64,000 nt of DNA from an archaeon (GTDB lineage Archaea > Nanobdellota > Nanobdellia > Woesearchaeales > JBDRAZ01), in the NCBI GenBank assembly GCA_043823195.1, contig JBDRAZ010000103.1, positions 42,038-106,037 of the forward strand. The letters run 5' to 3'. The notes beneath the pieces were generated by a model. The model had not been told where the DNA came from. It worked only from the letters and a program-made list of their open reading frames with translations, and did no database searches. Shown here piece by piece: positions 1 through 64,000 of the stretch (positions are counted from its first letter, which is position 1; each line of letters starts with the position of its first letter). The position numbers and the translations under genes are program-made.

Positions 1-318
1 CACGCCGAGGGCATGATGGGCGGAGAGCTCAAGCACGGGACAATTGCCCTTGTCGAAAAGGGAACGCCGATTATTGCGCTCATTCCAAACCACTGCCCGG
101 ATATGGTATCCAATGCCAAAGAGGTTGAGGCAAGGGGGGCAGACGTCATAGTCATCTCAAATGTGAATGGGGACTTCACAGTGCCTCCCTGTGACAATGC
201 AGAGTTCGCAATATACGCATGCATCATCGGCCATCTTCTGAGCTATTACATAGCAAAGCTGAGAAAGCTTCCCATCGACAAGCCGAGAAACCTTGCAAAG
301 AGCGTGACCGTGAAGTGA
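1..318 (+). CDS. glmS: glutamine--fructose-6-phosphate aminotransferase, C-terminal SIS-domain fragment (5' end lies outside the window)
   Basis: Frame 1 reads [24 protein letters not shown]...LAKSVTVK, matching the conserved GlmS C-terminus (..HAEGYAAGELKHGPLALID.., ends ..VTVE). Confidence 0.6.
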
Positions 319-354
319 GCCGGATATCTGAAGAATTCTCCAGCCATATTAATC

Positions 355-1224
355 TCAGCGCAGCATCCTTTTGTATGTGTGCCTGAGGTTCTTTGCAATA
401 ACGGGATTCCTGAATGTGATAAATTTCACATCGCAGGTGGCATGGACTATCTTGGCGACCTCTTTCATGCTCATCTCCTGTGTGCTTTTGTAGGTGACGT
501 AGAATCTCCTCAGTTCCTCAACGACACTCTTTGGGTATTTCACCTGAATGACTGTATCGCCAAGTATATTGACATCGACGAAATCGTCAATGGCATCCAT
601 CTCCCTGCCTGAAGACAGTTTAACGTGCACGCCAACCTCCCCGTAGAGTTTGGCACTCCATCTGTTTAGGGGAAGGTCCAGCGGGAATATGTGGTGGCAC
701 GATATCCCTTTTGACAGCAGGTGGCTGTAGAGCCTGGTTTCTCTCCCCAGGTTTATCAGGTACCACCAATGGTAATAGCAGTACCCGACAAACTCTTTAT
801 CCTCGTTCTCACCTATATGATCGGCCCAGTACCACATCATATCCCCCCAGAAATTATCCACCTCAAGGAGCGTGCTGAATGTGTAGACAGCATAATTCTC
901 TCTGCCGAGGCTGGCTGTGAAGGAGGAAACATGCTTGCCGTCCGAATACTTGGCAAGAAGTGTGTCGAAATAGCCCTTAACCTCCAGGATCCACTCTTTC
1001 TTTATGCTGTACTTGCGTCCCTCTTTTCGCAGCACGCCCTGGCCTGCGAGTGCCCGCACTGCCTTTCTTACTGCCTGGTATGTCATAGCCGTATTATATT
1101 GCCTGTGGACCCGGTTCATCAGTTCAATGATTGAAAGTGGCTGTTCCAGGGTCAGTATGCTGAATACCAGATCCTTTGCATTTCCTTCCTCCCTGTGCAT
1201 CTGGGGGATGCTTATGTTCAGCAT
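355..1224 (-). CDS. hypothetical protein, possible N-terminal winged-helix DNA-binding domain
   Basis: Long ORF of 289 aa. The N-terminus resembles a wHTH (..LMNRVHRQYNTAMTYQAVRKAVRALAGQGVL..). A divergent TATA-like AT box lies in the 1225-1316 spacer. Confidence 0.4.
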   Translation of the reverse strand: MLNISIPQMHREEGNAKDLVFSILTLEQPLSIIELMNRVHRQYNTAMTYQAVRKAVRALAGQGVLRKEGRKYSIKKEWILEVKGYFDTLLAKYSDGKHVSSFTASLGRENYAVYTFSTLLEVDNFWGDMMWYWADHIGENEDKEFVGYCYYHWWYLINLGRETRLYSHLLSKGISCHHIFPLDLPLNRWSAKLYGEVGVHVKLSSGREMDAIDDFVDVNILGDTVIQVKYPKSVVEELRRFYVTYKSTQEMSMKEVAKIVHATCDVKFITFRNPVIAKNLRHTYKRMLR

Positions 1225-1316
1225 AATGTGAGACTTATCTTTAATTATTTAAACCTTTTGGCACCATAAAAATTGAACCCAAATTATATATAATTGTAGT
1301 CACTTCAAAGTAATTA

Positions 1317-2336
1317 ATGAATCGAGCAAATCGCAACCAGGCCTGGATGGACCTTTCAAAGAACACCTTCAACTGGGAACATCATCCGGATGTATTGCAT
1401 TATGATAAACACCAGGTTGATCCGCGCAGCTATAACTTTGAGCCGGCCTTTGTCTCTGCCATTGCCGACAACATGGGCCTTAGCAGGCACCATGTCCAGT
1501 ATGCAAGCGGGGGCGCATATTCCCTGCTGCGGGACCTCCTGATATGGGTTGCACCGGGCAAACTGGTACTCATGTCACCTTTTTGGGACCAATATCTGCT
1601 CGGGTTGGCTGCTCCGCTCCGGATCCCGGTGGAATCGACTGAGGATCTATTTGGCATGTGCCCTGAGGACAAACTGTCTGCAGTGGAAAAAAAGCTATGT
1701 GGGAATGATGCGGCAATCATCTGCAGCCCCAACAATCCCACTGGCGAGGTTATTTCACTGGATAAAATAATCTCTCTTGCAGAGGCACACCCCGATACTT
1801 CTTTTCTTATTGATGAGGCTTATATGGAGTTCCAGTGGCTTGGTGCTGGGCTAGATGCGGATGCATCTCTTCAGAGGATACTCGATCATAACCGAAAAAT
1901 TGACCGCCTGGTCGGTGAACGCCCCAATATGGTCTTCATCAGATCAACATCGAAGTTTTATGGCCTGGCTGGCTGCGTGGGCTATGCTGTTTTGCAGAAG
2001 CCAACAAACCCCTATCTTGGCTTATATTCCCGTGCAGATGCTGATGCAGAGGCAGCCATTATTCATTCCCCTTATTACGCGGAAACGGGGGTAAAGACGG
2101 TCCGTAACCGTAATGAACTGGATGCAACACTGAATGACGCCGGATTTAAGGTGCGGGAGTCGCACGCGAATTTCTCATACCTGCGCAGTGATGTGGGGCA
2201 TCTGTCAGGATTGAGAAGGGAGATGGAAGCCAGGCACATCCTGATTAAATACATGGGAAATGCAGTCAGGATAACTGCCCCTAACGACCAGCAAAAGCCG
2301 TACCTTTTTGACGCAATCCAATCGGCAGGCGGATAA
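1317..2336 (+). CDS. class I/II PLP-dependent aminotransferase, HisC/CobD-like
   Basis: Motifs ICSPNNPTGEV, LIDEAYMEF and STSKFYGLAG (Lys for PLP). TATA box aaattatatataatt lies about 25 nt upstream. Confidence 0.6.
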   Translation: MNRANRNQAWMDLSKNTFNWEHHPDVLHYDKHQVDPRSYNFEPAFVSAIADNMGLSRHHVQYASGGAYSLLRDLLIWVAPGKLVLMSPFWDQYLLGLAAPLRIPVESTEDLFGMCPEDKLSAVEKKLCGNDAAIICSPNNPTGEVISLDKIISLAEAHPDTSFLIDEAYMEFQWLGAGLDADASLQRILDHNRKIDRLVGERPNMVFIRSTSKFYGLAGCVGYAVLQKPTNPYLGLYSRADADAEAAIIHSPYYAETGVKTVRNRNELDATLNDAGFKVRESHANFSYLRSDVGHLSGLRREMEARHILIKYMGNAVRITAPNDQQKPYLFDAIQSAGG

Positions 2337-2338
2337 CC

Positions 2339-3091
2339 TTGAAAATATTCAATGAACTTGCTGATCTTTACCCGCTATGGAGGTCAGCACTGCAGGGAAA
2401 GAACGGGGACGAATTTGACCAGGCAGACTATCTCTATGGTATTTTATCAGAACCCCCGTCACGAATCAGATCAGTAATTGACCTGGGCGGCGGGCACGGA
2501 CACCATGCATGCCCGCTCTCAGACAAGGGTTTAGATATGACGGTATTTGACCAGTCGGGATCTGCACTGGATATGGTCAAAAAAAATAATCCCGGCATTA
2601 CCACAAGGCTCGGTTCCTTTGAAACAATTGAAGACAACGAAAGTTATGATGCGGCAATCTGCATGTGGTCGACGGCAAATTATATAATGGCCCCCCGGGA
2701 CAGGGAGCACTTCTATGGATGGGTTGATGATCATATAGGCGCGGTATTTATTCTGGACCAGCCAAATTTTGCCAGATATCCGGAGACATTCAGCTGCGAA
2801 TACGCTGTTGAGGATGAAAGGTACAGTCTGCATATACAGCGCAGGTGGCATCTTGGCAGTGACCTCATCAGGAGAACAGAATACGCATACAACATAACAT
2901 ATAAGGAGACTGGCACGAGGATAGCCGCAACCGATCGGGAACTTCAGCAGTTTCTGACCCTTGACGGGATTGAAGTTCTTTTGGGCCGGAATTGGACGCT
3001 GAAATATCTCAACGGCAATTACAGTTCCGGGGAAGCATATGATCCCAAGACTTCGACCAGGATGATTGCTGTTTTTCAGAGGATTGCATGA
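2339..3091 (+). CDS. class I SAM-dependent methyltransferase (TTG start)
   Basis: Motif VIDLGGGHGHHACPLSDKGLDMTVFDQS fits the G-x-G-x-G SAM-binding fold. It follows the upstream gene's stop by 2 nt. Confidence 0.55.
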   Translation: MKIFNELADLYPLWRSALQGKNGDEFDQADYLYGILSEPPSRIRSVIDLGGGHGHHACPLSDKGLDMTVFDQSGSALDMVKKNNPGITTRLGSFETIEDNESYDAAICMWSTANYIMAPRDREHFYGWVDDHIGAVFILDQPNFARYPETFSCEYAVEDERYSLHIQRRWHLGSDLIRRTEYAYNITYKETGTRIAATDRELQQFLTLDGIEVLLGRNWTLKYLNGNYSSGEAYDPKTSTRMIAVFQRIA

Positions 3092-3130
3092 GGCCGGTTT
3101 TATCCGGGGTACATGATTGCATCATCCGGT

Positions 3131-3808
3131 TCACTTTGTCAACCTGACTATAGAAAGGTATGTCTCAAACCGCTGGCCATCTCTCAGGCTGAAGCGCCCC
3201 TCATCCTTTGGCATAAAGAATGTCTGGCCGTCAGAGATATACCGCCCAGAGCCATCCTCAAGCAGCGCCTGATACGGCAGGCCATTCAGGCTGTGTTCCA
3301 CACCGTCGAGAATAAAGGGTTTGTCCGGGAAGATTGAGCCGGCCTCTCTGTAGGCAATCTGGTATCTGGTCGGTTCCGGAACAGCCAGCTCTCCGTTGGG
3401 CGTCCCGATGATGCTGCGCGGCACATTATCTTCAGCATCCGCTGTCCAGTCATCAATAAATTCCCTTGTGTGGTAAAGGACGAATCTGAGCTGTTCCAAT
3501 ATCTGCTCCGGCGGCAGGATGGCTCCCGGGAGTGCCAGATTAATGATCTGGGACAGCGGCATTACACTATCGAAAGGTTCAGGCATGAGGACATGCCCGT
3601 GGAAAAAATCATCTTCGGAAAGCCTGTAAGCATATCCCCCCTCAAGGATATTCTGCACATGCGCCTGCACAAGCTCCCCCAGGTTTAATGGGGCTGGAAT
3701 CAGATAATACCCTTCAGGAATCCTGTCAGGTCCGAATATCCTTTCAACAACGTAATTCGGAATTGCTTCATATCCGCAGACCTGTACCGTGTTGCTCATT
3801 ATCCGCAA
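3131..3808 (-). CDS. hypothetical protein
   Basis: 225-aa ORF with no recognisable motif. It lies tail-to-tail and head-to-tail with its neighbouring genes. Confidence 0.35.
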   Translation of the reverse strand: MRIMSNTVQVCGYEAIPNYVVERIFGPDRIPEGYYLIPAPLNLGELVQAHVQNILEGGYAYRLSEDDFFHGHVLMPEPFDSVMPLSQIINLALPGAILPPEQILEQLRFVLYHTREFIDDWTADAEDNVPRSIIGTPNGELAVPEPTRYQIAYREAGSIFPDKPFILDGVEHSLNGLPYQALLEDGSGRYISDGQTFFMPKDEGRFSLRDGQRFETYLSIVRLTK

Positions 3809-3844
3809 AAAATCCTCTTCTTGATCGCTCCTGAAATAAGAATC

Positions 3845-5227
3845 CTACGCCCTGAAATTATCCGGGATGTGCAGCCCCTTGCCTATTGTCACAAGGCCGT
3901 CAGGGTCAACATTGACGTGGACACCATCTTGATAGCCAATACCTTCGAATGCCTGGATCCGTCTCTCGTACCGGAGTCCGTTTGCTGGAGTTATCGAGAC
4001 GCCGTGTCCAATTCTGACATTCTTGTCTGTTATTACATTCTCGAGAGTTACGCCCCTTCCGATATACTGGACAGGTCTGATCGGGCCATTGGGTCCCACT
4101 TCATTCCTGTCAGCTCCGTTCAGGATGCTTCTCTTGATGACGGTCGGGTGGTCCGCATCGGTGTCTTCAGTGAACACCTGGTAGCCCAGGACAGAAAACT
4201 CTACGGTGACGTTTTCTCCTATCATTGTGCCCGGGCTCTTCATGCTCCTTATTAGGGTTCCGTATACCTGCATATCGGACAGTTGCCTCGCTCTGGAAGT
4301 TATCAGGCCTGCATGAAATACCTCCTCACCAAATGCCCTGTCCTCCAGGGCCCGCATATGCAGCCCGTGATACGCGTGGCGTTCCCCGATATCGCACCAG
4401 ACTCCATCAAAAGGGACAGCATAAAGCCTGTGAGTCTTAATCATTTTGGGGATTACATGTTTTCCGAAATCAGTATAGCCATCTAAAAATGCGTACTCTC
4501 TTAGCGGCTCCTTCATGAATAGGTATACGCCCATTGACCCAAGAAAGACCCTGCCATCCCTTTCTATCCCCATAGAATCCTTCATCTCATCGGTGAGCAC
4601 CAGTCTCTCCAGCTCCTCTTCGGTCTGCGGCTTCTCGACGAATTTGATGATCCTGCCGCTTTTGTTCACCCGCATAATGCCGAATCGTTTCGCATCTTCC
4701 TCGCCCACAGGGTAGACGAATATGGCACCATGTGCAGGCCTGGAACTTGTGCTATGGCGGTTTATGCCGTCGATGAGTTGCCTGTAGTTTGCGCGGTATA
4801 CGTGATCGGTTGTCGCTACCAGTACGGCTGTGTGGCCGCGGTCGAAGATATAGTCCCATTTTTGCGTGAGGGGCCGGACAGTACCGCTCCATGCTTCAAT
4901 TTTGTCAGATTCATTTGTCTGGACAGGATACTCCATATGGAGCCTCATGTCCCGGTCACTAAAACCCCATGCCTCTCCTGTTCCCACGTGGCGGTGCAAT
5001 GAGCGGGGATTCCACTGGAGCATCAGGTAGGTGTCGGTAGCTTGGCCCTCGCCTGCTCTGTTGGTCTCTGAAATATTTGTCAGGGGGTAATCGACTAATC
5101 GGAACTTGCCCCCCACTGCCACAGCTCCCTTTGTTCGCTTTGCATATTGTGTCATAACACCCAGTCTTGTGCTTCTTCCGCCACCCAGCAATACATTGAC
5201 GACCTGGTTTATTGTGAGCTTACCCAT
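3845..5227 (-). CDS. sugar-1-phosphate adenylyltransferase, GlgC/ADP-glucose pyrophosphorylase family
   Basis: N-terminal LLGGGRSTRL..AKRTKGAVAVGGKFRLVDYPLTN matches the GlgC (G)GxGTRL..KRAKPAV.FGGK.RIIDF..SN signature. The C-terminus is a left-handed beta-helix of hexapeptide repeats. Confidence 0.6.
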   Translation of the reverse strand: MGKLTINQVVNVLLGGGRSTRLGVMTQYAKRTKGAVAVGGKFRLVDYPLTNISETNRAGEGQATDTYLMLQWNPRSLHRHVGTGEAWGFSDRDMRLHMEYPVQTNESDKIEAWSGTVRPLTQKWDYIFDRGHTAVLVATTDHVYRANYRQLIDGINRHSTSSRPAHGAIFVYPVGEEDAKRFGIMRVNKSGRIIKFVEKPQTEEELERLVLTDEMKDSMGIERDGRVFLGSMGVYLFMKEPLREYAFLDGYTDFGKHVIPKMIKTHRLYAVPFDGVWCDIGERHAYHGLHMRALEDRAFGEEVFHAGLITSRARQLSDMQVYGTLIRSMKSPGTMIGENVTVEFSVLGYQVFTEDTDADHPTVIKRSILNGADRNEVGPNGPIRPVQYIGRGVTLENVITDKNVRIGHGVSITPANGLRYERRIQAFEGIGYQDGVHVNVDPDGLVTIGKGLHIPDNFRA

Positions 5228-5367
5228 CCGTGAACAAAAGTGACCTCATTATTTAAATGTTACTATTTTACGGTGGTAGTTAACTATCTTTTTATGCTAA
5301 ATGTCCGGCATATCGCGAACCGCAAAACTTATTAGAGACTTCCAAAACACATGCGGAGGGTGGTAAG

Positions 5368-6522
5368 ATGTTGTCTACAAAACTGAGTCAGATTGAGCCC
5401 AGTGCAACGCTGGCAATTACTGCAAAGGCAAAGCAGATGAAAAAAGAGGGCAAGGATGTCGTTGCCTTCGGTGCAGGCGAGCCGGACTTTGACACCCCAG
5501 ATAACATCAAGCAGGCTGCAATAAAGGCCATCAATGACGGCTTTACCAAGTATACTCCTGCAAGCGGCATAAACGAGCTGAAGGACGCGATTGTCGAAAA
5601 ATTCCGTAAAGACAACGGGATTGAATACAGGCGTGAGAACGTGATGGTGTCCTGCGGCGCAAAGCACATCCTCTATAACGCAACCCTGGCAACTGTAAAC
5701 GAAGGTGACGAAGTAATTCTGCCAAGCCCCTACTGGGTAACCTTTATTGAGCAGATCAGGCTTGCCGGCGGAAAGCCAGTGGTTGTTGACACCGGTTCAG
5801 GCTTCAAGTTCACGGCAGCGATGTTCAAGAAGCACGTGACAGGCAGGACAAAGCTACTGATATTCAACTCCCCGAACAACCCCACGGGCGCGATTGTTGA
5901 CCGCGATGAGCTGGAAAAGATTGCCAAAATCGCCGTGGAAAACAAGATCTATGTCATTTCAGACGAGTGCTATGAGAAGCTCATATATGATGGCAACGAG
6001 CACGTCAGCATTGCATCGCTCAACAACAGCATAAGGGAGCTGACTATCACGGTGAATGCAGTGTCAAAGGCGTATTCAATGACAGGCTGGCGCATTGGCT
6101 ACTGTGCTGGGCCCGTCGACCTGATAAAGGGCATGGGGGGCCTGCAGGACCACTGCACAAGCAATCCAACGTCAATTGCCCAGATGGCTGCTCTCGAGGC
6201 ACTGACCGGTCCGCAGGATTCAGTCGGGGTAATGGCAAAGGCATTTGATGAGCGGAGAAAATACATGGTCATGCGCCTTAACCGGATGAAGGGCATAACA
6301 TGCAACACGCCCGAGGGCGCATTCTATGCATTTCCCGATGTAAGCGCAACAGGCCTTTCCTCAGCCGAGTTCTGCGCAAGACTCCTGGAGCAGGAGCTTG
6401 TTGCGGCTGTGCCGGGCGCCGCCTTCGGCGATGACAAATGCATACGCCTGAGCTATGCGACCTCCATGAAGGAGATTGGGCGCGGCATGGATCGGATGGA
6501 GAAATTTGCCGCAAATCTTTAA
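5368..6522 (+). CDS. aspartate/aromatic aminotransferase (class I)
   Basis: Motifs GAGEPDFDTP, NSPNNPTGA and SKAYSMTGWRIGY. A GGAGGGTGG ribosome-binding site lies 6 nt upstream. Confidence 0.75.
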   Translation: MLSTKLSQIEPSATLAITAKAKQMKKEGKDVVAFGAGEPDFDTPDNIKQAAIKAINDGFTKYTPASGINELKDAIVEKFRKDNGIEYRRENVMVSCGAKHILYNATLATVNEGDEVILPSPYWVTFIEQIRLAGGKPVVVDTGSGFKFTAAMFKKHVTGRTKLLIFNSPNNPTGAIVDRDELEKIAKIAVENKIYVISDECYEKLIYDGNEHVSIASLNNSIRELTITVNAVSKAYSMTGWRIGYCAGPVDLIKGMGGLQDHCTSNPTSIAQMAALEALTGPQDSVGVMAKAFDERRKYMVMRLNRMKGITCNTPEGAFYAFPDVSATGLSSAEFCARLLEQELVAAVPGAAFGDDKCIRLSYATSMKEIGRGMDRMEKFAANL

Positions 6523-6523
6523 T

Positions 6524-6575
6524 TTATTACGAAATTCGTAATAATTTATCTCTTTTTTCTTCAAAATTCGTAAGA
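6524..6575. promoter_or_regulatory. perfect 10-bp inverted repeat TTATTACGAA-A-TTCGTAATAA (6524-6544) plus a third half-site AAATTCGTAAG (6563-6573) next to the lrp TATA box; candidate Lrp operator
   Basis: Read directly from the sequence. The half-site GAAATTCGTAATAA is reiterated as AAAATTCGTAAGAT just 5' of the TATA box. Confidence 0.4.
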
Positions 6576-6576
6576 T

Positions 6577-6586
6577 TTATATAATA
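6577..6586 (+). promoter_or_regulatory. TATA box (tttatataat) about 25 nt upstream of the lrp ATG, implying a leaderless transcript
   Basis: AT-rich box at the canonical archaeal -26 position relative to the start codon. Confidence 0.4.
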
Positions 6587-6605
6587 TTCCGTTTCTCAGC
6601 CGTTT

Positions 6606-7013
6606 ATGGATCCGGTTGACCAGCAGATACTGAGGCTTCTTGAGGAAAACTCGAGGATTGCAAACAATGAGATTGCCCAGGTAATCGGAGTATCTGAGGG
6701 GACCGTACGAAACCGGATATCGAGGCTTCTGGAAGAAGGGACCATTAGGCGCTTTACAGTGCAGCTCCGCGACCGCATAAGCGCACTGTGCTTTATCAAG
6801 CTCAGCACCAGGATAAGGACAGCCGAATTCGCAGATGTGCTAAAGAAAATGAATCCTGCAATCTCAAACATCTGCCATATAACCGGCGATTTCAGCGTGT
6901 CCTGCAACCTTGATACCCGGACAATTGAAGAGAGCGATGACATCATCGAGTGCATAAGGGACATCCCCGGGGTCCTTAAGACCCAGACCATTACAATTCT
7001 GAAGAAATACTGA
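6606..7013 (+). CDS. lrp: Lrp/AsnC family transcriptional regulator
   Basis: N-terminal HTH DQQILRLLEENSRIANNEIAQVIGVSEGTVRNRISRL, then a RAM-type C-terminal domain. Confidence 0.8.
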   Translation: MDPVDQQILRLLEENSRIANNEIAQVIGVSEGTVRNRISRLLEEGTIRRFTVQLRDRISALCFIKLSTRIRTAEFADVLKKMNPAISNICHITGDFSVSCNLDTRTIEESDDIIECIRDIPGVLKTQTITILKKY

Positions 7014-7022
7014 GGTGCATAA

Positions 7023-8870
7023 ATGACGGCTATTGATGAAACCAACATGACAAAGCTAAAGGAACTGAACAATCCGCGTGTGATAGAAATCGTGGAGCAG
7101 TATGTCAAGCTATGCAATCCGGATGCAGTCAAGGTCCTGACTGATTCGGCTGAGGATATTGAGTACATCAGGCAGAAGGCAATCAGCAATGGGGAAGAGG
7201 CAAGGCTTAAGACAGAGGGCCACACCATCCACTTTGACGGCCCTGATGACCAGGGCAGGGACCTCATAAACACCAGGGTTCTTGTGCCAAAGGGGGTAAC
7301 GCTTTCTAAGGCAATACAGACCATTGACAGGGATGAAGGCCTGCGGGAGGTTTTCTCTCTCCTTGACGGTATCATGAAGGGAAGGGAGATGTTTGTTAAG
7401 TTCTACTGCCTTGGCCCGGAGGCGTCAGCCTTCTCAATTCCTGCACTGCAATTGACTGATTCAGCCTACGTTGTCCACAGCGAGGACATCCTGTACCGGC
7501 AGGGCTACCGGGAATTCCAGCGCCTGGGCGGCTCAGGCAATTTCTTCCACTTTATCCATTCCGCCGGAAGAACTGAAAACAGCGTAAGCGTTGATGTTGG
7601 CAAGAGGCGCGTCTACATGGATCTTGAGGAGGAGCGTGTCATAACGATAAACAACCAGTACGCAGGCAACAGTGTCGGCCTGAAGAAGCTGTCCCTCCGC
7701 CTGGCGATAAGCAAGGCGAATAAAGAGGACTGGCTCTGCGAGCACATGTTTGTGATGGGTGTCAGGCCCGAGGGAAAAGACAGGATAACCTACTTTACCG
7801 GGGCGTTTCCCACAGCATGCGGAAAGACCAGCACGGCAATGGTTCCCGGCCAGACCATTGTCGGGGATGACATAGCATATATACGGCCCGATGAAGAGGG
7901 CGTTCCCAGGGCGGTGAATGTTGAGCAGGGAATCTTCGGGATAATCGCGGACATTAATCCGGAAGACGACGCCCTTATCTACAGGGCGCTGGCAACGCCA
8001 AGGGAGCTTATTTTTTCAAACGTGCTGGTAACAGAAGGCAGGCCCTACTGGCAGGGAATGGGGTCCGATATACCCGGCAGCGGAATTAATTTTTCAGGGA
8101 AATGGGCAAAGGGCAAGACCGATAAAGCCGGCAATGAGGTCCCGTTTGCCCATAAGAATGCCAGGTACACGATACGCATCAATGACCTGGACAATGCAGA
8201 CAGCTTGGCTGACGATCCGAACGGCGTTCCTGTGTCAGGGTTCATCTACGGGGGCAGGGATTCAGACACCTCTGTCCCGGTTGCACAGTCGCTTTCATGG
8301 CCGCACGGGGTGTTTGTGGGTGCTGCGCTTGAATCAGAGACAGTGACCGGCACGACAGACAAGGCAGGCATGCGGAAGCACAACCCCATGTCAAACATCG
8401 AGTTTCTTACTGTGCCGCTGGGCGTATACATCAAGAACCACCTGAAATTTGGCGAGGATGTAAGCAAGCAGCCCCTGATCTTTGCCACCAATTATTTCAT
8501 AAAAGAGAACGGCAGGTTCCTGAACCAGAAAGTTGATAAGAAGGTCTGGCTCCTCTGGATGGAGGGCCGTGTGCATCAGGAGTACGATGCCATTGAAACG
8601 CCGATCGGCCTTATCCCGAAATATGATGACTTAAAAGGGCTTTTTGCGCAGGTATTTGGCAGGGAATACAGCAAAGGGGAATACGAGAAGCAGTTCTCCA
8701 TCAGGGTTCCCAACTATCTGGACAAGCTTGACCGGATTGAGGAAATCTACAGCGTTGAGGAAGACATCCCCGGGATATTCCATCGGCAGCTTGAGGAGCA
8801 GCGCCGGCGTCTCAGGGATGCAAGGGAGAAATACGCAAAGGACATTATCCCGCCGTGCGATTTTGAGTAA
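7023..8870 (+). CDS. pckG: phosphoenolpyruvate carboxykinase (GTP)
   Basis: 615 aa. Kinase-1a P-loop FPTACGKTS and overall PEPCK-GTP architecture. Confidence 0.85.
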   Translation: MTAIDETNMTKLKELNNPRVIEIVEQYVKLCNPDAVKVLTDSAEDIEYIRQKAISNGEEARLKTEGHTIHFDGPDDQGRDLINTRVLVPKGVTLSKAIQTIDRDEGLREVFSLLDGIMKGREMFVKFYCLGPEASAFSIPALQLTDSAYVVHSEDILYRQGYREFQRLGGSGNFFHFIHSAGRTENSVSVDVGKRRVYMDLEEERVITINNQYAGNSVGLKKLSLRLAISKANKEDWLCEHMFVMGVRPEGKDRITYFTGAFPTACGKTSTAMVPGQTIVGDDIAYIRPDEEGVPRAVNVEQGIFGIIADINPEDDALIYRALATPRELIFSNVLVTEGRPYWQGMGSDIPGSGINFSGKWAKGKTDKAGNEVPFAHKNARYTIRINDLDNADSLADDPNGVPVSGFIYGGRDSDTSVPVAQSLSWPHGVFVGAALESETVTGTTDKAGMRKHNPMSNIEFLTVPLGVYIKNHLKFGEDVSKQPLIFATNYFIKENGRFLNQKVDKKVWLLWMEGRVHQEYDAIETPIGLIPKYDDLKGLFAQVFGREYSKGEYEKQFSIRVPNYLDKLDRIEEIYSVEEDIPGIFHRQLEEQRRRLRDAREKYAKDIIPPCDFE

Positions 8871-8902
8871 ATTTAAATAAGAGCCTCTCTTAAGCGGGCC
8901 CT

Positions 8903-9994
8903 ATGAAAGCATCCCTTACGGCACTGGAGCTCAGCCACGTAGTGAAGGAACTGCAGTTTCTCATCGGCGCCAGGGTGCAGAAGATATACAACCCTGAGAA
9001 AAAGGTATTCATCTTTGACCTCCACGTTCCCTCCAGGGGCCGCGCAATCCTGAAGGCCAATCTTGCAGGGATGATGCATCTTATGGGCGCGAAAGGCTCA
9101 TACGGCGAGCCTTCGGGCTTTTGCATGTTTCTCAGGAGGCGGCTGGCAAATGCCAGGCTGCGGGCCCTGTCCCAGATTGAGTTTGAGCGCATTGTTGAGT
9201 TCTTGTTTGAGACAAAGGATAATTCGTACATTCTGATCATCGAGCTGTTCGGCGGCGGGAATATGATACTCTGCGACAAGGACAGGATCATCCTGTCGCC
9301 TCTCGAAAACCAAAAATGGAAGGGCAGGACAGTGGCTCCGAAAGAGAAGTACGCACATCCGGGCAAGGGCATCAATTTCCTCACCCTGAAAAAGGAAAAT
9401 CTGGATGAGCTGATTAAGGCCTCGAAGCGGGACTCGGTCGTCAAGCTTCTGGCGATGGATCTTGGGCTTGGGGGGGTGTATGCGGAGGAGGCCTGCCTCA
9501 TGTCAGGTGTTGACAAGGGCAGCCTGCCAAAAGAAACAGGAAAGCTCTATGATGCCCTGAAAAAACTGAGAGGCAAAAAGACCAAGGCATTCGTAGTGGA
9601 GAAGGGCGGGGTTGTGGTCGACATAATTCCATTTGATCTGCAGCACTATGACTCTGAAAAAAAGCCATACAGCAGTTATTCAGAGGCGCTCGACAGCATA
9701 TCTGTCGAGACCGCAGCACAGGCCGCACCCGACAAAAAGCATGAAAAGCTCAAGCGGATAATTGAGCGGCAGGAAAGCACCATCATTGACCTGGAAAAAT
9801 CAGTCAGGGAAAACACCGGGAAGGGCGATCTTCTCTACCTGAAATATGCACAGGTCAGGCAGATTCTTGATGACCTGAAACAGGCCAGAATGAAGTATTC
9901 ATGGAAGGAGATAAAGGAAAAGCTCAGGGGCCATAAGGTGGTAAAAGAGATCAACGAAAAAGAGAGGACGATCGTTCTGGATCTAAATGAATAA
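8903..9994 (+). CDS. NFACT-family protein (archaeal Rqc2/RqcH-like, FbpA N-domain)
   Basis: N-terminal MKASLTALELSHVVKELQFLIGARVQKIY..FIFDLH.. is typical of NFACT-N. The short archaeal-type length (363 aa) has a coiled-coil C-terminus. Confidence 0.5.
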   Translation: MKASLTALELSHVVKELQFLIGARVQKIYNPEKKVFIFDLHVPSRGRAILKANLAGMMHLMGAKGSYGEPSGFCMFLRRRLANARLRALSQIEFERIVEFLFETKDNSYILIIELFGGGNMILCDKDRIILSPLENQKWKGRTVAPKEKYAHPGKGINFLTLKKENLDELIKASKRDSVVKLLAMDLGLGGVYAEEACLMSGVDKGSLPKETGKLYDALKKLRGKKTKAFVVEKGGVVVDIIPFDLQHYDSEKKPYSSYSEALDSISVETAAQAAPDKKHEKLKRIIERQESTIIDLEKSVRENTGKGDLLYLKYAQVRQILDDLKQARMKYSWKEIKEKLRGHKVVKEINEKERTIVLDLNE

Positions 9995-10568
9995 GCTAAC
10001 AATCAGGCCGAATCTCTATTGCGCACTTCTGCTCAAGTTCATTACAATTGTATCCTTTGCAGGGGTCTTATCTGCCTCTGTATTTTTTGTCAGCAGGCTG
10101 GCAGGCTTCAATGTATGGCAGTTCCTTTTTGACACCATTGATACGGTGATCGGGGTCATCCCGCTCATGCCCCCAAGCGCGCTCCATACCTATCTTGAGG
10201 TTGTTATGCATGTTATTGAGGATTATTTTATTGAGGCCGCCGTGCTCATCTGGCTGACTCCGCTCAGGCTGTCCCTAACAAGATGGACATTCTCCCTTGA
10301 TTATTTCCAGGCAGTCTACGGCTTCATCTTGAGGAGCACCAAGACCACACCCTATTCAGAGGTAGTCCACCTGCGCTACAGGAAATACCTCGGATGGTGG
10401 GATTTCGGCAGCCTGGAAGTGGAGCTCTCGTCAAAGACAATCAGGCTCCCTTATGTGGTAGACGTTGAAAAAATTGCAGGTTTGCTGAATCATACGCTGG
10501 AACGCTACAAGGCAATACAGTATGAGCGGCACCTGAAGGGGCGCAGCACCCATAAAGCCTCCGGATAA
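9987..10568 (+). CDS. hypothetical membrane protein
   Basis: Two hydrophobic segments at the N-terminus. It overlaps the NFACT stop by 8 nt. Confidence 0.4.
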   Translation: MNKLTIRPNLYCALLLKFITIVSFAGVLSASVFFVSRLAGFNVWQFLFDTIDTVIGVIPLMPPSALHTYLEVVMHVIEDYFIEAAVLIWLTPLRLSLTRWTFSLDYFQAVYGFILRSTKTTPYSEVVHLRYRKYLGWWDFGSLEVELSSKTIRLPYVVDVEKIAGLLNHTLERYKAIQYERHLKGRSTHKASG

Positions 10569-10651
10569 GCTGAAAATTCCCGCCTTTTTCTTCGAAAACC
10601 CATATTAAGCCACAGATCACCCCTTATTTATCAATTAACGGGGGTGAGAAC

Positions 10652-10834
10652 ATGGCCTTAACTGAAAAGCAGGAGGAGCAGCTTGGCAAGATGCCTATTG
10701 TTGAGACGCGGATACAGAAGAGCAAGGACGGCAAATACATAATGCACAAGACTGTGATAACAGACATCAAGCCGGCTGAATACTACCGGGTTGTCCTGGA
10801 CAAAGCTGCCGAGCCGTCAGAAGCAGGGACCTAG
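10652..10834 (+). CDS. small hypothetical protein (60 aa)
   Basis: GGGGGTGA ribosome-binding site 6 nt upstream. Followed by a T-rich terminator (gttttttgtttttttttt). Confidence 0.35.
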   Translation: MALTEKQEEQLGKMPIVETRIQKSKDGKYIMHKTVITDIKPAEYYRVVLDKAAEPSEAGT

Positions 10835-10925
10835 TTTTTTGTTTTTTTTTTGCTTCCATCCGCCTCAAAGCCATGATTAAATATTTATATGTGCTCCGGT
10901 TTATTTGTTCTTGAGGTGATTTATT

Positions 10926-11294
10926 ATGAAGCAAATCGGATATTTAATCCTGGTCACTGTTCTGCTTGGCTGCGCCCGGGAGGCCCAGGAAATCCAGCCG
11001 GGGCCTGACGTGTGCACCATGGAGTATGCGCCGGTCTGCGGCACAGACGGCAACACCTATTCAAATGGTTGCACAGCCGGAGAGGCCGAGATAGCATACG
11101 CCGGGGAGTGCGGAAGCAGTGGCCATTGTGCAGCGCTTGGCGGTCATTGGATTGAGGGTGCAAACGAGTGCGAAGGAGTCTCTGCACTGGATTGCGACGA
11201 AATCGGCGGCACATTCAACGAGTGCGCATCAGCCTGCAGGAATGAGCAGTCAGAAATCTGCACAATGCAGTGCGTCCCTGTATGTGAACTCTGA
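10926..11294 (+). CDS. secreted Cys-rich lipoprotein with Kazal-type domain
   Basis: Lipobox LLGC at residues 13-16. [33 protein letters not shown] matches the Kazal core C..Y.PVCGTDG.TYSN.C. 18 Cys in 122 aa. Confidence 0.6.
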
Positions 11295-11455
11295 AGAAAA
11301 GGGTGACAGCTTTCCGTGTTTCCCGTATTGAAATACAGTACAGCACGGAACGGAAACCCGCTTGACTTCCGTGTTCGAAATGGGAACGGGTAGGACCGGG
11401 TACCTTTGGCCGTCTGAAGGGGTGGAATACGTTTCTTTTTAAAAAGTTAACGGTT

Positions 11456-11605
11456 TTACCTCCTTCTCTTCCTCTCGACCTCAACCTCAATATCCTGTGA
11501 GCCGCATGCCTTGCAGACCCTCACCATTGTCACACGGGATTTCTTGCCGTGCGTATAGTTGCTCCTTGTCTTGATCTTCCTGCCTTTGCAGCTTTTGCAT
11601 ATCAT
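11456..11605 (-). CDS. small basic C4 zinc-ribbon protein (49 aa; ribosomal/transcription-factor-like)
   Basis: My own translation: MICKSCKGRKIKTRSNYTHGKKSRVTMVRVCKACGSQDIEVEVERKRRR. Two CxxC pairs spaced 24 residues apart. A GAGGT ribosome-binding site lies 7 nt upstream. Not in the ORF track because it is under 60 aa. Confidence 0.4.
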   Translation of the reverse strand: MICKSCKGRKIKTRSNYTHGKKSRVTMVRVCKACGSQDIEVEVERKRRR

Positions 11606-11721
11606 CTTGAAACCTCAGGCATCGCTGATTATTCTCAGTTCAGCCTCCATCAGAAACAGACCGCCTCCCGAACCTATAGAAACAGAACGCCACGTTCCCG
11701 ATTGGGGCGGTGAATATGGCC

Positions 11722-13606
11722 TTACATATAAATGCTTCGGACCCTGAGCTCCTCAACTACCTTCTGCAAACGCCTGATGCGCTCAGCCATCTCCTGGCTG
11801 GATTTGTGGAAATCATTCATGACAGATATCAGCTCTCCAAGGACGGCCTTGTTGTCCCTGTACCTTGAAAGCTCCTGCCTGAGCTTCCTGGTCTGCGTCA
11901 CATCGCTGGGTGCGCATTTATTGCAGTGGGATGAGAGTTTCCCCTTTATCCCCTCCTCTCTCTTCCTGGCGAAAAACTCCCCCCGCCAGATATCCAGAAG
12001 CGGCCTGTCCCTTATATTATCGCCTTCCTCGGCAAAAAGCCCCGTGAGCCCGCATACACCGGTCCGGCCGTCGTGCTTAATCGCCATGTTGTACCAGGGC
12101 TTCAGGCAGTGGACATCCTCAAGTTTCATTTGCATCCTCCAGTATTGCCTTTCCGAGCTCCCCCGCAGACTTAACAAGCCTGTCCTGCAGTGTCTGGTCT
12201 TTATGGGTGAAGTTTGTCTCAATCCCGTACCTATCTGCGAGCACCCTCGCCTTTTCCACATATCCCGGCAGTTCCCCCCGCTCGGGACCGGTAAGCTTCA
12301 GTCCTGATCCCCCGCTATGATACTCGATTAGGGGCTCAGTGAACACATACTTTACATTCAGCCCGTGCGCAAGCTCAATCATCTCTGGCAGTTCCCTGTA
12401 GTTCAGCCTGTTTGTGACAAAGTTTATGTATATCTCGGGCCGCCCCCCCTTTCTCAGCCTGTTAAACTGCTGAATCGTGTCCAGCGTCTTGTCAAAAGCC
12501 CCCTTAACGCCCCTTAGCATGTCATGGGTTTCAGCCTTTGCACCGTCAATGCTGAAATGCAGCCTGTCCCATCCGATGCTGATGGTATCCTTGATCAGCC
12601 TTTCAGTCCACAGCGTTCCGTTGGTTGTCATCACTCCGTACATCCTGTCATTCTCCTTGACTGATTTCATGACCGGCATGCAGAGTTCAGGCACCATCAT
12701 CGGCTCGCATGCACCCTCAATGTTCCATATAAGCACTCCTGCCCTGTATGACTCCTCGACAATATCAAGCCATTTCCCAAGGGGCATCTCCCTTTTCATG
12801 CTCCTCATATTAAGGTCAGGGCCCGCACCCTGCCGCGTGCATGCCCTGCATTTCAGGTTGCATCTTGTGTGGAGTTCTGCATCAATTTTAAGCGGCGGCG
12901 CCTCAATCCCGTTCTCCCATGACATGAACCTCATAGCCCGCAGGCGCGCAATGATATCCTCCTTCCTGAACCCAATCATAAGCTTCTGTTCCTTCAGGAA
13001 ATATTCAAGCAGCGCGCTTCGTATGTAGTTATCATAGCCGGCCCTGTGCTCAGCATTGCCTGCATTCGAAAAGTCAGCATGGTATTGATCCAGATTCGCA
13101 GTCAGCATCTTTTTTTGTTTCCCGCTAAGCTGGTCGAATCCCCTCTCGCCTTTTATATCCGGCCTCGCCACAGGCCTTTCGGTCTCAACCCACGGCCGCT
13201 TAACGCCGAACTCGCTTTTCCATCTCTCAATCTGTCCGATGACAATCTCAGCCTCCGGTCCATCCCTGAATATCAGCCTGTCCCATTCAATCCTCACCAG
13301 ATTCCTAATTGTGTCCTGCCCCAGGGTCCTGCCGCTAAGATAGCCAACACCGTAGATCCGGTCACCCTTCTTCAGCTCCTTAAGAAATTCAAATCTCCCA
13401 TTTGCCGACTCATCAAGGTCAGCAACCTCGATTATCCTAATCCTGCTTTTCTTGATCCTGGTTATAAGCGGCAAATCGGCTTCCCCGATCTTAAGGGTGC
13501 CGCAGAACGGCTCAAACGGCCCGCCCTCGCACCAGCAAAGCGCCCTTTCCCTCAGCTCGAGAAGAAGCTCACCTAACCTTTCCTTTGGGTCAACGGCGTC
13601 CGGCAT
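11722..13606 (-). pseudogene. radical SAM/SPASM-type enzyme with ~215-aa N-terminal extension, disrupted by a 19-bp insertion near 12121-12139
   Basis: ORF 12119..13606 has CNLKCRACTRQ, GGEP-like and TNGTLW motifs, then stops at ...AILEDANET*. The SPASM half (MKLEDVHCLKPWYN..GRTGVCGL..HCNKC) continues in another frame as ORF 11722..12261. Removing caaatgaaacttgaggatg restores ..AILEDVHCLKPW.., which is collinear with the paralogs. Confidence 0.6.
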
Positions 13607-14753
13607 GTTCCTCCATCTCCTTCTTTATTGCCTGGACCTCAAAAACCCTCCAGACGCAGCAGGTGGCGCACGCCTCAGGCAATCTGCGTGTCAGTATCTG
13701 CCTCCTGTACTGGTCGAAATACTCGCCATGCCAGAGCTCCTTGAGGGTATGGTTCTTGATGTTGACCTTTGTCTCCCAGACATAGTTGTTGAAGCATGCA
13801 GCGATGTTTCCGTTGCCAATAATTGTGACATGGCTCCATGGCTCAAAGCACGGTACTGTCATGAAGTTTTCCAGCGGGTCCTCACTCTCATCCTCGATCA
13901 GCCTCTCGCCCCGCTCTATCCTCTTCCTGATTTCAGTCTTCTCAGCCTCTTCCATAAGGACCTCATGCATGGAGCCAGTCTTCTCAACATACCTGAGATC
14001 CAGAAACCTCTCGAGGTTTGACCATATTTCATGCTTCCTCAGGATCGGAAGGCATTTCCTGATTATGCCCTGGAATTCAGCCATCTGATCGATGTCCATC
14101 TTCAGCCTTTCCCCCTCTTTTGAGAACACGGTAAGCGGCAGTATGTGCAGTTCGTTGCAGCCGACGCTGCGGCCAATTTCGATAATGTTCGGCAGGTCCT
14201 TGTAGTTCCTGTTGGAGACAACGGTGTTGAACCCTATCCTTGGGCGGTCGCTCCCCATGGCCTTCTTCAGCCCTGCAAGCCTCCTGATGTTTGCAAGGAC
14301 CATGTTGTAGCACTTGGCACCCCGCAGGTCATCCTGGATCCTGGCAACAGAGCCGTCGATGCTGAATTTGACCATGGTCCACCTGCTCTTCACCAGGCCA
14401 CGCATCATCTCCTCGGTGAGGAGGCTTCCGTTCGTAACAATATCCCCATCCATGCCGCGCTTCCTGATCCTCATCATGAGCTCAAAGGTAATTTCACGCG
14501 ACAGCGGCTCCCCTCCGCCGACCAGGGCAATCTCCCTGACCCCAAGCTCTGCTGCCTCATCAACAAGCCCCATCAGGCGCTCATCACTCATCTCCTCTGA
14601 ATACCTCTTTTGAAGGTCTCCTGCGGAAACACCCTGCCTCCAGCAGCTGCGGCAGCTGAAATTGCACCTATCGGTAGGAATCAGTTCAATTGTGACCGGA
14701 GGCTGAGGTCTGCCTCTGGCCCATTCAATAAGCCTCTCGGTTTTCAGGTTCAA
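13590..14753 (-). CDS. radical SAM enzyme with SPASM/twitch-type C-terminal Cys domain
   Basis: LIEWARGRP..TDRCNFSCRSCWRQ (CxxxCxxC), VGGGEPL, VTNGSLL, C-terminal VPCFEPW..GNIAAC..CATCC. Family N-terminal motif RL..W..G. TATA ctttataaaaagg about 30 nt upstream on the minus strand. Confidence 0.75.
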   Translation of the reverse strand: MNLKTERLIEWARGRPQPPVTIELIPTDRCNFSCRSCWRQGVSAGDLQKRYSEEMSDERLMGLVDEAAELGVREIALVGGGEPLSREITFELMMRIRKRGMDGDIVTNGSLLTEEMMRGLVKSRWTMVKFSIDGSVARIQDDLRGAKCYNMVLANIRRLAGLKKAMGSDRPRIGFNTVVSNRNYKDLPNIIEIGRSVGCNELHILPLTVFSKEGERLKMDIDQMAEFQGIIRKCLPILRKHEIWSNLERFLDLRYVEKTGSMHEVLMEEAEKTEIRKRIERGERLIEDESEDPLENFMTVPCFEPWSHVTIIGNGNIAACFNNYVWETKVNIKNHTLKELWHGEYFDQYRRQILTRRLPEACATCCVWRVFEVQAIKKEMEEHAGRR

Positions 14754-14795
14754 AGCTACCCCCCGGGACAGGAATATCCGGCCTTTTTATAAAGA

Positions 14796-16574
14796 TTATC
14801 CAAGTTTCTCAAGCTTTCGCCGTGCAGATCTCTCCTCAGGTATCTCAGCAAAATCATATCCCTGTGCTCTTCTGAAGTAGCTGGCTGCCTCCTTGAGGTT
14901 GTCCAGCCTGTATGAGCAGATGGCCAGGAAATACAGTGTATGAAATATAGCGGCCTCGGGCTGCTTTACCTTCAGGCTTTTTTTCAGGCATCTTGCCGCC
15001 TCTTTGTAATTGCCCGATTTTGCATGGCACTTGCCCAGGGAAAACCAGCTCCATTCCAGCTCAGGATCCATTTCAACAGACCTCAGCAGGCAATCCCTGG
15101 CCTTTTCATATTGCCCGAGCTCCATGTGGCACTCACCCAGGTCCCTCAGGGCAAGGGCGCCGGGCGGAATATTCTCAAGCAGCCCGATCGCTTCTTCAAA
15201 TCTCCCCAGCTCCCTCTTGCACCTGGCAATGCTGTATCTTGCCAGGTCCCTTCTTTCACTGCTGTCCTCAAGCCCCTCCAGCTTTTCATAGCACCCGAGG
15301 GCCATGGCGTGCTTTCTGGTCTGCATGTAAATCCTGCCCAGCACAAGCCAGGCATTCCTATTGTCCGGGTTAACCTTAAGCAGATGTTTCATGTAATCGA
15401 TGGCTCTGCCGAACATGCTGTTTTCATAGAAGAATGTGCCGATCTCCCCGAAGCGTTCCATGACCTCCTTTTTTGTGGCCTTTTTTTTCCTGTATTTGTC
15501 ATATAGGCTGAAATGCATGTCCCTTCTGAGCATCTGGGTGCGTATGTACTGCCAGGCGCCGCATCTTGAGCATTCTGCCGGGAGCCTGCCCTCCAGCAGG
15601 TCACTGCGGAACATGGCAAACTCCCTGCTGTTCCATATGTGATTCAGGTCTGTTTTGGCGTTGAGGCCCGGAATCGTGCGCTCGCAGCAGGCACCAACCC
15701 TTCCGTCCGGGTGGATCATCAGGTTATACCAGGGCTCATAGCATGGCACAGACAGAAAACCTCTTTTCTCATATTCAATTTTCTGGTGCGCATGAGAACT
15801 CACAACAGATTTCATCTCATTGGATCTGCGGATCAGGTCAACATCAAGCTTGTCAAGGTCGCTTTCAATGCCATACTCCTCAACTTTGCCGATTGCCTTA
15901 AAGAGGGAGTTTTTCAGCTTGTCGGATTGCTCTTTGGAGAGCCTCAGCTTGTCGAGATGCCCGCTGCCCTTGATTGGATTAACATTGAGAAAATCGCATC
16001 CCATCTGTTTCGCAAGGTCAACCATGCCGGGAAGCTCTTTGTAGTTCCTGTTGCACAGCACCATTGTCAGGACCGCGCTGGGCAGCTTCACCGCGGCCGC
16101 CCTCTTGAATTCGGCCAGCTTCTGCATTGCTGCAGTCGCCCTCCCAAACGAGCCCCTCCCCCTGAGGCAATCATTGGTCTTTTCGCAAGCGCCCTCAATG
16201 CTGAAGCATATGCTCTCCCAGCCCATCAGGACAAGGTTTTTAATCATATCATCTGTGAGGAGGGTCCCGTTTGTTATCACCGTTCCGTTCATCCCGTGGT
16301 CCCTGATCTGCTTCATCAGCATGATTGTTACCGGGCGCATGAAGGGCTCGCCGCCGCCGGACAACAGCCATTCCCGCACCCCCAGCCTATGTGCCTCATC
16401 AACAATCCCTCTGAGCCTGGCATCGCTAAGCTCCGGCCTATCGCGGGACAGCCCCCTGCAGAATACGCAGTTCAGGTTGCACCTGTCAGTTACGTTGAGC
16501 TGTATCCTGAACGGCGGGCTGGTTTTTCCCTCTGACCAGTTCAGCAGCCTTTGCGTTTTTTCATAATCTTTCAT
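14796..16574 (-). CDS. radical SAM/SPASM-type enzyme fused to C-terminal TPR repeats
   Basis: N-terminal LLNWSEGKT..TDRCNLNCVFCRG, SGGGEPF, ITNGTLL, VPCYEPW..GRVGACC..CSRCG. The last ~230 aa are TPR-like helical repeats (LGRIYMQ..ALGCYEKL..). Confidence 0.75.
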   Translation of the reverse strand: MKDYEKTQRLLNWSEGKTSPPFRIQLNVTDRCNLNCVFCRGLSRDRPELSDARLRGIVDEAHRLGVREWLLSGGGEPFMRPVTIMLMKQIRDHGMNGTVITNGTLLTDDMIKNLVLMGWESICFSIEGACEKTNDCLRGRGSFGRATAAMQKLAEFKRAAAVKLPSAVLTMVLCNRNYKELPGMVDLAKQMGCDFLNVNPIKGSGHLDKLRLSKEQSDKLKNSLFKAIGKVEEYGIESDLDKLDVDLIRRSNEMKSVVSSHAHQKIEYEKRGFLSVPCYEPWYNLMIHPDGRVGACCERTIPGLNAKTDLNHIWNSREFAMFRSDLLEGRLPAECSRCGAWQYIRTQMLRRDMHFSLYDKYRKKKATKKEVMERFGEIGTFFYENSMFGRAIDYMKHLLKVNPDNRNAWLVLGRIYMQTRKHAMALGCYEKLEGLEDSSERRDLARYSIARCKRELGRFEEAIGLLENIPPGALALRDLGECHMELGQYEKARDCLLRSVEMDPELEWSWFSLGKCHAKSGNYKEAARCLKKSLKVKQPEAAIFHTLYFLAICSYRLDNLKEAASYFRRAQGYDFAEIPEERSARRKLEKLG

Positions 16575-16581
16575 TTCGATC

Positions 16582-18729
16582 CTACTGCACGCATTCCCTG
16601 CATGTAAGGTTATCGCCGGCCCTTCCCCCCAGGCTTACGCTGTCGATATATATGACCCTCTCTTCCTGCGCATTAAGATCATTGTCAATCCTGAACCTGT
16701 AGGACTTTACCATGTCAAGGTCCCGTCTCCCGTTCCCCTGAAAAGGGAATGATTCGTCCTGCGGCTCAAGCTCATCGAACAGGACGGTAATAAGTGTCCA
16801 GTTCCTGCCAAGCAGGACATCTGCGTTCCTGTATTCCCACCAGTCATCATCCCTGTCAACAATGTACAGGTGCAGCATCCCGCCCATCCCGTCCCCCCTC
16901 ACCGCAAAACTGATGCTCTCATAATCACTCCAGTCCTGACCAATATTCCGGTATGCCTTTATGTGCTTGACAACCCCCTGATCCTCGCCGAAGCTGACCG
17001 AGAGCCTGAGTGAGTTCCTGCCTTCAAATGCATGGCTGTCCGCAGACGCGGCAATAAAAACGGATGGCTCGTGGTCCGGGTCGCCGCTGCCAAATCCCTC
17101 AAAAACCATGTTGCTGAGGTCGCCGTCCTCAAAGTCATCTATGGTCTGATCTGCATCTCCCGCTTCACCTTCACTGTCAATCACCTTGTAGATGAAGAAT
17201 ATCTCCTCGCCCTTTGAGTCCCTTATCTTTTCAAGAATGGCCAGCTCCTTTCCCGCCTCCCGGGCCGCCTGTTCAAGCCCCTCCAGCCTGCCCCTGAATA
17301 TCGTGTGCCTCTTGGAATAAAACACATAGGCATTGGCCGGATCATTGACCCTGTCCTTAATGTCGGCGATATATTCCGCCGGCGGGCCCTCCTCCGCAGG
17401 ATTCTCGCTGACATAAATGTCAATTGGCGCGACCGCACCCCTCGTATTGATCAGTACCGGGTTAGATATTCCCCAATCCATGATCAGGGGTTCAGCTATC
17501 CCGTTTTCCATGAGGTATTCAGATAACCTGTACAGCGCATCTGAATAGCGGGCGGCATCGCCGGGATGTATTATGTGGGTCTCGTAGCGCAGAGTGTAGA
17601 TGCTGCCGGCAATCACCAGGAAAATTACCCAGAGCCACAGGTAAATCTTATTATGCCCAAAAACCCGGACAACAGAAACAGCAATGATCTGCGCCATGAG
17701 CGGAAGCAGTATCAGCTTATGGTGTGCGCCGAAATTTGTGACTGTTACTGTCAGGGTCAACAAGATCACCGCGAAATTGACAAGCACAAAGGCCAGGTTT
17801 CTTCTTATGCTGCGAATGCCCGCCAGGATGATAATGACTGATGCCAGAAGCAACAGGTTGTAAATCACGGGTGATACTGAGAGCAGTTGCGTGATGTTTG
17901 TGGCAAGATTGCCTGATACATCCAGGTTGTTGGTGCCGAATCTGGTGCCAGGAAAATTTGAAAAAAAGAACTTAAAGGTCCCAAGGGTGATTATGTTGTA
18001 AATCAGGAGCGGCATGCACCCCGCTGCAAAGCTGCAGGCTGCAAGGGCTGCCTCTTTGCGCTTCAGTGGCAGGACCGGCCGCACGTTCTTCCACCTGAGG
18101 AGAACCGGCGCAGACGCCGCCAGGGCAAACAGGTAGAAGAGGAACAGCAGAAGGGTGTATGTCCCGAACCCGAGCATAAAGAATCCCGCGTAAAGATACC
18201 GGCGTTTCTTTGTATCCGCATATCTCAGGAAGCAGAGCAGGGCAGCATAATAAAGCAGCATAAGGAAATGGATAATCAGTGTGCTCCGGTTCATGTAGAG
18301 GAAATTGATATGGAATGCAAGTGCGGCTGTGGCCACATATGCAACTTTCCTTGAAAAGAATCCCTTAGTGAACAGGTAATATGCCACGAGCATGAGCATC
18401 TGCAGCATAATCAGGGGAATTCTTATCGAGTATACGCTGATGTCAAAGACCCCGAAGATCCCCATATAGAGGTAGGCAAGTGTCCATCCCGCATACGGGG
18501 TAGCCATAACCGGAAGCTCCACCCCTGACACGTTCACGCTGTACTCCACCATTCTTTCCTTAACCTCGTCACTCAGCCCGCCGGACAGCATCTGCATGGC
18601 AACTATCGGCTCAATCACGGCATCATAGGAGAGCGCAGGCATGCCAATATCACGGATATTAAGGAAGAAGAACAATGCCAGCACCGCAGCAAGAAAGGCA
18701 ATCTCGCTTCTCCTCATCTGTCTTTTCAT
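16582..18729 (-). CDS. polytopic membrane protein (GT-C-type glycosyltransferase-like) with C-terminal CBM11/CIA30-like beta-sandwich domain
   Basis: About 13 predicted TM helices in the first 450 aa. The C-terminal ~200 aa are paralogous to 24126..24905 and 30936..31688 (shared ..DWSxYxxxxFAVxGDGxGGxLxLxxVDxDxDWWxYxxxxxLxxxxWTxxTxxFxxLxxxxxxFPxxGxG..YRxRID). Confidence 0.55.
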   Translation of the reverse strand: MKRQMRRSEIAFLAAVLALFFFLNIRDIGMPALSYDAVIEPIVAMQMLSGGLSDEVKERMVEYSVNVSGVELPVMATPYAGWTLAYLYMGIFGVFDISVYSIRIPLIMLQMLMLVAYYLFTKGFFSRKVAYVATAALAFHINFLYMNRSTLIIHFLMLLYYAALLCFLRYADTKKRRYLYAGFFMLGFGTYTLLLFLFYLFALAASAPVLLRWKNVRPVLPLKRKEAALAACSFAAGCMPLLIYNIITLGTFKFFFSNFPGTRFGTNNLDVSGNLATNITQLLSVSPVIYNLLLLASVIIILAGIRSIRRNLAFVLVNFAVILLTLTVTVTNFGAHHKLILLPLMAQIIAVSVVRVFGHNKIYLWLWVIFLVIAGSIYTLRYETHIIHPGDAARYSDALYRLSEYLMENGIAEPLIMDWGISNPVLINTRGAVAPIDIYVSENPAEEGPPAEYIADIKDRVNDPANAYVFYSKRHTIFRGRLEGLEQAAREAGKELAILEKIRDSKGEEIFFIYKVIDSEGEAGDADQTIDDFEDGDLSNMVFEGFGSGDPDHEPSVFIAASADSHAFEGRNSLRLSVSFGEDQGVVKHIKAYRNIGQDWSDYESISFAVRGDGMGGMLHLYIVDRDDDWWEYRNADVLLGRNWTLITVLFDELEPQDESFPFQGNGRRDLDMVKSYRFRIDNDLNAQEERVIYIDSVSLGGRAGDNLTCRECVQ

Positions 18730-19976
18730 TTGCTATGGTACCTTCTTACATTCACGAGCGCAGTTGCCCGGGAGATGCCGTAATCCGTGGATATCTCGCC
18801 CTGGTTGCAGCATGACATCACCTGATAATCAATGCGGGCGGGATCGCAGATAACAGCAAAGGCCAGGATCATGCAGCCGGCGCCGCCCGCCTTTGTGAAT
18901 GTCAGGGGGCCCGAATAGGCCAGCCTGAAAAGGCTAGGCAGCAGGAGCAGGCTTCGCCACCGCATTGCCGTGATGAGCCTCATCCAGCTTATGATGCGGG
19001 CATTGCCCGGGATAGCGGCCAATCTCCTGAGGTCAACAAAATCGGCAAGTGTTCTTACCCTTTTTCCCCTGAACAGGGGGTAGTACAGGTTGTAAAAGCA
19101 TTTCTTCCTGCCAAAGATATGCGAGAGCAGGTACAGGAGCGGCTGGCTGCGGTATACCCTGCCTGTTGAAACCCTCCCCCCGGTTGACCTGCAGAGTTCA
19201 TCCATAATATCCTCAACGCACATCAGGCCTCCGGGCATCTTCATGTGCGCCACCGGCCTGAACACCACTGCTTTAACGAACCTGTTATTCAGGGCATAGC
19301 GCAGTATCCCTGGCGTCTCGCCAATATTATTCTCATCCACCGTGGCTTCGATTACCGTTGGCATGCGGCATCCCCTCAGGTTCCGGAGCGCCAGGAGCTT
19401 GCTGTCCAGGAGGTCAGCTCCGCGACGCCCGATATAATAGTCCCTGTCAAAACCGTCAAACTGAAGATGAACCTCAGAGACCCCTGATTTCTTAAGCATC
19501 TCAACATAAGGCTTCTGAGCCAGCCTGATGCCGTTTGTATGCAATAGGGCAGCATTGCCTGATTCTCTGACTATCCTGATTATGTCGGCCAGGTCTTCCC
19601 TGATTGTCGGCTCCCCGCCGAACAGGCCGATCTTCTTTCCCCTGAATCCCGCCAGCAGCTGCCTGATCTCCCTGAGCGACGGCTCACGGTATTTGTGGTA
19701 GTTGGCCCTCACAAAGCATTCCCTGCAGCTGATGTTGCAATCAAGCGTCAGCATCAGCTGATACAAATCAGGCCCCGGACCCTTGCCGGGATATGAGAAA
19801 TAGGAATCATGCATTGCCCGGTAATCCCCCGGATGCGAAGAAAGCATCACACTGAAATCCCCGTGGTCGCTGCAGCTCTTGACCATCTTCACTGTCCCGG
19901 ACGTTTCAACCACATCTGCACTGATCTTCCTGAGGCATACCGGGCACAATGAGTGCGTCTTTCTCAGCACGTTCAT
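18726..19976 (-). CDS. zinc-ribbon-radical SAM fusion enzyme (paralog of 22728..24047)
   Basis: N-terminal CPVCLRK..(20)..CSDHG ribbon, then LTLDCNISCRECFV (CxxxCxxC), GLFGGEPT, LHTNGIRL. C-terminal Cys cluster (..CDP..SCCNQG). Confidence 0.6.
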   Translation of the reverse strand: MNVLRKTHSLCPVCLRKISADVVETSGTVKMVKSCSDHGDFSVMLSSHPGDYRAMHDSYFSYPGKGPGPDLYQLMLTLDCNISCRECFVRANYHKYREPSLREIRQLLAGFRGKKIGLFGGEPTIREDLADIIRIVRESGNAALLHTNGIRLAQKPYVEMLKKSGVSEVHLQFDGFDRDYYIGRRGADLLDSKLLALRNLRGCRMPTVIEATVDENNIGETPGILRYALNNRFVKAVVFRPVAHMKMPGGLMCVEDIMDELCRSTGGRVSTGRVYRSQPLLYLLSHIFGRKKCFYNLYYPLFRGKRVRTLADFVDLRRLAAIPGNARIISWMRLITAMRWRSLLLLPSLFRLAYSGPLTFTKAGGAGCMILAFAVICDPARIDYQVMSCCNQGEISTDYGISRATALVNVRRYHSK

Positions 19977-19980
19977 AACC

Positions 19981-20008
19981 TTAATAAACTATGCTCGGTT
20001 TATATAAT
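19981..20008. promoter_or_regulatory. 38-bp divergent promoter region with TATA-like boxes for the minus-strand rSAM operon and the plus-strand B12-rSAM gene
   Basis: ccttaataaactatgctcggtttatataatttatt between divergent start codons at 19976 and 20014. Confidence 0.35.
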
Positions 20009-20013
20009 TTATT

Positions 20014-21448
20014 ATGGCGGATGTCATTCTTGTGCAGCCCAGAAGCGAGTTTCTTGATCGTCTGCAGGTGCACCCAAACATCCCTTTGAACCTTCTGGCG
20101 CTCGCATCCCGTCTGGACAGCTACAATGTCCGGATTATTGACCAGCGCACGGAACCCGGCTGGAGGGGCCAGCTCAAAAGGCACCTCCGGACTGACCCGG
20201 TTGCAGTAGGCATATCCTCAATAACCGGGAAACAGATCTCAAGCGCGCTGGATATTTCACAATTTGTCAAAAAGCACTCAGCGGCCGCAGTTGTCTGGGG
20301 CGGCCCGCACGCAACCCTTGAGCCCAGGCAGACCGTTGAAAACCAGTACATCGACATTGTGGCTGAAGGTGACGCAGAGGAGTCGTTCCCATCTGTTGTT
20401 GACCATCTTGAGGCGGGCTCCGGCCTGGACAGGGTCAAGGGCATCTGGCACAAGAGCAAAAGGATCACCTGCAATGGCCCGTCAAAGCCCTTTGACCTCA
20501 ACATGCAAAGGGACCTGCCTTTTGGGCTTCTTGACATGAGGAGGTACCTGGGTAAGGAAAAAAGGCTCATGATCGAGACCTCCCGCGGGTGCCCATCTGC
20601 CTGCACATACTGTTCTGCAAACAGGCACCCCTACAACGCCATGTCCCCTGAAAAAGCCGTTGACCTGATCCAGGCAGTATCTGGCTCGTATCATCTGGAG
20701 CACATCGCGCTTGCTGATTCAAATTTTTTTTTTTGACCACCGGCGCGCCCTGAGGATTATCCGGGGAATGATCAGGGAAAAGGTTGCCGCCAGGCTGTGG
20801 GTCCCAGGAACCCACATCATTCCGTTTTCGCGCTATGCAGGCCCTGAGCTCCGGCTTGTGCAGAAAGGCTGCAGCTATCTTGGGGTTGGAGCGGAATCAG
20901 GTTCCGACGCAGTCCTGAAAGAAATCGGAAAGAACATTACTGTCAGGCAGGTCACTGACTTCAACAGGAAGATAAAGGAATACGGCATCACGGTAAACTA
21001 CAATTTCATGAGCGGCTTCAGGGGCGAGACAGTGGATGACCTGGCATCAACAATCAGGCTTATGCTGGACCTGATCAGGCAGAACCCAAACGCAATCGGC
21101 GGACCGGTCAACCCTGTTCAGATCCTCCCTAGGACCCAGGTCTACAAACAGGCTGTACATGATGGCCTGCCGCCTCCGCGCAGGCTTGAAGACTGGATCC
21201 AGTTCAACAGCACCCTGGGAAGCAAGCTTGGGCATCTTCCGTGGGTTGACGCAGAACGGGCCGGCCTCCTCAGGGGCATCTATATATCTTCGCTGTTTCT
21301 GAACGACCAGTCGTCATACCTTCACACAAAGGCACTCAAGCCCGTGCATAAGCTGTTCAGGCGCATCTCAGAATACCGGCTGCGCAACCTGGCCTTTGGG
21401 CTTATGCCTGAAAGAGCAGTATACAACGCTCTTGAGGGGTTGCTCTAA
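20014..21448 (+). pseudogene. B12-binding (class B) radical SAM enzyme, frameshifted in a T11 homopolymer (20724-20734)
   Basis: ORF 20014..20736 has the B12-domain N-terminus and SRGCPSACTYCS, and ends ..ADSNFFF*. ORF 20711..21448 continues the TIM-barrel in the +1 frame. Joined they read ..ADSNFFFDHRRALRII.. One extra or missing T in the run restores the frame. Confidence 0.6.
20724..20734 (+). repeat. T11 homopolymer at the frameshift point
   Basis: Counted directly: aaa + 11 t + gacc. Confidence 0.8.
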
Positions 21449-22728
21449 AAGTGCTCGCCCCGCGCATGCCTCAGCCAGTAGTAGGCCCCATACACAGGCA
21501 GGAATCCCATAACCGGATACCTGAGGGGGCCTGGGTTATAGAACTGCATCTTCTCAAGCAGGTTTGTTCCCGGCCGCACTATCCCTTCCCTCACTGCCTG
21601 CTCATATAATTCTGTATGGGGGTAGATCCTGATGAGGCCGAAGAGCACCCTTCTGCCAGGCGACGATATCTTTGCCGCAAGCCGCAGCGTTTCAGATAAT
21701 GTGGAGACGGTCTCGCCGGGCGGATTAAGGAAGAACATGAATCCTGTATTGAGCTCTCTTGTTTTTTTTGCGCAGTCAATTATCTGGCCCACAGTAATTT
21801 CCTTCTTCAGCATGTCCAGCGTCCTCTGTGAGCCGGCATCAGGCGAAAATTCAAGGTAGCTGCAGCCCGATCTCTTCATCAGGCTGATGCTCTCCCTGTC
21901 TGCGTGGTCCGCCCTCATATAGGTGGCCCACGAAACATCCAGGTTCCTTGCGGCAATTCCCTTGCAGATGCCCCTCAGCTGCCGCTTATTGTCGCCGAAT
22001 ATGCAGTCGGCAAACCATGCCTTCCTGATTCCGTGGCCGGCCAGCTCCTCAACCTCATCAGCCACAGCCGCGGGGTCCCTGTACCTGACCTCGGCATTCT
22101 GGATGTTTGAGTATGTGCAGTATGTGCACTTGTAGCGGCACCCCCTCCTGGTCTGCACGCCATGGTCGGTATACCTGCTGAGCCGGATTCCGGGAAAATC
22201 CCTTTTTACCGGGCCGTCAATATCATGGATTGCGCTCGCCGGCCTGGTGAAGACAACCCTCCTGTTTTTCCTGTAGCATATCCCGCGGACTGATCCGGGA
22301 TCCCGCAGGTTTTCCAGCAGCTCGCAGACTGACCTCTCACCCTCTCCGATAATTCCGAAATCGATCCCCGTCTTTTCCATGATCTCCCTGCTGAACAATG
22401 TGAACCCTGATCCGCCCGCGATAAGGATGGCATTGCTGTTCTCTTTTATCAGCTTTACAGCCTTATAAAACCAGAAGATGTTCCTGTTCCTGATAAAGAG
22501 GTTCTCTGTCTGCGAGTCCGCATTCCTCAAGGATACCCCTATGACATCAAAGCCATCTCCTGCCTTCCTCCGCAGGCCCCCAAAGGGGTCTTCGGCAACA
22601 TTCATGTCAAATATCTCAACAGTGTGGCCTGCATTCTCAAGGGCTGTGCCTATATAGCAGAGGTTAAGCGGGAAAACCTTCCTTTTCCTGATATCCTGGC
22701 CAGGGGATTGCACAAGGAGGCAGTGCAC
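21445..22728 (-). CDS. B12-binding (class B) radical SAM enzyme (GTG start overlapping upstream TAG as TAGTG)
   Basis: Motifs VHCLLVQSPGQD..(B12 domain)..RRGCRYKCTYCTYS..FGDNK. The ORF track extends it to 22815, but a GTG at 22726-22728 overlaps the stop of the upstream gene. Confidence 0.6.
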   Translation of the reverse strand: MHCLLVQSPGQDIRKRKVFPLNLCYIGTALENAGHTVEIFDMNVAEDPFGGLRRKAGDGFDVIGVSLRNADSQTENLFIRNRNIFWFYKAVKLIKENSNAILIAGGSGFTLFSREIMEKTGIDFGIIGEGERSVCELLENLRDPGSVRGICYRKNRRVVFTRPASAIHDIDGPVKRDFPGIRLSRYTDHGVQTRRGCRYKCTYCTYSNIQNAEVRYRDPAAVADEVEELAGHGIRKAWFADCIFGDNKRQLRGICKGIAARNLDVSWATYMRADHADRESISLMKRSGCSYLEFSPDAGSQRTLDMLKKEITVGQIIDCAKKTRELNTGFMFFLNPPGETVSTLSETLRLAAKISSPGRRVLFGLIRIYPHTELYEQAVREGIVRPGTNLLEKMQFYNPGPLRYPVMGFLPVYGAYYWLRHARGEHF

Positions 22729-24047
22729 TATCTCATCCTCTCCCTCTCTATGTTCCCGTATGCCAGGCTGCTGGTTCTTCCGGAGCTCGAAATCTCGCCG
22801 CCGTCGCAGTTGCATGCGCTCTGGGTATCGAGGTTATGCATGTCGCATATGCTGCCGAATTCGATTATCAGGTATCTTCTCGTGAGACCAGACTGGCCAA
22901 AGACAAAGTGCTTTCCAAGGCGTTTCATCGCCAGTGTCTGGATCGCGCGGTATATCAGTCCGAGTGAGCCCCGGTTCAGATTCGTGAGGAGTCTGAACAG
23001 GACAATCCGGTTTTTTGATCTGATAAAATCCATCAGTGCATCCTGCATGTCATCAAGCCTCATGATCCCGCTTATCGGATCATAGCCCCCCTTGTTTCTC
23101 CGGACTACGTAGTAGTGGTTGTAGAAGCACCTGGGCTGGCCGAGCATATAAAAAAAGGCATAAATGAGCCTCTGGAAATTCAGGACATCTGCCTTTGTGA
23201 TCCTCCCATCGGTGCCCTTCTCAATGATGCCTATCTGCTCATCTATTGTCAACGAAACATCCCTGCTTAGTCCGGCCCTCCCGAGGTGGCTGTAGCTCTT
23301 GTAGAGGATTGCCCTTACAAACCCATGCTGCGCAGCATAATCCAGTATGCCTGCCATATTATTTTCATTAATTCCCCTTCCCACCGCAACCTGCAGTATG
23401 GTCGGCATGCTGAGCATCTCAAGATTCCTAAGGGCCCTGAGCTTTACGTCAAGCAGCTTTTTTCCCCTAAAAATCGAGCAGGGCTTATCAGAGAATCCGT
23501 CGAACTGCAGGTGCACCTCAACAAGCCCGGCACGCTTCAGCGATTTGAGGTATCCATGATCCGCTAGCCTTATCCCGTTAGTATGCAGGGCCGGGATGTT
23601 CCCGCTCTTCAGCACAGCCCTGATTACCTCAGCCAGGTCATCCCTCAGGGTTGGCTCGCCCCCGAACAAACCAATCTTGCAGTTCCGGAGGTCTTTCAGC
23701 TGCCCGGTAATCTGCTGGACAGATGGTTCACTGTATTCCCTGTTTGCGCTGACATGGCATATCGGGCAGTCCAGGTTGCACCGAAGGGTCAGGAACAGGT
23801 TATAGTACTCCTGGCTCATGTTCCATAGCAGGCCCTTTGAGCAGTCATTAAGCGAGAAATAGGCCTCAGAGGCAGCCCTGTAATAGCTGCTGTCATTTGA
23901 GATGACCGAGGATATCATCCCATGCTTTTTGCACCGGCGCTCCAGGAAAACCCTCGGCTTCCTCTCAACAACAGAAGCATTCAGCTCAGACACGCATATG
24001 GGGCAATAGGCCTTAGTCTTCCTTAATATCATGCATGCAGTAATCAA
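22728..24047 (-). CDS. zinc-ribbon-radical SAM fusion enzyme (paralog of 18726..19976)
   Basis: CPICVSEL..(20)..CKKHG, LTLRCNLDCPICHV, GLFGGEPT, LHTNGIRL. Collinear with 18726..19976 including HLQFDGF. Confidence 0.6.
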   Translation of the reverse strand: MITACMILRKTKAYCPICVSELNASVVERKPRVFLERRCKKHGMISSVISNDSSYYRAASEAYFSLNDCSKGLLWNMSQEYYNLFLTLRCNLDCPICHVSANREYSEPSVQQITGQLKDLRNCKIGLFGGEPTLRDDLAEVIRAVLKSGNIPALHTNGIRLADHGYLKSLKRAGLVEVHLQFDGFSDKPCSIFRGKKLLDVKLRALRNLEMLSMPTILQVAVGRGINENNMAGILDYAAQHGFVRAILYKSYSHLGRAGLSRDVSLTIDEQIGIIEKGTDGRITKADVLNFQRLIYAFFYMLGQPRCFYNHYYVVRRNKGGYDPISGIMRLDDMQDALMDFIRSKNRIVLFRLLTNLNRGSLGLIYRAIQTLAMKRLGKHFVFGQSGLTRRYLIIEFGSICDMHNLDTQSACNCDGGEISSSGRTSSLAYGNIERERMR

Positions 24048-24125
24048 AACGGTTTATATAATCTTTTTCATCCCGGTCTCATCCGGCCCATCGCGAGCCA
24101 GAATTCGGCGGTTTCAGGCAGAAAC

Positions 24126-24905
24126 TCAGCCAAGGGCGATTCTGTCAATATACAAAACGCGGTCTTCGCCAAGATTATCCGGAGTCGGCTGATCGATGCG
24201 TATTCTGTAATTTGTCACCCGGTCAAGATTCTTCACGCCATTGCCCCTGAACGGAAAATTTTCCCCCGGCGCTTCCAGGCTTTCAAACGGTATTGTAATT
24301 GATGTCCAGTTTCTCATATGCAGCACATCCCCGGAGGCATAATGCCACCAGTCTCCGTCTTCATCAACGACCCAGAATTGCAGAACCCCGCCTGACCCGT
24401 CCGGCTTCAATGACAGTTGGACACTCCCGTACCTGCTCCAGTTTTGACTTATTCTCTTGTATATCTTTATGTGCTTCCCGGCCTCATATTCGCCGAAATT
24501 GAACTCGATCATCATCGAGCTGTTGCCATCAAAGGAGACGCCTGAGGCAATGCTGGCATTCATTCTGATGGTGGGCTCATTGATGTCGTCTTTTCTTCCG
24601 AACCTTTCAAAAACAAAACCATCAATGCCCCGCTCAAAATCATCAAGTACTGTCAGGTTGCCCTCGGCCCTGCCAAAGGCGTCATCAAACAGCCCATCCC
24701 GCAAGCCTGCATCCTGTCTGCCTTCATTGTTATGCACCCAGAAGAAAAAGGCCACGATGAGAAATGCACTGATCCCCATGGCCAGGAAAAATGTCTTTCT
24801 TTCCCAGTCATCGGCTCTGCTTTTCCCGGTCAAGTCGTGCTCAGGTGATTTCATCGATCCTGCATAAGTGATGCTCTTATTTATTTCTGCCTGTCTGCCG
24901 GACAA
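24126..24905 (-). CDS. membrane-anchored CBM11/CIA30-like beta-sandwich domain protein
   Basis: One N-terminal TM helix (FFLAMGISAFLIVAFFFWV), then a domain paralogous to the C-terminus of 16582..18729 and to 30936..31688. Confidence 0.5.
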   Translation of the reverse strand: MSGRQAEINKSITYAGSMKSPEHDLTGKSRADDWERKTFFLAMGISAFLIVAFFFWVHNNEGRQDAGLRDGLFDDAFGRAEGNLTVLDDFERGIDGFVFERFGRKDDINEPTIRMNASIASGVSFDGNSSMMIEFNFGEYEAGKHIKIYKRISQNWSRYGSVQLSLKPDGSGGVLQFWVVDEDGDWWHYASGDVLHMRNWTSITIPFESLEAPGENFPFRGNGVKNLDRVTNYRIRIDQPTPDNLGEDRVLYIDRIALG

Positions 24906-25125
24906 TTCAGGGGCTCAAACACGCACCCGGGCAATAAGGCCCTGTCTGATTATCATGCACAAAAATTTCGCGGAATTGTCAAGAACCCATGGTCCACGAA
25001 GGGGGGATGTATCGGATGATGTCTGCTCATGCGCTGTGCAATCGGTTTTTGGAAATGATCAATAATTTTCAGCCAGTGATTGATCCCGGGGGCCAGGACC
25101 AGATGGAAAATTTCTGACTTTCTGA

Positions 25126-25186
25126 CATTGCGAAGGGCATTAAATCCAGCATTTCAGGGCGGGGCACTTTCGGTGGATTTTTATGA
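25126..25186. repeat. copy A of a recurrent intergenic GC-hairpin/U-tract element (ttgcgaagggc..gggcggggcactttcggtggatttttatga)
   Basis: Shares cgcagggc / c(c)cgcac / cgg(c)gg(g/a)ttttt(at) blocks with copies at 31952, 34662, 52757 and 57278. Confidence 0.45.
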
Positions 25187-25203
25187 TGCCGGTTTTCAAT
25201 AAG

Positions 25204-25215
25204 GTTTTTATAATC
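25204..25215 (+). promoter_or_regulatory. TATA box (ggtttttataatc) about 25 nt upstream of 25236
   Basis: AT-rich box at the canonical distance from the start codon. Confidence 0.4.
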
Positions 25216-25235
25216 TTTAATCTTTGACATGACTC

Positions 25236-26765
25236 ATGTCCCGCTCATTACTCATCTCCCGCTCATTATTGCTCATTTTGCTTGTCCTTCCGGCGGCATG
25301 CAATCCGGCAAAGCCCGGCAATACAAAGGTTGTGGTCCTGGCGATCGACGGCCTGTCATGGAACGTTATTCAGCCCATGCTCAACAACGGAGAGCTTGAA
25401 ACCTTTGGAAGCCTGATGGATAATGGCAGCTACGGCACACTCAATGTCCCGGAATGGGAAAGCTCACCCGTATTATGGACAACCATGGCAACCGGACGCC
25501 CCCGCCAGTATCATGGTATAGATGGGTGGTATTATTTCGATGCTGAGACTAGGTCATGGATGCCGACCGAATCAACAGCGAGGAAACTGCCGGCAATCTG
25601 GAACATTCTGTCAGGTTTCAACAGGACAGAAGTCATAATTGACTGGCCCGTCACCTCTCCGCCTGAGCAGATTAACGGGATCATGATAACCCGCTTCAAC
25701 TCAATTGAGCATATGGACATTTATCCTCATGACCGGCGGCCCGAGCTGGAGTCGCTTTTATCCTCTGCAGTCTATGATAATTCCCACCCAGACCCGTGGG
25801 TGAATTCCGAGCTCAGCGGCTTTGCCCGCTGGAAACTGCTGACATCAGCCTACCTGCGCGAATCCCCTGACCTTCTTGCCTCATATCTTCAGACCGCGGA
25901 TGGTCTGCAGCACAGGCTGTGGAAATACTATGAGCCTGAGCTGTTTGTCCATCCTGTCTGGGGGATCGATGAGGAAAACATAAAAGCCTACGGACAGGTA
26001 ATACCTGGCCATTACCGGGATATAGATGGCTACATTGGATCGCTCCGGGCCGGGCTGGATGAGCACACAGTCCTGATAATTATCTCTGATCATGGCCTAA
26101 GGCCGGTACCCAGCCCGACAATCAAGAAGTTCGACATTAACCGCATACTGCAAAAGGGGGGCCTGTTATCCCTTAACGCGGCAGGTGATATTGATTACAA
26201 CAGAAGTTCTGCCTACGAATGCGGGACTGCAGAAGAAGACATCAAAGTCTGCCTGAACCCTGATTACCTCAAAGATGCCTCGCGTCTCAGTCACGTGATC
26301 GACTCTGTCCGCGTAGGGGGCATCCGCCCTCTGATGCTTATGGAAGCTGAAGACTCCTATGCAGTCGTGCGGAATCTGCTCTTCAGAACCAGCCTGCCTG
26401 AGCAGATGGGCACAATTGAGGTCTTGTCTCATGACTACAATCTTTCGGGTTTTATAACGCTCTCCTTTTCAGGCGGCCACGACAACAGCGGCGTCATCTT
26501 CATGTCCGGGCCGAACCTCAAGAAGAACGTCCACCTGCGCAATGCAAGCCAGTTTGATGTGCTGCCGACGGTCCTGTATATCCTGGGCTTGCCTGTTGCA
26601 GAGGATATGGAGGGGCAGGTCCTCACCGAGGCATTTGATGCAGCTTACCTGGAAAAGAATCCGGTCAGGTTCATTGCCAGCTATGGGAAGAGAAGCATAA
26701 CCCCGGACCTGGCATCCAGCGACATGGAGTTAATTGACAAGCTGCGGTCTGTTGGCTATGTGTAG
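25236..26765 (+). CDS. secreted alkaline-phosphatase-superfamily enzyme, nucleotide pyrophosphatase/phosphodiesterase (NPP)-like
   Basis: Signal peptide/lipobox (LLLILLVLPAAC). VVVLAIDGLSWNV and SSPVLWTTMATGRPRQYHGI resemble NPP motifs (..TGLYPESHGI). The sulfatase C/S-x-P-x-R motif is absent. Confidence 0.55.
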   Translation: MSRSLLISRSLLLILLVLPAACNPAKPGNTKVVVLAIDGLSWNVIQPMLNNGELETFGSLMDNGSYGTLNVPEWESSPVLWTTMATGRPRQYHGIDGWYYFDAETRSWMPTESTARKLPAIWNILSGFNRTEVIIDWPVTSPPEQINGIMITRFNSIEHMDIYPHDRRPELESLLSSAVYDNSHPDPWVNSELSGFARWKLLTSAYLRESPDLLASYLQTADGLQHRLWKYYEPELFVHPVWGIDEENIKAYGQVIPGHYRDIDGYIGSLRAGLDEHTVLIIISDHGLRPVPSPTIKKFDINRILQKGGLLSLNAAGDIDYNRSSAYECGTAEEDIKVCLNPDYLKDASRLSHVIDSVRVGGIRPLMLMEAEDSYAVVRNLLFRTSLPEQMGTIEVLSHDYNLSGFITLSFSGGHDNSGVIFMSGPNLKKNVHLRNASQFDVLPTVLYILGLPVAEDMEGQVLTEAFDAAYLEKNPVRFIASYGKRSITPDLASSDMELIDKLRSVGYV

Positions 26766-26859
26766 CCTGACTGACCAGCTGGTTCGGTCTGTGGGATTCT
26801 GCCCGCTGGATTCTGCTCCTGTAGGTTCCCCCAGTCAGCAGGCAGCTCAGCCATTCTCC

Positions 26860-27984
26860 TCAGTCATCCCCTTCAATCATCCTCCTCAGCCATCTCCTCT
26901 GGGTTGTATGGCTGGGGTTGCACTGCGCGCAGTAGGAAGGTATCTCCCTCGCGAGAAGCCCCTTCCTGATCCTCTCAAAATACGGGCCGTACCATATGTC
27001 CGAAAGCGGCCGGTCACGTATGCTGTCCCCTTCATCTGTTGCAACGTCGCATGAAATCACCCTGCCGTCTGCCTTGACAGTCATGTGCAGCCAGGGGTCA
27101 TAGCATGGGACTGAAAGCAGGGACCGGCCATCGAACTCTTCGGAATCCTTCCTTACCACTTCGTGCATCGAGCTGCTCTTTTCGATAAGCTCATCATCAA
27201 CATTGCAGTCCAGGGTTGAGAAATTGCTGTCGATGCCGTACTTGCGGCCAAGCGCAATTGCCTTTTTCAGGTATTTCGGAAACTCTTTCCTGTGTTCCGC
27301 TGTGAGCCTTAATTCCTCGCCCCATTTTGAATATATGATTATTGGCTCAACAAACATGTACTCGGTCCCGATATCCCTTGCCAGCCTAACCATCTCAGGC
27401 AGCTGTTCGCAGTTCTTCACAGAGAGGACCGTATTCGTATTGATCATTGGCTTGCTGCTTTTCAGCCTCTTCTTGATCTGGCTGAGCCTCTTTGCCGCGC
27501 CGGTTGCCTTATCAAATGTCCCGGGGATTCCGCGCAGGTAGTCATGCGTCTTTGCATCAGGCCCGTCTATGCTGAAATGGATCCTGTCCCATCCGATCTC
27601 AACCAGGGTTTGGAGCTGCCCGGCAGAAAGGTTAGTGCCGTTTGTTGTCAGTATTCCGTACATGCCGTGCTTTTTAATCTCCCTTATCACAGGGAATGCG
27701 ACCTCCGGCACAAATGGCGGATCACCCCCGCCGGCAATATGCCATTCCCTAACGCCAAGTTCAGCCGCCTCGCGGACGATGGATACCCACTTCTCCTTCG
27801 GCATCTCAATTGTCCTGGAAAACTCATTTATGCGCCCGTATTTCTCATCAGCCCTCCTTGAGCATGACAGGCAGGTCAGGTTGCATCTCCGGTGCAGCTC
27901 AATATCTATCTTGACCGGCCCGGTTGGCCTGCCCTTATGCCAGCTGACCAGCCTCCTTATCTTTTCACGCTCAAGATCATCCAT
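26860..27984 (-). CDS. radical SAM enzyme with SPASM/twitch-type C-terminal domain
   Basis: RRLVSWHKGRP..HRRCNLTCLSCSRR, AGGGDP, TTNGTNL, VPCYDPW..GRVISC..CAQC. Confidence 0.75.
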   Translation of the reverse strand: MDDLEREKIRRLVSWHKGRPTGPVKIDIELHRRCNLTCLSCSRRADEKYGRINEFSRTIEMPKEKWVSIVREAAELGVREWHIAGGGDPPFVPEVAFPVIREIKKHGMYGILTTNGTNLSAGQLQTLVEIGWDRIHFSIDGPDAKTHDYLRGIPGTFDKATGAAKRLSQIKKRLKSSKPMINTNTVLSVKNCEQLPEMVRLARDIGTEYMFVEPIIIYSKWGEELRLTAEHRKEFPKYLKKAIALGRKYGIDSNFSTLDCNVDDELIEKSSSMHEVVRKDSEEFDGRSLLSVPCYDPWLHMTVKADGRVISCDVATDEGDSIRDRPLSDIWYGPYFERIRKGLLAREIPSYCAQCNPSHTTQRRWLRRMIEGDD

Positions 27985-27997
27985 CTAAGATAGCCCC

Positions 27998-29199
27998 CTA
28001 TTGAAAATTGCGCGGTGTACCCTGCACGAGCGGGGATAGGCGGTGATTATTCCTGATTCTGTTTCTCAGCTTATGGAGCGGGCTCTTAAGCAATCTGGCC
28101 AGGCTGTCTCTTGTCTTCCTTGTCTCGACGACAATACCTGAGGCACAGGTCCTGCAGTAAGACGGCAGTCTGCCGCTGACGACATCTTCCCGCAATTTTG
28201 CAAAATATGGCCCGTACCATATCTCATGAAGCGGCCTGCTATGTATCTTCTCTGCGTCATCCTGGAAATCGCACAGCCTGCACATCACCACATGCCCGCT
28301 GGCCCGGATCTCCATGTTAAGCCATGGCTCGTAGCATGGCGCTGAGAGAAACGGGTCATCACTGGGTTTCTTTTTGGCGTCATCAACCAGTATCATGTCC
28401 ATCTTGGTCTTGTCGATAAGCCTTGACTCCTGCAGGCTCTCCAGGTTTGTCGGCACGCTGAGCTTCCAGGACAGCTCCAGTGCTTCCTGTATCCCTTTCT
28501 GGAATTCCGTCTTCTGCCCCTCAGACAGCTTCAGCGTCTCGCCGGCTTCAGACCACACATTCAATGGCTCAAAGCACACCCCGTCGCAGCCCAGCTCATG
28601 CCCCCACTCTACCATCTCTTTGAGATGATTGTAGTTGCGGTTCGTCAGAACGGCATGAAAGCTGTAGGCCGGAACCCTGCTCCCGTACTCTTCCCTGTAT
28701 TTCTTGAAGTATCTCATGGTATTGACACTCCTCTCAAATGAGCCGGCAACCCCGGTCACATAATCATGGATCTCCGGGTTTGGGCCCTCCAGGCTGAACA
28801 GTATCTTGTCCCATCCGATCTCCACAAGGTTTCTTGCGGATTCCTCTGTAAACAGCGTCCCGTTTGTGGTCAGGCAGCCGAACATGCCGTATTGCTTTAT
28901 GAGGTTCATAATCCTCAGGGCGGTATCCGGCCTTGCCATCGGCTCCCATCCCCCGGCAATCTGCCACTCCAGTACGCCAAGCGCCGCAGCCTCATGGACA
29001 ATCTGCAGCAGCCTTTCCTCAGTCAGTGCTCTGGAATAGTTTGTGATCTTAAGCCGGTCCTCAGACCTCTGCCAGCAGAATTTGCACTTAAGGTTGCATG
29101 AATGCGTGGGCTCAAAATCTATCTTGACAGGTCCGGCCCTTTCGCCCCCGGCCCACCTGGCAAGCCTCTTTATGCGTTCTTTTTGAATTCCCTCATTCA
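27998..29199 (-). CDS. radical SAM enzyme with SPASM/twitch-type C-terminal domain (start taken at MNEGIQKERIKRLARW; the ORF extends to 29302)
   Basis: THSCNLKCKFCWQR, AGGWEP, TTNGTLF, APCYEPW..GHVVMC..CRTC. A TATA-like ttataggatatatga lies just upstream of the chosen ATG. Confidence 0.7.
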
Positions 29200-29361
29200 T
29201 CTGCTCTAGCTCATATATCCTATAATGCCCCCGGCACATGATGGGAAAGTCAAGTTTTTTATATAGTTTATGATGGGCCGGGGCATGCCTGCCTTGCGGC
29301 ACGGGTGCGTCAAACCCTTTTTAGGCCCGGGAAAATAATATCTCGCGCCTTGCCTGGCACC

Positions 29362-29375
29362 TAGCTAACATTTAT
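29362..29375 (+). promoter_or_regulatory. TATA box (acatttatatagat) about 30 nt upstream of 29403
   Basis: AT-rich box at the canonical distance from the start codon. Confidence 0.4.
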
Positions 29376-29402
29376 ATAGATAATTGCGATACAAAGAGTA
29401 AA

Positions 29403-30926
29403 TTGGGGGCACCTCTAACGATGGGCTACAGGACTGCCATGGCAGCATCTCTTAAACGGGACAGGTATTTTTGCCTGCTTATTGGAATTCTTCTGTTGTC
29501 TCTTTTTTTCAGGGTCTATGGCCTGTCTGCCGGCCCGCTGAGGAATGATGAGGCATATGATACTGTTTTCAGGGGAATGGATGCCGGTGTCGCAATCCAG
29601 CTTTACAGGTTGCTTGATTGGGGTCCGCCGGTTTTTTACCGCCTCATTATCAGGTTATCATCTTCTTTTCTGCCTTACAATGAATGGGGTTTAAGGTATC
29701 CTTCAGTGATATTTGGGGCAATAAGCGTATTATTGATTTATTATCTGGGTGCGCATCTATTTAGCAAAAAGACCGGCCTTATTGCAGCCCTCTTAATGGG
29801 CATAAATCCGTTTCATATTTACTATTCGCAGCTGGCGAGGGGCTATTCATTGTTCATAATGCTGGTCATGCTTTCCAGCCTGGCATTTTTTCAGTTCATA
29901 AAAAGCAGGGGCTATAGGTCCCTTCTGGCTTACACTGCGGTCACCCTGCTCGCATTGTACACCCATGAGACGCTTGTATTTCTTGTGGTTGTCCAAAACG
30001 TGCTGTTCTTTCTTCAGTACCGGGGTTCCGGAAGGGCCTTATTAAAATGGCTGATCCCCAATTTTTTATTTGTGGCGGCATTTTTCGGGATATACAATTT
30101 TTTTTTTTTCCATCGGGTAAAGGTACGTTACACTGAGACCCTGTGGTGGATTCCGCGGCCGGAACCCGGCGCCCTGTTCGGGACTCTCAAATCCTTTCTT
30201 TACGGTCCGTACTATCACCTCACAAACCATTGGTTTCAGCTATTGCTTGGTATGTTTGCTTTTTTTGTTCTATTCCTGCTGATTCATTCACTGGCCAGTC
30301 CCGGGAGGGAAGCATGGAAGCTGTCTTATCTGGTCCTGCTTCTTATTGTGCCCGTTGCATCCGTCTATATCTGGTCTGTTCTGGGAACCCCCTATTCCCT
30401 TTATAACAATGACTATCTGGTTGTGTGCCTTCCTCCTCTCATCTTATTGCTGTCTTATGCAATCTCCGGCCTAAAAAGGGGACACATTCCGGTGTTTGTG
30501 ATTCTGTTTCTTGCCGTTGTGGGTCCCCTGATTGTGTTGGGCGGCTATTCAACGGTTCAAAACAGGGATGTGAGAGGCGCAGCCGGCTACATACAATCAA
30601 TAAATCCCGATGCTTTGATTCTGGTCTACCCGTCATGGTACATGCAGCTCGCAAATTTCTATCTTGGTCAGCGGTCAAGAATATCGTCAACAAAATCCGG
30701 TGAGGAATTCAGGCAGGCAATAGGCAATGAGACTGAATTCTGGATCTTGTTTGGCTCTGCAGAATTGCCCGGAGACTATGAGAGCATCTATGGGATAACC
30801 GATAATGAAACAGCAAAAGGCTATGATGTCACTGTATCAAGGGCGAGGGGGATTGATATCTTTCGCTTTGTCCGCAGGGGGTGTGGGCATCATCCCTGCA
30901 GATCCACAGATAATGGTGATGAATAA
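29403..30926 (+). CDS. GT-C-type glycosyltransferase, PMT/ArnT (GT39/GT83)-like polytopic membrane protein
   Basis: RVYGLSAGPLRNDEAYD..RYPSVIFGAISVLLIYYLGAHLFSKKTGLIAALLMGINPFHIYYSQLARGY matches the conserved first-loop DE motif plus TM2-4 of the PMT_2/ArnT family. About 11 TM helices. Confidence 0.6.
   Translation: MGAPLTMGYRTAMAASLKRDRYFCLLIGILLLSLFFRVYGLSAGPLRNDEAYDTVFRGMDAGVAIQLYRLLDWGPPVFYRLIIRLSSSFLPYNEWGLRYPSVIFGAISVLLIYYLGAHLFSKKTGLIAALLMGINPFHIYYSQLARGYSLFIMLVMLSSLAFFQFIKSRGYRSLLAYTAVTLLALYTHETLVFLVVVQNVLFFLQYRGSGRALLKWLIPNFLFVAAFFGIYNFFFFHRVKVRYTETLWWIPRPEPGALFGTLKSFLYGPYYHLTNHWFQLLLGMFAFFVLFLLIHSLASPGREAWKLSYLVLLLIVPVASVYIWSVLGTPYSLYNNDYLVVCLPPLILLLSYAISGLKRGHIPVFVILFLAVVGPLIVLGGYSTVQNRDVRGAAGYIQSINPDALILVYPSWYMQLANFYLGQRSRISSTKSGEEFRQAIGNETEFWILFGSAELPGDYESIYGITDNETAKGYDVTVSRARGIDIFRFVRRGCGHHPCRSTDNGDE
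30098..30109 (+). repeat. T12 homopolymer inside the GT-C coding region (encodes N-F-F-F-F), currently in frame
   Basis: Counted directly. Same AAT(T)n codon context as the frameshifted T11 tract at 20724. Confidence 0.8.
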
Positions 30927-30935
30927 CAGGATCAG

Positions 30936-31688
30936 ATGGCGTTAAAACCGATAATGAAATGGATTAGGCGGCATTTTATGTATAAAGAATCTGCATGGCC
31001 CGACATGGCCGGCCTGCCGGGAGTCCTGGGGATAAGCATAGTCATCATGGCCTGCATTGCCCTCCTTGGCGCATTTGGGGTTCTCGGGGGCCATGATAGT
31101 CACAGTGCAGTGTATGTAAGCTATCTTAACTCCAACATTAGCGGGGAAACAGCCATGCTGTCTGATTTTGAGGGCGGCGGTGTTGATTTCAGGCTGGAAA
31201 AGTATGGCAAAAACCACGGCACAGATGAGGGCACCATATTGCTGGAAGCGAACCTGGACCGGTCAGCACCCTATGCCGGCAGTCAATCCCTGAGGCTTTC
31301 GTTCAATTTCGGGGAGCCGATCACAGGCACACCCAAGCACATAAAAGCCATTAAGGCAGTCAGGCAGGACTGGAGCCGGTTTGAATACCTGAATTTTGCT
31401 GTGAAGGGTGATGGCCGCGGCGGAAGATTGTATCTGTGGGTTGTTGATGGTGATGGGGACTGGTGGTATTATTCCAGCGACCATCTATTGTACTCAACAG
31501 ACTGGAACCTTGTTACAGTCCCGCTGGACCAGCTGAGCGGGACTGGGCCGAATTTTCCATATCATGGTGATGGGAACAAGGACTTTCATGATGTGGCAGA
31601 ATACAGGATAAGGATAGAGCAGCCGGTAAGGGAGACAAATGGCGCGGATCGGGAAATATACCTTGACAGCATATTCCTGGGGCGGTGA
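30936..31688 (+). CDS. membrane-anchored CBM11/CIA30-like beta-sandwich domain protein
   Basis: N-terminal TM (GISIVIMACIALLGAFGVLGG), then a domain paralogous to 24126..24905 and to the C-terminus of 16582..18729. Starts 10 nt after the GT-C gene's stop. Confidence 0.5.
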   Translation: MALKPIMKWIRRHFMYKESAWPDMAGLPGVLGISIVIMACIALLGAFGVLGGHDSHSAVYVSYLNSNISGETAMLSDFEGGGVDFRLEKYGKNHGTDEGTILLEANLDRSAPYAGSQSLRLSFNFGEPITGTPKHIKAIKAVRQDWSRFEYLNFAVKGDGRGGRLYLWVVDGDGDWWYYSSDHLLYSTDWNLVTVPLDQLSGTGPNFPYHGDGNKDFHDVAEYRIRIEQPVRETNGADREIYLDSIFLGR

Positions 31689-31898
31689 TGCGCAGGCACC
31701 CCTGCAATGCCTATGCCAATGAACCCGCGCGGCCTCATATTTATTGTGCCGTAAAACATTTGACTCTTTCTCAACCCGGGGCCGGCATGGGCATGAGGCT
31801 GCCGGGACATTCACTGAAAAAGCAGAGGGAATCATGGATGACGGCGACGGGTCACAAACGCCTCAGACCTGCGCACAGCCTAATCTGCATAAAGCCAA

Positions 31899-31910
31899 TA
31901 TTTATATAAA
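31899..31910 (+). promoter_or_regulatory. strong TATA box (atatttatataaat) about 130 nt upstream of the rSAM gene at 32040
   Basis: The implied leader of ~105 nt contains two hairpins and a U-tract (element copy B). Confidence 0.4.
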
Positions 31911-31951
31911 TCTTGCTGCAGCAACCGGGTTGGGATCTGTGCGCATATTCA

Positions 31952-32015
31952 TTGAAAATTGCGCAGGGCCTAAAACCCCGCACTTTCGGAAATTGCTCCG
32001 GGCGGCGGGTTTTTG
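31952..32015 (+). repeat. copy B of the recurrent GC-hairpin/U-tract element (ttgaaaattgcgcagggcctaaaaccccgcactttcgg..ccgggcggcgggtttttg)
   Basis: AAAACCCCGC..GCGGCGGGTTTTT inverted repeat. Lies between the TATA box and the start codon. Confidence 0.5.
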
Positions 32016-32039
32016 TCATGTGAGTTCCTCGCCGAAAAA

Positions 32040-33128
32040 ATGAAATCCTGCCTAAAATTAATGCCTTACGTTATGGGGTATCGCCTTTCCAGGCTATCAC
32101 TCCTGCAAACACCGCTGCCTGTAAACATTACTCTCTCGCTGACAAACAGATGCAATTCAAAATGCAAAACCTGCAATATCTGGAAGTGCCCGCAGGTTGA
32201 AGAGCCAACCCTGGATGAGCTGGAAATGATATTGAGGTCACTGGGTACCGTGCCTTTCTGGTTCACACTTACAGGCGGCGAGCCCTTTCTGAGGGGCGAT
32301 CTCGCGGATATCGTGGGGCTCATATGCACAATAAGCAGGCCGGCCATTATCGCCATACCGAGCAATGCATCACTCCCTGGCGCCATTGAGCGAACAGCGC
32401 GGAAAATGCTGGGCATCTGCAAAAAGAATGGTGTTCATTTGGTGATAAACCTCTCCCTGGACAACATAGCGGGCAAGCACGACCGGTTAAGGGGCCATCC
32501 GGGCAGCTTTGACAGGTTTAATGATACGTTCCGGAGGCTGGCCGGCCTGCGGTCCGACTACAAAAACTTTACTCTGGGAATTAATACCGTGATCTCGCGG
32601 TATAACGCAGACGATTTCTTTTCGATCTATAGGTATGTGAATCACATTAGCCCCGACAGCTACATAGTTGAGCCCGCCCAGGAGAGAAAGGAATACATGA
32701 ATCTTGGAGACAACCCGCTCCCTGATATGCAAAAGTATGCAGGCATCATAGGGTTTCTCCGGAAAAATCCGCAGCATCGCAGGAATAATGTGCATGGCAT
32801 GAATAATATATATTCGCTCCTGGTCAATGTGCTGAGGAGAAGATACTACATAGCGACATTGCCTCAGCCAGGGAAAAAGCAGGCCGTCCCCTGTTATGCG
32901 GGAAGGGCATCGATGTACATATCAGGCCGGGCAGACGTCTGTCCCTGTTCGGTATTATGCGAATCCCTGGGAAACCTTAAACGCCGGAAGTATGATTTTA
33001 AGGGGATCTGGCGTGGTGAAAAAGCAGACAGGTTACGAAATGCAATTAAACAGCGGAAATGTGCCTGCACCCAGGCAAATGTCAGCTACACGAATCTAAT
33101 GTGCGGGTGGCCGGTTTGGCAGGTTTAA
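32040..33128 (+). CDS. radical SAM enzyme with SPASM-type C-terminal domain (subfamily distinct from the six paralogs)
   Basis: LTNRCNSKCKTCNIWK, TGGEPF, C-terminal VPCYAG..GRADVCPCS..KCACT. The ORF track starts at TTG 32013; ATG 32040 is preferred because the hairpin/U-tract ends at ~32015. Confidence 0.65.
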   Translation: MKSCLKLMPYVMGYRLSRLSLLQTPLPVNITLSLTNRCNSKCKTCNIWKCPQVEEPTLDELEMILRSLGTVPFWFTLTGGEPFLRGDLADIVGLICTISRPAIIAIPSNASLPGAIERTARKMLGICKKNGVHLVINLSLDNIAGKHDRLRGHPGSFDRFNDTFRRLAGLRSDYKNFTLGINTVISRYNADDFFSIYRYVNHISPDSYIVEPAQERKEYMNLGDNPLPDMQKYAGIIGFLRKNPQHRRNNVHGMNNIYSLLVNVLRRRYYIATLPQPGKKQAVPCYAGRASMYISGRADVCPCSVLCESLGNLKRRKYDFKGIWRGEKADRLRNAIKQRKCACTQANVSYTNLMCGWPVWQV

Positions 33129-33129
33129 A

Positions 33130-34197
33130 TTGAAACAGCTGGATGTCCTTGAAACCCTTCTTGCCAAAAAGGGGCGGTATTCGGTCTTTCTAGATTTCTA
33201 TGGTGTCCGGGCCAGGCTGGAGAGCGATAACCGGGGGATAATTGATTCAATGGAGTTTCACTTCAGATATTTTGTTGCTGATGAAGCAGCGGACCATGAG
33301 ATAACAATCAGGATTTTTCATGAAAAAATAGATTACTCGGTGCTGCCGTACGCTGAAGCCTCATCTCACGCTCCGCATTCATTTTCCTATGACCTCAGAC
33401 AATACAGGATTGTTGATTATTTTGGCAGGGCACTGGCAATTTATAATTATGATACCGACACGGGCGCAATATTCTTTGCCGACTCAGAGTTTGAAGATGA
33501 AACCACATATCTGCTGGTCATGTCAAGAGTCGGGGAATTTCTCGACAGGAAGAAAATTCACCGGATTCATGCACTGGGCGTTTCCTGCAAAGGCAGCGGG
33601 GTGGTTTGCGTTCTGCCTCAGGGCGGTGGGAAGACAACCCTGGCACTTGATCTGCTTAAGGAAAGGGATATTCAGCTGCTGTCAGAAGACACGCCGCTGA
33701 TAAACAAAAAGCTGAAACTGCTGCCCTTTCCGATACGGATGGGCATCAGGATGGAAGATGTAAAGAGGTCAGGAATAGGAACCGGGCATCTTAAGGAATT
33801 TCGCCGTGCATATCATCCTGACAAATACGTGCTGGATTTAACTGCCAGCAGGGAAAAAATATCAAGGCCCTGCAGTGCCAGGGTCCTTATCGTGGGCAAG
33901 CGCGTTCTGGGCGACAAGTCAATAATCGTGCCGGTCAATAAAGCAAGGCTTTTCATGCCCTTATTGAAGACGGTAGTCTTTGGCCTTGGGCTTCCCCAGG
34001 TAGTGGAATACTTCTTGCGCGGGAATCCTGTTTGCGTTATGAAAAACATCAGGATCGCATCGCTGAGATTAATGCTGGCAGTTAAGCTGTTATTGAGGTG
34101 CGATACCTACATCTTCTTCCTGGGTCAAGACACCGGCAAAAATGCCCGGACATTGAAAAAGGCATGCAGGCGGTTAACGCGGAAGGCGTCTTCATGA
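33130..34197 (+). CDS. HPr-kinase-like P-loop protein (HprK-related kinase); TTG start 1 nt after the rSAM stop
   Basis: RIHALGVSCKGSGVVCVLPQGGGKTTLALDLLKERDIQLLSEDTPLI matches the HprK C-domain pattern (H.s.V..G.GVL..G.SG.GKS..AL.L...G..LV.DD). Confidence 0.55.
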   Translation: MKQLDVLETLLAKKGRYSVFLDFYGVRARLESDNRGIIDSMEFHFRYFVADEAADHEITIRIFHEKIDYSVLPYAEASSHAPHSFSYDLRQYRIVDYFGRALAIYNYDTDTGAIFFADSEFEDETTYLLVMSRVGEFLDRKKIHRIHALGVSCKGSGVVCVLPQGGGKTTLALDLLKERDIQLLSEDTPLINKKLKLLPFPIRMGIRMEDVKRSGIGTGHLKEFRRAYHPDKYVLDLTASREKISRPCSARVLIVGKRVLGDKSIIVPVNKARLFMPLLKTVVFGLGLPQVVEYFLRGNPVCVMKNIRIASLRLMLAVKLLLRCDTYIFFLGQDTGKNARTLKKACRRLTRKASS

Positions 34198-34631
34198 TGA
34201 TTAAGATTGATATAAGGGATCAGTATCGGGCAGATATCTATGGGTTTGGAGAGATATACGAGATTGTATCCGTAAACTACCTGTTGCAGAAGCTTAGGGC
34301 GCGATACGCCGGGGGGGACCTTTACCTGTTTGACGGATCTGATGTGCGTTACACCGGCCTGAGGGATTATCTGATTATGGGGGAAATCCCCTTTGAAGAG
34401 GGGACTGCGGACCGTCCCCCCTGGAAACCCAAAACGAGGACGCATCAGAGGCCCGTCACAGCCTATCCTGCTGTCCGGGATCTGGCAGCCCTTGCATTCC
34501 GTTTATTGGTCAGGCTTGAGTTTTTGTGGTCGCAGGCCCATTTGAGGTATGTCTTTACAGCTATGCCCGTTGCATATATGCCGGTTGCAGATGTGCCTGT
34601 TGCAGATATGCCTGTGCGCGGGTTAAGCTGA
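34193..34631 (+). CDS. hypothetical 146-aa protein with C-terminal pentapeptide repeats (MPVAY/MPVAD/VPVAD/MPV); start ATG overlaps the kinase stop (ATGATGA)
   Basis: Start/stop overlap indicates translational coupling. The C-terminus is encoded by four tandem 15-nt repeats. Confidence 0.4.
34563..34622 (+). repeat. 4 x 15-nt tandem direct repeats (atgcccgttgcatat / atgccggttgcagat / gtgcctgttgcagat / atgcctgtgcgcggg)
   Basis: Read directly. In frame at the 3' end of the 146-aa ORF. Confidence 0.7.
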
Positions 34632-34661
34632 TCCGGGGTCCGGCTGATCCCGTATCTTGTT

Positions 34662-34740
34662 TCCGGGCGGCTCAGGATGGTTACAAAGCGCCGGGTCTAA
34701 AACCCCGCACTTCAGTGCAGGGATGAGCGGCGGGTTTTTG
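34662..34740. terminator. copy C of the recurrent element, acting as a bidirectional intrinsic terminator between convergent genes
   Basis: CTAAAACCCCGCAC..agtgcaggg..GCGGCGGGTTTTTG: GC stem flanked by an A-run and a T-run, located between the stops at 34631 and 34712. Confidence 0.45.
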
Positions 34741-35803
34741 CGATAAGCTGGTGCTTGATTCTCTCATTCTCCACATGCACTACAGCACAGCACTGTCTGC
34801 AGTAATGCGGCAGGTCCCCCGCAAGGAGCCTTTTTCGTATTGTGCCAAATGCCCTGCCATCCCATATGTCACGGAGTGACCTGCCGTTCAGGTTGTCCCC
34901 TCCGTGGCCTCCTGACATGCTGCACGGCCCGACCGATCCGTCAGGAAGAATTATCATATTGTACCATGGCTCAAAGCAGGGGGCATTGAGGAACGGGTTC
35001 TTCTCGCAGCTGCCTTTTTTTTTGATTAGCTCATCCATGCTCTCTGATGCGTTCTCAACGATCTGCCCATCAAGAAATGACAACACGTTGGTATATGTCC
35101 CATGCTTCTCTGCGATTTCAGCAGCTTTCTTGATGTGCCTGGGCAGCAATGAGCGTTCGTCCGGACTGAGTTCCAGTTCCCTGCCCTCTCTTCCCCAGAC
35201 AGTCATGGGCTGAAACTGGATGTCGCTGCATTTCAGCCTATTGGCCAGTTCCGCCATCTCAGCAATCCTGTTATAGTTCCTGTTGCTGATTACGGTATTG
35301 ATCCGCAGCACCGGCAGCCGGGCCCCTGTCTCCTTCTTGAGCTGATTCAGGGCCTCAATGTTCCTGATTATCTTATTAAACGTCCCGTCCCTGCCCCTCA
35401 GATAATCGTTTACTTCGGGGTCAGGCCCGTCTATGCTCACAGTTACTACGTCCCATTTGCTATCTACCAGAAGGGGTATTGCCGAATCCAGCAGGGTTCC
35501 GTTTGTTATCAGGAGCCCATGCATTCCCTCGCTCTTGATCTGCCCGATTGCCTCCCTGATTCCCTCTGAGAGCAAAGGCTCGCCGCTGCCCGGAATCCTT
35601 ATCTCCTTTACGCCAAGCCGGGACGCCTCGCTAATGACAGATGCAATCCTGCCCCGGTCCAGCTCTGCAGGTTCAGGTTCATGCTCCCTGAGCCAGCAGC
35701 TCCGGCATTTCAGGTTGCACCTGTTAGTGGGGTTAAGCTCTATTGTCACCGGTCCTGCGCTTCCACCTTCTGCCCATCTGCTGAGCCTCTCGATCTTATC
35801 CAT
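34712..35803 (-). CDS. radical SAM enzyme with SPASM/twitch-type C-terminal domain
   Basis: IERLSRWAEGGS..TNRCNLKCRSCWLR, GSGEPL, ITNGTLL, APCFEPW..GSVGPC..CRQCC. Confidence 0.75.
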   Translation of the reverse strand: MDKIERLSRWAEGGSAGPVTIELNPTNRCNLKCRSCWLREHEPEPAELDRGRIASVISEASRLGVKEIRIPGSGEPLLSEGIREAIGQIKSEGMHGLLITNGTLLDSAIPLLVDSKWDVVTVSIDGPDPEVNDYLRGRDGTFNKIIRNIEALNQLKKETGARLPVLRINTVISNRNYNRIAEMAELANRLKCSDIQFQPMTVWGREGRELELSPDERSLLPRHIKKAAEIAEKHGTYTNVLSFLDGQIVENASESMDELIKKKGSCEKNPFLNAPCFEPWYNMIILPDGSVGPCSMSGGHGGDNLNGRSLRDIWDGRAFGTIRKRLLAGDLPHYCRQCCAVVHVENERIKHQLIAKTRRSSLH

Positions 35804-35855
35804 GCAGCCCCCATCAATGAATTAACCATCAATAAATTAAAATAGTTGGTTCAAA

Positions 35856-35870
35856 TGCTTAATATAAATT
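35856..35870 (+). promoter_or_regulatory. TATA box (cttaatataaattag) about 30 nt upstream of ATG 35897
   Basis: AT-rich box at the canonical distance from the start codon. Confidence 0.35.
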
Positions 35871-35896
35871 AGTTGCGCTATTTTGATGATTACAAT

Positions 35897-37324
35897 ATGC
35901 GATACAAAAAAGCACTGCTGATAGTGCCCCCGACAGGGCTCTACCGCAGGGAGGACCGGTGCCAGTCGCGTGTGGACACCCAGACTGCCCGCGTTATCTT
36001 CCCGCCCATGGCCCTTGCGCACATGGCATCGTCCATGGTTAACGGGGGAGTTAAATGCCTGATCCGGGACTACGCAGCCAAAGGCGCGGGATGGTCTGAT
36101 TTCACAGATGACCTTAAGAAAACCCCTGCCGATCTTCTGATTATCAGCACCACCGGCGCAACACTGGAATCTGACCTGAAGGCAGCCCGCCTGGCAAAGA
36201 AGGCCAATCCCGGCATCCGGGTTGCAGTAATCGGGATGGCGGCAGGCCTCCGGGATTCCTGGGTTCTGGCCAGATACCCCGCAGATTTCATAATCCGCGA
36301 GTCTCCGGAATCAACAATCAGCTGGCTCATTGATGCGCCCGTCGGCAGGGTGCCCAACATATCATACCTAAAAGACGGAAAGCTGGTCAGGGCCCGGAGC
36401 CTGAAGCTGACCGGCCCCCTGGATGAACTGTTTCCGGCTGCACGCCATCTGCTCGACAACCGGCTTTACAGGGATCCGCGCACCGGAAGGATGCTCACAA
36501 TGATTGAGTGTGAGCGCGGCTGCCCGAATTCCTGCATATTCTGCACAGCGCCAATGACGCACGGGAAGATTCCCAGGTACAGGAGGCACGAGCACGTCAT
36601 ATATGAGATCAGCCAGTCGCTGAAATTGGGGATCGGGAGTTTTATCATGAACGGTGACACCTTTACGCATAACCCCGGCTGGGTGATGGGGCTGTGCAGG
36701 AAAATTGCACCCCTCGGGATTGAGTGGGCCTGCAACAGCCGCGTTGATGCGCTTAATCTCCGGATGCTCAGGGCCATGAAGGATTCCGGCTGCTATCTCA
36801 TTGGGTTTGGCATAGAAAGCGGAAACCAGCAGATCCTGCGGAAGATCCGCAAAGGGACCACTGTTAATGCAATCAGGAGAGCAATTGCCCTCTGCAGGCA
36901 GGCGGGGATAAGGGTGCATACCTTTTCTGTGATAGGCTTTCCCTGGGACACTGAAAAAACAATCTACGATACCTACCGGCTGATCAGGCAGGCGGATCCG
37001 GATTATTTTGACATCAATCTCGCAACTCCGCTGCCGGGATCGGAATATTACGCCATTGCCTGCCGCGAGGGCCTGGTAAAAAAACTGACCTATGACTACG
37101 CCCGGGCGTCTGTCTCCACTTTCAGCCTCAGCGCGCCCAGGCTGGAAAGACTCAGGGCCCGGATTCTCATGCGGCTGTATGCCCGGCCGGGTTATGTAAT
37201 CAGGACCCTTTTGCGGGCCAGGTCAGCAGCTGAACTGAAACGCCTTTTCTGGTCAGGTGCCAGACGAATAGAACATCTGCTGTCCGGCAGCTTATTTTTG
37301 CTTTGCGCGCAGGTCACTCTCTGA
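35897..37324 (+). CDS. B12-binding (class B) radical SAM enzyme
   Basis: MRYKKALLIVPP..(B12 domain)..ECERGCPNSCIFCTAP..FIMNGDTF..SRVD..FGIESGNQ. The ORF track starts 24 nt earlier at 35873. Confidence 0.7.
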   Translation: MRYKKALLIVPPTGLYRREDRCQSRVDTQTARVIFPPMALAHMASSMVNGGVKCLIRDYAAKGAGWSDFTDDLKKTPADLLIISTTGATLESDLKAARLAKKANPGIRVAVIGMAAGLRDSWVLARYPADFIIRESPESTISWLIDAPVGRVPNISYLKDGKLVRARSLKLTGPLDELFPAARHLLDNRLYRDPRTGRMLTMIECERGCPNSCIFCTAPMTHGKIPRYRRHEHVIYEISQSLKLGIGSFIMNGDTFTHNPGWVMGLCRKIAPLGIEWACNSRVDALNLRMLRAMKDSGCYLIGFGIESGNQQILRKIRKGTTVNAIRRAIALCRQAGIRVHTFSVIGFPWDTEKTIYDTYRLIRQADPDYFDINLATPLPGSEYYAIACREGLVKKLTYDYARASVSTFSLSAPRLERLRARILMRLYARPGYVIRTLLRARSAAELKRLFWSGARRIEHLLSGSLFLLCAQVTL

Positions 37325-38116
37325 ATGCACATGCCTCTCCTTTTCTGAGCTGATGTGGCCGCACAGGAGTCCCTTTTCGGCCAGGTGCGGAAAAACGTCG
37401 CCTTCGAGTGTGGCGCCATCCAGGTTGAATATGTCGGCATCAGCTGCAAATATCGGCGAGAACACCAGATAGTGGTCAGACATCCTTGGCTTCTGCACAA
37501 AGCTAAGGATGCGGCTCCCCTCCATCCTTACCGTCCCTTTTTCAGAAGGCGTAGCAGACGTTGTGAGCATCAGGGTGGCGACGGCGCTGTTTCTCATGTG
37601 GTCATTCCACAACTCTTCAATGTTGATGTTGTTGAATACAATATCCCCGTAAACGACCAGGAAATTGCCGCCAATCCTGCCCTTCAGCAGCCTGAGTGAA
37701 TTTGCGGTGCCGAGTGACTGGGTTTCCTCAACATACTCCATGTCAACGCCGTGCTGAGAGCCGTTTTTCAGTATCTCAAAAATCCGCGTCAGGATCCTCT
37801 CTCTTGCGACAACAAATACCTTGCGGAAGCCGTCTTCCCTCAGCTTCCTGACCGCGAGCTCTGCAACGCTGATCCCACTGATCTTTGCAGCAGGGCTGTA
37901 CAGGCCATCGGAGATCATCATCCGCTCTTCAGGTCCGCCGGCCAGAATGGCAGCAATCTTGTTCTTTCCCAGCGAATTCCGTATCAGGTGTTCCATTGCC
38001 TGGCTCCTGTTCCTTATGAAGATGTAATCAACTATTGAATCAATCTCATCGAGAGTTTCGCTGTTGATGGTTATGGATATTTTTTTCTTCATTCTAAAGC
38101 GGCGGTGCCGGTGCAT
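37292..38116 (-). CDS. sugar-phosphate nucleotidyltransferase with N-terminal ribbon-helix-helix (CopG-like) domain
   Basis: N-terminal KKISITINSETLDEIDSIVDYIFIRNRSQAMEHLIRNSL has an RHH beta-alpha-alpha pattern. Then AAILAGGPEERM..VVYGDIVF resembles the NTP_transferase G-x-G-x-R core. The 3' end overlaps 35897..37324 by 33 nt (convergent). Confidence 0.5.
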   Translation of the reverse strand: MHRHRRFRMKKKISITINSETLDEIDSIVDYIFIRNRSQAMEHLIRNSLGKNKIAAILAGGPEERMMISDGLYSPAAKISGISVAELAVRKLREDGFRKVFVVARERILTRIFEILKNGSQHGVDMEYVEETQSLGTANSLRLLKGRIGGNFLVVYGDIVFNNINIEELWNDHMRNSAVATLMLTTSATPSEKGTVRMEGSRILSFVQKPRMSDHYLVFSPIFAADADIFNLDGATLEGDVFPHLAEKGLLCGHISSEKERHVHSESDLRAKQK

Positions 38117-38355
38117 AAGGTCTCATCTTCTGGCATGCCGGCGGGTCCGCCAATCAGGAACGCACGCGCCATGCCCCGACTGGGCAGGATTGGTGTGCGC
38201 CCGTCGGATATCTGTTGCTTATCCCGGGATGTCCTACTTATTTATATAACTATCGGATAAAGTATGATGGAGGTAAGATATTTTAAAGGGTATCTTTTTG
38301 TAGCTGATTATGCAGGAAATTCATTTGCATAATGCCTTGCTAAACGGGTGATTGA

Positions 38356-39657
38356 ATGAACATCGCAGTAATTGGAACCGGATATGTCGGCCTGACTGTC
38401 GGCGCATGCCTTGCAAACCTCGGCAACGACGTGATATGCGCCGATAAGGCGAAGGAGAAGATTGAAAACCTCAAAAAAGGCGTGCTCCCTATCTACGAGC
38501 CCGGACTGAAGGAGATTGTGGACCGGAACGCAGCAGAGGGCAGGCTCAGCTTCACCACTGATGCAGCCTCAGCCGTGAGTACCTCGGATGTCATATATAT
38601 TGCTGTCGGAACCCCTTCGGGTGAAGATGGCTCAGTGGACCTGTCCCAGGTCAGGGATGCGGCGCAATGCATTGGCCGGAACATGCATTCCTGCAAGATT
38701 GTTGTGGTCAAGAGCACTGTTCCTGTCGGCACATCCGGAAAAATCAGGGAGATCATCAGGGACAATCAGGCAGAGCCATATGACTTTGACATGGTGTCAA
38801 ACCCGGAGTTCCTGCGTGAGGGTTTTGCAATACAGGATTTTACCAGTCCCGACAGGATAGTGGTGGGGGCAGACAATGACGGGGCCAGGGAGACCATGGT
38901 TTCGATATACAAGGCAATAGAGCGGACAGGCAAGCCGATTTTGTTCACAGACATAAACAGCTCTGAGATGATCAAGTACGCGAGCAACGCGTTTCTTGCA
39001 ACAAAAATATCCTTCATCAATGAGATCGCAGGGCTCTGCGAGATTGCCGGCGCGGATATCAAGATGGTTGCAAGGGGAATGGGGCTTGATACCAGGATAG
39101 GCCCGAGGTTTCTCCAGGCAGGGGCCGGCTATGGGGGGAGCTGCTTTCCGAAAGATGTTAAGGCGCTTATTGCGACCGGCAGGGATAACGGGCTGAAGCT
39201 GTCAATACTTGAGGCTGTGGAAGATGTCAACCGCAGCCAGCGCAGGGTTATACTGGAAAAGGTGAAACGCTTGCTGCCGGATCTCAAAGAAAAAAAGATC
39301 GCCGTCTGGGGTCTTGCATTCAAGCCAAATACCGACGACATCAGGGAAGCCCCGGCAATTGAGATCATCCAGGAACTTCAGAAAGAGGGGGCGGCCATCC
39401 ATGCCTTTGATCCTGCCGCAGTTGAGACCTCAAGGGAGGTAATTCCTGACGCAGTGTTCCACAGGAAGGCCCTCGATGCGGTCAGGGGGGCTGACCTGCT
39501 CCTCATAATGACTGAGTGGGACGAGTTCCGCGAGCTTAACTTGAAGAAGCTCAGGGCCCTGATGGGCTCTCCCAACATTGTGGATGCAAGGAACATCTAT
39601 GAGCCGAAGGACATGTGCAGCCTTGGCATTAATTATGCCGGGGTGGGCCGGAAATGA
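38356..39657 (+). CDS. ugd: UDP-glucose 6-dehydrogenase
   Basis: [30 protein letters not shown].., catalytic GGSCFPKD, 433 aa. Confidence 0.8.
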
Positions 39658-40616
39658 GAATCCTGGTCACCGGTGGGGCAGGCTTTCTTGGAAGCCACCT
39701 GTGCGATTATCTCCTGGCCAGAGGCCACAGCGTAATCTGCATGGACAACTACATTACCGGGAAGAGGGACAACATCGGCCACCTTCTCGGAAAAGAGGGC
39801 TTTGCCGTTAGTGAGCACGATGTTACTAAGTATATCCGCCTGGAGGGCAGGCTTGATGCGATCCTGCATTTTGCGTCCCCTGCGTCCCCCATCGACTATC
39901 AGCAGATACCCATCAAGACGCTTAAGGTTGGCAGCCTCGGCACCCATAATGCCCTGGGCCTGGCCCTTGCCAAAAAGGCCAGGTTCCTGCTGGCCAGCAC
40001 ATCTGAGGTTTACGGCGATCCGAAGGTTCATCCGCAGCCCGAGACATACTGGGGCCACGTAAATCCTGTGGGCCCGAGGGGCTGCTATGATGAGGCCAAG
40101 CGCTTTGCAGAGGCAATTACAATGGCATACCATCGCGCGCACAAGGTCGACACCAGGATTGTCAGGATATTCAACACATACGGCCCGAGGATGAGGGCAT
40201 CAGACGGAAGGGTCGTCCCGACCTTCATCAGCCAGGCGCTCAGGAACGAGCCCATCACTGTGTTTGGCGATGGGTCACAGACAAGAAGCTTCTGCTACGT
40301 CGCCGATCTGATCGAAGGCATATACCGGCTGCTTGAGTCCCGGCCTGAACGTGGGCCCGGCAATGAGCCTGATGTTCACGACCCGGTGAACATAGGCAAT
40401 CCGCACGAGATGACTGTCCGGGGGTTTGCAGAGAAGGTGATTGCATTGACCGGCAGCAGCAGCAGGATCGTGCAAAAGCCGCTTCCCATAGATGATCCGC
40501 TGGTAAGGCAGCCGGATATATCGCGCGCAAGGAAGCTGCTGGGCTGGGAGCCAAGGGTTTCCCTGGAAGAGGGCCTTAGCCATACCATATCGTTCTTCCG
40601 GGACAATAACCTTTAA
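39654..40616 (+). CDS. UDP-glucuronate decarboxylase (UDP-xylose synthase) family SDR
   Basis: [18 protein letters not shown].., YDEAKR, about 320 aa, directly downstream of ugd with a 4-nt overlap. Confidence 0.7.
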
Positions 40617-40623
40617 ATAAGCT

Positions 40624-41814
40624 ATGACATCTTTCCATCATATGACGCCCCTGGCCATTGACGGCGGAAAACCTGTAAGATCTGAACCTCTTCCAATATC
40701 CCGTGTCGAGGTCGGCGCCAGAGGGATCGCTGCAGTGACCGGTGTTCTGGCAAGCGGCCAGATCTCGCGCGGCAGCATGCCCCTTGAGTTTGAGAAGAGA
40801 TTCGCCCGGATGGTTGGAGCCAAAGAGGGGGTTGTTGTCGGTTCCGGGACCGCTGCGCTTCATCTGGCAGTCAAGTCACTCCATCTGCCCGTGGGCTCAG
40901 AGGTCCTTGTGCCCAGCTTTACCTTTGTTGCAACAGCCCTCGCCCCGGTCTACTGCAGCCTGAAGCCGGTTTTTGTGGAAATCGATCCTGACACGCTGAA
41001 CATTGATCCTGCTGACCTGGAGAGAAAAATCACACCGAAGACCAAGGCCGTCATACCTGTCCATTATGGCGGCAGGGTCTGCGATATGGGCGCGATAGGC
41101 AAAATCGCCGGAAAGCACAATCTGAAGGTGATCGAGGATGCTGCCCATGCCATCGGGGCTAAATGCAGCGGGCGCATGGTGGGCTCACTATCGGACATGA
41201 CCTGCTTTTCATTCTATGCAACAAAGAACATAACCGGCGGGGAGGGCGGCATCATAACAACAGACAGCAGGGGACTGGCAGAAGGGATGCGCCTTATGAA
41301 AGCCCATTGCATGGCACCGCTCAATGGCCTGCCCCACGCATCGGGATATTACGATGTAACCGGCGAGGGCTACAACTATCATCTCAGCAATCTCAACATT
41401 GCGCTTGTCTCATCACAGCTGGGCATTCTCAATGATGTAACAAAAAAGAGGAGGGAGATTGCAGCCAAACTAAGCGAAAGGCTCTCCAGGATTGCCTGCG
41501 TTGAGGTCCCTGCCTCAGTAAAAGACCACGTATATCATCTTTACACAATCAAGCTTAATACCCGGATGCTGAGGGTCTCCAGAGATAAGGTAGTTGAAGC
41601 GCTTCTCGCTGAAAACATAGGGTGCGGGGTCTACTACAGGCCGGTGCACCGGTTCTCATATTTCATCAGGCGTTTCGGGGCAGCCAGGCTTCCTTCCACC
41701 GAGGATGTATCCGGACGCATCATCACTCTTCCCATTTATCCTCTCATGACTGACAGCGACATAAATGATGTCTGCATTGCGGTGGAGAAGGTAACATCTT
41801 TTTATATGAAATAG
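40624..41814 (+). CDS. DegT/DnrJ/EryC1-family PLP-dependent sugar aminotransferase
   Basis: FSFYATKNITGGEGGIITT with canonical Lys. IEDAAHAIGA. Confidence 0.7.
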   Translation: MTSFHHMTPLAIDGGKPVRSEPLPISRVEVGARGIAAVTGVLASGQISRGSMPLEFEKRFARMVGAKEGVVVGSGTAALHLAVKSLHLPVGSEVLVPSFTFVATALAPVYCSLKPVFVEIDPDTLNIDPADLERKITPKTKAVIPVHYGGRVCDMGAIGKIAGKHNLKVIEDAAHAIGAKCSGRMVGSLSDMTCFSFYATKNITGGEGGIITTDSRGLAEGMRLMKAHCMAPLNGLPHASGYYDVTGEGYNYHLSNLNIALVSSQLGILNDVTKKRREIAAKLSERLSRIACVEVPASVKDHVYHLYTIKLNTRMLRVSRDKVVEALLAENIGCGVYYRPVHRFSYFIRRFGAARLPSTEDVSGRIITLPIYPLMTDSDINDVCIAVEKVTSFYMK

Positions 41815-41818
41815 CGGG

Positions 41819-42772
41819 GTGCTTTATATGGCAGATTTGGATTATTTCAAAGGAAAAAAAGTGCTCATAACAGGCGGCTGCGGTTTTATCGGGAGCAACA
41901 TCGCACGGGAACTGAACCGGCTGGGGGCCAGTGTGACCGTTTTTGACCTTGAGGAAAAGGGCCTTGCGCCCGGAATACGGTTCTTGGCCGGCGATGTATC
42001 AAGCCAGGGGCAGCTTGACAAGGCCATGGTGGGTGTTGATGTTGTGTTTCACATGGCTGCACTGCTGGGCGTGGAAAAGATAGCCAACATGCCCCTTGAG
42101 GTTATGGAGATCAATACCGGCGGGACAGTCAAGGCGCTCACGGCAGCCCGCAAGGCAGGGGTGAAACGGTTTGTCTATACATCCTCGTCTGAGATTTACG
42201 GCGAGCCCTACGAGATTCCGCTGAAAGAGGATGACCCGCCTGCGCCGGTCTCAATTTACGGGATCAGCAAGCTCGCGGGCGAGGCGTATTGCCAGGGTTT
42301 CTATGCCAGGTGGGGCCTCCCTACCATAAGGATCAGGTATTTCAATGTATACGGGCCCGGCCAGACTGAGCGCTTTGTCATGCCAATCTTTATCTCCAGG
42401 GTCGTGAAGAATGAGGCTCCGGTAATCTACGGGAACGGCGAGCAGTCAAGATCATACACCTTCGTGTCTGACGCGGTCAGGGGAACGCTGCAGGCAGCAG
42501 CCTGTGAAAAGGCAGTGAACAATGTTTTCAACATTGGAAATGACGAGATGGTGACATTAACCGAGCTTGCAGATTACATAATCCATCTTTCGGGCAGGGA
42601 TCTAAAGCCGGTCTACAAATCCTTTGGTGACGGGATCCGGGTCGAAAAGAGGGAAATCCTAAGGCGCCAGCCTGACACCACCCGGGCAAGGGAGGCGTTC
42701 GGCTTTTCGATAACCACGCCCTGGAAAGAAGGGGTCAAGAAATTCATGGACTGGTACGTCAATAACCAATGA
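41819..42772 (+). CDS. NAD-dependent nucleotide-sugar epimerase/dehydratase (SDR)
   Basis: VLITGGCGFIGSNIAREL.., YGISKLAGE (YxxxK). Confidence 0.7.
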   Translation: MLYMADLDYFKGKKVLITGGCGFIGSNIARELNRLGASVTVFDLEEKGLAPGIRFLAGDVSSQGQLDKAMVGVDVVFHMAALLGVEKIANMPLEVMEINTGGTVKALTAARKAGVKRFVYTSSSEIYGEPYEIPLKEDDPPAPVSIYGISKLAGEAYCQGFYARWGLPTIRIRYFNVYGPGQTERFVMPIFISRVVKNEAPVIYGNGEQSRSYTFVSDAVRGTLQAAACEKAVNNVFNIGNDEMVTLTELADYIIHLSGRDLKPVYKSFGDGIRVEKREILRRQPDTTRAREAFGFSITTPWKEGVKKFMDWYVNNQ

Positions 42773-42805
42773 ATGGCTGCAGGACAGATGGCTGCTGAAT
42801 AACAG

Positions 42806-44242
42806 ATGAAACCGCACATCCATGTTGGCAGGGGCGTTATCTACCTGACTTCAGCAGAGCTTTTTTTCTTCCTGACATCGTACATCACCTACTTTTTCAT
42901 CGGCAGGGCCCTGCGGCCCGAGGAGTTCGGGATATTCGGCGTTGTTGTGTTCCTGGCATCCATGATCAACACTGTCATAACAACTGCATTCCAGCAGACC
43001 ATCTCCAGGTTTGTTGCGCAGGACACCCGATATGCCTCTGATGTCAGGACAAAGGGCCTGCTCGTGGTTTTATGCTTCTCTTTTGCTATCACTCTGCTCT
43101 ATCTGGCGTCTGCCGGCTGGATAGCATCACTGCTTAACGATGCGTCCCTTGCAGTTTTTATCAGGATATCATCTGCGCTTATTCTGGTCAGTTCGGTCTT
43201 TCACGGCTATCTTGGCTATCTTAACGGCCTCAAGAGGTTTAGGGAACACGCGATAATCACATACATATACAGCCTCCTGAGGCTCCTCCTGATAGTATCT
43301 GCTGTCTGGCTGGGTTATGGTGTTAAGGGGGCTCTGGTGGCAATTATCCTGTCGCCGCTGGCGTTTGTCCTGGTCTTTATGTTCAGGTACAGTGGAGGAA
43401 GGATTTCGGGCTCGGTAACCCTGCGCAGGATATTCGCTTTTGCCTACCCGCTCATGCTCTTCACCATTGTGCTGAACCTTTTCCTCAACCTTGATCTCTT
43501 TATGGTCAAATCGCTTTCTGATGAGTCCTCCGCAAACCTTCTGGCCGGACTCTACACCGCAGCTTCGACACTGGCAAGGATCCCCTATTACCTGATACTC
43601 GGGCTGTCAATGGTCCTGTTTCCCCTGATCTCTGAATCAACCCATGCGAACAATCATGAGCGGACAAGGAAGCAGATATCGCGCTCAATGAGGTATTGCC
43701 TTCTGTTCCTGGTCCCGATTGTTGCAGTGATCTCTTCGACATCCCGCGGGCTCCTGACCCTTGTCTACTCGGCAGCCTACGCCGGTGCAGCCCCCGCCCT
43801 TGGGATACTGATTATTGGCAACGCCTTCTTTGCGCTCTTTGTCATCCTTACTACGGTAGTCTCTGGCAGCGGGCAGCCGAAAAAATCTTTCCTGATCTCA
43901 GTACCGCTTCTGGTGCTGGACCTCATCCTGAACTACCTCCTCATCACAAGGTGGGGCATCTCGGGCGCTGCTGCCGGGACAACCATCGCATCTGCTGCGG
44001 CTTTTTTCATTGCCGCATATTACGTGCACAGGAAATTCAAAGCCCTCATATCCGCGGCAAGCACTATAAGGATTATTGCATCGGGGGCCGCTGTTTACGC
44101 AGTCAGCCTCGCTGTAGGCATGCAGCATGTCCTGCTCCCCCTTAAATTTCTGCTGCTGGGCTCCCTGTACCTCATTGTGCTTTTCATATCAGGAGAGGTT
44201 AGAAAGGACGATATCCGGTTCTTCAGAAGCCTGGTACCATGA
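42806..44242 (+). CDS. Wzx-like polysaccharide flippase (MOP superfamily)
   Basis: 478 aa, about 12-14 TM helices, composition typical of Wzx/polysaccharide biosynthesis proteins. Confidence 0.55.
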   Translation: MKPHIHVGRGVIYLTSAELFFFLTSYITYFFIGRALRPEEFGIFGVVVFLASMINTVITTAFQQTISRFVAQDTRYASDVRTKGLLVVLCFSFAITLLYLASAGWIASLLNDASLAVFIRISSALILVSSVFHGYLGYLNGLKRFREHAIITYIYSLLRLLLIVSAVWLGYGVKGALVAIILSPLAFVLVFMFRYSGGRISGSVTLRRIFAFAYPLMLFTIVLNLFLNLDLFMVKSLSDESSANLLAGLYTAASTLARIPYYLILGLSMVLFPLISESTHANNHERTRKQISRSMRYCLLFLVPIVAVISSTSRGLLTLVYSAAYAGAAPALGILIIGNAFFALFVILTTVVSGSGQPKKSFLISVPLLVLDLILNYLLITRWGISGAAAGTTIASAAAFFIAAYYVHRKFKALISAASTIRIIASGAAVYAVSLAVGMQHVLLPLKFLLLGSLYLIVLFISGEVRKDDIRFFRSLVP

Positions 44243-44319
44243 TAACGATACCACATATAACGATACTATGTATAGGGATACGATGTATAACGATACTATG
44301 CTGATGATACCATGATAAC
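44235..44319. repeat. 73-bp repeat-rich spacer flanked by 12-bp direct repeats TACCATGATAAC (44235-44246 and 44308-44319) with internal (T)ATAACGATAC(TATG) reiterations
   Basis: Read directly. Collapsing the direct repeats would give an ATGA overlap of the wzx stop with the next gene's start. Confidence 0.6.
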
Positions 44320-45460
44320 CAGAGTCGGACCGGAAATTGGCATTTGGGATATCATTGTCTCACTGGTACCAAGGCCCGGGGACAGCAGGGCGGATTTCGC
44401 GGAGTCTCTCAGGTCATTCTTCGGCGTCAAAAAAGCCGTCCTGTTTCCGAGCGGGAGGTCGGCCCTCTACTACATCCTGAGGGCGCTGCCGCAAAAGAGG
44501 GTATACCTGCCCGGCTTTGACTGCAGGGCGGTTGTTGAGGCCGCCCTCCTTGCGGGAAAAAAGCCGATTTATGTTGATGCCGGCACTGACGGCCTTAACA
44601 TGGACCCGCAGGACCTCAGGAAGAAGATTCAGGCGGATTCGATTGTTGTTGCCACGCATCAGCTGGGCATGCCATGCGACCTGGACGGGATATCCTCCGT
44701 ATGCAATGAAAACAGCTGCATCATGATCGAGGACAACGCCGCATCGTTCGGGGCAGAGTACCGCGGGCGCAGGACCGGGGCCTACGGCGCAGCCTCGATA
44801 GTGAGCTTTGAATATACAAAGGCCCTCACAGCTGCCCGCGGCGGTGCCGCGCTATTTCAGGATGCTGCCCTGTGCGAAAAAGTAGAGGCCCTCTGCGCAA
44901 AAGAAATGGCCGTGCAGCCCCTCTCCACCAGAATAAAGAAGCTCGTGCGTCTGACCGGGTTTCTGCTGGCAACCAAATCATATGTCTACAGGCACCTGGT
45001 TCTTCCCCGGCTGAAAAGGCAGGGCTATTACACAGACAAGGGCGTCCCTGTCCTTTCAAAGGACCCTGAACTCTACTTTGAGGGCATGACCCGGTTCCAG
45101 GCCAGGCTCGGATTGCTCGGGATGGGCCGGATCAGGAGAACCCTCATGCGGAGAAGGTCGATTGCCGATGCCTATGGCCGGTCTCTGGGCGGTATAATTC
45201 ATCTGATTAAGGAGGGCGAACACACGGTACCCTCCTATATGAGATATCCGGTCCTGGTCACGGGCAAGATGGATTTCTACAAAGAAGTCCTGGCGAAGGG
45301 GGTGGACCTGGGCTTCAGTTTCAGCTATGTCTGCGGCGATATGAAAAACCTTAAAAACACCAAAAAGATCGCTGAACAGATACTGAATCTGCCGATGAGA
45401 TCAGCACTCTCTGATGCGGACGTAGCCGCCATAATTCGTGCAGTTAAGGACTCGATATGA
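44312..45460 (+). CDS. DegT-family PLP-dependent sugar aminotransferase-like protein (divergent)
   Basis: IEDNAASFGA.., SFEYTKALTAARGG (Lys present, GEGG degenerate). Confidence 0.5.
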   Translation: MITRVGPEIGIWDIIVSLVPRPGDSRADFAESLRSFFGVKKAVLFPSGRSALYYILRALPQKRVYLPGFDCRAVVEAALLAGKKPIYVDAGTDGLNMDPQDLRKKIQADSIVVATHQLGMPCDLDGISSVCNENSCIMIEDNAASFGAEYRGRRTGAYGAASIVSFEYTKALTAARGGAALFQDAALCEKVEALCAKEMAVQPLSTRIKKLVRLTGFLLATKSYVYRHLVLPRLKRQGYYTDKGVPVLSKDPELYFEGMTRFQARLGLLGMGRIRRTLMRRRSIADAYGRSLGGIIHLIKEGEHTVPSYMRYPVLVTGKMDFYKEVLAKGVDLGFSFSYVCGDMKNLKNTKKIAEQILNLPMRSALSDADVAAIIRAVKDSI

Positions 45461-46836
45461 AATTCCTGTTTGCAGTGCCAAGATTTGAAAGGGATACGAA
45501 CCCCCCGCTGGGTGTTGCCTATCTGGCGGCCTCGCTTAGGCAGGCCGGGTTTCCGGTTGACATTCTCGATCCGACGTTCGGGGGGGAAAGCTATGCAAAA
45601 AAAGAGCTGGGCCGCAGGAAATTCGATGTTTTTGGCGTCTCAGCCTACACCAAGAACTATGAATCCGGCCTGGAGCTGGCACGCCTGGCAAGGGCCCATA
45701 ATCCCAAATGCAGGATTGTGTTCGGCGGCGTCCACCCGACTATACTCGGTGATGAGGTGATCCAGGAGCCGCTTGTCGACATTGTTGTTCTGGGTGAGGC
45801 AGAAGAGACAATTGTGGATCTGGCCGTTGCGCTATCCAAGGGAAAACCGCTTTCCGAGGTTAAGGGCATCATCTACAAGGAGAACGGCCGCCCCCGCACG
45901 ACAGCGCCCCGTTCGCTGATCCGGGATCTTGACAAGATACCCTTTCCTGCACGCGACCTCCTTCCTATGAGGGAATATCTCAACGCCAACTACGGCAGGG
46001 CTGCCTGGTCTGTAAAGCAGCCCGCGACGTCCGTGATAACCTCCCGGGGGTGTCCGTACCGGTGCACATACTGTTCATCCCACCTTATGTTCGGAAGGAC
46101 GGTGAGGTTCCGGTCGCCTGAAAACATTGTCGGCGAGATCAGGGCGCTCATCAGGGATTACGGCATCAGGGGCCTGACATTTGTTGATGACACCTTCACG
46201 CTGAAGGCAGACAGGATTGAGGGGCTTCATGCGCTTCTTAAAAAGGAATCTATCAGGATTGAGTGGATCTGCAACGGCCGTGTTGACACAGTCACAAAGG
46301 ACATGCTGCGCACAATGAAGAAGTCAGGATGCGAGGTCATTGCCTTCGGCGTGGAATCAGGCAACCAGAGGATACTTGATGATATTCTCCACAAGAACCT
46401 GAAGCTTGCCCGGGTCAGGGAAGTATTCAGATGGTGCAGGGAGCTTAAGATCAAGACAGATGCCTATTTCATGATCGGGATCCCCGGCGAGACATTGCAG
46501 GACATAAGGAACACGATCAGGTTTGCCAAGGAGATCAGGGCAGATGCTGTGAATTTCTCGATCACAAGCCCGATGCCCAAGACTGAGCTGTATGACATCG
46601 CGCAAAAGCACGGGAAGATCATTGCAGAGAAATACAGTGACTTCGACTATGCAAAGAAGTCAGTCTTTGTCTCCGATACCCTTGACCCTGAGACAATTGA
46701 AAAATGGAAGCGTTACGCAAACCGGAGCTTCTATTTTGATCCGCGCTATGTTCTTAGGCAGCTGCTCTCAATCAGGGGCACAGGCGATATAATAAAGAAG
46801 CTCAAGGGTTTTCTTATGGTCCTGGACAGGCAATAG
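45457..46836 (+). CDS. B12-binding (class B) radical SAM enzyme
   Basis: B12-domain N-terminus, SRGCPYRCTYCSS, FVDDTF, FGVESGNQ. 4-nt overlap with the upstream gene. Confidence 0.7.
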   Translation: MKFLFAVPRFERDTNPPLGVAYLAASLRQAGFPVDILDPTFGGESYAKKELGRRKFDVFGVSAYTKNYESGLELARLARAHNPKCRIVFGGVHPTILGDEVIQEPLVDIVVLGEAEETIVDLAVALSKGKPLSEVKGIIYKENGRPRTTAPRSLIRDLDKIPFPARDLLPMREYLNANYGRAAWSVKQPATSVITSRGCPYRCTYCSSHLMFGRTVRFRSPENIVGEIRALIRDYGIRGLTFVDDTFTLKADRIEGLHALLKKESIRIEWICNGRVDTVTKDMLRTMKKSGCEVIAFGVESGNQRILDDILHKNLKLARVREVFRWCRELKIKTDAYFMIGIPGETLQDIRNTIRFAKEIRADAVNFSITSPMPKTELYDIAQKHGKIIAEKYSDFDYAKKSVFVSDTLDPETIEKWKRYANRSFYFDPRYVLRQLLSIRGTGDIIKKLKGFLMVLDRQ

Positions 46837-46837
46837 A

Positions 46838-48001
46838 TCAGCCAAAAATAAATCTGTTCACCAGGGCGTATGCAGCAGGGTTTCGGTAGAGTATCAGGGC
46901 GGCCGCGTTGAGCGCAAGATATGTCCCGATAAAGATGGCCCACATCCATTTTTTGTGCCTGAACCGCCCGATCCACTGCCCCATTCCATCGACTCCAAGC
47001 GGAATGGCGAACAGGAAGGCGAGAAAGGCATACCTGTCCAGCAGCACTTTCCACATGAACGTAGATACGACCCCGCTGATCAGGAGGGCTGTAAAAAGCA
47101 CTTTCTTGTTGTAGGTGCCGCCGCGCATAATCCTGTAATAGGCATACAGGCAGGGCGGCAGCAGTATGCTGAACGCGCTGATATATGCAACAATGAACCT
47201 CAGGATTGTAAACTGGCTCTTGACATCCGAGGTTGCGAAATCATGTGCCAGCCACTGAAACAGGTTGTAGTCAAAAAGGACCGTATTGATGACCTGGTTA
47301 ATTGCGTAGGGTATCAGAAACCCTGCCGAGATAACGATCAGGACAGCAAGCTTGTCAAGAGCCCGGTTCTTTAATCCGGTAAGCCTAAGCCTTCCCCTGT
47401 CAAACAGTATGACCAGAAACAGGAGGACTATGCCCATTCCTGCATTCTCCTTCATAAGTGTGGCAGTCCCGCACAGAACGCTTATTAGAACGGGCCTGGC
47501 CAGGCTGCCGGGATATCTGCCGGCATAATCCAGGGTAAGATACACAGTCAGGGCATAGAAAAAGTGTGTGCCTGCATCAGCAAGGAGCGAATAGTCAAAA
47601 TGCAGGACCACAAGAGAGCTGTTATAGATTATGGCCGAGATGAGACCGACGTGCCGGCCGAATCCTAATCTGAGGCAGACCAGGTAAACCAGGATGCTTG
47701 TCCCCAAAACAAAGAGTATGTTTGAGATGTGGAATATGTCTTTCATCAAGGGGGGGTACAGGCTGATCAGAAGCGACTGCATCGGCCTGAGAAACCTGCT
47801 TTTGTCCTCGTGGTGTTCCTCATGGTCCCAAAGCCTGACCTGCTCAATGCTGCCGTTCACCATAATGTTGGCGGCCTTGATGTATCCGGCAGTGTCAGAC
47901 TGCTCGTAGTACCCATACCCCAATGTAAGCAGCAGGGCTACAAAGAGGCTGAACCCCGCGATGATTAAGGCGTCATTCCGCAATCTTTCTGTAGGCTTCA
48001 T
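46838..48001 (-). CDS. polytopic membrane protein (possible Wzy-like polymerase or GT-C)
   Basis: 387 aa, about 10 TM segments, no soluble domain. Confidence 0.4.
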   Translation of the reverse strand: MKPTERLRNDALIIAGFSLFVALLLTLGYGYYEQSDTAGYIKAANIMVNGSIEQVRLWDHEEHHEDKSRFLRPMQSLLISLYPPLMKDIFHISNILFVLGTSILVYLVCLRLGFGRHVGLISAIIYNSSLVVLHFDYSLLADAGTHFFYALTVYLTLDYAGRYPGSLARPVLISVLCGTATLMKENAGMGIVLLFLVILFDRGRLRLTGLKNRALDKLAVLIVISAGFLIPYAINQVINTVLFDYNLFQWLAHDFATSDVKSQFTILRFIVAYISAFSILLPPCLYAYYRIMRGGTYNKKVLFTALLISGVVSTFMWKVLLDRYAFLAFLFAIPLGVDGMGQWIGRFRHKKWMWAIFIGTYLALNAAALILYRNPAAYALVNRFIFG

Positions 48002-49142
48002 AGTATCTTTCTGCAGATTTCTTCAATGAGAAATTGCTGACCGCGAGTTTCCTCACATTTTCCCGGCAAATCTTCCGAAGGCCGCCGCTTTCCATCATTG
48101 TGACAACGGCGCTGCTGAACCCCTGAACATCCCCGTACCTGGCCAGGAGGCCTGTCTTGCCTGGCTTCACGACCAGCTCGGTGTCCCTGGCATCGGTTGC
48201 GACAATCGCTGCGCCGCACGCCGCCGCCTCAAAAAGCGATGCAGTTGAATAGTTGCATGTGTCAGATGCAAAAAGCACAACCTCTGCGAGATTGTAATAG
48301 TCAACAAGGCAGGCATTGTCGACATTGCCGGCAAAATCCACGCTCTTGTGCACCCCGGTTTCCCGCGCCAGCGCCTCAACCTCTTTCCTGGTCGGGCCGT
48401 CGCCGGCCAGCACGAGGACCGCATTCGGGACTTTCCTCAGTATCTCAGGCATGCACCTCACAGCGAAATCCTGGCCCCTGACCTTCCTGAGCCATCCGAC
48501 TAGCAGCAGGACCCGCCTGCCCCTGTATCTGGCAGAGATTGACCTGGCCGGCTCCCCAGGTGCAAAATGGTCCACATCTGTGCCTGCCGGGATATGGATC
48601 CTGTTGGGATTCGTGACCCCTATCCTGTCTGCATATAAGAACATCTCGCTTGCATCATCTGAGACCATGCAGTCGACCCTGTTCAGGTAGTGCTTCAGGA
48701 TGCTCCTTACGACAGGGATCCTGTGCCCGACCCGCAGCCCGCTTCCAAGGAACGTCACCAACACGGGTTTTCCGGTGCTCCTGCCGACCCTGTACGCAAC
48801 AAGCCCGCCCGGAACAGCCCAGCACCCGTGAATTATGTCAGGGTTTATCTGCCCGGCGGTCTTCTTTGCATATGCAAGCATGGTGCGTGAATACTGCAGC
48901 CATGAGAGGAAGTTCCTGGGACCGAAATCCGAAAGATTGACTGGCGGCAGGTCAAACTGGTGGATCTTTATGCCCTCATACTCACTGACCCGCTTTCCTG
49001 CCTCAACACCCGTAACCACATGTATTTCGCACCCCATGCCCAGCAGTTCCTTCATTATCTTATGGATGAATATTCCGCGGTAGCTCTTCTTTGACTGCGG
49101 ATAGCTGGAGCTGATAAGGAGTACCTTAATCATTGGAGACAA
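47973..49142 (-). CDS. glycosyltransferase family 4 (GT-B, RfaB-like)
   Basis: N-terminal MIKVLLISSSYP.., C-terminal ..LFEAAACGAAIVATD.. with GT4 E-x7-E-like region. Confidence 0.65.
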   Translation of the reverse strand: MSPMIKVLLISSSYPQSKKSYRGIFIHKIMKELLGMGCEIHVVTGVEAGKRVSEYEGIKIHQFDLPPVNLSDFGPRNFLSWLQYSRTMLAYAKKTAGQINPDIIHGCWAVPGGLVAYRVGRSTGKPVLVTFLGSGLRVGHRIPVVRSILKHYLNRVDCMVSDDASEMFLYADRIGVTNPNRIHIPAGTDVDHFAPGEPARSISARYRGRRVLLLVGWLRKVRGQDFAVRCMPEILRKVPNAVLVLAGDGPTRKEVEALARETGVHKSVDFAGNVDNACLVDYYNLAEVVLFASDTCNYSTASLFEAAACGAAIVATDARDTELVVKPGKTGLLARYGDVQGFSSAVVTMMESGGLRKICRENVRKLAVSNFSLKKSAERYYEAYRKIAE

Positions 49143-50814
49143 CCCAGTTTCCCATCACAAGGACATCGCATGTGCCCTTCTTAAATGACCTGAGTGCGTC
49201 ATCAGGAGAGCACACAATCGGCTCCTCATGGATATTGAAGCTGGTGTTGACAAAGATAGGGAGGCCTGTCTCCTGCTCATAATGCTTAAGAATCTTATAG
49301 TATCTCGGGTTCTGCTTTGCGCTGACAACCTGGGGTCTGGTTGTGTTGTCAACATGCACAACAGCCTTCGCCTTCTGCGCCTCTTTTTTGTCATCAAAGG
49401 TTATGGTCATGAACCGGGCCGGGTATTGCCCTCTTTCATACCCCTCATAATATTCTGGTGCAGCCCTGTCAAGGATTGATGGCGCAAACGGCATGAACTC
49501 TGTCCTCTTCAGCCTCTGGTTCAGCCAGTCGTTGATTGTTGTATCGGTCGGATCAGCAAGTATGCTCCTGTTTCCGAGGGCTCTCGGCCCGTATTCCATC
49601 CTGCCGCCGAAATGCCCGACAACCTTTTTATCTGCAATCTTTTCAGCAGTGTACTTCTCAATATTAGCTATATGCTCTCCGGTCAGCCCGTTATTTTCAA
49701 TTGATGCCTCAACCTCGGCATTGGTGAATCCGGGTCCGAAGTAGACATTGTCAAGCTGGTATGGCTTTAGCCCGGATCCCCTGTCAAGCATATTCTGTGC
49801 TGAGACCTGAAGCGCTGCCCCCACGCCTATTCCGCCGTCACCCATATGCGGATGGATATATACGGATCTTATGCCCTTTGTTTCAAGGATCTTCTGGTTA
49901 AGCTTGACGTTTGCAAATATCCCCCCGGCAGCAGCCAGGTCAGGGATTTTCGTCTTTCCTGCGTAATCAGCAGCAAATTTTGACATGACCTCCTCAAGCC
50001 TCTGCTGGACAGCAGCCGAATAGTGCTTGGGATCCACGCCCGCGAGGTTCTTCTTAAGGTAGTCAATGGCCCCCTGGCCCATAAGGCCTATGGTGTTGGT
50101 TGGCTGCCCATTCTTATACGCAAATGCCCTCCTGAACGTGTCATAGCAGACACTTGCATCGCCGTAGGCGGCAAGCCCTGTGATCTTTCCCTCATGCCTG
50201 AACATCTTGAAGCCGGCAAGGAGGGTTACATATGCATAATAATATGCAATGGAATGGAATGTAGGAACCTGCTTTATGCATTTAAGGTCATTGTCCCTGC
50301 CCAGGTAGACCGTGGAGCTGTTGGCGTCGCCGGACCCGTCTGAAGTCAGCACCAAACATTCATCCTTGCCGGATGTGTAATATGCACTGGCTGCATGGCA
50401 CAGGTGATGGTCAACATACTCAACAGGCGCGTCAACGCCGAGCGACCTCGTGTATTCCGCAGTCTCCTGGCTCCTTGTGCGTGAGAACACTGCCCGCTGC
50501 AGGTTGGCAAAGCTGTTCGTAGATGCCCAGAAGCCGGCCCTGTTGCAGAGGAACTGGTAGACTTTTTTCTTCAGGCTGAGGTTTGTCCAGCCCATCGATG
50601 CCATGTAGCCAAGCCTTGCAGCAATCGCCACCTTGTCGACCTGCCCCGGCCCGATTCCTGCCAGATCAAGGACCTTTGCTATGGACTTCCTGGGTGTGCC
50701 AAAGAACAGCTTTTCCCTTGCAAGCCTCTCCTCATTTACGGCAGCAAGGATTTTACCGTCTTTAATAACTGCCGCACCCGAATCGTGGCCGTCTGTAATG
50801 CCTAGTACAATCAT
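49126..50814 (-). CDS. NodU/CmcH-family carbamoyltransferase
   Basis: MIVLGITDGHDSGAAVIKDGKILAAVNEERLAREK.., 562 aa with the characteristic YrdC-less Kae1-like N-domain and C-terminal carbamoyltransferase domain. Confidence 0.75.
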   Translation of the reverse strand: MIVLGITDGHDSGAAVIKDGKILAAVNEERLAREKLFFGTPRKSIAKVLDLAGIGPGQVDKVAIAARLGYMASMGWTNLSLKKKVYQFLCNRAGFWASTNSFANLQRAVFSRTRSQETAEYTRSLGVDAPVEYVDHHLCHAASAYYTSGKDECLVLTSDGSGDANSSTVYLGRDNDLKCIKQVPTFHSIAYYYAYVTLLAGFKMFRHEGKITGLAAYGDASVCYDTFRRAFAYKNGQPTNTIGLMGQGAIDYLKKNLAGVDPKHYSAAVQQRLEEVMSKFAADYAGKTKIPDLAAAGGIFANVKLNQKILETKGIRSVYIHPHMGDGGIGVGAALQVSAQNMLDRGSGLKPYQLDNVYFGPGFTNAEVEASIENNGLTGEHIANIEKYTAEKIADKKVVGHFGGRMEYGPRALGNRSILADPTDTTINDWLNQRLKRTEFMPFAPSILDRAAPEYYEGYERGQYPARFMTITFDDKKEAQKAKAVVHVDNTTRPQVVSAKQNPRYYKILKHYEQETGLPIFVNTSFNIHEEPIVCSPDDALRSFKKGTCDVLVMGNWVVSND

Positions 50815-50823
50815 ATGGTTACC

Positions 50824-51702
50824 CTATTTTTTCCTGAACATGTCAGCGAGAAAGCCAAAGAGCCAGATCTGGATTCCTATGCTCAGCAGCAGCACAGTAA
50901 GCATAACCCTCGGCAGCCCGCCCACAGTTCCGGTAGTCATCAGATTAATTACAATCCACAGGCCGGTTCCCACTCCGCCCAGGCAGAACAGGCCCCCGAA
51001 CAGCCCGAAGAACTTGAGGGGCTCATAGTCCCGGTACACCCGGAATATGGTGATCCATGCCTTAATGGCGTATTCAAACGGGTTTCCCATAAGCCTGCTC
51101 TTCCCGTTCCGGCGCGAAAAGGTGACCGGAATCTCCTTGATCCGGAACTTGAGGTTTGCAGCCCTGATGATCTGCTCCTGGGTATAGGTGTATTTTGACA
51201 CGATGCTGATCTTCTCGGCAACCTCCCTTGTGAACGCCCTGAATCCTGTCTGGCCGTCTGATATCTTCATCTGCGTGATATTGGAAATTACCTTTGAAAA
51301 TGCCCTGTTGCCCAGCCTTTTGATTAGCGGCATGCCCTCTATGCGCCCCTTGAATCTGCTCCCAAGAACAAGGTCATAGCCCTTGCCAATCTGCTGGATG
51401 AGCCGCGGAATATCAGAACAGGAGTACTGGTTATCGGCGTCAATATGGACTATCACGTCGGGTTTAAGCTCAAGGCATTTCTGCATCTCTGTCCTGAAGG
51501 TCTCTGCAAGGCCGTAGTTGCGGGAATGCCTGACGACGAGCGCACCCTTTTCCCTGGCTGCTTTTGCAGTGTTATCGGAGGATCCGTCGTCTACCACGAG
51601 CACCTGGTATTTTTGCCCCCGAAGAGCCGAGTTTACCCCGTCCAGGACTTTTGCCACGGTCTTTTCCTCGTTGAAGGCCGGTATTGTCACGACTATATTC
51701 AT
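50824..51702 (-). CDS. glycosyltransferase family 2 (Dpm1/polyprenyl-phosphate glycosyltransferase-like) with C-terminal TM helices
   Basis: MNIVVTIPAFNEE..VVDDGSSDNT..HIDADNQ (DxD), two C-terminal TM segments. Confidence 0.7.
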   Translation of the reverse strand: MNIVVTIPAFNEEKTVAKVLDGVNSALRGQKYQVLVVDDGSSDNTAKAAREKGALVVRHSRNYGLAETFRTEMQKCLELKPDVIVHIDADNQYSCSDIPRLIQQIGKGYDLVLGSRFKGRIEGMPLIKRLGNRAFSKVISNITQMKISDGQTGFRAFTREVAEKISIVSKYTYTQEQIIRAANLKFRIKEIPVTFSRRNGKSRLMGNPFEYAIKAWITIFRVYRDYEPLKFFGLFGGLFCLGGVGTGLWIVINLMTTGTVGGLPRVMLTVLLLSIGIQIWLFGFLADMFRKK

Positions 51703-51749
51703 GCAGCAATAGAACTGGCGAGTATTTTAAATATGTTTCGCAAATAATT

Positions 51750-52703
51750 TTATTGGGTGACTGTTTCTCTCCAATATTCAAGCAGGTCCCTTAATGTTTG
51801 TTCAAAAGGGATCGTGGGTTTCCAGCCGGTTGCTTCATAGAATTTGGTGCAGTCTCCCAGCAGAATGGGGACATCGCTTGGCCTCATGCGCTCGGGATCA
51901 GGGATGACCTTGATGTCTGCCTTTGTCATGCTCAGCAGCGTGTCCAGCACCTTCTGAATGCTCCAAGCTGTTCCGGAGCATATGTTGTACCGCTCTCCGG
52001 GCTTGCCCTTTTGCACGGCCAGGTAGTAGCCCTTAACCATGTCGCGCACATCTGTGAAATCCCGCCGGGCCTGCAGGCTCCCAACATGGATCTCTGGTTT
52101 GGCGCCCCTTTCTATCTCAGCAATCTGCTTTGAGAAGCTGCTGCATACAAATACTTCCCCCCTGCGGGGGCCGGTGTGGTTGAATCCCCTGGTTATAATC
52201 GCTTTTATGCCGTAAGAACGAAAGTACTGGTATGATGCCATGTCCTGTGCGACCTTTGAAACTCCGTATGGGCTCAGCGGCCGGAACGGATTGGTTTCCT
52301 TGATGGGGATCTCATCCTCTTTTACAAGCCCGTACTCCTCTGATGAGCACGCCACCTGTATCCTTACATCGATATCTGACTTCCTTACAGCCTCGAAAAG
52401 GTTTACTGTCCCGATGACATTCGTCTCGATTGTGTTGTTGGGAGCGATCCATGATGTTGGCACAAAGCTCTGTGCAGCCAGATGATATATCTCGTTAGGC
52501 TGCACCTCATTCAGGACCTTGTATATGCTGTGCGAGTCATTCAGGTCTGCCTGGATCAGGTTAAGCTTGTCCTTGATGTGCCTGATATTTGCAGTGTTGC
52601 TTCTCCACCGCAGGGTACCATAGACTTCATATCCCTTATCCAGAAGCAGATCAGAGAGGTGGCTTCCGACAAACCCAGAAATGCCTGTTATCAGCGCCCT
52701 CAT
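51750..52703 (-). CDS. GDP-mannose 4,6-dehydratase/reductase-like SDR
   Basis: MRALITGISGFVGSHLSDLLLDKGYEVYG.., YGVSK. Confidence 0.6.
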   Translation of the reverse strand: MRALITGISGFVGSHLSDLLLDKGYEVYGTLRWRSNTANIRHIKDKLNLIQADLNDSHSIYKVLNEVQPNEIYHLAAQSFVPTSWIAPNNTIETNVIGTVNLFEAVRKSDIDVRIQVACSSEEYGLVKEDEIPIKETNPFRPLSPYGVSKVAQDMASYQYFRSYGIKAIITRGFNHTGPRRGEVFVCSSFSKQIAEIERGAKPEIHVGSLQARRDFTDVRDMVKGYYLAVQKGKPGERYNICSGTAWSIQKVLDTLLSMTKADIKVIPDPERMRPSDVPILLGDCTKFYEATGWKPTIPFEQTLRDLLEYWRETVTQ

Positions 52704-52756
52704 GGGCTTCTGAGAATCATGAATATTATAAAAAGCTTTTGATACCGTGGGATGCT

Positions 52757-52848
52757 ATTGAACTTTTCGCAGGGCACCCCCGCACAGCGAATCCATGGGG
52801 TGAAAAACTCCGCACCTTAGTGCAGGGGCCGTCGGCGGATTTTTATGA
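52757..52848. repeat. copy D of the recurrent GC-hairpin/U-tract element (ttgaacttttcgcagggcacccccgcac..aaaaactccgcaccttagtgcaggggccgtcggcggatttttatga)
   Basis: Shares its blocks with copies A, B, C and E. Confidence 0.5.
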
Positions 52849-54289
52849 ATTTCAGGATGGACTGCGCAATCGGCGATATCGTGCCCAGGGTCCATTTCAG
52901 TTCCCGGTAGGATCTGATGGTCAGAAGCATCTCCACCATCTTTCGCGGCCTAAAAAAGAACCCGAGGTAGGCCTTGCGCTGGAATGCCCTGAGCTCTTCT
53001 TCAGTTAGCTTCGGGCACCTGTGATATAGGTTAGCATCATAAAAACCGCTCTGGTAGACCAGGGCTGACTCGTCCTTAAGCAGGCCTGACTTTTTCATTG
53101 ACTCATACATCTCTGTTCCCGGGAAAGGCGTAAGCATGCAGAAGTTTGCAATTGATGGGTTGCTCTTTATTGCGAACCTGATTGTCCGCTCGATAGATTC
53201 CCTGCTGTCATTTGGAAATCCCAGGATAAAGAACCCGACTGTGATTATCCCGGCCTTTCTGAACCACGCCAGCGCCCTGATGACTTTGTCGGGGTCCAGG
53301 CTTTTCCTGATTGATTTCAGCACATCCCCATCAGCGGATTCAATGCCCACACCCGCCTTGAACACGCCCGCGCGTTTCATCTTCATGACAATGTCCCAGG
53401 TTAGCCTGTCAGCCCTCACTCCATTCTGCAGGTTGATGAGGATGTCCAGCTTCCGCTCAATGATCAGGTCCAGAATCCTGCCGGCCCTTTCGATATCAAG
53501 AGTAAAGTTGTCATCCAGCACATCAAGTTGGCCAATCCCGTATTTCCTGACAAGCATCTCTATCTCATCAACAACATTCTCCGGGCTTCTGGCGCGGTAT
53601 CGCTTACCGAATATGCTGGAGTTGCAGAATGTGCACTGATATGGGCAGCCGCGGCTGCTCATTATGACCCCAACGGGAAACCTCCTCGCACGGGACTCGT
53701 ATTTGCGCAGGGGTGGCATGATGTCATAATCAGGAAAGGGAATCGCATCAAGATCCTCAATAAGTTTCCGCGGCTCGGTCCTGAAAAACTTTCCTTTTTT
53801 CAGGTAGGCAACCCCCGCCACCTTGTCAGGCTGCCTTCCCTCGCAGATTTCGAGGAATGTCTGTTCGCTTTCCCCGACAAACGCAATATCTGCGCCCGAG
53901 AGTGCAAGCATCTCTTCGGGATTCGAGGATGTCAGGGGTCCCCCTATGCATACCATGGCATCATGGGCGGCCTTTATCGCCTTGGCAATCTGTATTCCTG
54001 ATGCAGCCAGGATGACATTCATGTGGATGCCAACAACATCGGGTCTGAATGCGGAGGCCTCTTTCAGCACTGCCTCTAATCCCAGCCCCAGGGCATTTGC
54101 ATCAATTATCCGGACATGATACTGATTTATTGTTGCATATTTTTTCAGATAGGATGAGAGGTAGCCGAGGCCTATCGGCGGATACATTGTTGACTCATTA
54201 ATCCCCTTGCTCAGTGTGGCCGGAGGATTGATGAGTAGTATTTTTTTGGCACTCATTCTGGATTCAGACAATGCGCGATCACCTGACAA
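52817..54289 (-). CDS. B12-binding (class B) radical SAM enzyme
   Basis: KKILLINPP..(B12 domain)..SRGCPYQCTFCNSS..LDDNF..GIESADG. The start may be the internal MSAKK at 54256. Confidence 0.7.
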   Translation of the reverse strand: MSGDRALSESRMSAKKILLINPPATLSKGINESTMYPPIGLGYLSSYLKKYATINQYHVRIIDANALGLGLEAVLKEASAFRPDVVGIHMNVILAASGIQIAKAIKAAHDAMVCIGGPLTSSNPEEMLALSGADIAFVGESEQTFLEICEGRQPDKVAGVAYLKKGKFFRTEPRKLIEDLDAIPFPDYDIMPPLRKYESRARRFPVGVIMSSRGCPYQCTFCNSSIFGKRYRARSPENVVDEIEMLVRKYGIGQLDVLDDNFTLDIERAGRILDLIIERKLDILINLQNGVRADRLTWDIVMKMKRAGVFKAGVGIESADGDVLKSIRKSLDPDKVIRALAWFRKAGIITVGFFILGFPNDSRESIERTIRFAIKSNPSIANFCMLTPFPGTEMYESMKKSGLLKDESALVYQSGFYDANLYHRCPKLTEEELRAFQRKAYLGFFFRPRKMVEMLLTIRSYRELKWTLGTISPIAQSILKFIKIRRRPLH

Positions 54290-54962
54290 GCTCTCTGAAT
54301 ATGATCCTTAACAGAAGCCATCCGGTCGCAAAAGTATGGGCGGTGCTTTCCCCCCCGATGCGGGGTTCCTCCTTCGTGGGGATCTCCTTTATCCTGTAGC
54401 GCTTCTTGAGGGCCCGGATTGAAAGCTGATATTCAATCCCAAATCCCTCTGTATCCGGGCGGAGCGCCAGGAATTTGTCTCTCTTCACGGCCCGGAAACC
54501 GTTTATTGCATCGGTCAGCCTGCCGTTCCAGAGAAGGTTTGAGATTGCAGTGAAAACCTTGTTTCCTATGCCACGGATCGGGAAAGGGAGGTGGCTGTCA
54601 TCTGCCTGAGCACCCTTCATGAACCGGGATGCCACTGACATGTCATAGCCTTTTTCCAGCCAGCTGATCAGCCTGATGATGTCGTTCGGGTCTTCGTTGC
54701 CGTCCGGACCGAAGTACACGATATGCTCATTTTTGGCGATCCGTGCCCCGATCCTGAAGGCCTCGGCCCTGCCGCGTTTTTTCTGCAGGACAATTCTCAC
54801 GCCCTTCTTCTTGAGGAATTCAACGCTTCCGTCAGTGGACCCCGGATCAATCGCAAATGTTTCATCGAGCCTGTTAATCGGAATCTTGCTGTAAAGTGAT
54901 TTCAGCCCTTCGATCTCGTTGTAATTCAGGATCACCAGCGTGGCTTTTATTTTATTTTTCAT
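54279..54962 (-). CDS. glycosyltransferase family 2
   Basis: LVILNYNEIEG..DPGSTDGS..YFGPDGNE. Confidence 0.65.
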   Translation of the reverse strand: MKNKIKATLVILNYNEIEGLKSLYSKIPINRLDETFAIDPGSTDGSVEFLKKKGVRIVLQKKRGRAEAFRIGARIAKNEHIVYFGPDGNEDPNDIIRLISWLEKGYDMSVASRFMKGAQADDSHLPFPIRGIGNKVFTAISNLLWNGRLTDAINGFRAVKRDKFLALRPDTEGFGIEYQLSIRALKKRYRIKEIPTKEEPRIGGESTAHTFATGWLLLRIIFRELVR

Positions 54963-55929
54963 TTTCTTTCCTCTTGTACCATTCGATAGTCTGCCTCAGG
55001 CCCTCTTTCAGCCGGACCTTAGGGGCAAATCCGAGGATTTCTCCGGCTCTGGATGAATCGCAGTTCCGCCTGGGCTGCCCGGTTGGCTTCGCAGTATCAT
55101 AATGGATGCTGATGTCTTTTTCAGATGCGTCGGCAATCATCCTCACGAGGTCTTTTATTTTTATTTCTTCAACAGTGCCCAGGTTGATGGGGCCCTTTCC
55201 GCAGCCCTTTTCTGCTGCCAGGAGGATTCCCTCTGCAAAATCAGTAACATACAGGAATGATCTGCTCTGTTCGCCGTTTCCCCATACGACCAGAGGGTCC
55301 TCGCCTGAGAAAACCCTCCTTATCAGTGCGGGTATGACGTGCGACTTTTCAGGGTCAAAGTGGTCACGGGGCCCATAGGCGTTGTAGGGGCGCACAACAG
55401 CAATTGCCATGCCGAATTCAGTTTCGTAGAGCTTGGCCTGCAGCTCTGCCATCCTCTTTGCCCAGCCGTACCCTTCATTGGTTGGCTCAGGGACACCCTC
55501 GAATCCCTCTGACTCGGGGGTTGGGATTGTGCAATCCCGCCGGTATACGCAGGCCGAACTGACCATGACCAGCCTGCTTACCCTGTTAACCCTCGCAGCC
55601 TCAAGCACATTTATCTGCATCATCATGTTGGACCTGAACATGGTGCCCGGGTGCTCCTTGTTGTAGCCGATGCCCCCTACCTTAGCGGCAAGGTGCAGGA
55701 TGATATCCATGCCGCGCGCAGCCCTGGCTGCATCCCCAGGGTCTTTCAGGTCGCACTTGACAAACTCTATCTGTTCTCTTACTCTCTCTAGGTTTTTCAG
55801 GTTCCCGTTTTCCAGGTTATCCGCAACAGTCACCCTGGCCCCCTTTTCAACAAGGAGTTCAGCTGCATGGCTGCCTATGAATCCCGCTCCGCCGGTTACC
55901 AGAACCCGTTTATCATTCCAGAAAGTCAT
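54952..55929 (-). CDS. NAD-dependent nucleotide-sugar epimerase/dehydratase (SDR)
   Basis: [18 protein letters not shown].., YGWAK. Confidence 0.7.
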   Translation of the reverse strand: MTFWNDKRVLVTGGAGFIGSHAAELLVEKGARVTVADNLENGNLKNLERVREQIEFVKCDLKDPGDAARAARGMDIILHLAAKVGGIGYNKEHPGTMFRSNMMMQINVLEAARVNRVSRLVMVSSACVYRRDCTIPTPESEGFEGVPEPTNEGYGWAKRMAELQAKLYETEFGMAIAVVRPYNAYGPRDHFDPEKSHVIPALIRRVFSGEDPLVVWGNGEQSRSFLYVTDFAEGILLAAEKGCGKGPINLGTVEEIKIKDLVRMIADASEKDISIHYDTAKPTGQPRRNCDSSRAGEILGFAPKVRLKEGLRQTIEWYKRKENEK

Positions 55930-57149
55930 TTTAGGATCTTCTTGAAAACACCCACAATATAATCGATGTCATCTGCCTCGAGGTATTGGTGGCAGCCTAT
56001 ATAAAATGCATTCTCGCCAATGTAATCTGCATTTGGCAGCCTGTTCCTGTAGGTCTCCCTCAGGTGTGCGTAGGCCGGCTGCTGGGTCGGGATACTTCCG
56101 AAGAGAGGCCTCGTCTCCACACCGTTTTCCTCAAGCTGCATCCTCAGCCTCTTCCTTGGGATGACATTCGGCTTATTTATGAGAATGGGATATGCAAGAT
56201 AGCTTATATCTGTTGAGAATCTGGGCAGCTGCAGAATATCGCTGAACTCCTCAAGGCCCTCATTAAGCAGCCTGACGTTTTCCTGCCTTGCCTTTATTAT
56301 CCACTCGGCCTTCTTGATCTGTGTAAGCCCCAGGGCAGCCTGAAACTCCGTTGTTTTGAAGTTCAGGCCAATTATATCATGATGGAATCTTGGATCAAAA
56401 TCATGGCCCTTATCCGAATCCATATGCGGACATTTGCCGGTGGCCCGCGTGCATACATTGCAGTCGCACATGCGTCCGTTGGCCTTTATCTTCCTGACGA
56501 GCCGGCTAATCTCCTTGTCATTTGTTGTTATTGCACCCATCTCTCCGACCTGGATGTTATGGGCAATGTAAAATGAGAAGTCTGAAAGATGGGAAAGGGA
56601 TCCGGTGCGCTTTCCTTTGTAGAGGGAGCCATGGGCCTGCGCAGAATCCTCAAAGACCACCATGTCATGCTCTTTTGCTATGCGGTTTATGCCATCCATG
56701 TCGCAGGGGTAGCCCATCAGGTGGACCGGCAGCACAACCGAGTGCTCAGAGGCATCGTCACTGTTTTCCAGGGCCTCTTTAATGTTTTCGGGGGTAATGT
56801 TGAAAGTCTCCCTGTTGACATCAACGTAGACCGGGTCAAGATTGGCTGCGACAACCGCATTGCTTGTCGCAATGTAGGTTATGGGTGTGGTGATCACCTT
56901 TGGCCGGTTTCGGAGGTCATGGATATTTTTCAGCGCCATGAGCCCGGCAAGGATGGCCGAGGTGCCCGAGCTAAGCACGACGCAATGGTCGGTTCCGACA
57001 AAACCAGACCACTGTTTCTCGAACTCCCTGACTTTCCTGCCTTCGGATATCCGTCCGCTTTCCACGACTTCCAGGATGGCAGACCGCTCTGCATCGCCTA
57101 GCCTGAAATCGCCAACATGAATCTTTTTCATACGCTGCCCCCTTATCAC
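55926..57149 (-). CDS. DegT-fold PMP-dependent sugar 3-dehydratase-like enzyme (E1/ColD-like; His replaces the Schiff-base Lys) with Cys cluster motif
   Basis: SFYIAHNIQVGEMGAITTND (AHN in place of AK/TK), FEDSAQAHGS, C-x-C-x2-C-x6-C (CDCNVCTRATGKC). Confidence 0.5.
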   Translation of the reverse strand: MIRGQRMKKIHVGDFRLGDAERSAILEVVESGRISEGRKVREFEKQWSGFVGTDHCVVLSSGTSAILAGLMALKNIHDLRNRPKVITTPITYIATSNAVVAANLDPVYVDVNRETFNITPENIKEALENSDDASEHSVVLPVHLMGYPCDMDGINRIAKEHDMVVFEDSAQAHGSLYKGKRTGSLSHLSDFSFYIAHNIQVGEMGAITTNDKEISRLVRKIKANGRMCDCNVCTRATGKCPHMDSDKGHDFDPRFHHDIIGLNFKTTEFQAALGLTQIKKAEWIIKARQENVRLLNEGLEEFSDILQLPRFSTDISYLAYPILINKPNVIPRKRLRMQLEENGVETRPLFGSIPTQQPAYAHLRETYRNRLPNADYIGENAFYIGCHQYLEADDIDYIVGVFKKILK

Positions 57150-57277
57150 TTCTGCAAGATAGCTACGTGTTTAAATAAGTTTTGCTAGTTGAATCCAAAC
57201 TTATGCTGTTGATATCCTGTTCACAGCAGGCCGGCTCCCCAGGCCCGCCTCCCCGGCACCCATCTGGCCTCAGTTTT

Positions 57278-57314
57278 ATGGAGGGCATGCTCCGCATATC
57301 AGCGGATTTTTAGA
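57278..57314. repeat. copy E of the recurrent element (ggagggcatgctccgcatatcagcggatttttaga)
   Basis: Matches the cgcagggc..ccgcac..cggcggattttta consensus. Confidence 0.4.
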
Positions 57315-57385
57315 GCTTCGCTCTTGAAAGGCTCCCCGCCCTAAATGCTAAGTTTTAAATAATTCTGTGATAACCTCAAATAAAA

Positions 57386-58672
57386 ATGAGATTCAGCAAA
57401 ATATGCATTGTCGGGATGGGGTATGTCGGGCTAACGCTCTCAGTGGTTCTGGCTGAGAAGGGTTACAAAGTGCACGGCATGGAGATCAACAAGGACGTAG
57501 CTGCACAGTTGAATAGGGGAAAGCCGCATTTTCATGAAAACCGGCTGGACGTTCTGCTGAAAAAGCATCTTAACAATAATCTCACAATATCTGATGATGC
57601 CCCTGATGATTACGAGGTTTTCATAATCTGTGTCGGTACACCCCTTGACAAGGGCACCAAGAAGCCAATCCTGGATTATATCATGCGGTCTGCCGAGGCG
57701 ACGGCAAAACACCTTTCTGACGGGTCTTTGGTGATTCTGAGAAGCACGGTTCCCGTCGGCATAACAAGGAATGTTGTCAAGCCGATACTGGAGACCGCGG
57801 GCAAGAAGTTCTACCTGGCGTTCTGTCCTGAACGGACAGCTGAGGGAAACGCACTCAGGGAGCTGCGTGAACTGCCGCAGGTAATCGGCGGCCTGGACCA
57901 GGACAGCGTGGACCTTGCTGTAGACCTTTTCAGGAAAGTGACTCCGACAACAATAGAGGTATCATCCCTTGAGGCTGCTGAGATGGTCAAGCTCCTTAAC
58001 AACACATATCGTGATCTTACCTTTGCCTATGCAAACGAAGTCGCCAGGATATGCGAGCATGCCGGTCTGTCTGCCCTTGAAACGATCAGGGCAGCAAACC
58101 TTGGCTATTTTAGGTCAGATATCCCGATGCCCGGATTTGTAGGCGGCGCATGCCTGGAAAAGGACCCCTACATACTTGCAGAATACTCCGGAAAAAGAGG
58201 CTATGACCCAAAGCTCGTCAGGCAGGCGAGGGAAATAAACGAGGCCCTTCCGGGCCACATAGCTGACACGGTTAGCAGGATGTTATCTGAGAACAATGTA
58301 ACCAGGGCAAAGGTGTTCATCAGCGGATTCGCATTCAAAGGCAGGCCCGAAACTGACGATCTCCGCGGATCCCTTACGATACCGCTGGCAAATGAGCTGC
58401 AGAGAAATCACAGCGTCTTTGCTCATGATTTTGTTGTAAAGCCGGAGATGCTGGAATTGGCAGGATACAAGGCCTGCTCAATTGATGACGGCTTCCGGGA
58501 TGCCGATTGTGTCATCATAGCCAACAACCACAACTCCTATCAGAAACTCAATTTCGGAAAACTGCTCCCCACTATGAAGCGGCCTGCTCTGCTCTATGAT
58601 GTCTGGAGAATCTTTGAAAAGGACGAGATTGCGCAGGATGGGGTTATTTACGGGGGGGTTGGGATTGGCTAA
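57386..58672 (+). CDS. nucleotide-sugar dehydrogenase (UDP-glucose/GDP-mannose dehydrogenase family; WecC-like)
   Basis: ICIVGMGYVGLTLSVVLAEKGYKVHGMEIN.., GGACLEKD catalytic Cys. Confidence 0.7.
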   Translation: MRFSKICIVGMGYVGLTLSVVLAEKGYKVHGMEINKDVAAQLNRGKPHFHENRLDVLLKKHLNNNLTISDDAPDDYEVFIICVGTPLDKGTKKPILDYIMRSAEATAKHLSDGSLVILRSTVPVGITRNVVKPILETAGKKFYLAFCPERTAEGNALRELRELPQVIGGLDQDSVDLAVDLFRKVTPTTIEVSSLEAAEMVKLLNNTYRDLTFAYANEVARICEHAGLSALETIRAANLGYFRSDIPMPGFVGGACLEKDPYILAEYSGKRGYDPKLVRQAREINEALPGHIADTVSRMLSENNVTRAKVFISGFAFKGRPETDDLRGSLTIPLANELQRNHSVFAHDFVVKPEMLELAGYKACSIDDGFRDADCVIIANNHNSYQKLNFGKLLPTMKRPALLYDVWRIFEKDEIAQDGVIYGGVGIG

Positions 58673-59645
58673 AGTGCTCGTCACAGGCGGTGCAGGCTTT
58701 ATTGGGTTTCATCTCTCCAGGCACCTGGCAGGACAGGGCTACGATGTAACAATCTGTGATAATTTCTTCAGGGGCAGCAGGGATGACGAATTAAAAGCCC
58801 TCCTGAAACAGCCGAATGTCAGCCTGATTGAATGCGACATGGCAGACAGTTCCTGCGTGACCCTGCTGGGGGCGGGCTATGATTATGTTTACCATCTCGC
58901 AGCAATCAACGGCACCAGGTATTTCTACGAGATTCCTGACAAGGTCCTGCGGGTTAACATATTGTCTGCAATCAATGTGCTGGACTGGTTCGTGAAAAGC
59001 GGTTCAGGCAAAATCCTGTTTGCATCTTCATGCGAGGCATACGCATCCAATAAGGACCTTCCCCTGCCTACGCCGGAGGACGTCCCCCTTGCGGTTTCAG
59101 ACGTGAAAAATTCCCGCTTTTCCTATGGCGGGAGCAAAATCGCGGGCGAACTGCTGTTTTACAACTATGCAAAGGTGCATAAATTCAGAATGACCATACT
59201 GCGCTATCATAACCTCTATGGCCCGCGCATGGGCTTTGAGCATGTGGTTCCTGAATTCTGCATGAGGCTTATAAAAAAGGAGGATCCTTTCAGGATTATT
59301 GGCGGCAAAGATACCCGAAGCTTCTGCTACTGCGATGACGGGGTCCGCGCAACCCAGCAGGTCATGGAATCAGAAAAGACCGACGGGGAGATCATCCATA
59401 CAGGCAACAGCACCGAGGAGATCAGCATTGTTGACCTGGCCGGCAGGCTTATGGATATTGCAGGTTTCCATCCTGAGATAAAGGTATCTCCTGCACCCGA
59501 GGGGAGCGTTAACAGGCGGTGCCCTGACCTGACAAAGATAAAGGCCCTGACAGGATACGAGCCGGAAATCATGCTGGAGGATGGCCTGAAAAAAACACTG
59601 GCCTGGTATAGGGATAACCATTTCGGGCACAAACTGGCAAAATGA
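58665..59645 (+). CDS. NAD-dependent nucleotide-sugar epimerase/dehydratase (SDR); TTG/GTG start near 58665-58674
   Basis: [21 protein letters not shown].., YGGSKIAGE. The ORF track begins at 58596 inside the upstream gene. Confidence 0.6.
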   Translation: MAKVLVTGGAGFIGFHLSRHLAGQGYDVTICDNFFRGSRDDELKALLKQPNVSLIECDMADSSCVTLLGAGYDYVYHLAAINGTRYFYEIPDKVLRVNILSAINVLDWFVKSGSGKILFASSCEAYASNKDLPLPTPEDVPLAVSDVKNSRFSYGGSKIAGELLFYNYAKVHKFRMTILRYHNLYGPRMGFEHVVPEFCMRLIKKEDPFRIIGGKDTRSFCYCDDGVRATQQVMESEKTDGEIIHTGNSTEEISIVDLAGRLMDIAGFHPEIKVSPAPEGSVNRRCPDLTKIKALTGYEPEIMLEDGLKKTLAWYRDNHFGHKLAK

Positions 59646-60931
59646 ATAAGGAAGAAATCCGGAACCGTATTTCAGAGCTGGTTACCCAGTACTATGGCAG
59701 CGAAAAACGCGGGTTTGTCCCAGGCAAGACCAGGATTGGCGTGGGTGCTCCCGTATATGATGACAAAGAAGTGATGCATGTCATTGACTCCCTCTTCTCC
59801 GGCTGGATCTCGCAATCCAGGAACGTCGCTGACCTTGAAAGGGACTATGCAGCCTATCATGGGGTCAAGTATGCTGTTGCCCTTAATTCAGGATCTTCTG
59901 CAAATCTGATCGCGCTCCTGGCCCTCATTGAGTCCGGCAAGATCAAACAGGGTAGCGAGGTCATCGTTCCTGCTACTACTTTCCCTACAGTGGCATCCCC
60001 AATTATTCAGCTTGGGCTGAAACCGGTCTTTGTTGATGTTGACGGGGCGTCATTTAATCTTGATCCTGAAGCAGTCCGCTCTGCAATCACAGCCAAAACC
60101 AGTGTTATCATGCCTGCGCATTTTCTCGGCTATCCGGCAGACATGGAGCAGATGGTGCAGATCGCCAGGGAACACAGCCTGCACATAATTGAAGACTGCT
60201 GCGAGGCGCACGGCGCCAGGTTCAGGGGGAAGCTGGTAGGCACCTTTGGGGACATGGGCACCTATTCATTCTTTGTTGCCCATAACATAACCTGCGGCGA
60301 AGGCGGCATGATAATCACTGATAATGCGGAGTACTATGAGCTGGCAAGGTCACTGCGCGCCTTTGGGAGGGCCTGCACCTGCCCAATTTGCCTGGTCACA
60401 CAAGGTAAGCCATGCAAGCTCAGGGATTTCCATGACCCCGTGCTTGCCAACTACAACATCAGGCAGGTGTTTCTCAGGCTTGGCTATGCGCTTAAGATGA
60501 CTGAGATGCAGGCTGCCTTCTGCATTGAACAGCTGAAAAAGCTGGACAATTTCAACTCCCAAAGAACTGAAAACGCAGAGTTCTACACCGAACACATTCG
60601 TTCAGGGCATCTGCAGCTGCCCGCGGCAGGCGCAGGCATAGCCCATGCATATTATGGATATGCAATCGTTATCAGAAAAGATGCGCCCTTCAGCAGGGAT
60701 CAGTTTGTGAAGCACCTGGAGGACCGCAGGGTTGAGACACGGCCGTTCTTTGGCGGATCACTCCCTGACCAGCCGGCCTTCAGGAATCAGGACATTAAGA
60801 TTGCCGGCAAACTGCCAAATTCTGACTGGGTACGGGATTACGGTGTTTTTATCGGCTGCCATCCCGGCATCGGCAAGGAAGAAAGGCAATATGTGGTTGA
60901 TGTCATCAGGTCCTTTACGTCTCAGTATTGA
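59642..60931 (+). CDS. DegT-fold PMP-dependent sugar 3-dehydratase-like enzyme (E1/ColD-like) with Cys cluster motif
   Basis: SFFVAHNITCGEGGMIITDN (His for Lys), IEDCCEAHGA, C-x-C-x2-C-x7-C (CTCPICLVTQGKPC) reminiscent of the E1 C-x-C..C-x7-C Fe-S ligands. Confidence 0.5.
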   Translation: MNKEEIRNRISELVTQYYGSEKRGFVPGKTRIGVGAPVYDDKEVMHVIDSLFSGWISQSRNVADLERDYAAYHGVKYAVALNSGSSANLIALLALIESGKIKQGSEVIVPATTFPTVASPIIQLGLKPVFVDVDGASFNLDPEAVRSAITAKTSVIMPAHFLGYPADMEQMVQIAREHSLHIIEDCCEAHGARFRGKLVGTFGDMGTYSFFVAHNITCGEGGMIITDNAEYYELARSLRAFGRACTCPICLVTQGKPCKLRDFHDPVLANYNIRQVFLRLGYALKMTEMQAAFCIEQLKKLDNFNSQRTENAEFYTEHIRSGHLQLPAAGAGIAHAYYGYAIVIRKDAPFSRDQFVKHLEDRRVETRPFFGGSLPDQPAFRNQDIKIAGKLPNSDWVRDYGVFIGCHPGIGKEERQYVVDVIRSFTSQY

Positions 60932-62774
60932 CCCGGACCAGCCAGACCTCCCTCCCATGCCCGAACTTCCTTTCAACAACAAATTTATCAGAGCCTTCAA
61001 TGTCTGAATAGAGGTCCGGATTAATGGCAAGCACCCTCATCTGCTCCTCCGGGTCCCCCGCCCAGTCAACCCATCCGGTGTTTTCAGTGATCTGGATTTT
61101 AGGCAGCAGGACATACGAGAACCCGCCCCTGACATGAGAATAAAGGTTCTCCGCATTCTGGGACTCTATGGATGTCCAGTTGTATTCCTCAGTGAAGCTG
61201 CCGGCAACCTTGTACCTGTACCTGTAGAATCTCAAAGGCATGCCGCCGCCGACCTTAATTGCATAAATGCCGGCATCATCAGGGACGTAGTCCGCAATAT
61301 ATGCAACAGCATCCCTGTACGGAAAATTGAGAGGGCGCTCGCGGTAGGTCAATGTTAGGGAATTGGCAGCCAGCAGCAGGGCAATTATCGAATATGCGGC
61401 ATACCCGGCCCATTTGGGATATGGCCTGAGCACCGCCAGAAGGAGGACTGCGCTGATGAATATGCAGGCGGGAAGATACGGCGCAACAAGCCGGCCGAAA
61501 TGCATGCCGATGCCATAGGCAAGGTCTGAAACAAAGAATGCATACCACCCCACGAACCAGGCCAGTGAAACTGTAAACAGCAGATGCCTTCTGCGGGCAG
61601 CCACCATATAGGCCATGCCCAGGATGAAGCAGACATAGAGTATCCAGCCAAGCTGATCCTGCAGCAGGGCAAAATACCGTGTCACGAGGCCGAATGAGGT
61701 CCAGTTTGAGATGTAAAATGTGTATTTTCGCCACGTGAACAGGCTGTTTATTGCAAGGATTGGCACTACCGGGATCATCAGCGGGTATGCGCTTTTTGCA
61801 ATATCCCAGGCTTTCCTGCGATGCAACAGCAGCACAACCGCCATGATTGGCACGGTAAACAGGATAGGCCTTTTGTAAAGAAATCCCAGGTAAAAGAAAA
61901 TGGCAAGGAGCAGTGCGTCCCGCGTACTGCCGTGCATTGCCCACCTGCTGAAGTAGTACATGATGGCCAGCACAAAAAAGACAGTGCCGGCTGTCAGGTA
62001 CCCCAGGTGCGCCCATACAAAGAAGCCCGGGGCAAGCAGCAGGAAGGCCGCGCACTGGAGCGATATGTCCCTGCTGTAGAGCCCTGCAAACCTGAACATA
62101 AAGGCTGCCGACAGGCAATAGAAAATCAGTGACGGCAGTCTGGCAGAAAACTCGCTGACCGGCAGCAACAGGAAGCTCAGGTATGCCGGAATCACGCTTA
62201 ACGGCGGAAAGCGCACCAGGCCCTCATACATTATGCTGATTGTCTGGCCTGATGCGGCAGAGTAGCTTCCTATGAACTGGTTTGCCAGGAAAAAATATCC
62301 GTTGAGGATTGCAGCGGCAGCTATATGTGATATGGCCGGATGGATCTTAAGCCGGATCCTGCCCAGCAGCAGCCATCCGAGAGCCAAGGCGGCAATTGCC
62401 AGGCAGATTGCGGCCTTTGCCGGGATTGGCAGGAGGTCTGCCAGCCTGTCTGTCAGTGTTACAAAGGATATTGCACGGTTAACGTGATAGGCTTCATCCC
62501 CTGACGCATATATCGGGTGGCTCATGGCCGGGATATGCAGTGCAGCCGCTGCCGCCAAAAGCGCAATCAGGGCAAGGTTCATTCTAATCCTTGGAAGCCC
62601 GATTTCGGTCTTGCCGAATATCCGCACGAGGATGATCCTGTTGGCAAAAATCCATATAAGCATAAGGTTGAATGCAAGAAACCTGATCCAGGCAGGGGCT
62701 TCGGGAAACACCCACACCGGATACACAATCAGGGAAAAGACAAGGATCAGGTCAATTATTCTGGTTCCTCTCAT
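60915..62774 (-). CDS. GT-C-like polytopic membrane protein with C-terminal soluble domain
   Basis: 619 aa. First-loop SGDEAYHVNRA resembles the GT-C DE motif. About 13 TM helices, then a ~130-aa hydrophilic tail. Confidence 0.5.
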   Translation of the reverse strand: MRGTRIIDLILVFSLIVYPVWVFPEAPAWIRFLAFNLMLIWIFANRIILVRIFGKTEIGLPRIRMNLALIALLAAAAALHIPAMSHPIYASGDEAYHVNRAISFVTLTDRLADLLPIPAKAAICLAIAALALGWLLLGRIRLKIHPAISHIAAAAILNGYFFLANQFIGSYSAASGQTISIMYEGLVRFPPLSVIPAYLSFLLLPVSEFSARLPSLIFYCLSAAFMFRFAGLYSRDISLQCAAFLLLAPGFFVWAHLGYLTAGTVFFVLAIMYYFSRWAMHGSTRDALLLAIFFYLGFLYKRPILFTVPIMAVVLLLHRRKAWDIAKSAYPLMIPVVPILAINSLFTWRKYTFYISNWTSFGLVTRYFALLQDQLGWILYVCFILGMAYMVAARRRHLLFTVSLAWFVGWYAFFVSDLAYGIGMHFGRLVAPYLPACIFISAVLLLAVLRPYPKWAGYAAYSIIALLLAANSLTLTYRERPLNFPYRDAVAYIADYVPDDAGIYAIKVGGGMPLRFYRYRYKVAGSFTEEYNWTSIESQNAENLYSHVRGGFSYVLLPKIQITENTGWVDWAGDPEEQMRVLAINPDLYSDIEGSDKFVVERKFGHGREVWLVRVNTET

Positions 62775-62867
62775 AATCCGTTGCCAGTATCAATTATAAT
62801 AAATACATTTCGCAACCGCAAAACATATATATATTCATCTGCAAATGGCGGATATGGGGGATCATGG

Positions 62868-64000
62868 ATGGAATTATTCACAATAGCCGTATTTCTGGTC
62901 ATTACATGGGGTCTGGGATTCTCGCTTACATTCTGGCTCAAGGCAGCAAAGGATAATGCCGAGAGGAACATCATGCGTGCCGGTGTTGGGCTATCGGCGA
63001 TACCGGTCCTTGGGTCGGTGCTCAATCTGCTTCATATACCGATTGACTGGCGGGCCTTCCTCCTTGCGGGCATGATTGTCCCGTTATATTCCCTGTACAG
63101 CCACCGGCAGGGGATCGCCGGGTTTCTGAAGTCCGCCGGGCCCAGGATCAGGATCACGAAATCCGCCCTTTCGTTTATGGGCGTGCTGCTGATCTTTATG
63201 CTGGCTTTTTACACCTATCATAAGGGGGCCTTTGCCTACCCCTGGCTGGAAGACGATGATTCCTGGAATCATGCGCTTGGCGCCAAATACGTCGCACTTG
63301 AAAAGACAGCCGATGAGCCTGAGGGCAAAAGCGTTTTGCAGTATCTTGATCCCTACCCGCCTGGCTACGATATACTGGTTGGGATCCTTCACCAGACCAA
63401 TTCATCGGTGAGCTGGACCTTGAAATATTTTAATGCGCTCATCATCTCATTGAGCCTTCTGTTCTTCTATTTCTTTGCCGGCCGCTTTACCCATAACCGG
63501 GGAAAGGCCCTGTTTGCCACATTTATTCTTGCGGCTGTTCCGCCCTACTTCACGCACTTTATCTGGGCTCACTCGCTTGTCATCACGATTTTCATTGTCC
63601 TGATATATGCCCTTCAGATGCTTAAGAAAGACAAGGGGTGGAAGTATCCCGCTGCGGTTGCCTATGCCGGTGTCCTGACAACCCAGCCGACCCAGGCCAT
63701 CAAGGTCACATTGCTGGTCCTGATCTACATGCTGATAAAGTACCTTGTGGAAAAAAAGCACGCAAGGGAGATTATCTTTTCCCTGGCTGCAGGTCTTGCC
63801 CTCTCTCTTTCATGGTGGGCAACCAAATGGCGGGGTATGCTCGGGGTTCATCTTGGCCCCTCAGACGGCCCGATAATGACGCAGTACACCTCGCCGGGAC
63901 TGGCAAACAAGATCATATCCCTCATGAAGACATTTGCGCCGGTCCCAAGCAGGATAGACTATGACTGGAATTCGATTCTCTATGTGTCACTGCAGAACAA
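62868..64000 (+). CDS. polytopic membrane protein, 5' partial in window (possible GT-C; YPWLEDDDSW acidic loop)
   Basis: My own translation from ATG 62868 (MELFTIAVFLVITWGLGF...) runs open to the window end with multiple TM helices. It is not in the ORF track because there is no stop in the window. Confidence 0.4.
   Translation, partial: MELFTIAVFLVITWGLGFSLTFWLKAAKDNAERNIMRAGVGLSAIPVLGSVLNLLHIPIDWRAFLLAGMIVPLYSLYSHRQGIAGFLKSAGPRIRITKSALSFMGVLLIFMLAFYTYHKGAFAYPWLEDDDSWNHALGAKYVALEKTADEPEGKSVLQYLDPYPPGYDILVGILHQTNSSVSWTLKYFNALIISLSLLFFYFFAGRFTHNRGKALFATFILAAVPPYFTHFIWAHSLVITIFIVLIYALQMLKKDKGWKYPAAVAYAGVLTTQPTQAIKVTLLVLIYMLIKYLVEKKHAREIIFSLAAGLALSLSWWATKWRGMLGVHLGPSDGPIMTQYTSPGLANKIISLMKTFAPVPSRIDYDWNSILYVSLQN

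What the first reader, a model, noticed from the sequence alone, without database searches (positions are those of the whole stretch)
18726..24047. Two paralogous Zn-ribbon + radical-SAM fusion enzymes of unclear family
18726..19976 and 22728..24047 share an N-terminal C-P-x-C...(20 aa)...C-x-x-H-G ribbon, CxxxCxxC, GLFGGEPT, LHTNGIRL and HLQFDGF blocks, and a Cys-bearing C-terminus. This architecture does not match the SPASM paralogs or the B12 class. They sit inside the glycan operons and could be novel radical enzymes acting on a sugar, lipid or protein substrate.
Basis: seen in the sequence. Interest (0 to 1): 0.55.

Follow-up and report, generated by a model that had tools for sequence, protein, structure and literature searches.

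The report
Two short tetraether-synthase-like radical SAM enzymes
The two genes are real, anciently diverged paralogues of the archaeal tetraether lipid synthase (Tes/GDGT-MAS) fold that lack one of its iron-sulfur clusters; they belong to an uncharacterised branch found next to B12-radical-SAM and glycan-transfer genes in uncultured archaea and bacteria, so the family is now known but the reaction is not.

Summary

The architecture is not of unclear family. It is PF23545 + PF04055, the architecture of the tetraether lipid synthase Tes/GDGT-MAS (MJ0619, PDB 7TOL).
- The family profile aligns to 7TOL end to end (E 2e-78).
- AlphaFold models of both proteins (pLDDT 90-93) match 7TOL at TM 0.80-0.83. 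Every other structure matches only at about 0.4.
- The "Zn ribbon" has exactly the C-X2-C-X20-C-X2-H spacing of Tes's rubredoxin-like iron site.
- The "Cys-bearing C-terminus" is three invariant cysteines where Tes holds its catalytic C-terminal [4Fe-4S].

They are not Tes orthologues. They score 140-157 bits against a cutoff of 450. The N-terminal auxiliary cluster insert is absent, and Met439 and Tyr459 are replaced.

A and B fall in separate orthogroups of a large, uncharacterised, MAG-only branch (DPANN, Omnitrophota, PVC, Acidobacteriota). B12-radical-SAM genes lie within 10 kb in 80% of loci. In archaea, GT-C (PMT_2) transferases are also nearby.

The likely chemistry is Tes-like radical bond formation on a lipid-anchored envelope precursor. 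The substrate is unproven.

The parts
18726..19976 (-). Paralogue A (416 aa; NCBI MFH1850419.1): short Tes/GDGT-MAS-like radical SAM enzyme and the more divergent copy (RS motif CNISCREC)
   Evidence: ORF. Pfam PF23545 2.4e-16 and PF04055 7.8e-15. NCBIfam Tes 139.5 bits against cutoff 450, TrsS 150.4 against 490. AF2 pLDDT 90.4, with 7TOL at TMq 0.83.
19863..19946 (-). A: rubredoxin-like metal ribbon C11-X2-C14-X20-C35-X2-H38
   Evidence: Same spacing as C9X2C12X20C33X2H36 of GDGT-MAS. The Cys residues are invariant in 60 homologues.
19716..19739 (-). A: radical SAM cluster motif C80-X3-C84-X2-C87
18807..19100 (-). A: span holding the three invariant C-terminal cysteines (C293, C377, C390) and the hydrophobic helical cap between them; predicted three-Cys auxiliary [4Fe-4S] site
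22728..24032 (-). Paralogue B (434 aa from ATG 24032; the ORF extends to TTG 24047; NCBI MFH1850423.1): short Tes/GDGT-MAS-like radical SAM enzyme
   Evidence: AF2 pLDDT 93.4, with 7TOL at E 5e-34 and TMq 0.80.
23922..24005 (-). B: rubredoxin-like ribbon C10-X2-C13-X20-C34-X2-H37
23757..23780 (-). B: radical SAM cluster motif C85-X3-C89-X2-C92
22806..23129 (-). B: span from C302 through C396 to C409 (three invariant Cys) with the helical cap; Glu413 ('GEIS') sits at the position of Tes Tyr459
19996..20008 (-). Promoter-like 13-mer ATTATATAAACCG, 19 nt upstream of A's ATG
24050..24062 (-). Identical 13-mer, 17 nt upstream of B's ATG 24032
16582..18729 (-). GT-C (PMT_2) membrane glycosyltransferase with a C-terminal CBM_11-like domain; its ATG overlaps A's TGA stop (ATGA), which suggests translational coupling
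   Evidence: Pfam; sequence.
21445..22728 (-). B12-binding radical SAM gene directly downstream of B; a GTG start at 22728 shares one base with B's TAG stop (TAGTG); the longest ORF runs up to 22815
   Evidence: Best NCBIfam hit is TIGR04072 'lipid biosynthesis B12-binding/radical SAM', 247 bits against cutoff 360.
24126..24905 (-). Membrane-anchored CBM_11-like protein immediately upstream of B (context)
13590..16574 (-). Two SPASM radical SAM genes (one fused to TPR repeats), same strand, downstream of A and the GT-C gene (context)

Best explanation
A and B are functional members of an uncharacterised 'short' branch of the tetraether-synthase (Tes/GDGT-MAS, MJ0619) radical SAM family.

Each protein is predicted to carry three metal sites, where Tes has four:
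- an N-terminal rubredoxin-like Cys3His iron site (the 'ribbon');
- the SAM-cleaving CX3CX2C [4Fe-4S] cluster;
- a C-terminal [4Fe-4S] held by only three invariant cysteines. This leaves one open iron and its sulfides, beneath a hydrophobic helical cap.

The second auxiliary cluster of Tes ([4Fe-4S]N), its labile Met439 ligand and Tyr459 are missing or replaced.

Inferred mechanism, by homology to Tes:
1. The reduced RS cluster cleaves SAM.
2. 5'-dA• abstracts H from an unactivated carbon of a substrate held between the barrel and the cap.
3. The substrate radical is captured or oxidised by the C-terminal cluster.
4. A second step completes a new C-C (or C-heteroatom) bond.

The two paralogues are old duplicates, in different orthogroups. 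Each heads its own transcription unit. A is translationally coupled to a GT-C glycosyltransferase and B to a B12 radical SAM gene.

The most likely substrate is therefore a lipid-anchored envelope precursor, such as a polyprenyl-phosphate-sugar or a glycolipid, that the neighbouring B12/SPASM rSAMs and GT-C enzymes also process. It is unlikely to be archaeol for GDGT synthesis.

What is shown: family, fold, ligand pattern and gene linkage. What is inferred: cofactor content, chemistry and substrate.
For: - Family and fold: PF23545 + PF04055. phmmer to 7TOL gives E 1.3e-44. The 66-sequence family profile aligns to 7TOL residues 22-500 at E 2.2e-78. AF2 models score pLDDT 93.4 and 90.4, and match 7TOL/7TOM at TMq 0.80-0.83, with the next-best structures near 0.4.
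- Ligands: the ribbon spacing is identical to the Tes rubredoxin site. Nine invariant Cys fall in three groups of three. B C302 aligns with MJ0619 C338, and B C409 with C455.
- Cap: the helical cap is retained, at 96 aa and 49% hydrophobic, against 103 aa and 48% in MJ0619.
- Not Tes: 140-157 bits against a cutoff of 450. The N-aux insert is absent.
- Distinct orthogroups that co-occur on related contigs.
- Linkage: ATGA overlap with the GT-C gene. TAGTG overlap with the B12 rSAM.
- B12 rSAM genes lie within 10 kb in 33 of 41 loci, with a median of 3 per locus.
- PMT_2 genes lie next to the archaeal members.
- Lipid-flavoured partners elsewhere: PEMT/ICMT-like, UbiU-like U32, LPG_synthase_TM.
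Against: - No member of this branch has been characterised, so chemistry and substrate rest entirely on homology to one enzyme at 22-26% identity.
- The surrounding genes are overwhelmingly nucleotide-sugar enzymes. That fits a soluble sugar substrate equally well.
- The position of Tes Tyr459 is Glu in 45 of 66 sequences. The branch also has its own conserved polar residues: K119, the FQK286-288 insert, and R312. Both suggest a more polar active site than Tes.
- The third C-terminal Cys lies 4 residues away from Tes C438/M439 in the alignment.
- The window lacks the small rSAM, the FAD oxidoreductase and the U32 partner that define the bacterial cassette. Functions may therefore differ between sub-branches.
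Confidence: 0.45

Rival explanations
1. They modify a soluble nucleotide-activated sugar. The Tes scaffold would have been recruited to sugar chemistry. The three-Cys C-terminal cluster would act as substrate anchor or electron sink, as in MoaA, BtrN or DesII-type enzymes. The conserved Glu would act as general base.
For: The genes are embedded among UDP-glucose dehydrogenase, NDP-sugar epimerases/dehydratases, DegT aminotransferases, nucleotidyltransferases, GT1/GT2, a flippase and a carbamoyltransferase. DegT is a recurrent partner in other phyla. Glu replaces Tyr459, and the branch has extra conserved Lys/Arg. After Tes, the nearest RS-core neighbours are BlsE, MoaA and DesII. The B12 rSAM neighbours also hit AprD4 and HpnJ.
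Against: The full Tes fold, including the hydrophobic cap that forms the lipid pockets, is retained. No Tes-fold enzyme is known to act on a sugar. Arrays of up to 7 B12 rSAMs beside the gene are unusual for a single sugar. At least one operon (L071) has no sugar genes at all.
Confidence: 0.25
2. They tailor membrane core lipids directly, by tail coupling, cross-linking or a related reaction on archaeol-type or scavenged host lipids. The B12 and SPASM rSAMs would be the methylase/cyclase/cross-linker partners, matching the Tes + Grs/Gmm + Gms trio.
For: The only characterised homologue couples lipid tails. The three rSAM classes known to modify archaeal lipid tails are Tes-like, B12 (GrsA/B, Gmm) and SPASM (Gms) (PMC11186832, PMC11214058). 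These are exactly the three classes amplified in this window. The B12 rSAM coupled to B best matches the 'lipid biosynthesis B12 rSAM' model. PEMT/ICMT-like partners occur elsewhere.
Against: None of the neighbouring rSAMs reaches a curated cutoff. No lipid-biosynthesis gene is present in the 64 kb. The residues universally conserved in archaeal Tes (Met439, Tyr459) and the N-aux cluster are absent. The context is dominated by glycan genes.
Confidence: 0.15
3. They are bona fide tetraether/macrocyclic archaeol synthases (Tes orthologues).
For: Tes is the best structural and profile match. Tes homologues have been reported in DPANN MAGs (PMC8941075).
Against: They score 140-157 bits against the NF045702 cutoff of 450, and the single-sequence matches cover only about the first 305 of 486 profile positions. 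The [4Fe-4S]N insert with C73/C77/C80 is absent. Met439 and Tyr459, which are completely conserved in 1000 archaeal homologues, are Gly/Ala and Glu here. There are two to three divergent paralogues per genome, set in glycan clusters.
Confidence: 0.07
4. They modify a protein or peptide, for example the adjacent CBM_11-like surface proteins, as the SPASM rSAM neighbours might.
For: The SPASM neighbours best match peptide or cofactor maturases, weakly. Secreted CBM_11-like proteins are adjacent.
Against: No RiPP recognition element and no precursor-like small ORF is conserved. The Tes fold has no known peptide substrate. The CBM_11-like genes track the GT-C genes rather than the Tes-like genes.
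Confidence: 0.05

Closest known systems
Tes / GDGT-MAS (MJ0619; PDB 7TOL, 7TOM; NCBIfam NF045702)
   Same: Same Pfam architecture (PF23545 + PF04055). Identical C-X2-C-X20-C-X2-H rubredoxin-like site. Same CX3CX2C and GGEPT/TNGI/LQFDG core motifs. Full-length fold match at TM 0.80-0.83. C-terminal cluster domain with conserved equivalents of C338 and C455. Helical cap of similar length and hydrophobicity.
   Different: Only 22-26% identity, and scores about one third of the equivalog cutoff. Lacks the 20-residue insert with C73/C77/C80 ([4Fe-4S]N). Met439 becomes Gly/Ala, with a family-invariant Cys four residues downstream. Tyr459 becomes Glu. Has an FQK insert and conserved K119/R312 that Tes lacks. 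About 70 aa shorter. Sits in a glycan/B12-rSAM context rather than a lipid context. Multiple paralogues per genome.
TrsS radical SAM (seleno)protein (NCBIfam NF045646)
   Same: Highest-scoring NCBIfam model (150 and 174 bits). Same superfamily, with ribbon and RS core.
   Different: Far below the cutoff of 490. The single-sequence matches stop near profile position 305 of 441. TrsS is itself uncharacterised, so it adds no functional information.
'Bacterial Tes homologues' proposed for brGDGT / membrane-spanning lipid synthesis (Zeng 2022; Sahonero-Canavesi 2022)
   Same: Distant Tes relatives in Acidobacteriota, Planctomycetota and others, with unverified function. This branch includes MAGs of those phyla.
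   Different: Those were defined by BLAST thresholds to Tes. The branch described here is defined by loss of the N-aux cluster and by a fixed cassette (small rSAM, FAD oxidoreductase, Tes-like, U32, B12 rSAMs) that, as far as my literature searches show, has not been described.
MoaA (GTP 3',8-cyclase)
   Same: RS core similarity (48-64 bits for A and B; 78-94 bits for several branch relatives). A C-terminal auxiliary [4Fe-4S] with three Cys and an open iron.
   Different: No ribbon, a different C-terminal domain, structural match only at TM ~0.4-0.5, and scores below cutoffs.
Gms (GMGT synthase, SPASM) and GrsA/B, Gmm (B12 rSAMs)
   Same: They are radical SAM enzymes that modify unactivated lipid carbons. 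Their classes match the neighbours of A and B.
   Different: They have different folds from A and B. The neighbours here do not reach any curated family.

Membership tests
Radical SAM superfamily (PF04055) | CX3CX2C cluster motif, GGE SAM-binding motif, Pfam score above gathering threshold | tested here: met
   A scores 55.9 bits and B 65.5 bits against a cutoff of 29.5. CNISCREC and CNLDCPIC are present, and GGEPT is invariant.
Tes / GDGT-MAS superfamily (ribbon + RS + C-terminal cluster domain) | N-terminal PF23545 ribbon with C-X2-C-X20-C-X2-H spacing | tested here: met
   PF23545 at E 2.4e-16 and 2.8e-11. Spacing is identical to C9X2C12X20C33X2H36.
Tes / GDGT-MAS superfamily (ribbon + RS + C-terminal cluster domain) | Full-length fold equivalent to 7TOL | tested here: met
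   Foldseek E 5e-34 and 1.2e-30, TMq 0.80-0.83 over 477-490 columns. Profile alignment to 7TOL residues 22-500.
Tes / GDGT-MAS superfamily (ribbon + RS + C-terminal cluster domain) | C-terminal [4Fe-4S] ligated by three Cys | tested here: inconclusive
   Three invariant C-terminal Cys are present. Two align with MJ0619 C338 and C455. The third is offset by 4 residues from C438. Geometry could not be checked because no coordinates were available. The paper names the Cys ligands only as '3 Cys + Met'.
Tes equivalog (NF045702, tetraether lipid synthase) | Whole-protein score of at least 450 bits | tested here: not met
   139.5 bits (A) and 156.8 bits (B). Ten diverse relatives score 118-194 bits.
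Tes equivalog (NF045702, tetraether lipid synthase) | N-terminal auxiliary [4Fe-4S]N (C73, C77, C80 + His) | tested here: not met
   The linker between ribbon and RS motif is 41-47 aa with 0-1 Cys, against 61 aa with 3 Cys in MJ0619. Only 3 of 218 relatives have at least 3 Cys there.
Tes equivalog (NF045702, tetraether lipid synthase) | Met439 labile ligand and Tyr459, completely conserved in 1000 archaeal homologues | tested here: not met
   The Met439 position is Gly (B) or Ala (A). The Tyr459 position is Glu in A, B and 45 of 66 relatives.
Tes equivalog (NF045702, tetraether lipid synthase) | Couples phytanyl termini to give GDGT or macrocyclic archaeol | not testable with these tools
   Requires expression and lipid analysis.
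TrsS (NF045646) | Whole-protein score of at least 490 bits | tested here: not met
   150.4 and 174.4 bits.
SPASM/twitch radical SAM | C-terminal SPASM domain (PF13186) with CX9-15GX4C...CX2CX5CX3C | tested here: not met
   A and B have no PF13186 hit, while the neighbouring paralogues do.
Class B (cobalamin) radical SAM | N-terminal B12-binding domain (PF02310) | tested here: not met
   No PF02310 hit.
MoaA | Score above the equivalog cutoff (231-325 bits) | tested here: not met
   41-64 bits, RS core only.

The most novel reading that the evidence does not exclude
The Tes-like enzymes, together with the amplified B12 and SPASM radical SAM genes, form a radical lipid-tailoring toolkit in organisms thought unable to build their own lipids (DPANN archaea, Omnitrophota) and in anaerobic PVC, Acidobacteriota and Myxococcota MAGs. 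It would couple, cross-link or methylate the hydrocarbon tails of scavenged membrane lipids or polyprenyl carriers. The products would be new membrane-spanning or heavily branched (glyco)lipids. In bacteria, the conserved cassette of small rSAM, FAD oxidoreductase, Tes-like, U32 and multiple B12 rSAMs would be a candidate for the orphan branched or overly branched GDGT pathway.
Probability: 0.2. Interest if true: 0.8.

Novelty: new variant of a known kind. Interest (0 to 1): 0.55.

Why it matters
Tes is the only characterised enzyme with this fold. It performs one of the hardest reactions in lipid biochemistry: sp3-sp3 coupling through a cluster-sulfur intermediate.

A large sister branch keeps the catalytic C-terminal cluster but has lost the second auxiliary cluster. 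At least 150 representatives of 50%-identity clusters score 245 bits or more, and all are from uncultured lineages. This branch is a natural experiment on which cofactors that chemistry needs.

The branch is tightly linked to arrays of B12 radical SAM genes and, in DPANN archaea, to GT-C transferases. That points to unknown envelope chemistry in ultra-small, host-dependent microbes.

There is also a practical warning. Surveys that count 'Tes homologues' to infer GDGT or brGDGT producers could misassign members of this branch if loose thresholds are used.

Tried and rejected
- **SPASM and B12 classes:** rejected, no domains found.
- **TrsS:** top NCBIfam hit but far below cutoff, and itself uncharacterised.
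- **Neighbouring SPASM and B12 rSAMs, tested for known lipid enzymes:** none reaches a curated cutoff. The best hits are TIGR04072, BzaD, HpnJ, AprD4 and a tungsten-cofactor maturase, so they do not settle lipid versus sugar.
- **FAD 'Amino_oxidase' partner in bacterial loci:** I first took this as a CrtI-like lipid desaturase. I rejected it as evidence. Its full-length match is to the unnamed PRK07208 group, and CrtI, HpnE and Glf match only the N-terminal FAD motif.
- **The ~260-aa cassette protein:** no significant family, only faint PP-loop-like hints.
- **Mss:** the paper text did not reveal its domain class, so I could not test whether the reported 'Mss hits in Woesearchaeia' are these B12 genes.
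- **NJ tree:** timed out. I replaced it with average-linkage clustering on Kimura distances, which supports the groupings but is not a rigorous phylogeny.
- **afdb50 fold library:** unavailable.
- **tRNA scan:** no tRNA found, so it gave no taxonomic anchor.
- **Literature searches:** found no description of this branch or cassette.

Full report
**1. The observation**

Both ORFs are present on the minus strand. A is 18726..19976 (416 aa). B is listed as 22728..24047.
- BLASTP of A against B gives 38% identity over the whole length, E 5e-81.
- Both proteins exist in NCBI only as 'MAG: radical SAM protein [archaeon]' (MFH1850419.1 and MFH1850423.1) on a 160-kb contig. Each is a singleton at 90% identity.

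One correction concerns the start of B. An exact 13-mer, ATTATATAAACCG, lies 19 nt upstream of A's ATG and 17 nt upstream of ATG 24032 in B.
- These are the only two exact copies in 64 kb.
- With up to 2 mismatches there are 7 copies against 0.5 expected.
- It looks like an archaeal TATA-type promoter in front of short-leader transcripts.
- B therefore most likely starts at ATG 24032 (434 aa, as NCBI annotates it), not at TTG 24047.

**2. What family they belong to**

Pfam finds PF23545 ('HMPTM N-terminal zinc ribbon', named after MJ0619) plus PF04055 in both proteins. MJ0619 is now known as the tetraether lipid synthase Tes/GDGT-MAS.
- B matches the solved structure 7TOL at E 1.3e-44 over residues 8-288.
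- A profile of 66 relatives aligns to 7TOL from residue 22 to 500 at E 2.2e-78.
- AlphaFold2 models are confident: B has pLDDT 93.4 and pTM 0.93, A has 90.4 and 0.91.
- Foldseek places 7TOL/7TOM far ahead of everything else, with E 5e-34 and 1e-30 and TMq 0.80-0.83.
- BlsE, SkfB, MoaA, DesII and viperin match only the RS core, at TM ~0.4.

So the architecture is a known one, not an unclear one.

**3. Anatomy against the Tes structure**

I rebuilt MJ0619 residues 2-480 from the HMMER output. I checked the numbering against residues named in the structure paper: C9, C12, C33, C73, C77, C80, C98/102/105, F106, R210, Q268, S271, M439 and Y459. I then aligned it to the family.
- **(i) Ribbon.** It is C-X2-C-X20-C-X2-H in A, B and nearly all relatives. 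This is exactly the Cys3His rubredoxin-like iron site of Tes. It is probably a redox site rather than a structural Zn ribbon.
- **(ii) N-terminal auxiliary cluster.** The 20-residue insert carrying C73/C77/C80 of [4Fe-4S]N is absent. The linker is 41-47 aa with 0-1 Cys. Only 3 of 218 relatives have at least 3 Cys there.
- **(iii) RS core.** The RS motif, GGEPT, TNGI, LQFDG and Arg210 are conserved.
- **(iv) C-terminal cysteines.** Three are invariant (B C302/C396/C409). C302 aligns with C338 and C409 with C455. The third lies four residues downstream of Tes C438-M439, where the family has Phe-Gly/Ala.
- **(v) Tyr459.** Lloyd et al. report that Tyr459 and Met439 are completely conserved in 1000 archaeal homologues. 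Tyr459 is Glu in A, B and 45 of 66 relatives.
- **(vi) Helical cap.** In Tes the cap between the first two C-terminal Cys forms the lipid pockets. It is kept here with similar length and hydrophobicity: 96 aa and 49% against 103 aa and 48%. A's cap is 58% hydrophobic.
- **(vii) Branch-specific polar residues.** K119, an F-Q-K insert at 286-288 and R312 are conserved in the branch and absent from Tes.

**4. Why they are not Tes or TrsS**

A and B score 140-157 bits against the Tes equivalog cutoff of 450, and 150-174 bits against the TrsS cutoff of 490. As single sequences they match only about the first 305 profile positions. Ten diverse relatives also fail both cutoffs. TrsS is itself uncharacterised. 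As of a 2026 review, Tes is the only characterised member of this fold, and the 'bacterial Tes homologues' remain untested.

**5. The branch and the paralogy**

- The 5.8-billion-protein search gave 1658 hits. The best non-self hit is only 50% identical.
- A profile search of 1.84 billion representatives gave 1124 clusters at E ≤ 1e-30. The 150 best listed all score 245 bits or more.
- B groups with P0002-P0012 at 45-50% identity.
- A is a long branch. Its nearest relatives (40-44%) form another group: P0122, P0042, P0044 and P0047-P0050.
- A third group is P0014-P0030.
- One related contig (L001) carries one gene of each group, and another (L002) carries two.

The duplication is therefore old and retained, which implies distinct roles.

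A scan of GTDB species representatives found 61 loci, all from MAGs. The taxa are Nanoarchaeota, Undinarchaeota (three loci per genome), many Omnitrophota, Planctomycetota, Verrucomicrobiota/Lentisphaerota/Kiritimatiellia, Holophagae/Thermoanaerobaculales, Myxococcota, Gemmatimonadota and 'Rickettsiales' bins.

**6. Context in the window**

Positions 12-57 kb form one large envelope-glycan and radical-SAM island. It contains:
- seven SPASM rSAM paralogues;
- six B12 rSAM genes, one of them split;
- three GT-C (PMT_2) genes and three CBM_11-like domains;
- a type I phosphodiesterase;
- UDP-glucose dehydrogenase, several NDP-sugar epimerases/dehydratases and four DegT aminotransferases;
- GT1, GT2, a flippase and a carbamoyltransferase.

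A's TGA stop overlaps the ATG of the GT-C/CBM_11 gene as ATGA. B's TAG stop shares a base with a GTG start of the next B12 rSAM as TAGTG.

**7. Context elsewhere**

I classified six-frame ORFs of all fetched loci with phmmer. Among 41 loci of at least 12 kb:

| Partner | Loci | Note |
|---|---|---|
| B12 rSAM within 10 kb | 33 (80%) | median 3, maximum 7 per locus |
| ~335-aa rSAM | 63% | 19 times directly upstream |
| U32 protein | 34% | best hit UbiU, below cutoff; 12 times directly downstream |
| ~260-aa unknown protein | 32% | |
| DegT | 32% | |
| PEMT/ICMT-like | 15% | |

- A FAD oxidoreductase of the unnamed PRK07208 group occurs in 32 of 54 bacterial loci. It usually abuts the Tes-like gene.
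- Archaeal loci, L001, L002 and the window lack the FAD, U32 and 260-aa partners.
- Instead they combine several Tes-like paralogues with B12 rSAMs and PMT_2 genes.
- A more distant 486-aa relative has none of this context.
- One bacterial operon (L071) consists of small rSAM, FAD oxidoreductase, Tes-like, B12 rSAM and PEMT, with no sugar genes.

B12 rSAMs are therefore the universal partner. Glycan genes are a frequent partner but not an obligatory one.

**8. Mechanism**

- **Shown:** fold, ligand pattern and gene linkage.
- **Inferred from Tes:** SAM cleavage at the RS cluster, H-abstraction from an unactivated carbon, and capture of the radical by the three-Cys C-terminal cluster. In Tes this capture is a C-S bond to a cluster sulfide. 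A second radical step then completes the bond.
- **Inferred from sequence:** loss of [4Fe-4S]N suggests electrons reach the RS cluster from the rubredoxin-like site alone. The Glu and Lys/Arg substitutions suggest a more polar reaction centre than in Tes.

Three facts point to a lipid-anchored envelope precursor, such as a polyprenyl-phosphate-sugar or a glycolipid, as the substrate class that reconciles all the evidence:
- the lipid-pocket cap is retained;
- GT-C enzymes use polyprenyl-phosphate-linked donors (established knowledge of the GT-C/PMT/ArnT class);
- A is translationally coupled to one such enzyme.

I hold this at about 0.45. A soluble NDP-sugar substrate stands at ~0.25 and direct core-lipid tailoring at ~0.15. 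True Tes activity (~0.07) and a protein substrate (~0.05) are unlikely.

**9. Verdict**

The finding is real and more than a routine annotation. The 'unknown architecture' claim is replaced by a precise statement: two paralogues of a short, N-aux-cluster-less branch of the Tes/GDGT-MAS family, with uncharacterised function. It is a new variant of a known kind, with moderate interest of 0.55. The most novel reading is a radical lipid-tailoring toolkit in DPANN, Omnitrophota and other anaerobes, and possibly the orphan branched-GDGT pathway in bacteria. The evidence does not exclude it, and I rate it at about 0.2.

Noticed in passing
window 20014..20736 (+) and 20711..21448 (+): One B12-binding radical SAM gene is split across two reading frames. 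The B12 domain and the start of the RS domain are in the first ORF, and the rest is in the second. This is either a frameshift pseudogene or an assembly error. It lies between A and B on the opposite strand.
   Followed up: partly
window 12119..13606 (-) and 11722..12261 (-): A second split gene. An rSAM core with a 240-aa N-terminal extension and its SPASM domain sit in overlapping ORFs in different frames.
   Followed up: partly
window 16582..18729, 24126..24905, 30936..31688: A CBM_11-like extracytoplasmic domain occurs three times, always tied to a GT-C (PMT_2) gene. It is fused to one, encoded right after another (29403..30926), and free-standing upstream of B. This looks like a gene-fusion link between GT-C and this domain.
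   Followed up: partly
window 12119..16574, 26860..29302, 32013..33128, 34712..35803: Seven SPASM radical SAM paralogues, most sharing an N-terminal motif of the type 'W..G....P..I.......CN..C..C'. One is fused to TPR repeats. None reaches any NCBIfam cutoff.
   Followed up: partly
loci L013, L015, L016, L018-L022, L024, L029, L033, L067, L070 (and others): A fixed, apparently undescribed cassette in Omnitrophota, Planctomycetota, PVC, Acidobacteriota and Myxococcota MAGs. The order is (FAD oxidoreductase of the PRK07208 group) - DegT - ~335-aa rSAM - Tes-like rSAM - U32 (UbiU-like) - ~260-aa unknown - several B12 rSAMs.
   Followed up: partly
L006 (Omnitrophota, JGI 3300026162) and L052, L058: Runs of seven or more consecutive B12-binding radical SAM genes are interleaved with two to four Tes-like genes and a MiaB-like methylthiotransferase. 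In L006 an LPG_synthase_TM gene and a GT2 gene follow.
   Followed up: no
proteins P0067, P0085, P0087, P0089-P0099, P0103, P0109, P0116: More distant relatives of the branch carry an N-terminal hemerythrin domain (PF01814) fused to the ribbon and RS core, giving 600-760 aa. This may be an O2/NO-sensing or protective module on an oxygen-labile enzyme.
   Followed up: no
window 19996..20008 and 24050..24062 (also 1244, 6573, 25202, 37188, 53036 with 2 mismatches): A TATA-box-like 13-mer, ATTATATAAACCG, is identical in front of A and B. It is enriched in the window (7 copies against 0.5 expected with up to 2 mismatches). This is consistent with archaeal promoters and short leaders.
   Followed up: partly
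window 1..64000: No tRNA gene was found in the 64 kb. GC content is even at 0.49-0.55 across the island, so there is no compositional sign of recent transfer.
   Followed up: no

Follow-up and report, generated by a model that had tools for sequence, protein, structure and literature searches.

Short GC-rich palindromic repeats at gene boundaries of an archaeal glycan island

Four short stretches of DNA in an archaeal island of nucleotide-sugar, glycosyltransferase and radical-SAM (rSAM) genes, copies A to D, form a genuine repeat family: they are more alike than chance allows. The element is about 55–90 nt long and lies at the borders of transcription units. All copies are read on the plus strand, in one common orientation, and occur between 25 and 57 kb of the window, the whole 64-kb stretch of DNA that was analysed. 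The best explanation is a lineage-specific dispersed repeat of REP/MITE type, which may well act as a bidirectional terminator or insulator at these borders.

Membership and anatomy of the repeat family

The sequence-only reading of this DNA had described five related stretches, A to E. All five are present with the blocks that it quoted, and family membership holds for A–D but not for E (Table 1). Leave-one-out nhmmer profiles recovered A (E = 1.2e-5), B (1e-6), C (7e-10) and D (1.3e-8), whereas E was left without support (E = 2.9); what E has in common with D is only the 14-nt 3' block TCRGCGGATTTTTA, to which a 5-bp hairpin in E can be added. Pairwise local alignments of A–D gave z-scores of 5.5–12.6. 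When all gene-boundary segments of the window were compared, B–C (score 44) and C–D (score 39) were the top two of 702 comparisons, and A–D, A–B, F–B and B–D ranked near the 99th percentile. When 3 or fewer mismatches are allowed, the 3' block CGGCGGATTTTTATGA occurs four times, each time on the plus strand and in one of the copies A–D, where 0.36 occurrences would be expected.

The nhmmer profile found no further full copy in the 64-kb window. Two additional stretches, absent from the earlier reading, are a decayed copy, F, and a possible fragment, G. The left module of F is identical to that of B at 16 of 19 bases, 14 of them consecutive (about 0.01 expected by chance), while its full-length nhmmer match is weak (E about 1–2). 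G matches D at about 17 of the 21 bases of 52767–87, as judged by eye. In total, four copies are certain, one is decayed, one is a fragment and one a look-alike.

Table 1. Location, composition and setting of the copies
Feature	Position	Strand	Blocks and T-runs	Setting
Copy A	25127..25186	+	ATTGCGAAGGGC, degraded C-block, GCACTTTCGG, CGGTGGATTTTTATGA; T5 25178–82	Divergent intergenic region; 23 nt upstream of TATA box 25205–13 of gene 25236
Copy F (decayed)	28000..28052	+	ATTGAAAATTGCGCGGTGTACCCTGCAC...GGCGGTGATTATT; T5 run lost	
Fragment G (possible)	31689..31710	+	TGCGCAGGCACCCCTGCAATG; by-eye likeness to the first hairpin of D	
Copy B	31951..32020	+	Left module ATTGAAAATTGCGCAGGGC, C-block AAAACCCCGCAC, second left-like block TTCGGAAATTGCTCCGGGC, CGGCGGGTTTTTG; T5 32010–14	Upstream TATA box 31901–08; downstream rSAM/SPASM gene, ATG at 32040
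Copy C	34685..34744	+	GCGCCGGGTC, AAAACCCCGCAC, loop TTCA, GTGCAGGG, GCGGCGGGTTTTTG; T5 34735–39 (+), T4 34699–702 (−)	Between convergent genes 34098..34631(+) and 34712..35803(−)
Copy D (composite)	52757..52848	+	Left module ATTGAACTTTTCGCAGGGC, short hairpin 52768–85, AAAAACTCCGCAC, loop CTTA, GTGCAGGGG, CGGCGGATTTTTATGA; T5 52840–44 (+), T5 52803–07 (−)	
Copy E (doubtful member)	57277..57314	+	ATGGAGGGCATGC, hairpin TCCGC-ATATCA-GCGGA, TTTTT 57307–11	Divergent intergenic region, between TATA boxes 57170–77 and 57353–62

The unit is a GC-rich imperfect palindrome. A C-rich block (AAAACCCCGCAC; for the unit as a whole, (AAAA)CYCCGCAC) is flanked by the G-blocks GCGCAGGG, GTGCAGGG and GCGGCGGG and can pair with two or three such G-rich blocks, its pairings with the upstream and with the downstream G-block being mutually exclusive. 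The unit is bordered by an A-run at one side and by a T5 run at the opposite side, and copy D joins about 1.5 units in a composite.

We considered that independent, unrelated terminators had converged on the shape of a GC stem plus T-run. This reading was already disfavoured and is very improbable. It is true that the sequence AAAACCCCGCAC-loop-GTGCGGGGTTTTT is very widespread among bacterial terminators, and that loose patterns matched unrelated contigs, more than 120 from metagenomes and 90 from genomes. However, the likeness between the copies includes parts outside the stem (left module ATTGAAAATTGCGC, CTAAAA spacer, blocks GCACTTTCGG and TTTTTATGA), and this similarity is statistically strong in a stretch of only 64 kb. 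Nor does the element lie 3' of most genes, as the earlier reading would have expected of ordinary terminators: in a profile search of the 64-kb window, other gene ends have different T-runs and lack the element.

Position relative to genes and promoters

The host is an archaeon of DPANN type with TATA-box promoters, and its closest relatives are Woesearchaeota/Nanoarchaeota. A 100% identical protein is recorded as coming from an archaeal MAG, the NFACT protein has its best non-self matches in these groups, at 47% identity, and TTTATATA boxes stand 21–25 nt before start codons. The settings first described from the sequence proved correct: convergent genes flank C, a TATA box (TTTATATA) and a start codon flank B, and the distance from the end of the copy to the following gene start is 50 nt for A (start at 25236), 25 nt for B (32040) and 72 nt for E (57386).

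Three minus-strand radical-SAM genes end inside copies C, D and F, and they do so in the same frame of the element. The earlier reading remarked neither on the common orientation nor on the fact that copies C and D take in the final ~10 codons of their genes; both place the stop codon in a hairpin loop (34712–14 within hairpin 34703–34722 for C, 52817–19 for D), the minus-strand T-run following directly. C encodes the last codons, KTRRSSLH and stop, of gene 34712..35803(−), and D the protein tail KIRRRPLH of the B12-rSAM gene 52817..54289(−), also with its stop. F encodes the last ~17 codons (..RLSPLVQGTPRNFQ and stop) of the rSAM/SPASM gene 27998..29302(−). The tails RRSSLH (C), RRRPLH (D) and HRLSPL.. 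(F) are thus written in one element frame. On the plus strand, the first T5 after the gene ending at 34631 is that of C and the first after the gene ending at 31688 is that of B; fragment G directly follows the stop codon of this latter gene (30936..31688). Neither strand offers an annotated gene for A or E to terminate. About 23 nt beyond the left end of D is the TATA box (52726–34) that belongs to the next minus-strand gene. The flanking paralogues share only 26–36% amino-acid identity, as against 25-nt stretches at 92% identity in the elements.

Small ORFs of 22–37 codons end near A or cover B, D and E; one of 36 codons (25008–25117) stops 9 nt before A. No ATG- or GTG-initiated ORF is present in C, where the only open frame has 27 codons and is TTG-initiated. 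Small peptide genes, for example for radical-SAM substrate peptides, were rejected as an explanation: the ORFs read the common blocks in different frames and show no protein similarity.

The proximity of promoters raises the question of operators for a sequence-specific regulator of the island, the site being the imperfect palindrome GCGCAGGGYC-TAA-AACCCCGCAC. Its half-site spacing of 10-3-10 is identical in A, B, C and the second half of D, TATA boxes lie 20–110 nt from A, B, D and E, and the sequence is conserved without covariation. We nevertheless find operators improbable. The half-sites agree at only 6 of 10 positions, and the conserved span (55–90 nt, several blocks and T5) exceeds that of a typical operator by far. 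C has convergent genes on its two sides and no promoter, F lies inside a gene, and the position relative to the TATA box varies (upstream in A, D and E, downstream in B). Moreover, the sole regulator in the window is of AsnC type (6606–7013) and located 18 kb away.

Termination, spread and RNA-level pairing

In archaea, termination is signalled by U4-7 tracts, with the factor aCPSF1, and a hairpin is not strictly required (PMC8716108). Such tracts, of at least 4–5 T on the non-template strand just downstream of the unit, are found here, with no annotated upstream gene in the case of A and E. Read on the plus strand, the unit ends in ...CGGCGGRUUUUU, with T5 in A–E. Read on the minus strand, it forms a hairpin of 8–10 bp followed by UUUU(U), with T4–5 after the hairpin in B, C and D. 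It is because of these two endings that we propose a stop in both directions. The minus strand of B (31983–31961) gives 10 pairs and then AAUUUUC, the top terminator-like site of the scan; C gives 8 pairs and then UUUU, and in D a stem of 8 positions, with 7 pairs and a single mismatch, precedes UUUUU. On the plus strand, the gap from stem to T5 is 9–12 nt in C and D, and E has 5 pairs followed by UUUUU, a weak fit to the intrinsic-terminator shape. The hairpins of A are degraded, short of the GC stem of at least 7–8 bp plus U-run of an intrinsic terminator, and A has no minus-strand T-run. A lone T5 says little, because the background is high: the window holds 193 runs of at least 5 T or A.

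Judged from sequence alone, the element would stop transcription both ways at unit borders. Transcription of the minus-strand radical-SAM genes at 34712 and 52817, whose stop codons lie in the hairpin loop, would end there, as would that of the plus-strand units finishing at 34631 and perhaps 31688. The element would also keep stray transcription that starts at near-symmetric TATA boxes close by from reaching the neighbouring unit. In an archaeon the active signal would most likely be the U-run, the hairpin being a helper or a relic of the origin of the repeat. The initial suggestion of an insulating or bidirectional terminator, or of a small MITE-like repeat, is thus tenable, considering T5 on the plus strand, usually T4–5 on the minus strand, sites at unit borders and a likeness exceeding that of the flanking genes.

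The unit probably spread by insertion or recombination, in the manner of REP or MITE sequences, and was not inherited with duplicated genes, because the copies are far more alike than the surrounding genes and because three unrelated or distantly related genes end in frame inside copies. This mode of spread is unproven, since no good terminal inverted repeat, target-site duplication or transposase was found. The same likeness, and the same element-encoded tails in one frame, would also fit a miniature repeat that is selfish or neutral and has no function of its own, being either MITE/REP-like or a scar left by recombination between cassettes of the island; termination would then be incidental, and the A- and T-runs and the palindrome would be traces of the insertion or recombination mechanism. 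F and A are decaying, D is composite, substitutions break pairs rather than keeping them, and the family is restricted to a variable glycan island, all of which speak for such a repeat. Against it, complementarity between the ends ATTGAAAATTGCGC and GCGGATTTTTATGA is loose (about 9/15), no flanking direct repeats were seen by eye at the copies, the 64 kb hold no transposase or RAYT gene (no transposase-like Pfam match among 50 window proteins scanned), the orientation is single throughout, and no copy lies mid-gene. A widespread mobile family is not indicated either: exact-pattern scans of 185,579 species genomes and of JGI metagenomes matched only generic bacterial terminators. A purely selfish or neutral repeat is on balance unlikely.

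The copies had also been read as attenuators or structured RNA leaders coordinating the operons of the island, and this part found no support. Rfam gave no match at the gathering score or at E <= 10, folding energies on either strand were no better than those of shuffles (z = +1.0 to −1.4), and neither was the paired fraction of 72–75% (5 sequences). Neither candidate helix contains a compensatory change, and substitutions break pairs, although only 5 sequences could be compared. Most copies are outside leaders: a possible 5' leader contains B alone, the 3' ends of genes run into C, D and F, and A and E are upstream of promoters.

We also weighed a broader RNA-level element, either a cis-acting leader or attenuator or short non-coding RNAs running from nearby TATA boxes to the T5, with the exclusive C-block/G-block pairings as a switch. 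A TATA box indeed lies about 110, 115 and 137 nt upstream of the plus-strand T5 in B, D and E, and within the possible leader of B an ORF of 34–37 codons (31930/31939–32043) overlaps the ATG of the downstream rSAM gene. The non-Watson-Crick helix positions are mostly G-U on the minus strand (about 9 versus 1, not independent), which hints at pairing at the RNA level. However, A and C have no upstream TATA box, the frames of the small ORFs disagree over the common blocks, and attenuation by hairpins is not established for archaea (PMC8716108). Together with the Rfam, folding and covariation results, this makes an RNA-level element rather improbable.

An equally speculative idea, with little chance of being right, is that this DPANN lineage has, in the repeat, a mobile gene-end cassette of its own. 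If true, its minus strand would supply an RRxxLH C-terminal tail, a hairpin-loop stop codon and a terminator to the gene in front, its plus strand would supply a T5 stop, and control through the leader of B could, with the overlapping 34–37-codon ORF, tie expression of the radical-SAM operon to translation-coupled read-through of T5. It would then be a sequence-specific, possibly protein-recognised, archaeal element of termination or insulation.

Comparison with known systems

The two-way terminator repeat that we favour shares with archaeal oligo-U terminators (aCPSF1/FttA) the archaeal host and the T5 (plus strand, A–E) and T4–5 (minus strand, B, C and D) at or near gene ends. Known oligo-U terminators, however, need no hairpin and are not described as 55–90-nt repeats that share conserved G- and C-blocks; the present copies are conserved in the sequence that precedes the T-run, and the element is known from sequence only. 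With bidirectional intrinsic (Rho-independent) terminators of bacteria, copy C shares an A-run, a GC-rich stem-loop and a T-run between convergent genes, and the core AAAACCCCGCAC...GGGGTTTTT is the same sequence as in countless bacterial intrinsic terminators. The differences are that the RNA polymerase of the host is archaeal, not bacterial, that the perfect hairpin stands 9–12 nt from the plus-strand T5, that the element has extra conserved blocks, and that A and E are without a gene that they could terminate.

REP/BIME, Correia, ERIC and BOX/RUP repeats and prokaryotic MITEs often double as terminators or as stabilisers of mRNA 3' ends (PMC3184786, PMC10969869). Like REP/MITE-type repeats, the present copies are short GC-rich imperfect palindromes of modular and variable build that lie between genes and across gene 3' ends and resemble each other more than their surroundings. 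They differ in that the window holds no RAYT or transposase and no clear terminal inverted repeats or target duplications, and in that six or seven copies are seen, in one orientation, within 32 kb of the 64-kb window; the other genomes searched yielded no related copy. Riboswitches and attenuators likewise have mutually exclusive pairings with a stem adjacent to the T-run, and B lies between promoter and start codon; but the host is archaeal, most copies are outside leaders, and an Rfam match, covariation and significant folding are all lacking. Integron attC sites go with an IntI integrase and with single-ORF cassettes of one orientation, and they have R''/R' core sites (RYYYAAC...GTTRRRY). 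They were rejected: there is no integrase, the copies are spaced 2.7–18 kb apart among genes of mixed orientation, and their 3' end, GTTTTTG, is unlike GTTRRRY.

Membership of the repeat family

In order to determine whether the GC-hairpin/T-tract elements A to E are related, we compared them by several approaches. The sequence-only reading had grouped these five stretches into one family, and direct reading and alignment of the stretches confirmed the blocks that it quoted. Pairwise local alignment gave z-scores of 12.6 (B-C), 10.4 (C-D), 6.7 (A-B), 6.4 (A-D) and 5.5 (B-D), and a repeat finder, run separately, placed A, B and C in one family (D19), with 92% identity between B and C over 25 nt. 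Leave-one-out nhmmer searches of the whole window recovered A, B, C and D with E-values of 1.2e-5, 1e-6, 7e-10 and 1.3e-8, respectively. When all 27 gene-boundary segments of the window were compared all against all in both orientations (702 comparisons), B-C and C-D gave the top two scores, and A-D, A-B, F-B (F being a decayed copy) and B-D stood at about the 99th percentile. The 16-nt 3' block, with up to 3 mismatches, occurs 4 times against 0.36 expected, each time in A-D and on the plus strand. Alignments, profiles, boundary comparisons and 3'-block counts thus establish A-D as a real family. The grouping is supported for these four but not for E, whose z-score is 4.3 with D and below 1 with B and C, and which the leave-one-out profile did not recover over the whole window (E = 2.9). 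E is a short hairpin followed by T5 (a run of five T) only, with a 14-nt resemblance to D. The motif CGGCGGRTTTT, with at most one mismatch, has 7 matches, 5 of which are A to E.

Matches to the left end of B, ATTGAAAATTGCGCAGGGC, are present in D (16/19 bases) and at 28000-28018 (16/19, with 14 consecutive bases identical). The latter site belongs to F, a decayed copy that has lost T5. No further copy was found in the 64 kb by profile search. All copies lie on the plus strand, between 25 and 57 kb. That they serve as an operator for a regulator of the island in this region seems improbable.

Copies, small open reading frames and sequence blocks of the element
Feature	Position	Strand	Description
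Copy A	25127-25186	+	
Copy B	31951-32020	+	
Copy C	34685-34744	+	
Copy D	52757-52848	+	
E	57277-57314	+	Doubtful copy
Copy F	28000-28052	+	Left module as in B, then ACCCTGCAC and GGCGGTGATTATT
Possible fragment G	31689-31710	+	TGCGCAGGCACCCCTGCAATG, like the first hairpin of D, judged by eye
Small ORF at A	25008-25117	+	
Small ORF at B	31930-32043	+	
Small ORF at D	52752-52820	+	
Small ORF at E	57204-57313	+	
G-rich block			(T)TGCGMAGGGC
C-rich block			(AAAA)CYCCGCAC
Second G-block			AGTGCAGGG, in C and D
Further block			CGGYGGRTTTTT, quoted by the sequence-only reading
Element ends			ATTGAAAATTGCGC / GCGGATTTTTATGA, for comparison with transposase ends

A pattern scan of 185,579 species genomes, the source genome not being among them, returned 90 unrelated single matches, mostly bacterial, and the other blocks were absent from all 90. 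In metagenome contigs the strict pattern had no match, and the loose pattern had more than 120, all of them generic terminators with a perfect AAAACCCCGCAC-loop-GYGCGGGGTTTTT hairpin and without the other blocks. Viral contigs gave 9 matches, none with the 3' block. The outcome of the loose scan shows that the element core alone is a very common terminator sequence; with the family statistics alongside, we regard it as most improbable that the copies are unrelated terminators that converged.

Anatomy and position of the copies

The unit forms an imperfect palindrome, rich in GC, whose C-rich stretch can pair with two or three G-rich stretches, and which ends on the plus strand in CGGCGGR followed by T5. 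On the plus strand, the whole unit of B folds as a long imperfect hairpin from A-run to T-run (-24 kcal/mol); on the minus strand, B has a 10-pair hairpin followed by AAUUUUC, the best terminator-like site in the scanned 24-44 kb segment. The minus strands of C and D read CCCUGCAC-UGAA-GUGCGGGG followed by UUUU, and CCCUGCAC-UAAG-GUGCGGAG followed by UUUUU. The hairpin loop holds the stop codon of a minus-strand radical-SAM gene (34712-14 in C, 52817-19 in D), and the element encodes the last 8-10 codons of both genes. The resulting tails, KTRRSSLH* and KIRRRPLH*, are read in the same frame although one protein is of the SPASM type and the other of the B12 type. The loop has been deleted from F, where the reading frame of the gene at 27998 runs across the entire element (..HRLSPLVQGTPRNFQ*) and stops at the left edge of the element. 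The repeat hence supplies the C-terminal residues and the stop codon of three radical-SAM genes.

The placements described from sequence alone were borne out in the window. C lies between convergent genes. B lies between a TTTATATA box (31901-08) and a start codon, the ATG of a radical-SAM gene being 25 nt further on, and follows a plus-strand gene by 264 nt. A and E are in divergent intergenic regions upstream of the genes at 25236 and 57386, 23 and 42 nt before their TATA boxes. D separates two minus-strand genes and stands just past the TATA box that belongs to the downstream gene. Other unit borders (26766-26859, 29303-29402, 35804-35872 and 38117-38355) carry no copy, and other gene ends use unrelated T-runs, for instance at 6553, 10585 and 10835-51. 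Within the window, the element is thus not the generic terminator of the genome.

Spread by gene duplication was considered and rejected. Paralogues of the genes that end in an element are only 26-36% identical and mostly lack the element; those at 26860, 13590, 35873 and 45457 have none. Simple carriage along with duplicated genes therefore does not account for the copies. Divergence is far greater among the flanking genes than among the copies, which either entered by insertion or exchange at a later stage or are constrained in sequence.

Host and glycan/radical-SAM island

One protein of the window is 100% identical to NCBI MFH1850447.1, labelled 'MAG: ... [archaeon]' and encoded on a 160-kb contig, and the NFACT protein has its best non-self matches in Woesearchaeota/Nanoarchaeota (47% identity). 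Boxes of the TTTATATA type stand 21-25 nt before start codons, which is an archaeal, mostly leaderless promoter geometry. An island at 12-60 kb encodes nucleotide-sugar enzymes, glycosyltransferases, a flippase and about 17 radical-SAM proteins of SPASM, B12-binding and zinc-ribbon types. The radical-SAM genes are unusually dense (12000-54300), include an HMPTM zinc-ribbon type and one TPR fusion, and are intermixed with genes of the glycosyltransferase, nucleotide-sugar, carbamoyltransferase and flippase kinds; among them are several paralogues of recent origin, forming DNA-level repeat families (D1-D11, repeat finder). Three CBM_11-like carbohydrate-binding proteins are encoded at 24126-24905 (-), 30936-31688 (+) and 16582-18729 (-); each of the two small paralogues has a copy next to it, in one case A, about 220 nt upstream, and in the other B, 264 nt downstream.

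Two radical-SAM genes appear split. ORFs 20014..20736 (B12-binding domain and radical-SAM start) and 20711..21448 (rest of the radical-SAM domain) look like one frameshifted gene, and the split at 20711-20736 falls exactly on a T11 homopolymer (20724-20734); an error of sequencing or assembly, a pseudogene and slipped-strand phase variation are all possible explanations. In a PMT_2-family gene, the sense strand contains a T12 run (30098-30109). The second case, at 11722-13606 (-), comprises ORF 12119..13606, which has the radical-SAM domain, and the overlapping ORF 11722..12261 in another frame, whose C-terminus resembles that of SPASM-type paralogues (CLKPWYNM..CNKC). A tandem array of four 15-nt units ATAACGATACNATGT (44242-44300, family D15) fills the gap between a flippase-like gene (42806..44242) and a DegT-family gene (44312..45460).

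A 5S rRNA gene at 11301-11417 (-, 64 bits) is an orphan, as neither 23S nor 16S rRNA adjoins it. Just upstream, a 49-codon ORF with two CxxC pairs (11456..11605, -) is possibly a zinc-ribbon ribosomal protein. A 122-residue Cys-rich protein (10926-11294, +), probably secreted, matches the Kazal-type serine protease inhibitor domain (E = 1e-9). Such domains are known mainly from eukaryotes, so its presence in an archaeal MAG is unexpected.

Possible roles of the element

Attenuators and structured leaders were among the roles first proposed, and the structural data speak against them. At the copies, Rfam gave no match at the gathering score or at E <= 10, and the folding energies of all copies on both strands were within the shuffle range (z = +1.0 to -1.4). 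When the minus strands of the 5 sequences A, B, C, D and F were aligned, neither candidate helix showed any compensatory change; 72-75% of helix cells pair, no better than in column shuffles, and differences mostly break pairs. Non-Watson-Crick helix positions are mostly G-U on the minus strand (4/4 in B). This excess is the one remaining hint of RNA-level pairing, from few positions that are partly shared by descent, and we give little credence to an RNA leader or small RNA.

Small ORFs (22-37 codons) stop just upstream of A or span B, D and E. The latter three start about 17-30 nt after a TATA box (leaderless geometry), and the one at B closes with ATGA and so overlaps the beginning of the radical-SAM/SPASM gene. 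Coding for small peptides, possibly radical-SAM substrates, was rejected: the shared blocks are in different frames in different copies and the peptides show no mutual similarity, so the ORFs are probably due to chance. The peptide at B contains Cys and adjoins a SPASM maturase-type enzyme, and might merit a look. An integron attC site was dismissed as there is no integrase and both spacing and core sites are wrong. The T-run block has a start codon at the right distance for a TATA box (30 nt) in B only, and in C and D it would drive antisense transcripts; this was rejected as a general role. T5 occurs 88 times in sense against 171 times in antisense in coding regions. Selection against sense T-runs would fit this bias, but Lys codons explain it equally well, and it was therefore not used as evidence.

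Archaeal termination is signalled by U4-7 tracts together with aCPSF1, a hairpin being not strictly needed, and more U-tracts give stronger termination (PMC8716108). T5 on the plus strand at transcription-unit borders would stop plus-strand transcripts, and the T4-5 usually present after the hairpin on the minus strand would stop minus-strand ones. Because T-runs stand on both strands at unit borders, we take the elements as putative two-way terminators or insulators, spread within the island as a small REP/MITE-like repeat, a reading to which we give about an even chance. A, E and the plus side of D may stop wrong-way transcripts from nearby near-symmetric TATA boxes. A selfish or recombination repeat without function is unlikely, though less so than the other alternatives; no integrase or transposase domain was found among the scanned window proteins. 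It would be a long shot that the repeat is a mobile 'gene-end cassette', or that it acts as a sequence-specific termination element, copy B being a translation-coupled leader.

If two-way termination is true, these would be archaeal terminators related by descent with a conserved hairpin-forming part, bearing on the open question whether RNA structure ever assists archaeal termination. They would also be a case of gene ends being shaped by a REP/MITE-like repeat in a reduced DPANN genome, as the final residues and the stop codon of three radical-SAM proteins come from it. In practice, the copies mark the limits of transcription units in a variable surface-glycan island. The feature is at present modest and lineage-restricted, with no sign of a new regulatory principle. 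U-tract terminators are the norm in archaea. In bacteria, small palindromic repeats that lie between genes and also act as terminators are a familiar feature (PMC3184786, PMC10969869). What is new here is only this particular family, its host, a deep-branching DPANN-type archaeon, and the three repeat-derived ends of radical-SAM genes.

Follow-up and report, generated by a model that had tools for sequence, protein, structure and literature searches.

The enzymes HprK/P and PEPCK carry the motifs GKSE...ADD and GKTT...GDDEH respectively. Radical SAM (rSAM) enzymes that act on sugars and have no RRE are known among the SPASM/twitch and B12-binding types (BtrN, NeoN, HpnJ and the GenK-type B12 methylases). 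The three-component polyprenyl-phosphate glycosylation systems GtrA/GtrB/GtrC and CsbB-GtcA-YfhO transfer an unmodified hexose, GtrA and GT-C proteins act on polyprenyl-phosphate carriers, and WbdD is the chain-terminating glycan kinase of ABC-transporter-dependent O-antigen synthesis, in which a eukaryotic-like protein-kinase fold is joined to a methyltransferase domain. To our knowledge GtrA/GtrB/GtrC and CsbB-GtcA-YfhO include no rSAM enzymes, no P-loop kinase and nothing like the small protein called ORF3 below, and we know of no description of a cassette with one SPASM rSAM, three B12-rSAMs and an ORF3-like gene.

The locus described here resembles several of these systems in part. Its P-loop protein has, like HprK/P and PEPCK, a Walker A motif and an acidic pair about 18 residues apart, but with 355 aa it falls far short of PEPCK in length, its family's C-terminal helical region with the invariant GLGLPQxVEYFLR has no counterpart in either enzyme, and the context is glycan synthesis rather than the PTS or gluconeogenesis. 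The nearest sequence families are TIGR04355 and TIGR04352 (HprK-related kinases B and A) and the HPr-kinase homologues of lasso-peptide clusters; with TIGR04355 the N-terminal domain and the P-loop are shared. The rSAM of the locus, like the sugar-tailoring enzymes, is without an RRE, and the best match of a B12-rSAM close by is HpnJ. As in GtrA/GtrB/GtrC and CsbB-GtcA-YfhO, the gene cassette described below contains a GT2, a GtrA-family protein and membrane transferases, and PMT_2 genes stand beside the locus. With WbdD there is a functional analogy only: a soluble kinase-like gene likewise lies near Wzm/Wzt and glycosyltransferases (ABC-2 genes adjoin in 9/40 loci of the P-loop family), but the two are unrelated in sequence and fold, and the DNA studied here uses a Wzx flippase, not Wzm/Wzt. 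Unlike GeoRSP and lasso systems, the locus lacks a PqqD/RRE, lasso B/C genes and an rSAM of the GeoRSP type; the neighbours are of the GT2, ABC-2 and GT-C types.

Genes and features of the locus

The features on which the analysis draws are as follows.

29403..30926, + strand: PMT_2-type (GT-C) membrane glycosyltransferase (Pfam PMT_2, 46.2 bits), upstream of the trio
30936..31688, + strand: CBM_11-like protein (Pfam CBM_11, 25 bits, slightly below the cut-off)
31901..31910, no strand assigned: palindromic TTTATATAAA, ~130 nt upstream of the ATG at 32040 and probably an archaeal TATA box
31961-32015, + strand: copy B of a ~55-nt element (A-tract, GC stem, U5), in the leader
32040-33128, + strand: radical SAM/SPASM gene lacking an RRE, whose family is found alongside ORF3-like genes
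33130-34197, + strand: PEPCK/HprK-fold P-loop phosphotransferase-like gene of an uncharacterised family
34194-34631, + strand: ORF3, a conserved ~125-aa alpha/beta domain with a tail predicted to be disordered, ~145 aa in total
34558-34615, + strand: 15-nt tandem repeat (TRF: 3.9 copies, 83% matches, score 81)
34688-34740, + strand: copy C of the ~55-nt element, which runs into the 3' end (stop and final codons) of the convergent gene 34712-35803
34712..35803, - strand: convergent rSAM/SPASM gene (Pfam), a paralogue of the 26860 and 27998 genes
35873..37324, + strand: B12-binding radical SAM enzyme (Pfam), grouping (cluster c3) with the B12-rSAM genes found downstream of ORF3 in other loci
39654..40616, + strand: SDR epimerase/dehydratase (Pfam Epimerase, 172 bits; cluster c4)

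The rSAM/SPASM, P-loop and ORF3 genes are three real genes, packed in operon-like fashion on the + strand. As the initial annotation had it, the first is an rSAM/SPASM gene at 32040..33128, the reading frame agreeing with Pfam matches to Radical_SAM (39.6 bits) and SPASM (25.7 bits), both of which exceed the Pfam cut-offs; a TTG at 33130, 1 nt past the rSAM stop (TAA, 33126-33128), opens a gene whose product carries the P-loop GGGKTT; and the ATG of ORF3 at 34194 overlaps the stop of that gene (TGA, 34195-34197) as ATGA. NCBI places the rSAM start at 32073, giving 351 aa, and its ORF3 annotation (MFH1850432.1) begins at the second ATG. The tight packing is as first described, but the trio does not look like a self-contained peptide-modification system; it is a mosaic of two separate gene settings.

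The window, that is the whole 64,000-nt stretch of archaeal DNA that was analysed, is occupied by a 45-kb glycan island holding 14 radical SAM genes. It carries genes for sugar nucleotides (a UDP-Glc dehydrogenase, SDR epimerases, three DegT aminotransferases and an NTP-transferase) and for glycan assembly (a Wzx flippase, GT4, GT2 and three PMT_2 genes), together with a carbamoyltransferase, a phosphodiesterase and, at 7023-8870, a true GTP-PEPCK; a tRNA search across the window found none. The PMT_2 gene product at 29403..30926 also matches Agl23 weakly, and the CBM_11-like gene, the last ahead of the leader of the trio, has paralogous domains at 16582-18729 and 24126-24905. The paralogy of the convergent rSAM gene with the 26860 and 27998 genes is visible in the DNA (D1-D5).

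A recurrent cassette with the rSAM and ORF3 families

The rSAM cluster motif CX3CX2C of the 32040 product is formed by C38, C42 and C45, with 37 residues ahead of it, and a Cys-rich SPASM domain is present at the C-terminus. Homologues number 477 at E<=0.001 (the best listed being ~38-46% identical) and come from archaea, Calditrichota and others; one is named as PTO1314 family in NCBI. The curated families are distant: the protein scores 45.9 bits against TIGR04303 (GeoRSP rSAM/SPASM, cut-off 400) and 43.8 bits against TIGR03961 (PTO1314 family rSAM, cut-off 306), and none of the tested rSAMs of the window reaches a curated NCBIfam cut-off for an rSAM family. Family HMMs were built from homologues for both rSAM and ORF3. 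The 32040 rSAM gives 446 bits with its family HMM, while the rest of the window's rSAM genes give 25-58 bits (50 bits for the convergent gene).

ORF3 has no match in Pfam but scores 118 bits against the HMM built from its homologues; the conservation expected of this ~146-aa reading frame is borne out. A conserved globular domain spans residues 1-123, and G16, G18, Y21, E22, G69, D72 and H115 are invariant. The tandem repeat, first described as four copies of 15 nt, has that period with 3.9 copies by TRF, and codes for MPVAY-MPVAD-VPVAD-MPV; as it is confined to the last ~22 residues, the label of repeat protein misleads for the whole. This tail is absent from every homologue and unique to this genome, is predicted to be disordered, and ends ...VRGLS. 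One homologue (P0262) is a GT2::ORF3 fusion with B12-rSAMs on its flanks; assignment of its GT2 domain to the GT2 subtype of the cassette was rejected, the similarity being generic to GT2.

An rSAM of the 32040 family (293-610 bits) lies near ORF3 in all 15 of the 15 ORF3 loci with enough flanking sequence. The gene order is GT2, rSAM/SPASM, SDR epimerase/dehydratase, an ORF3-like gene (~140 aa), two to three B12-rSAM genes and then GtrA/GT-C, and from independent gene calls and Pfam this ordered cassette was seen in eight loci (L059, L062-64, L066, L070, L072 and L085). The membrane transferases of the cassette elsewhere are of the YfhO, DUF2079, PTPS_related and PMT_2 types, accompanied by a GtrA-family protein, and in L085 an LPG_synthase_TM gene follows. 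Judged by these profiles, the rSAM and ORF3 of the window belong to the two paired families of the cassette. The present locus departs from the canonical order in that the P-loop gene fills the SDR slot between rSAM and ORF3; no GT2 gene lies upstream of or adjoins the trio, unlike the cassette elsewhere; the usual adjacency of ORF3 and B12-rSAM is broken by the convergent gene 34712..35803; and the cassette-type SDR (39654..40616), which clusters with the epimerase usually sited between rSAM and ORF3, sits 5 kb downstream of the trio.

The P-loop gene behaves differently. A genome scan for its family succeeded with an alignment of 10 sequences. The family occurs in 0/25 ORF3/rSAM loci, and ORF3 was absent from all kinase loci by tblastn and then by the family HMM. 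Synteny of the trio in other genomes, which the initial annotation had proposed as a check, is therefore not seen, and the trio appears to be a mosaic in which a kinase-like gene is wedged into a conserved rSAM and ORF3 pair.

The P-loop protein

The nucleotide-binding domain of the 355-aa protein has the three-dimensional fold of the PEPCK/HprK P-loop superfamily. In an alignment of 39 family sequences the Walker A residues G166, G167, K168, T169 and T170 (GGGKTT) are conserved, positions 186-187 of the acidic pair (SED, ~18 residues past Walker A) are E/D-D/E throughout, and H144 and H147 are invariant. The Walker A is a competent one, and like HprK/P and PEPCK the family combines it with an acidic pair and conserved His residues.

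The curated cut-offs for the HprK-related kinases, to which the gene had been likened, were far from reached. TIGR04355 aligns with residues 17-194 at 26.7 bits (E 2.7e-6; cut-off 200 bits) and matches 31/39 family members (best E 3.6e-8), whereas TIGR04352 gives no match to the protein itself at E<=0.01 and weak matches to 20/39 of its relatives. HPr kinase/phosphorylase proper (PF07475/TIGR00679) does not match the protein; relatives reach ~16 bits against the HPr kinase cut-off of 33.3, with weak TIGR00679 matches in 6/39. A Pfam search of the protein returned nothing, including Hpr_kinase_C and PEPCK (PF27840 is recorded for two relatives), and a PDB profile search gave no significant chain, only generic P-loop matches with E>0.07.

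Outside ORF3/rSAM settings the family occurs in about 55 loci, beside GT2, Wzm/Wzt and PMT_2 genes. GT2 adjoins the kinase-family gene in 13/40 loci and lies within 8 kb in 25/40, an ABC-2 permease/ATPase adjoins it in the 9/40 already mentioned and is present in 14/40, and in annotated metagenome loci PMT_2, GT2 and GT4 genes adjoin it. The closest homologue with context (P0003, 44% identity) is a lone gene flanked by Kae1 and a tRNA-intron endonuclease gene, so that the family's tie to glycan genes is not universal, a point against the reading proposed below. In the literature searched the term 'HprK-related kinase' was not found, nor was any link between HPr-kinase homologues and polysaccharide clusters.

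A probable role in glycan tailoring and its alternatives

We consider it probable that the trio belongs, as one fragment of a mosaic, to an archaeal island for the biosynthesis and tailoring of a surface glycan (or glycolipid), and that it is not an autonomous peptide-modification system. The composition of the cassette suggests that a nucleotide- or polyprenyl-phosphate-linked sugar is tailored in the cytoplasm, then flipped and transferred; we infer each chemical step from the gene neighbours. The rSAM/SPASM enzyme and ORF3 would be two members of a recurrent sugar-tailoring cassette, with ORF3 as an accessory subunit or small enzyme alongside the radical SAM enzymes. The P-loop protein may be an ATP-dependent phosphotransferase acting on the sugar or on a lipid-linked glycan intermediate, and its phosphate might serve as a decoration or a chain-end mark ahead of export or transfer. 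Against this reading, no GT2 adjoins the trio, and the lodging of the kinase between rSAM and ORF3 could be a real three-way functional link special to this lineage. A more far-reaching proposal, which we put forward tentatively, is that rSAM/SPASM, ORF3-like protein, two to three B12-rSAMs, GT2 and SDR make up an undescribed multi-radical-SAM pathway, with ORF3 as a new obligatory partner and the PEPCK/HprK-fold protein as a new kinase of glycans or lipid-linked sugars, welded into one operon here; such a pathway would equip a carrier lipid with a heavily tailored sugar (e.g. a multiply C-methylated one), in organisms that include DPANN archaea and CPR bacteria.

If the glycan reading is right, three families now called just 'hypothetical' or 'radical SAM protein' would gain a defined setting. 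In archaea and many bacterial phyla, a PEPCK/HprK-fold phosphotransferase family would be linked with genes for glycan assembly and export, and a radical-SAM and small-protein pair would be central to a sugar-tailoring cassette of seven genes that DPANN archaea have in common with CPR bacteria. In these organisms surface chemistry is probably important for attachment to hosts.

The initial annotation had read the trio as a compact rSAM-plus-kinase peptide-modification cassette, and this reading is not supported. No PqqD match was obtained with the three products at E<=0.01, and profiles of the RRE-bearing AlbA, SkfB and StsB align to the rSAM only from their positions 109, 97 and 95, past their RRE. 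The 351 nt at 31689-32039 hold nine ORFs of at least 20 aa, none with a Cys/Ser/Gly-rich end; the three that were tested score negative for coding (very short peptides lie beyond this test), so that no credible precursor ORF was found. No lasso genes occur among the neighbours of the trio, and the trio is not co-conserved. Both component families sit in glycosyltransferase-rich clusters, as does the window, and this counts against a peptide cassette; an HprK-like kinase beside an rSAM/SPASM gene is not by itself a sign of a RiPP system. The precedent for a peptide kinase is that HPr-kinase homologues of lasso-peptide clusters phosphorylate the C-terminal Ser of the precursor (PMC8498205), so the fold is able to act on peptide Ser.

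A narrower form of the peptide idea, that the rSAM/SPASM enzyme acts on ORF3 as substrate or scaffold and that the kinase here also phosphorylates its new tail, could draw on this precedent, on the Ser at the end of that disordered tail, on the translational coupling of the trio, and on the strict co-location of the rSAM and ORF3 families, as expected of an enzyme and its dedicated substrate. We think it improbable, since ORF3 is a ~145-aa well-folded alpha/beta protein with invariant residues and without a Cys/Ser/Gly-rich core, is also found fused to a GT2, lacks the tail in all homologues and is adjoined by the kinase family nowhere else, while RRE/PqqD are missing and the cassette partners are sugar enzymes. 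That the cassette instead tailors a membrane-lipid or glycolipid head group, the P-loop enzyme phosphorylating a lipid-linked intermediate, is somewhat less remote, though unlikely: the 35873 B12-rSAM has HpnJ, a hopanoid sugar-head-group rSAM, as its best NCBIfam match (178 bits, under its cut-off), the N-terminus of the 32040 rSAM weakly resembles the tetraether lipid synthase Tes, L085 has its LPG_synthase_TM gene, and the GtrA and GT-C partners work on polyprenyl-phosphate carriers, but all these matches are far under curated cut-offs and the Wzx flippase, DegT aminotransferases and nucleotide-sugar enzymes of the window are typical of glycan repeat-unit synthesis.

The leader and the repeated element

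TTTATATA, at 31901-31910, is found at 9 sites in the window where 0.89 would be expected, and most of these are intergenic. This distribution fits an archaeal TATA box, in agreement with the one originally claimed upstream of the leader; here it would be a putative promoter element. The trio was also said to be bracketed by hairpin and U-tract elements. Two flanking copies do exist, and they agree at 23/25 positions of one shared arm and at 14/14 of a second, shorter one, but their folding is weak: the 105-nt leader RNA (MFE -33.7 kcal/mol) is only modestly better than shuffles (z -1.6), and copy C on the + strand is no better than shuffles (z = +0.9). On the minus strand copy C forms a hairpin followed by UUUGU right after the stop of 34712-35803. 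Copies B and C are most simply read as terminator-type hairpins; copy C would serve the convergent gene, and copy B may be a duplicate of it in the leader. The weak hairpin folding statistics count against the overall reading of the locus given above.

Two other explanations concern this element. Insertion or rearrangement of the 2.7-kb trio in the recent past, with the two ~55-nt direct repeats as junction or recombination scars rather than regulatory elements, is in our view unlikely. The repeats lie exactly at both ends of the trio; the 3' arm of copy C codes for the final codons (AKTRR) of the neighbouring gene, which makes copy B look like a copied gene end; the three genes have a GC3 of 0.54-0.59, lower than the 0.64-0.66 of the flanking rSAM genes; the rSAM gene has a codon-usage score at the low edge of the window genes; and the gene order departs from the conserved cassette. 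Yet other window genes have equally low GC3, no integrase or transposase gene lies within the segment or next to it, the similarity ends abruptly after 55 nt with no gene remnant in the 351-nt spacer, and with two copies only there is no population of elements. It is less likely still that copy B is an attenuator-type premature terminator in a signal-controlled leader, although the TATA-like box lies ~60 nt upstream of the hairpin and U5, with the start codon ~25 nt further, and the leader is long in comparison with that of the TTG 29403 gene, whose TATA box at 29371, 25 nt before the start, leaves little or no leader. Neither the leader nor the terminal element matches an Rfam family, the fold z is only -1.6, and the same element at a gene end has the look of an ordinary terminator; nor is the leader conserved, since homologous rSAM genes have a GT2 gene upstream.

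The lettering had implied a further copy of the element, and a search of the window for a 'copy A' gave only copies B and C. The 16-mer CTAAAACCCCGCACTT occurs exactly twice, with one more site at 3 mismatches (0.47 expected at that threshold), and copy B also scans as a terminator-like hairpin on the minus strand.

Organization of the three-gene segment

Re-reading of the sequence indicated that the initial annotation was largely right in its description of the ORFs, their coupling and the tandem repeat. The segment carries the following genes:

32040-33128, + strand, radical SAM/SPASM (rSAM/SPASM) gene; CX3CX2C cluster at C38/C42/C45, Cys-rich domain at the C-terminus
33130-34197, + strand, P-loop gene of 355 codons with a TTG start 1 nt past the rSAM TAA; carries PQGGGKTTLALDLL
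34194-34631, + strand, ORF3 of 145 codons, whose ATG at 34194 is overlapped by the TGA of the P-loop gene

The 32040 product matches Pfam Radical_SAM (39.6 bits) and SPASM (25.7 bits), each above the cut-off. Hits of this rSAM include Calditrichota and a protein encoded on a 4.7-Mb contig. In the NCBI annotation of this archaeal MAG the three genes are consecutive on a 160-kb contig with locus tags near ABH879_09725 (MFH1850430.1, MFH1850431.1 and MFH1850432.1), the first being a 351-aa 'radical SAM protein' with a start later than 32040 and the others both labelled 'hypothetical protein'. The tandem repeat is a 15-nt unit present in 3.9 copies at 34558-34615 (Tandem Repeats Finder, 83% matches, score 81).

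TTTATATA occurs nine times in the window against 0.89 expected (about 10-fold enrichment), at 6576, 19999, 24053, 29258, 29371, 31901, 31903, 38241 and 55998, mostly in intergenic positions, as would be expected of archaeal TATA boxes. As the copy at 31901-31910 lies about 130 nt ahead of the rSAM start, it suggests a transcript with a long leader, while the copy at 29371, only 25 nt ahead of the TTG of a PMT_2 gene, suggests a leaderless transcript for that gene.

The P-loop protein represents a new family with an HprK-like fold

The 33130 product has no Pfam domain match. Its sole NCBIfam match, to HprK-related kinase B (TIGR04355), reaches 26.7 bits where the cut-off is 200. It is not a member of TIGR04355 or of TIGR04352, the two families that the initial annotation named for checking. 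A database search gave 196 relatives at E<=0.001, all unnamed (266-417 aa for the best 120), from Omnitrophota, Elusimicrobiota, Binatia, Bdellovibrionota, Acidobacteriota, Thermodesulfobacteriota and archaea. In the family alignment H144, H147, G167, K168, T170 and R203 are invariant, positions 186-187 form an acidic pair, and the family carries the motif GLGLPQxVEYFLR. Together with the AlphaFold2 model built from this alignment (pLDDT 91.8), these residues and motifs confirm the predicted HprK-like fold, as the initial annotation had inferred, and the protein is a new family in the PEPCK/HprK superfamily that retains every HprK/PEPCK catalytic hallmark. A bona fide GTP-dependent PEP carboxykinase of the same fold, otherwise unrelated, is encoded 24 kb upstream at 7023-8870 (PEPCK_N 201 bits, PEPCK_GTP 338 bits).

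The context of this kinase family was sampled at 48 genome loci and in eight metagenome contexts by clustering the neighbours and annotating cluster representatives. The top neighbour is a GT2 of about 340 aa with a membrane tail (directly adjacent in 13/40 loci, within 8 kb in 25/40), followed by Wzm/Wzt-type ABC-2 permease/ATPase pairs (adjacent in 9 loci, present in 14) and then by GT4, GT1-like and PMT_2/GT-C genes. An rSAM/SPASM gene lies within a few kb of the kinase only in a subset from Elusimicrobiota, Endomicrobiales, Planctomycetia and Omnitrophota, where the GT2 gene separates the two and the 32040-family HMM gives these rSAMs no more than 100-127 bits. One close archaeal homologue is solitary among housekeeping genes.

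ORF3 is paired with the radical SAM gene and not with the kinase

A complete HMMER search of 1.84 billion representatives gave 31 ORF3 homologues at E<=1e-3 (117-212 aa), which align to residues 2-123; none matches the repeat tail. A profile search extends the family to Aenigmarchaeota and to the CPR bacteria Moranbacteria and Kerfeldbacteria, the added members all being 'hypothetical' and having no Pfam domain. Conserved motifs are Y..I.GLGEIYEI.SV, SN.DHSGRG, GYVDSPPW.S.PR and HMVY. AF2 predicts for ORF3 a disordered tail after a compact alpha/beta domain (pLDDT 88). By codon usage the N-terminal half is clearly coding and the C-terminal half scores poorly; its conservation in the family shows that this half, too, is genuinely coding. 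Among the homologues, P0262 (L084 1878-3242) is a natural fusion of a GT2 with a membrane tail to an ORF3-like domain, and has B12-rSAM genes on both flanks.

ORF3 relatives were found at 23 loci in a metagenome scan, and these and all other loci were searched with family HMMs for the kinase, the rSAM and ORF3. An rSAM of the 32040 family was present in 15/15 ORF3 loci with enough flank, usually on the same strand and in about half directly adjacent or overlapping; these rSAMs score 293-610 bits against the 32040-family HMM, compared with 25-58 for the other rSAMs of the window. The kinase family was absent from all ORF3 loci, and ORF3 from all kinase loci, so the trio as the initial annotation described it is not a syntenic unit at the loci searched. 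Neighbour clustering and independent gene calls gave instead a recurrent ordered cassette of GT2, rSAM/SPASM, SDR epimerase/dehydratase, ORF3-like protein (140 aa) and two or three B12-rSAMs, often with GtrA, YfhO-like, LPG_synthase_TM, DUF2079 or PTPS_related membrane proteins on its 3' side. It occurs at metagenome loci L059, L062-L064, L066, L070, L072 and L085 (e.g. L085 351-8495), its carriers being Kerfeldbacteria (CPR), Aenigmarchaeota and unclassified metagenome contigs. Between rSAM and ORF3 the window has the P-loop gene in the slot usually held by the SDR, a cassette-type B12-rSAM lies beyond ORF3 at 35873-37324 with a convergent rSAM interposed, and a cassette-type SDR is at 39654-40616. 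From rSAM-ORF3 pairing without the kinase, the cassette order and the position of the P-loop gene, the trio reads as a mosaic of a conserved rSAM/ORF3 pair and a gene from another glycan-linked family.

Peptide modification or glycan tailoring

The proposal that the trio is a peptide-modification cassette was not supported. None of the three products matches PqqD, and the 32040 rSAM has only 37 residues ahead of its Cys cluster and hence no room for an RRE; maturase models that include an RRE align to it only past that domain. Nine ORFs of 20 aa or more lie in the 351-nt leader, none with a Cys/Ser/Gly-rich end, and coding scores were negative in the three tested. HPr-kinase homologues phosphorylate lasso precursors at a C-terminal Ser (PMC8498205), and by analogy the kinase might phosphorylate ORF3, which also ends in Ser, although this has a low probability given that ORF3 is a folded, conserved domain, that its tail is restricted to the source genome and that the linkage of kinase and ORF3 occurs nowhere else. 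In that genome ORF3 ends ...MPVRGLS, placing the Ser on a disordered, repeat-encoded tail absent from homologues, directly downstream of the HprK-fold kinase gene, which may be a coincidence or a lead.

We infer that the make-up of the cassette matches cytoplasmic tailoring of a nucleotide- or polyprenyl phosphate-bound sugar. In such a scheme the GT2 would do the loading, oxidation, epimerization or C-methylation would fall to the SDR, SPASM rSAM and B12-rSAMs, and GtrA and GT-C proteins would flip and then transfer the tailored sugar. ORF3 would most likely serve the radical SAM steps as an accessory subunit or small enzyme. The most likely activity of the P-loop protein would be ATP-dependent phosphorylation of a sugar or lipid-linked glycan, either to decorate it or to mark the chain end, and the many loci where its gene adjoins Wzm/Wzt fit such a role. 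Three uncharacterized families now have a defined context in glycan tailoring, and DPANN archaea and CPR bacteria have in common a conserved cassette with several radical SAM genes.

The flanking elements

The hairpin/U-tract elements said to bracket the trio were found as two copies of one element of about 55 nt, at 31961-32015 (copy B) and 34688-34740 (copy C), but their folding is weak. A 25-nt arm (23/25 identical) and a 14-nt arm (14/14) are common to both, with differing middles of 16 and 14 nt; the window contains no further copy, and neither matches an Rfam family. Copy B folds into an A-tract, a GC stem and U5 whose stability exceeds that of shuffles only modestly (z -1.6), and copy C on the + strand folds no better than shuffles. 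The convergent gene 34712-35803 takes its last residues (AKTRR) from the 3' arm of copy C, and on the minus strand the 25-nt arm gives a hairpin followed by UUUGU right after the stop of that gene. Both copies are most simply read as terminator-type hairpins, in which case copy C would be the terminator of 34712-35803 and copy B a duplicate of that gene end. A scar of rearrangement or insertion also fits, as the copies bound a 2.7-kb segment whose GC3 is slightly reduced and whose gene order is non-canonical, and copy B could conceivably be an attenuator.

The surrounding glycan island

The window from about 12 kb to 57 kb is a glycan island with genes for UDP-glucose dehydrogenase, three SDR epimerases/dehydratases, three DegT aminotransferases, a Wzx-type flippase, GT4, GT2, carbamoyltransferase, phosphodiesterase, NTP-transferase and three PMT_2 GT-Cs, two with CBM_11-like domains. 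Its radical SAM genes number 14 over about 42 kb (12119-54289), an unusual density for a surface-glycan locus:

12119, - strand, radical SAM
13590, - strand, radical SAM with SPASM
14796, - strand, radical SAM with SPASM and TPR
18726 and 22728, - strand, radical SAM of the HMPTM zinc-ribbon type
20014/20711 (+) and 21445 (-), B12 radical SAM
26860 (-), 27998 (-), 32040 (+) and 34712 (-), radical SAM with SPASM
35873 (+), 45457 (+) and 52817 (-), B12 radical SAM

One B12-binding gene is broken into two overlapping ORFs at 20014-21448, the first (20014-20736) covering the B12 domain and running into the rSAM domain, the second (20711-21448) encoding the remainder of the latter, probably through a frameshift, pseudogene formation or assembly error. 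Three paralogous minus-strand rSAM/SPASM genes (26860-29302 and 34712-35803) share repeat families D1-D5 (68-79% over 34-50 nt), and this similarity retained at the DNA level indicates a fairly recent duplication inside the island. A second 15-nt tandem repeat, two copies of CCATCAATAAATTAA (93% matches, 35811-35840), occupies part of the intergenic space that separates the rSAM gene 34712-35803 from the divergently oriented B12-rSAM gene 35873-37324. CBM_11-like domains are encoded at 16582-18729, 24126-24905 and 30936-31688, one fused to a PMT_2 GT-C transferase and two as proteins of about 250 aa, which suggests carbohydrate-binding modules dedicated to the glycan of the island.
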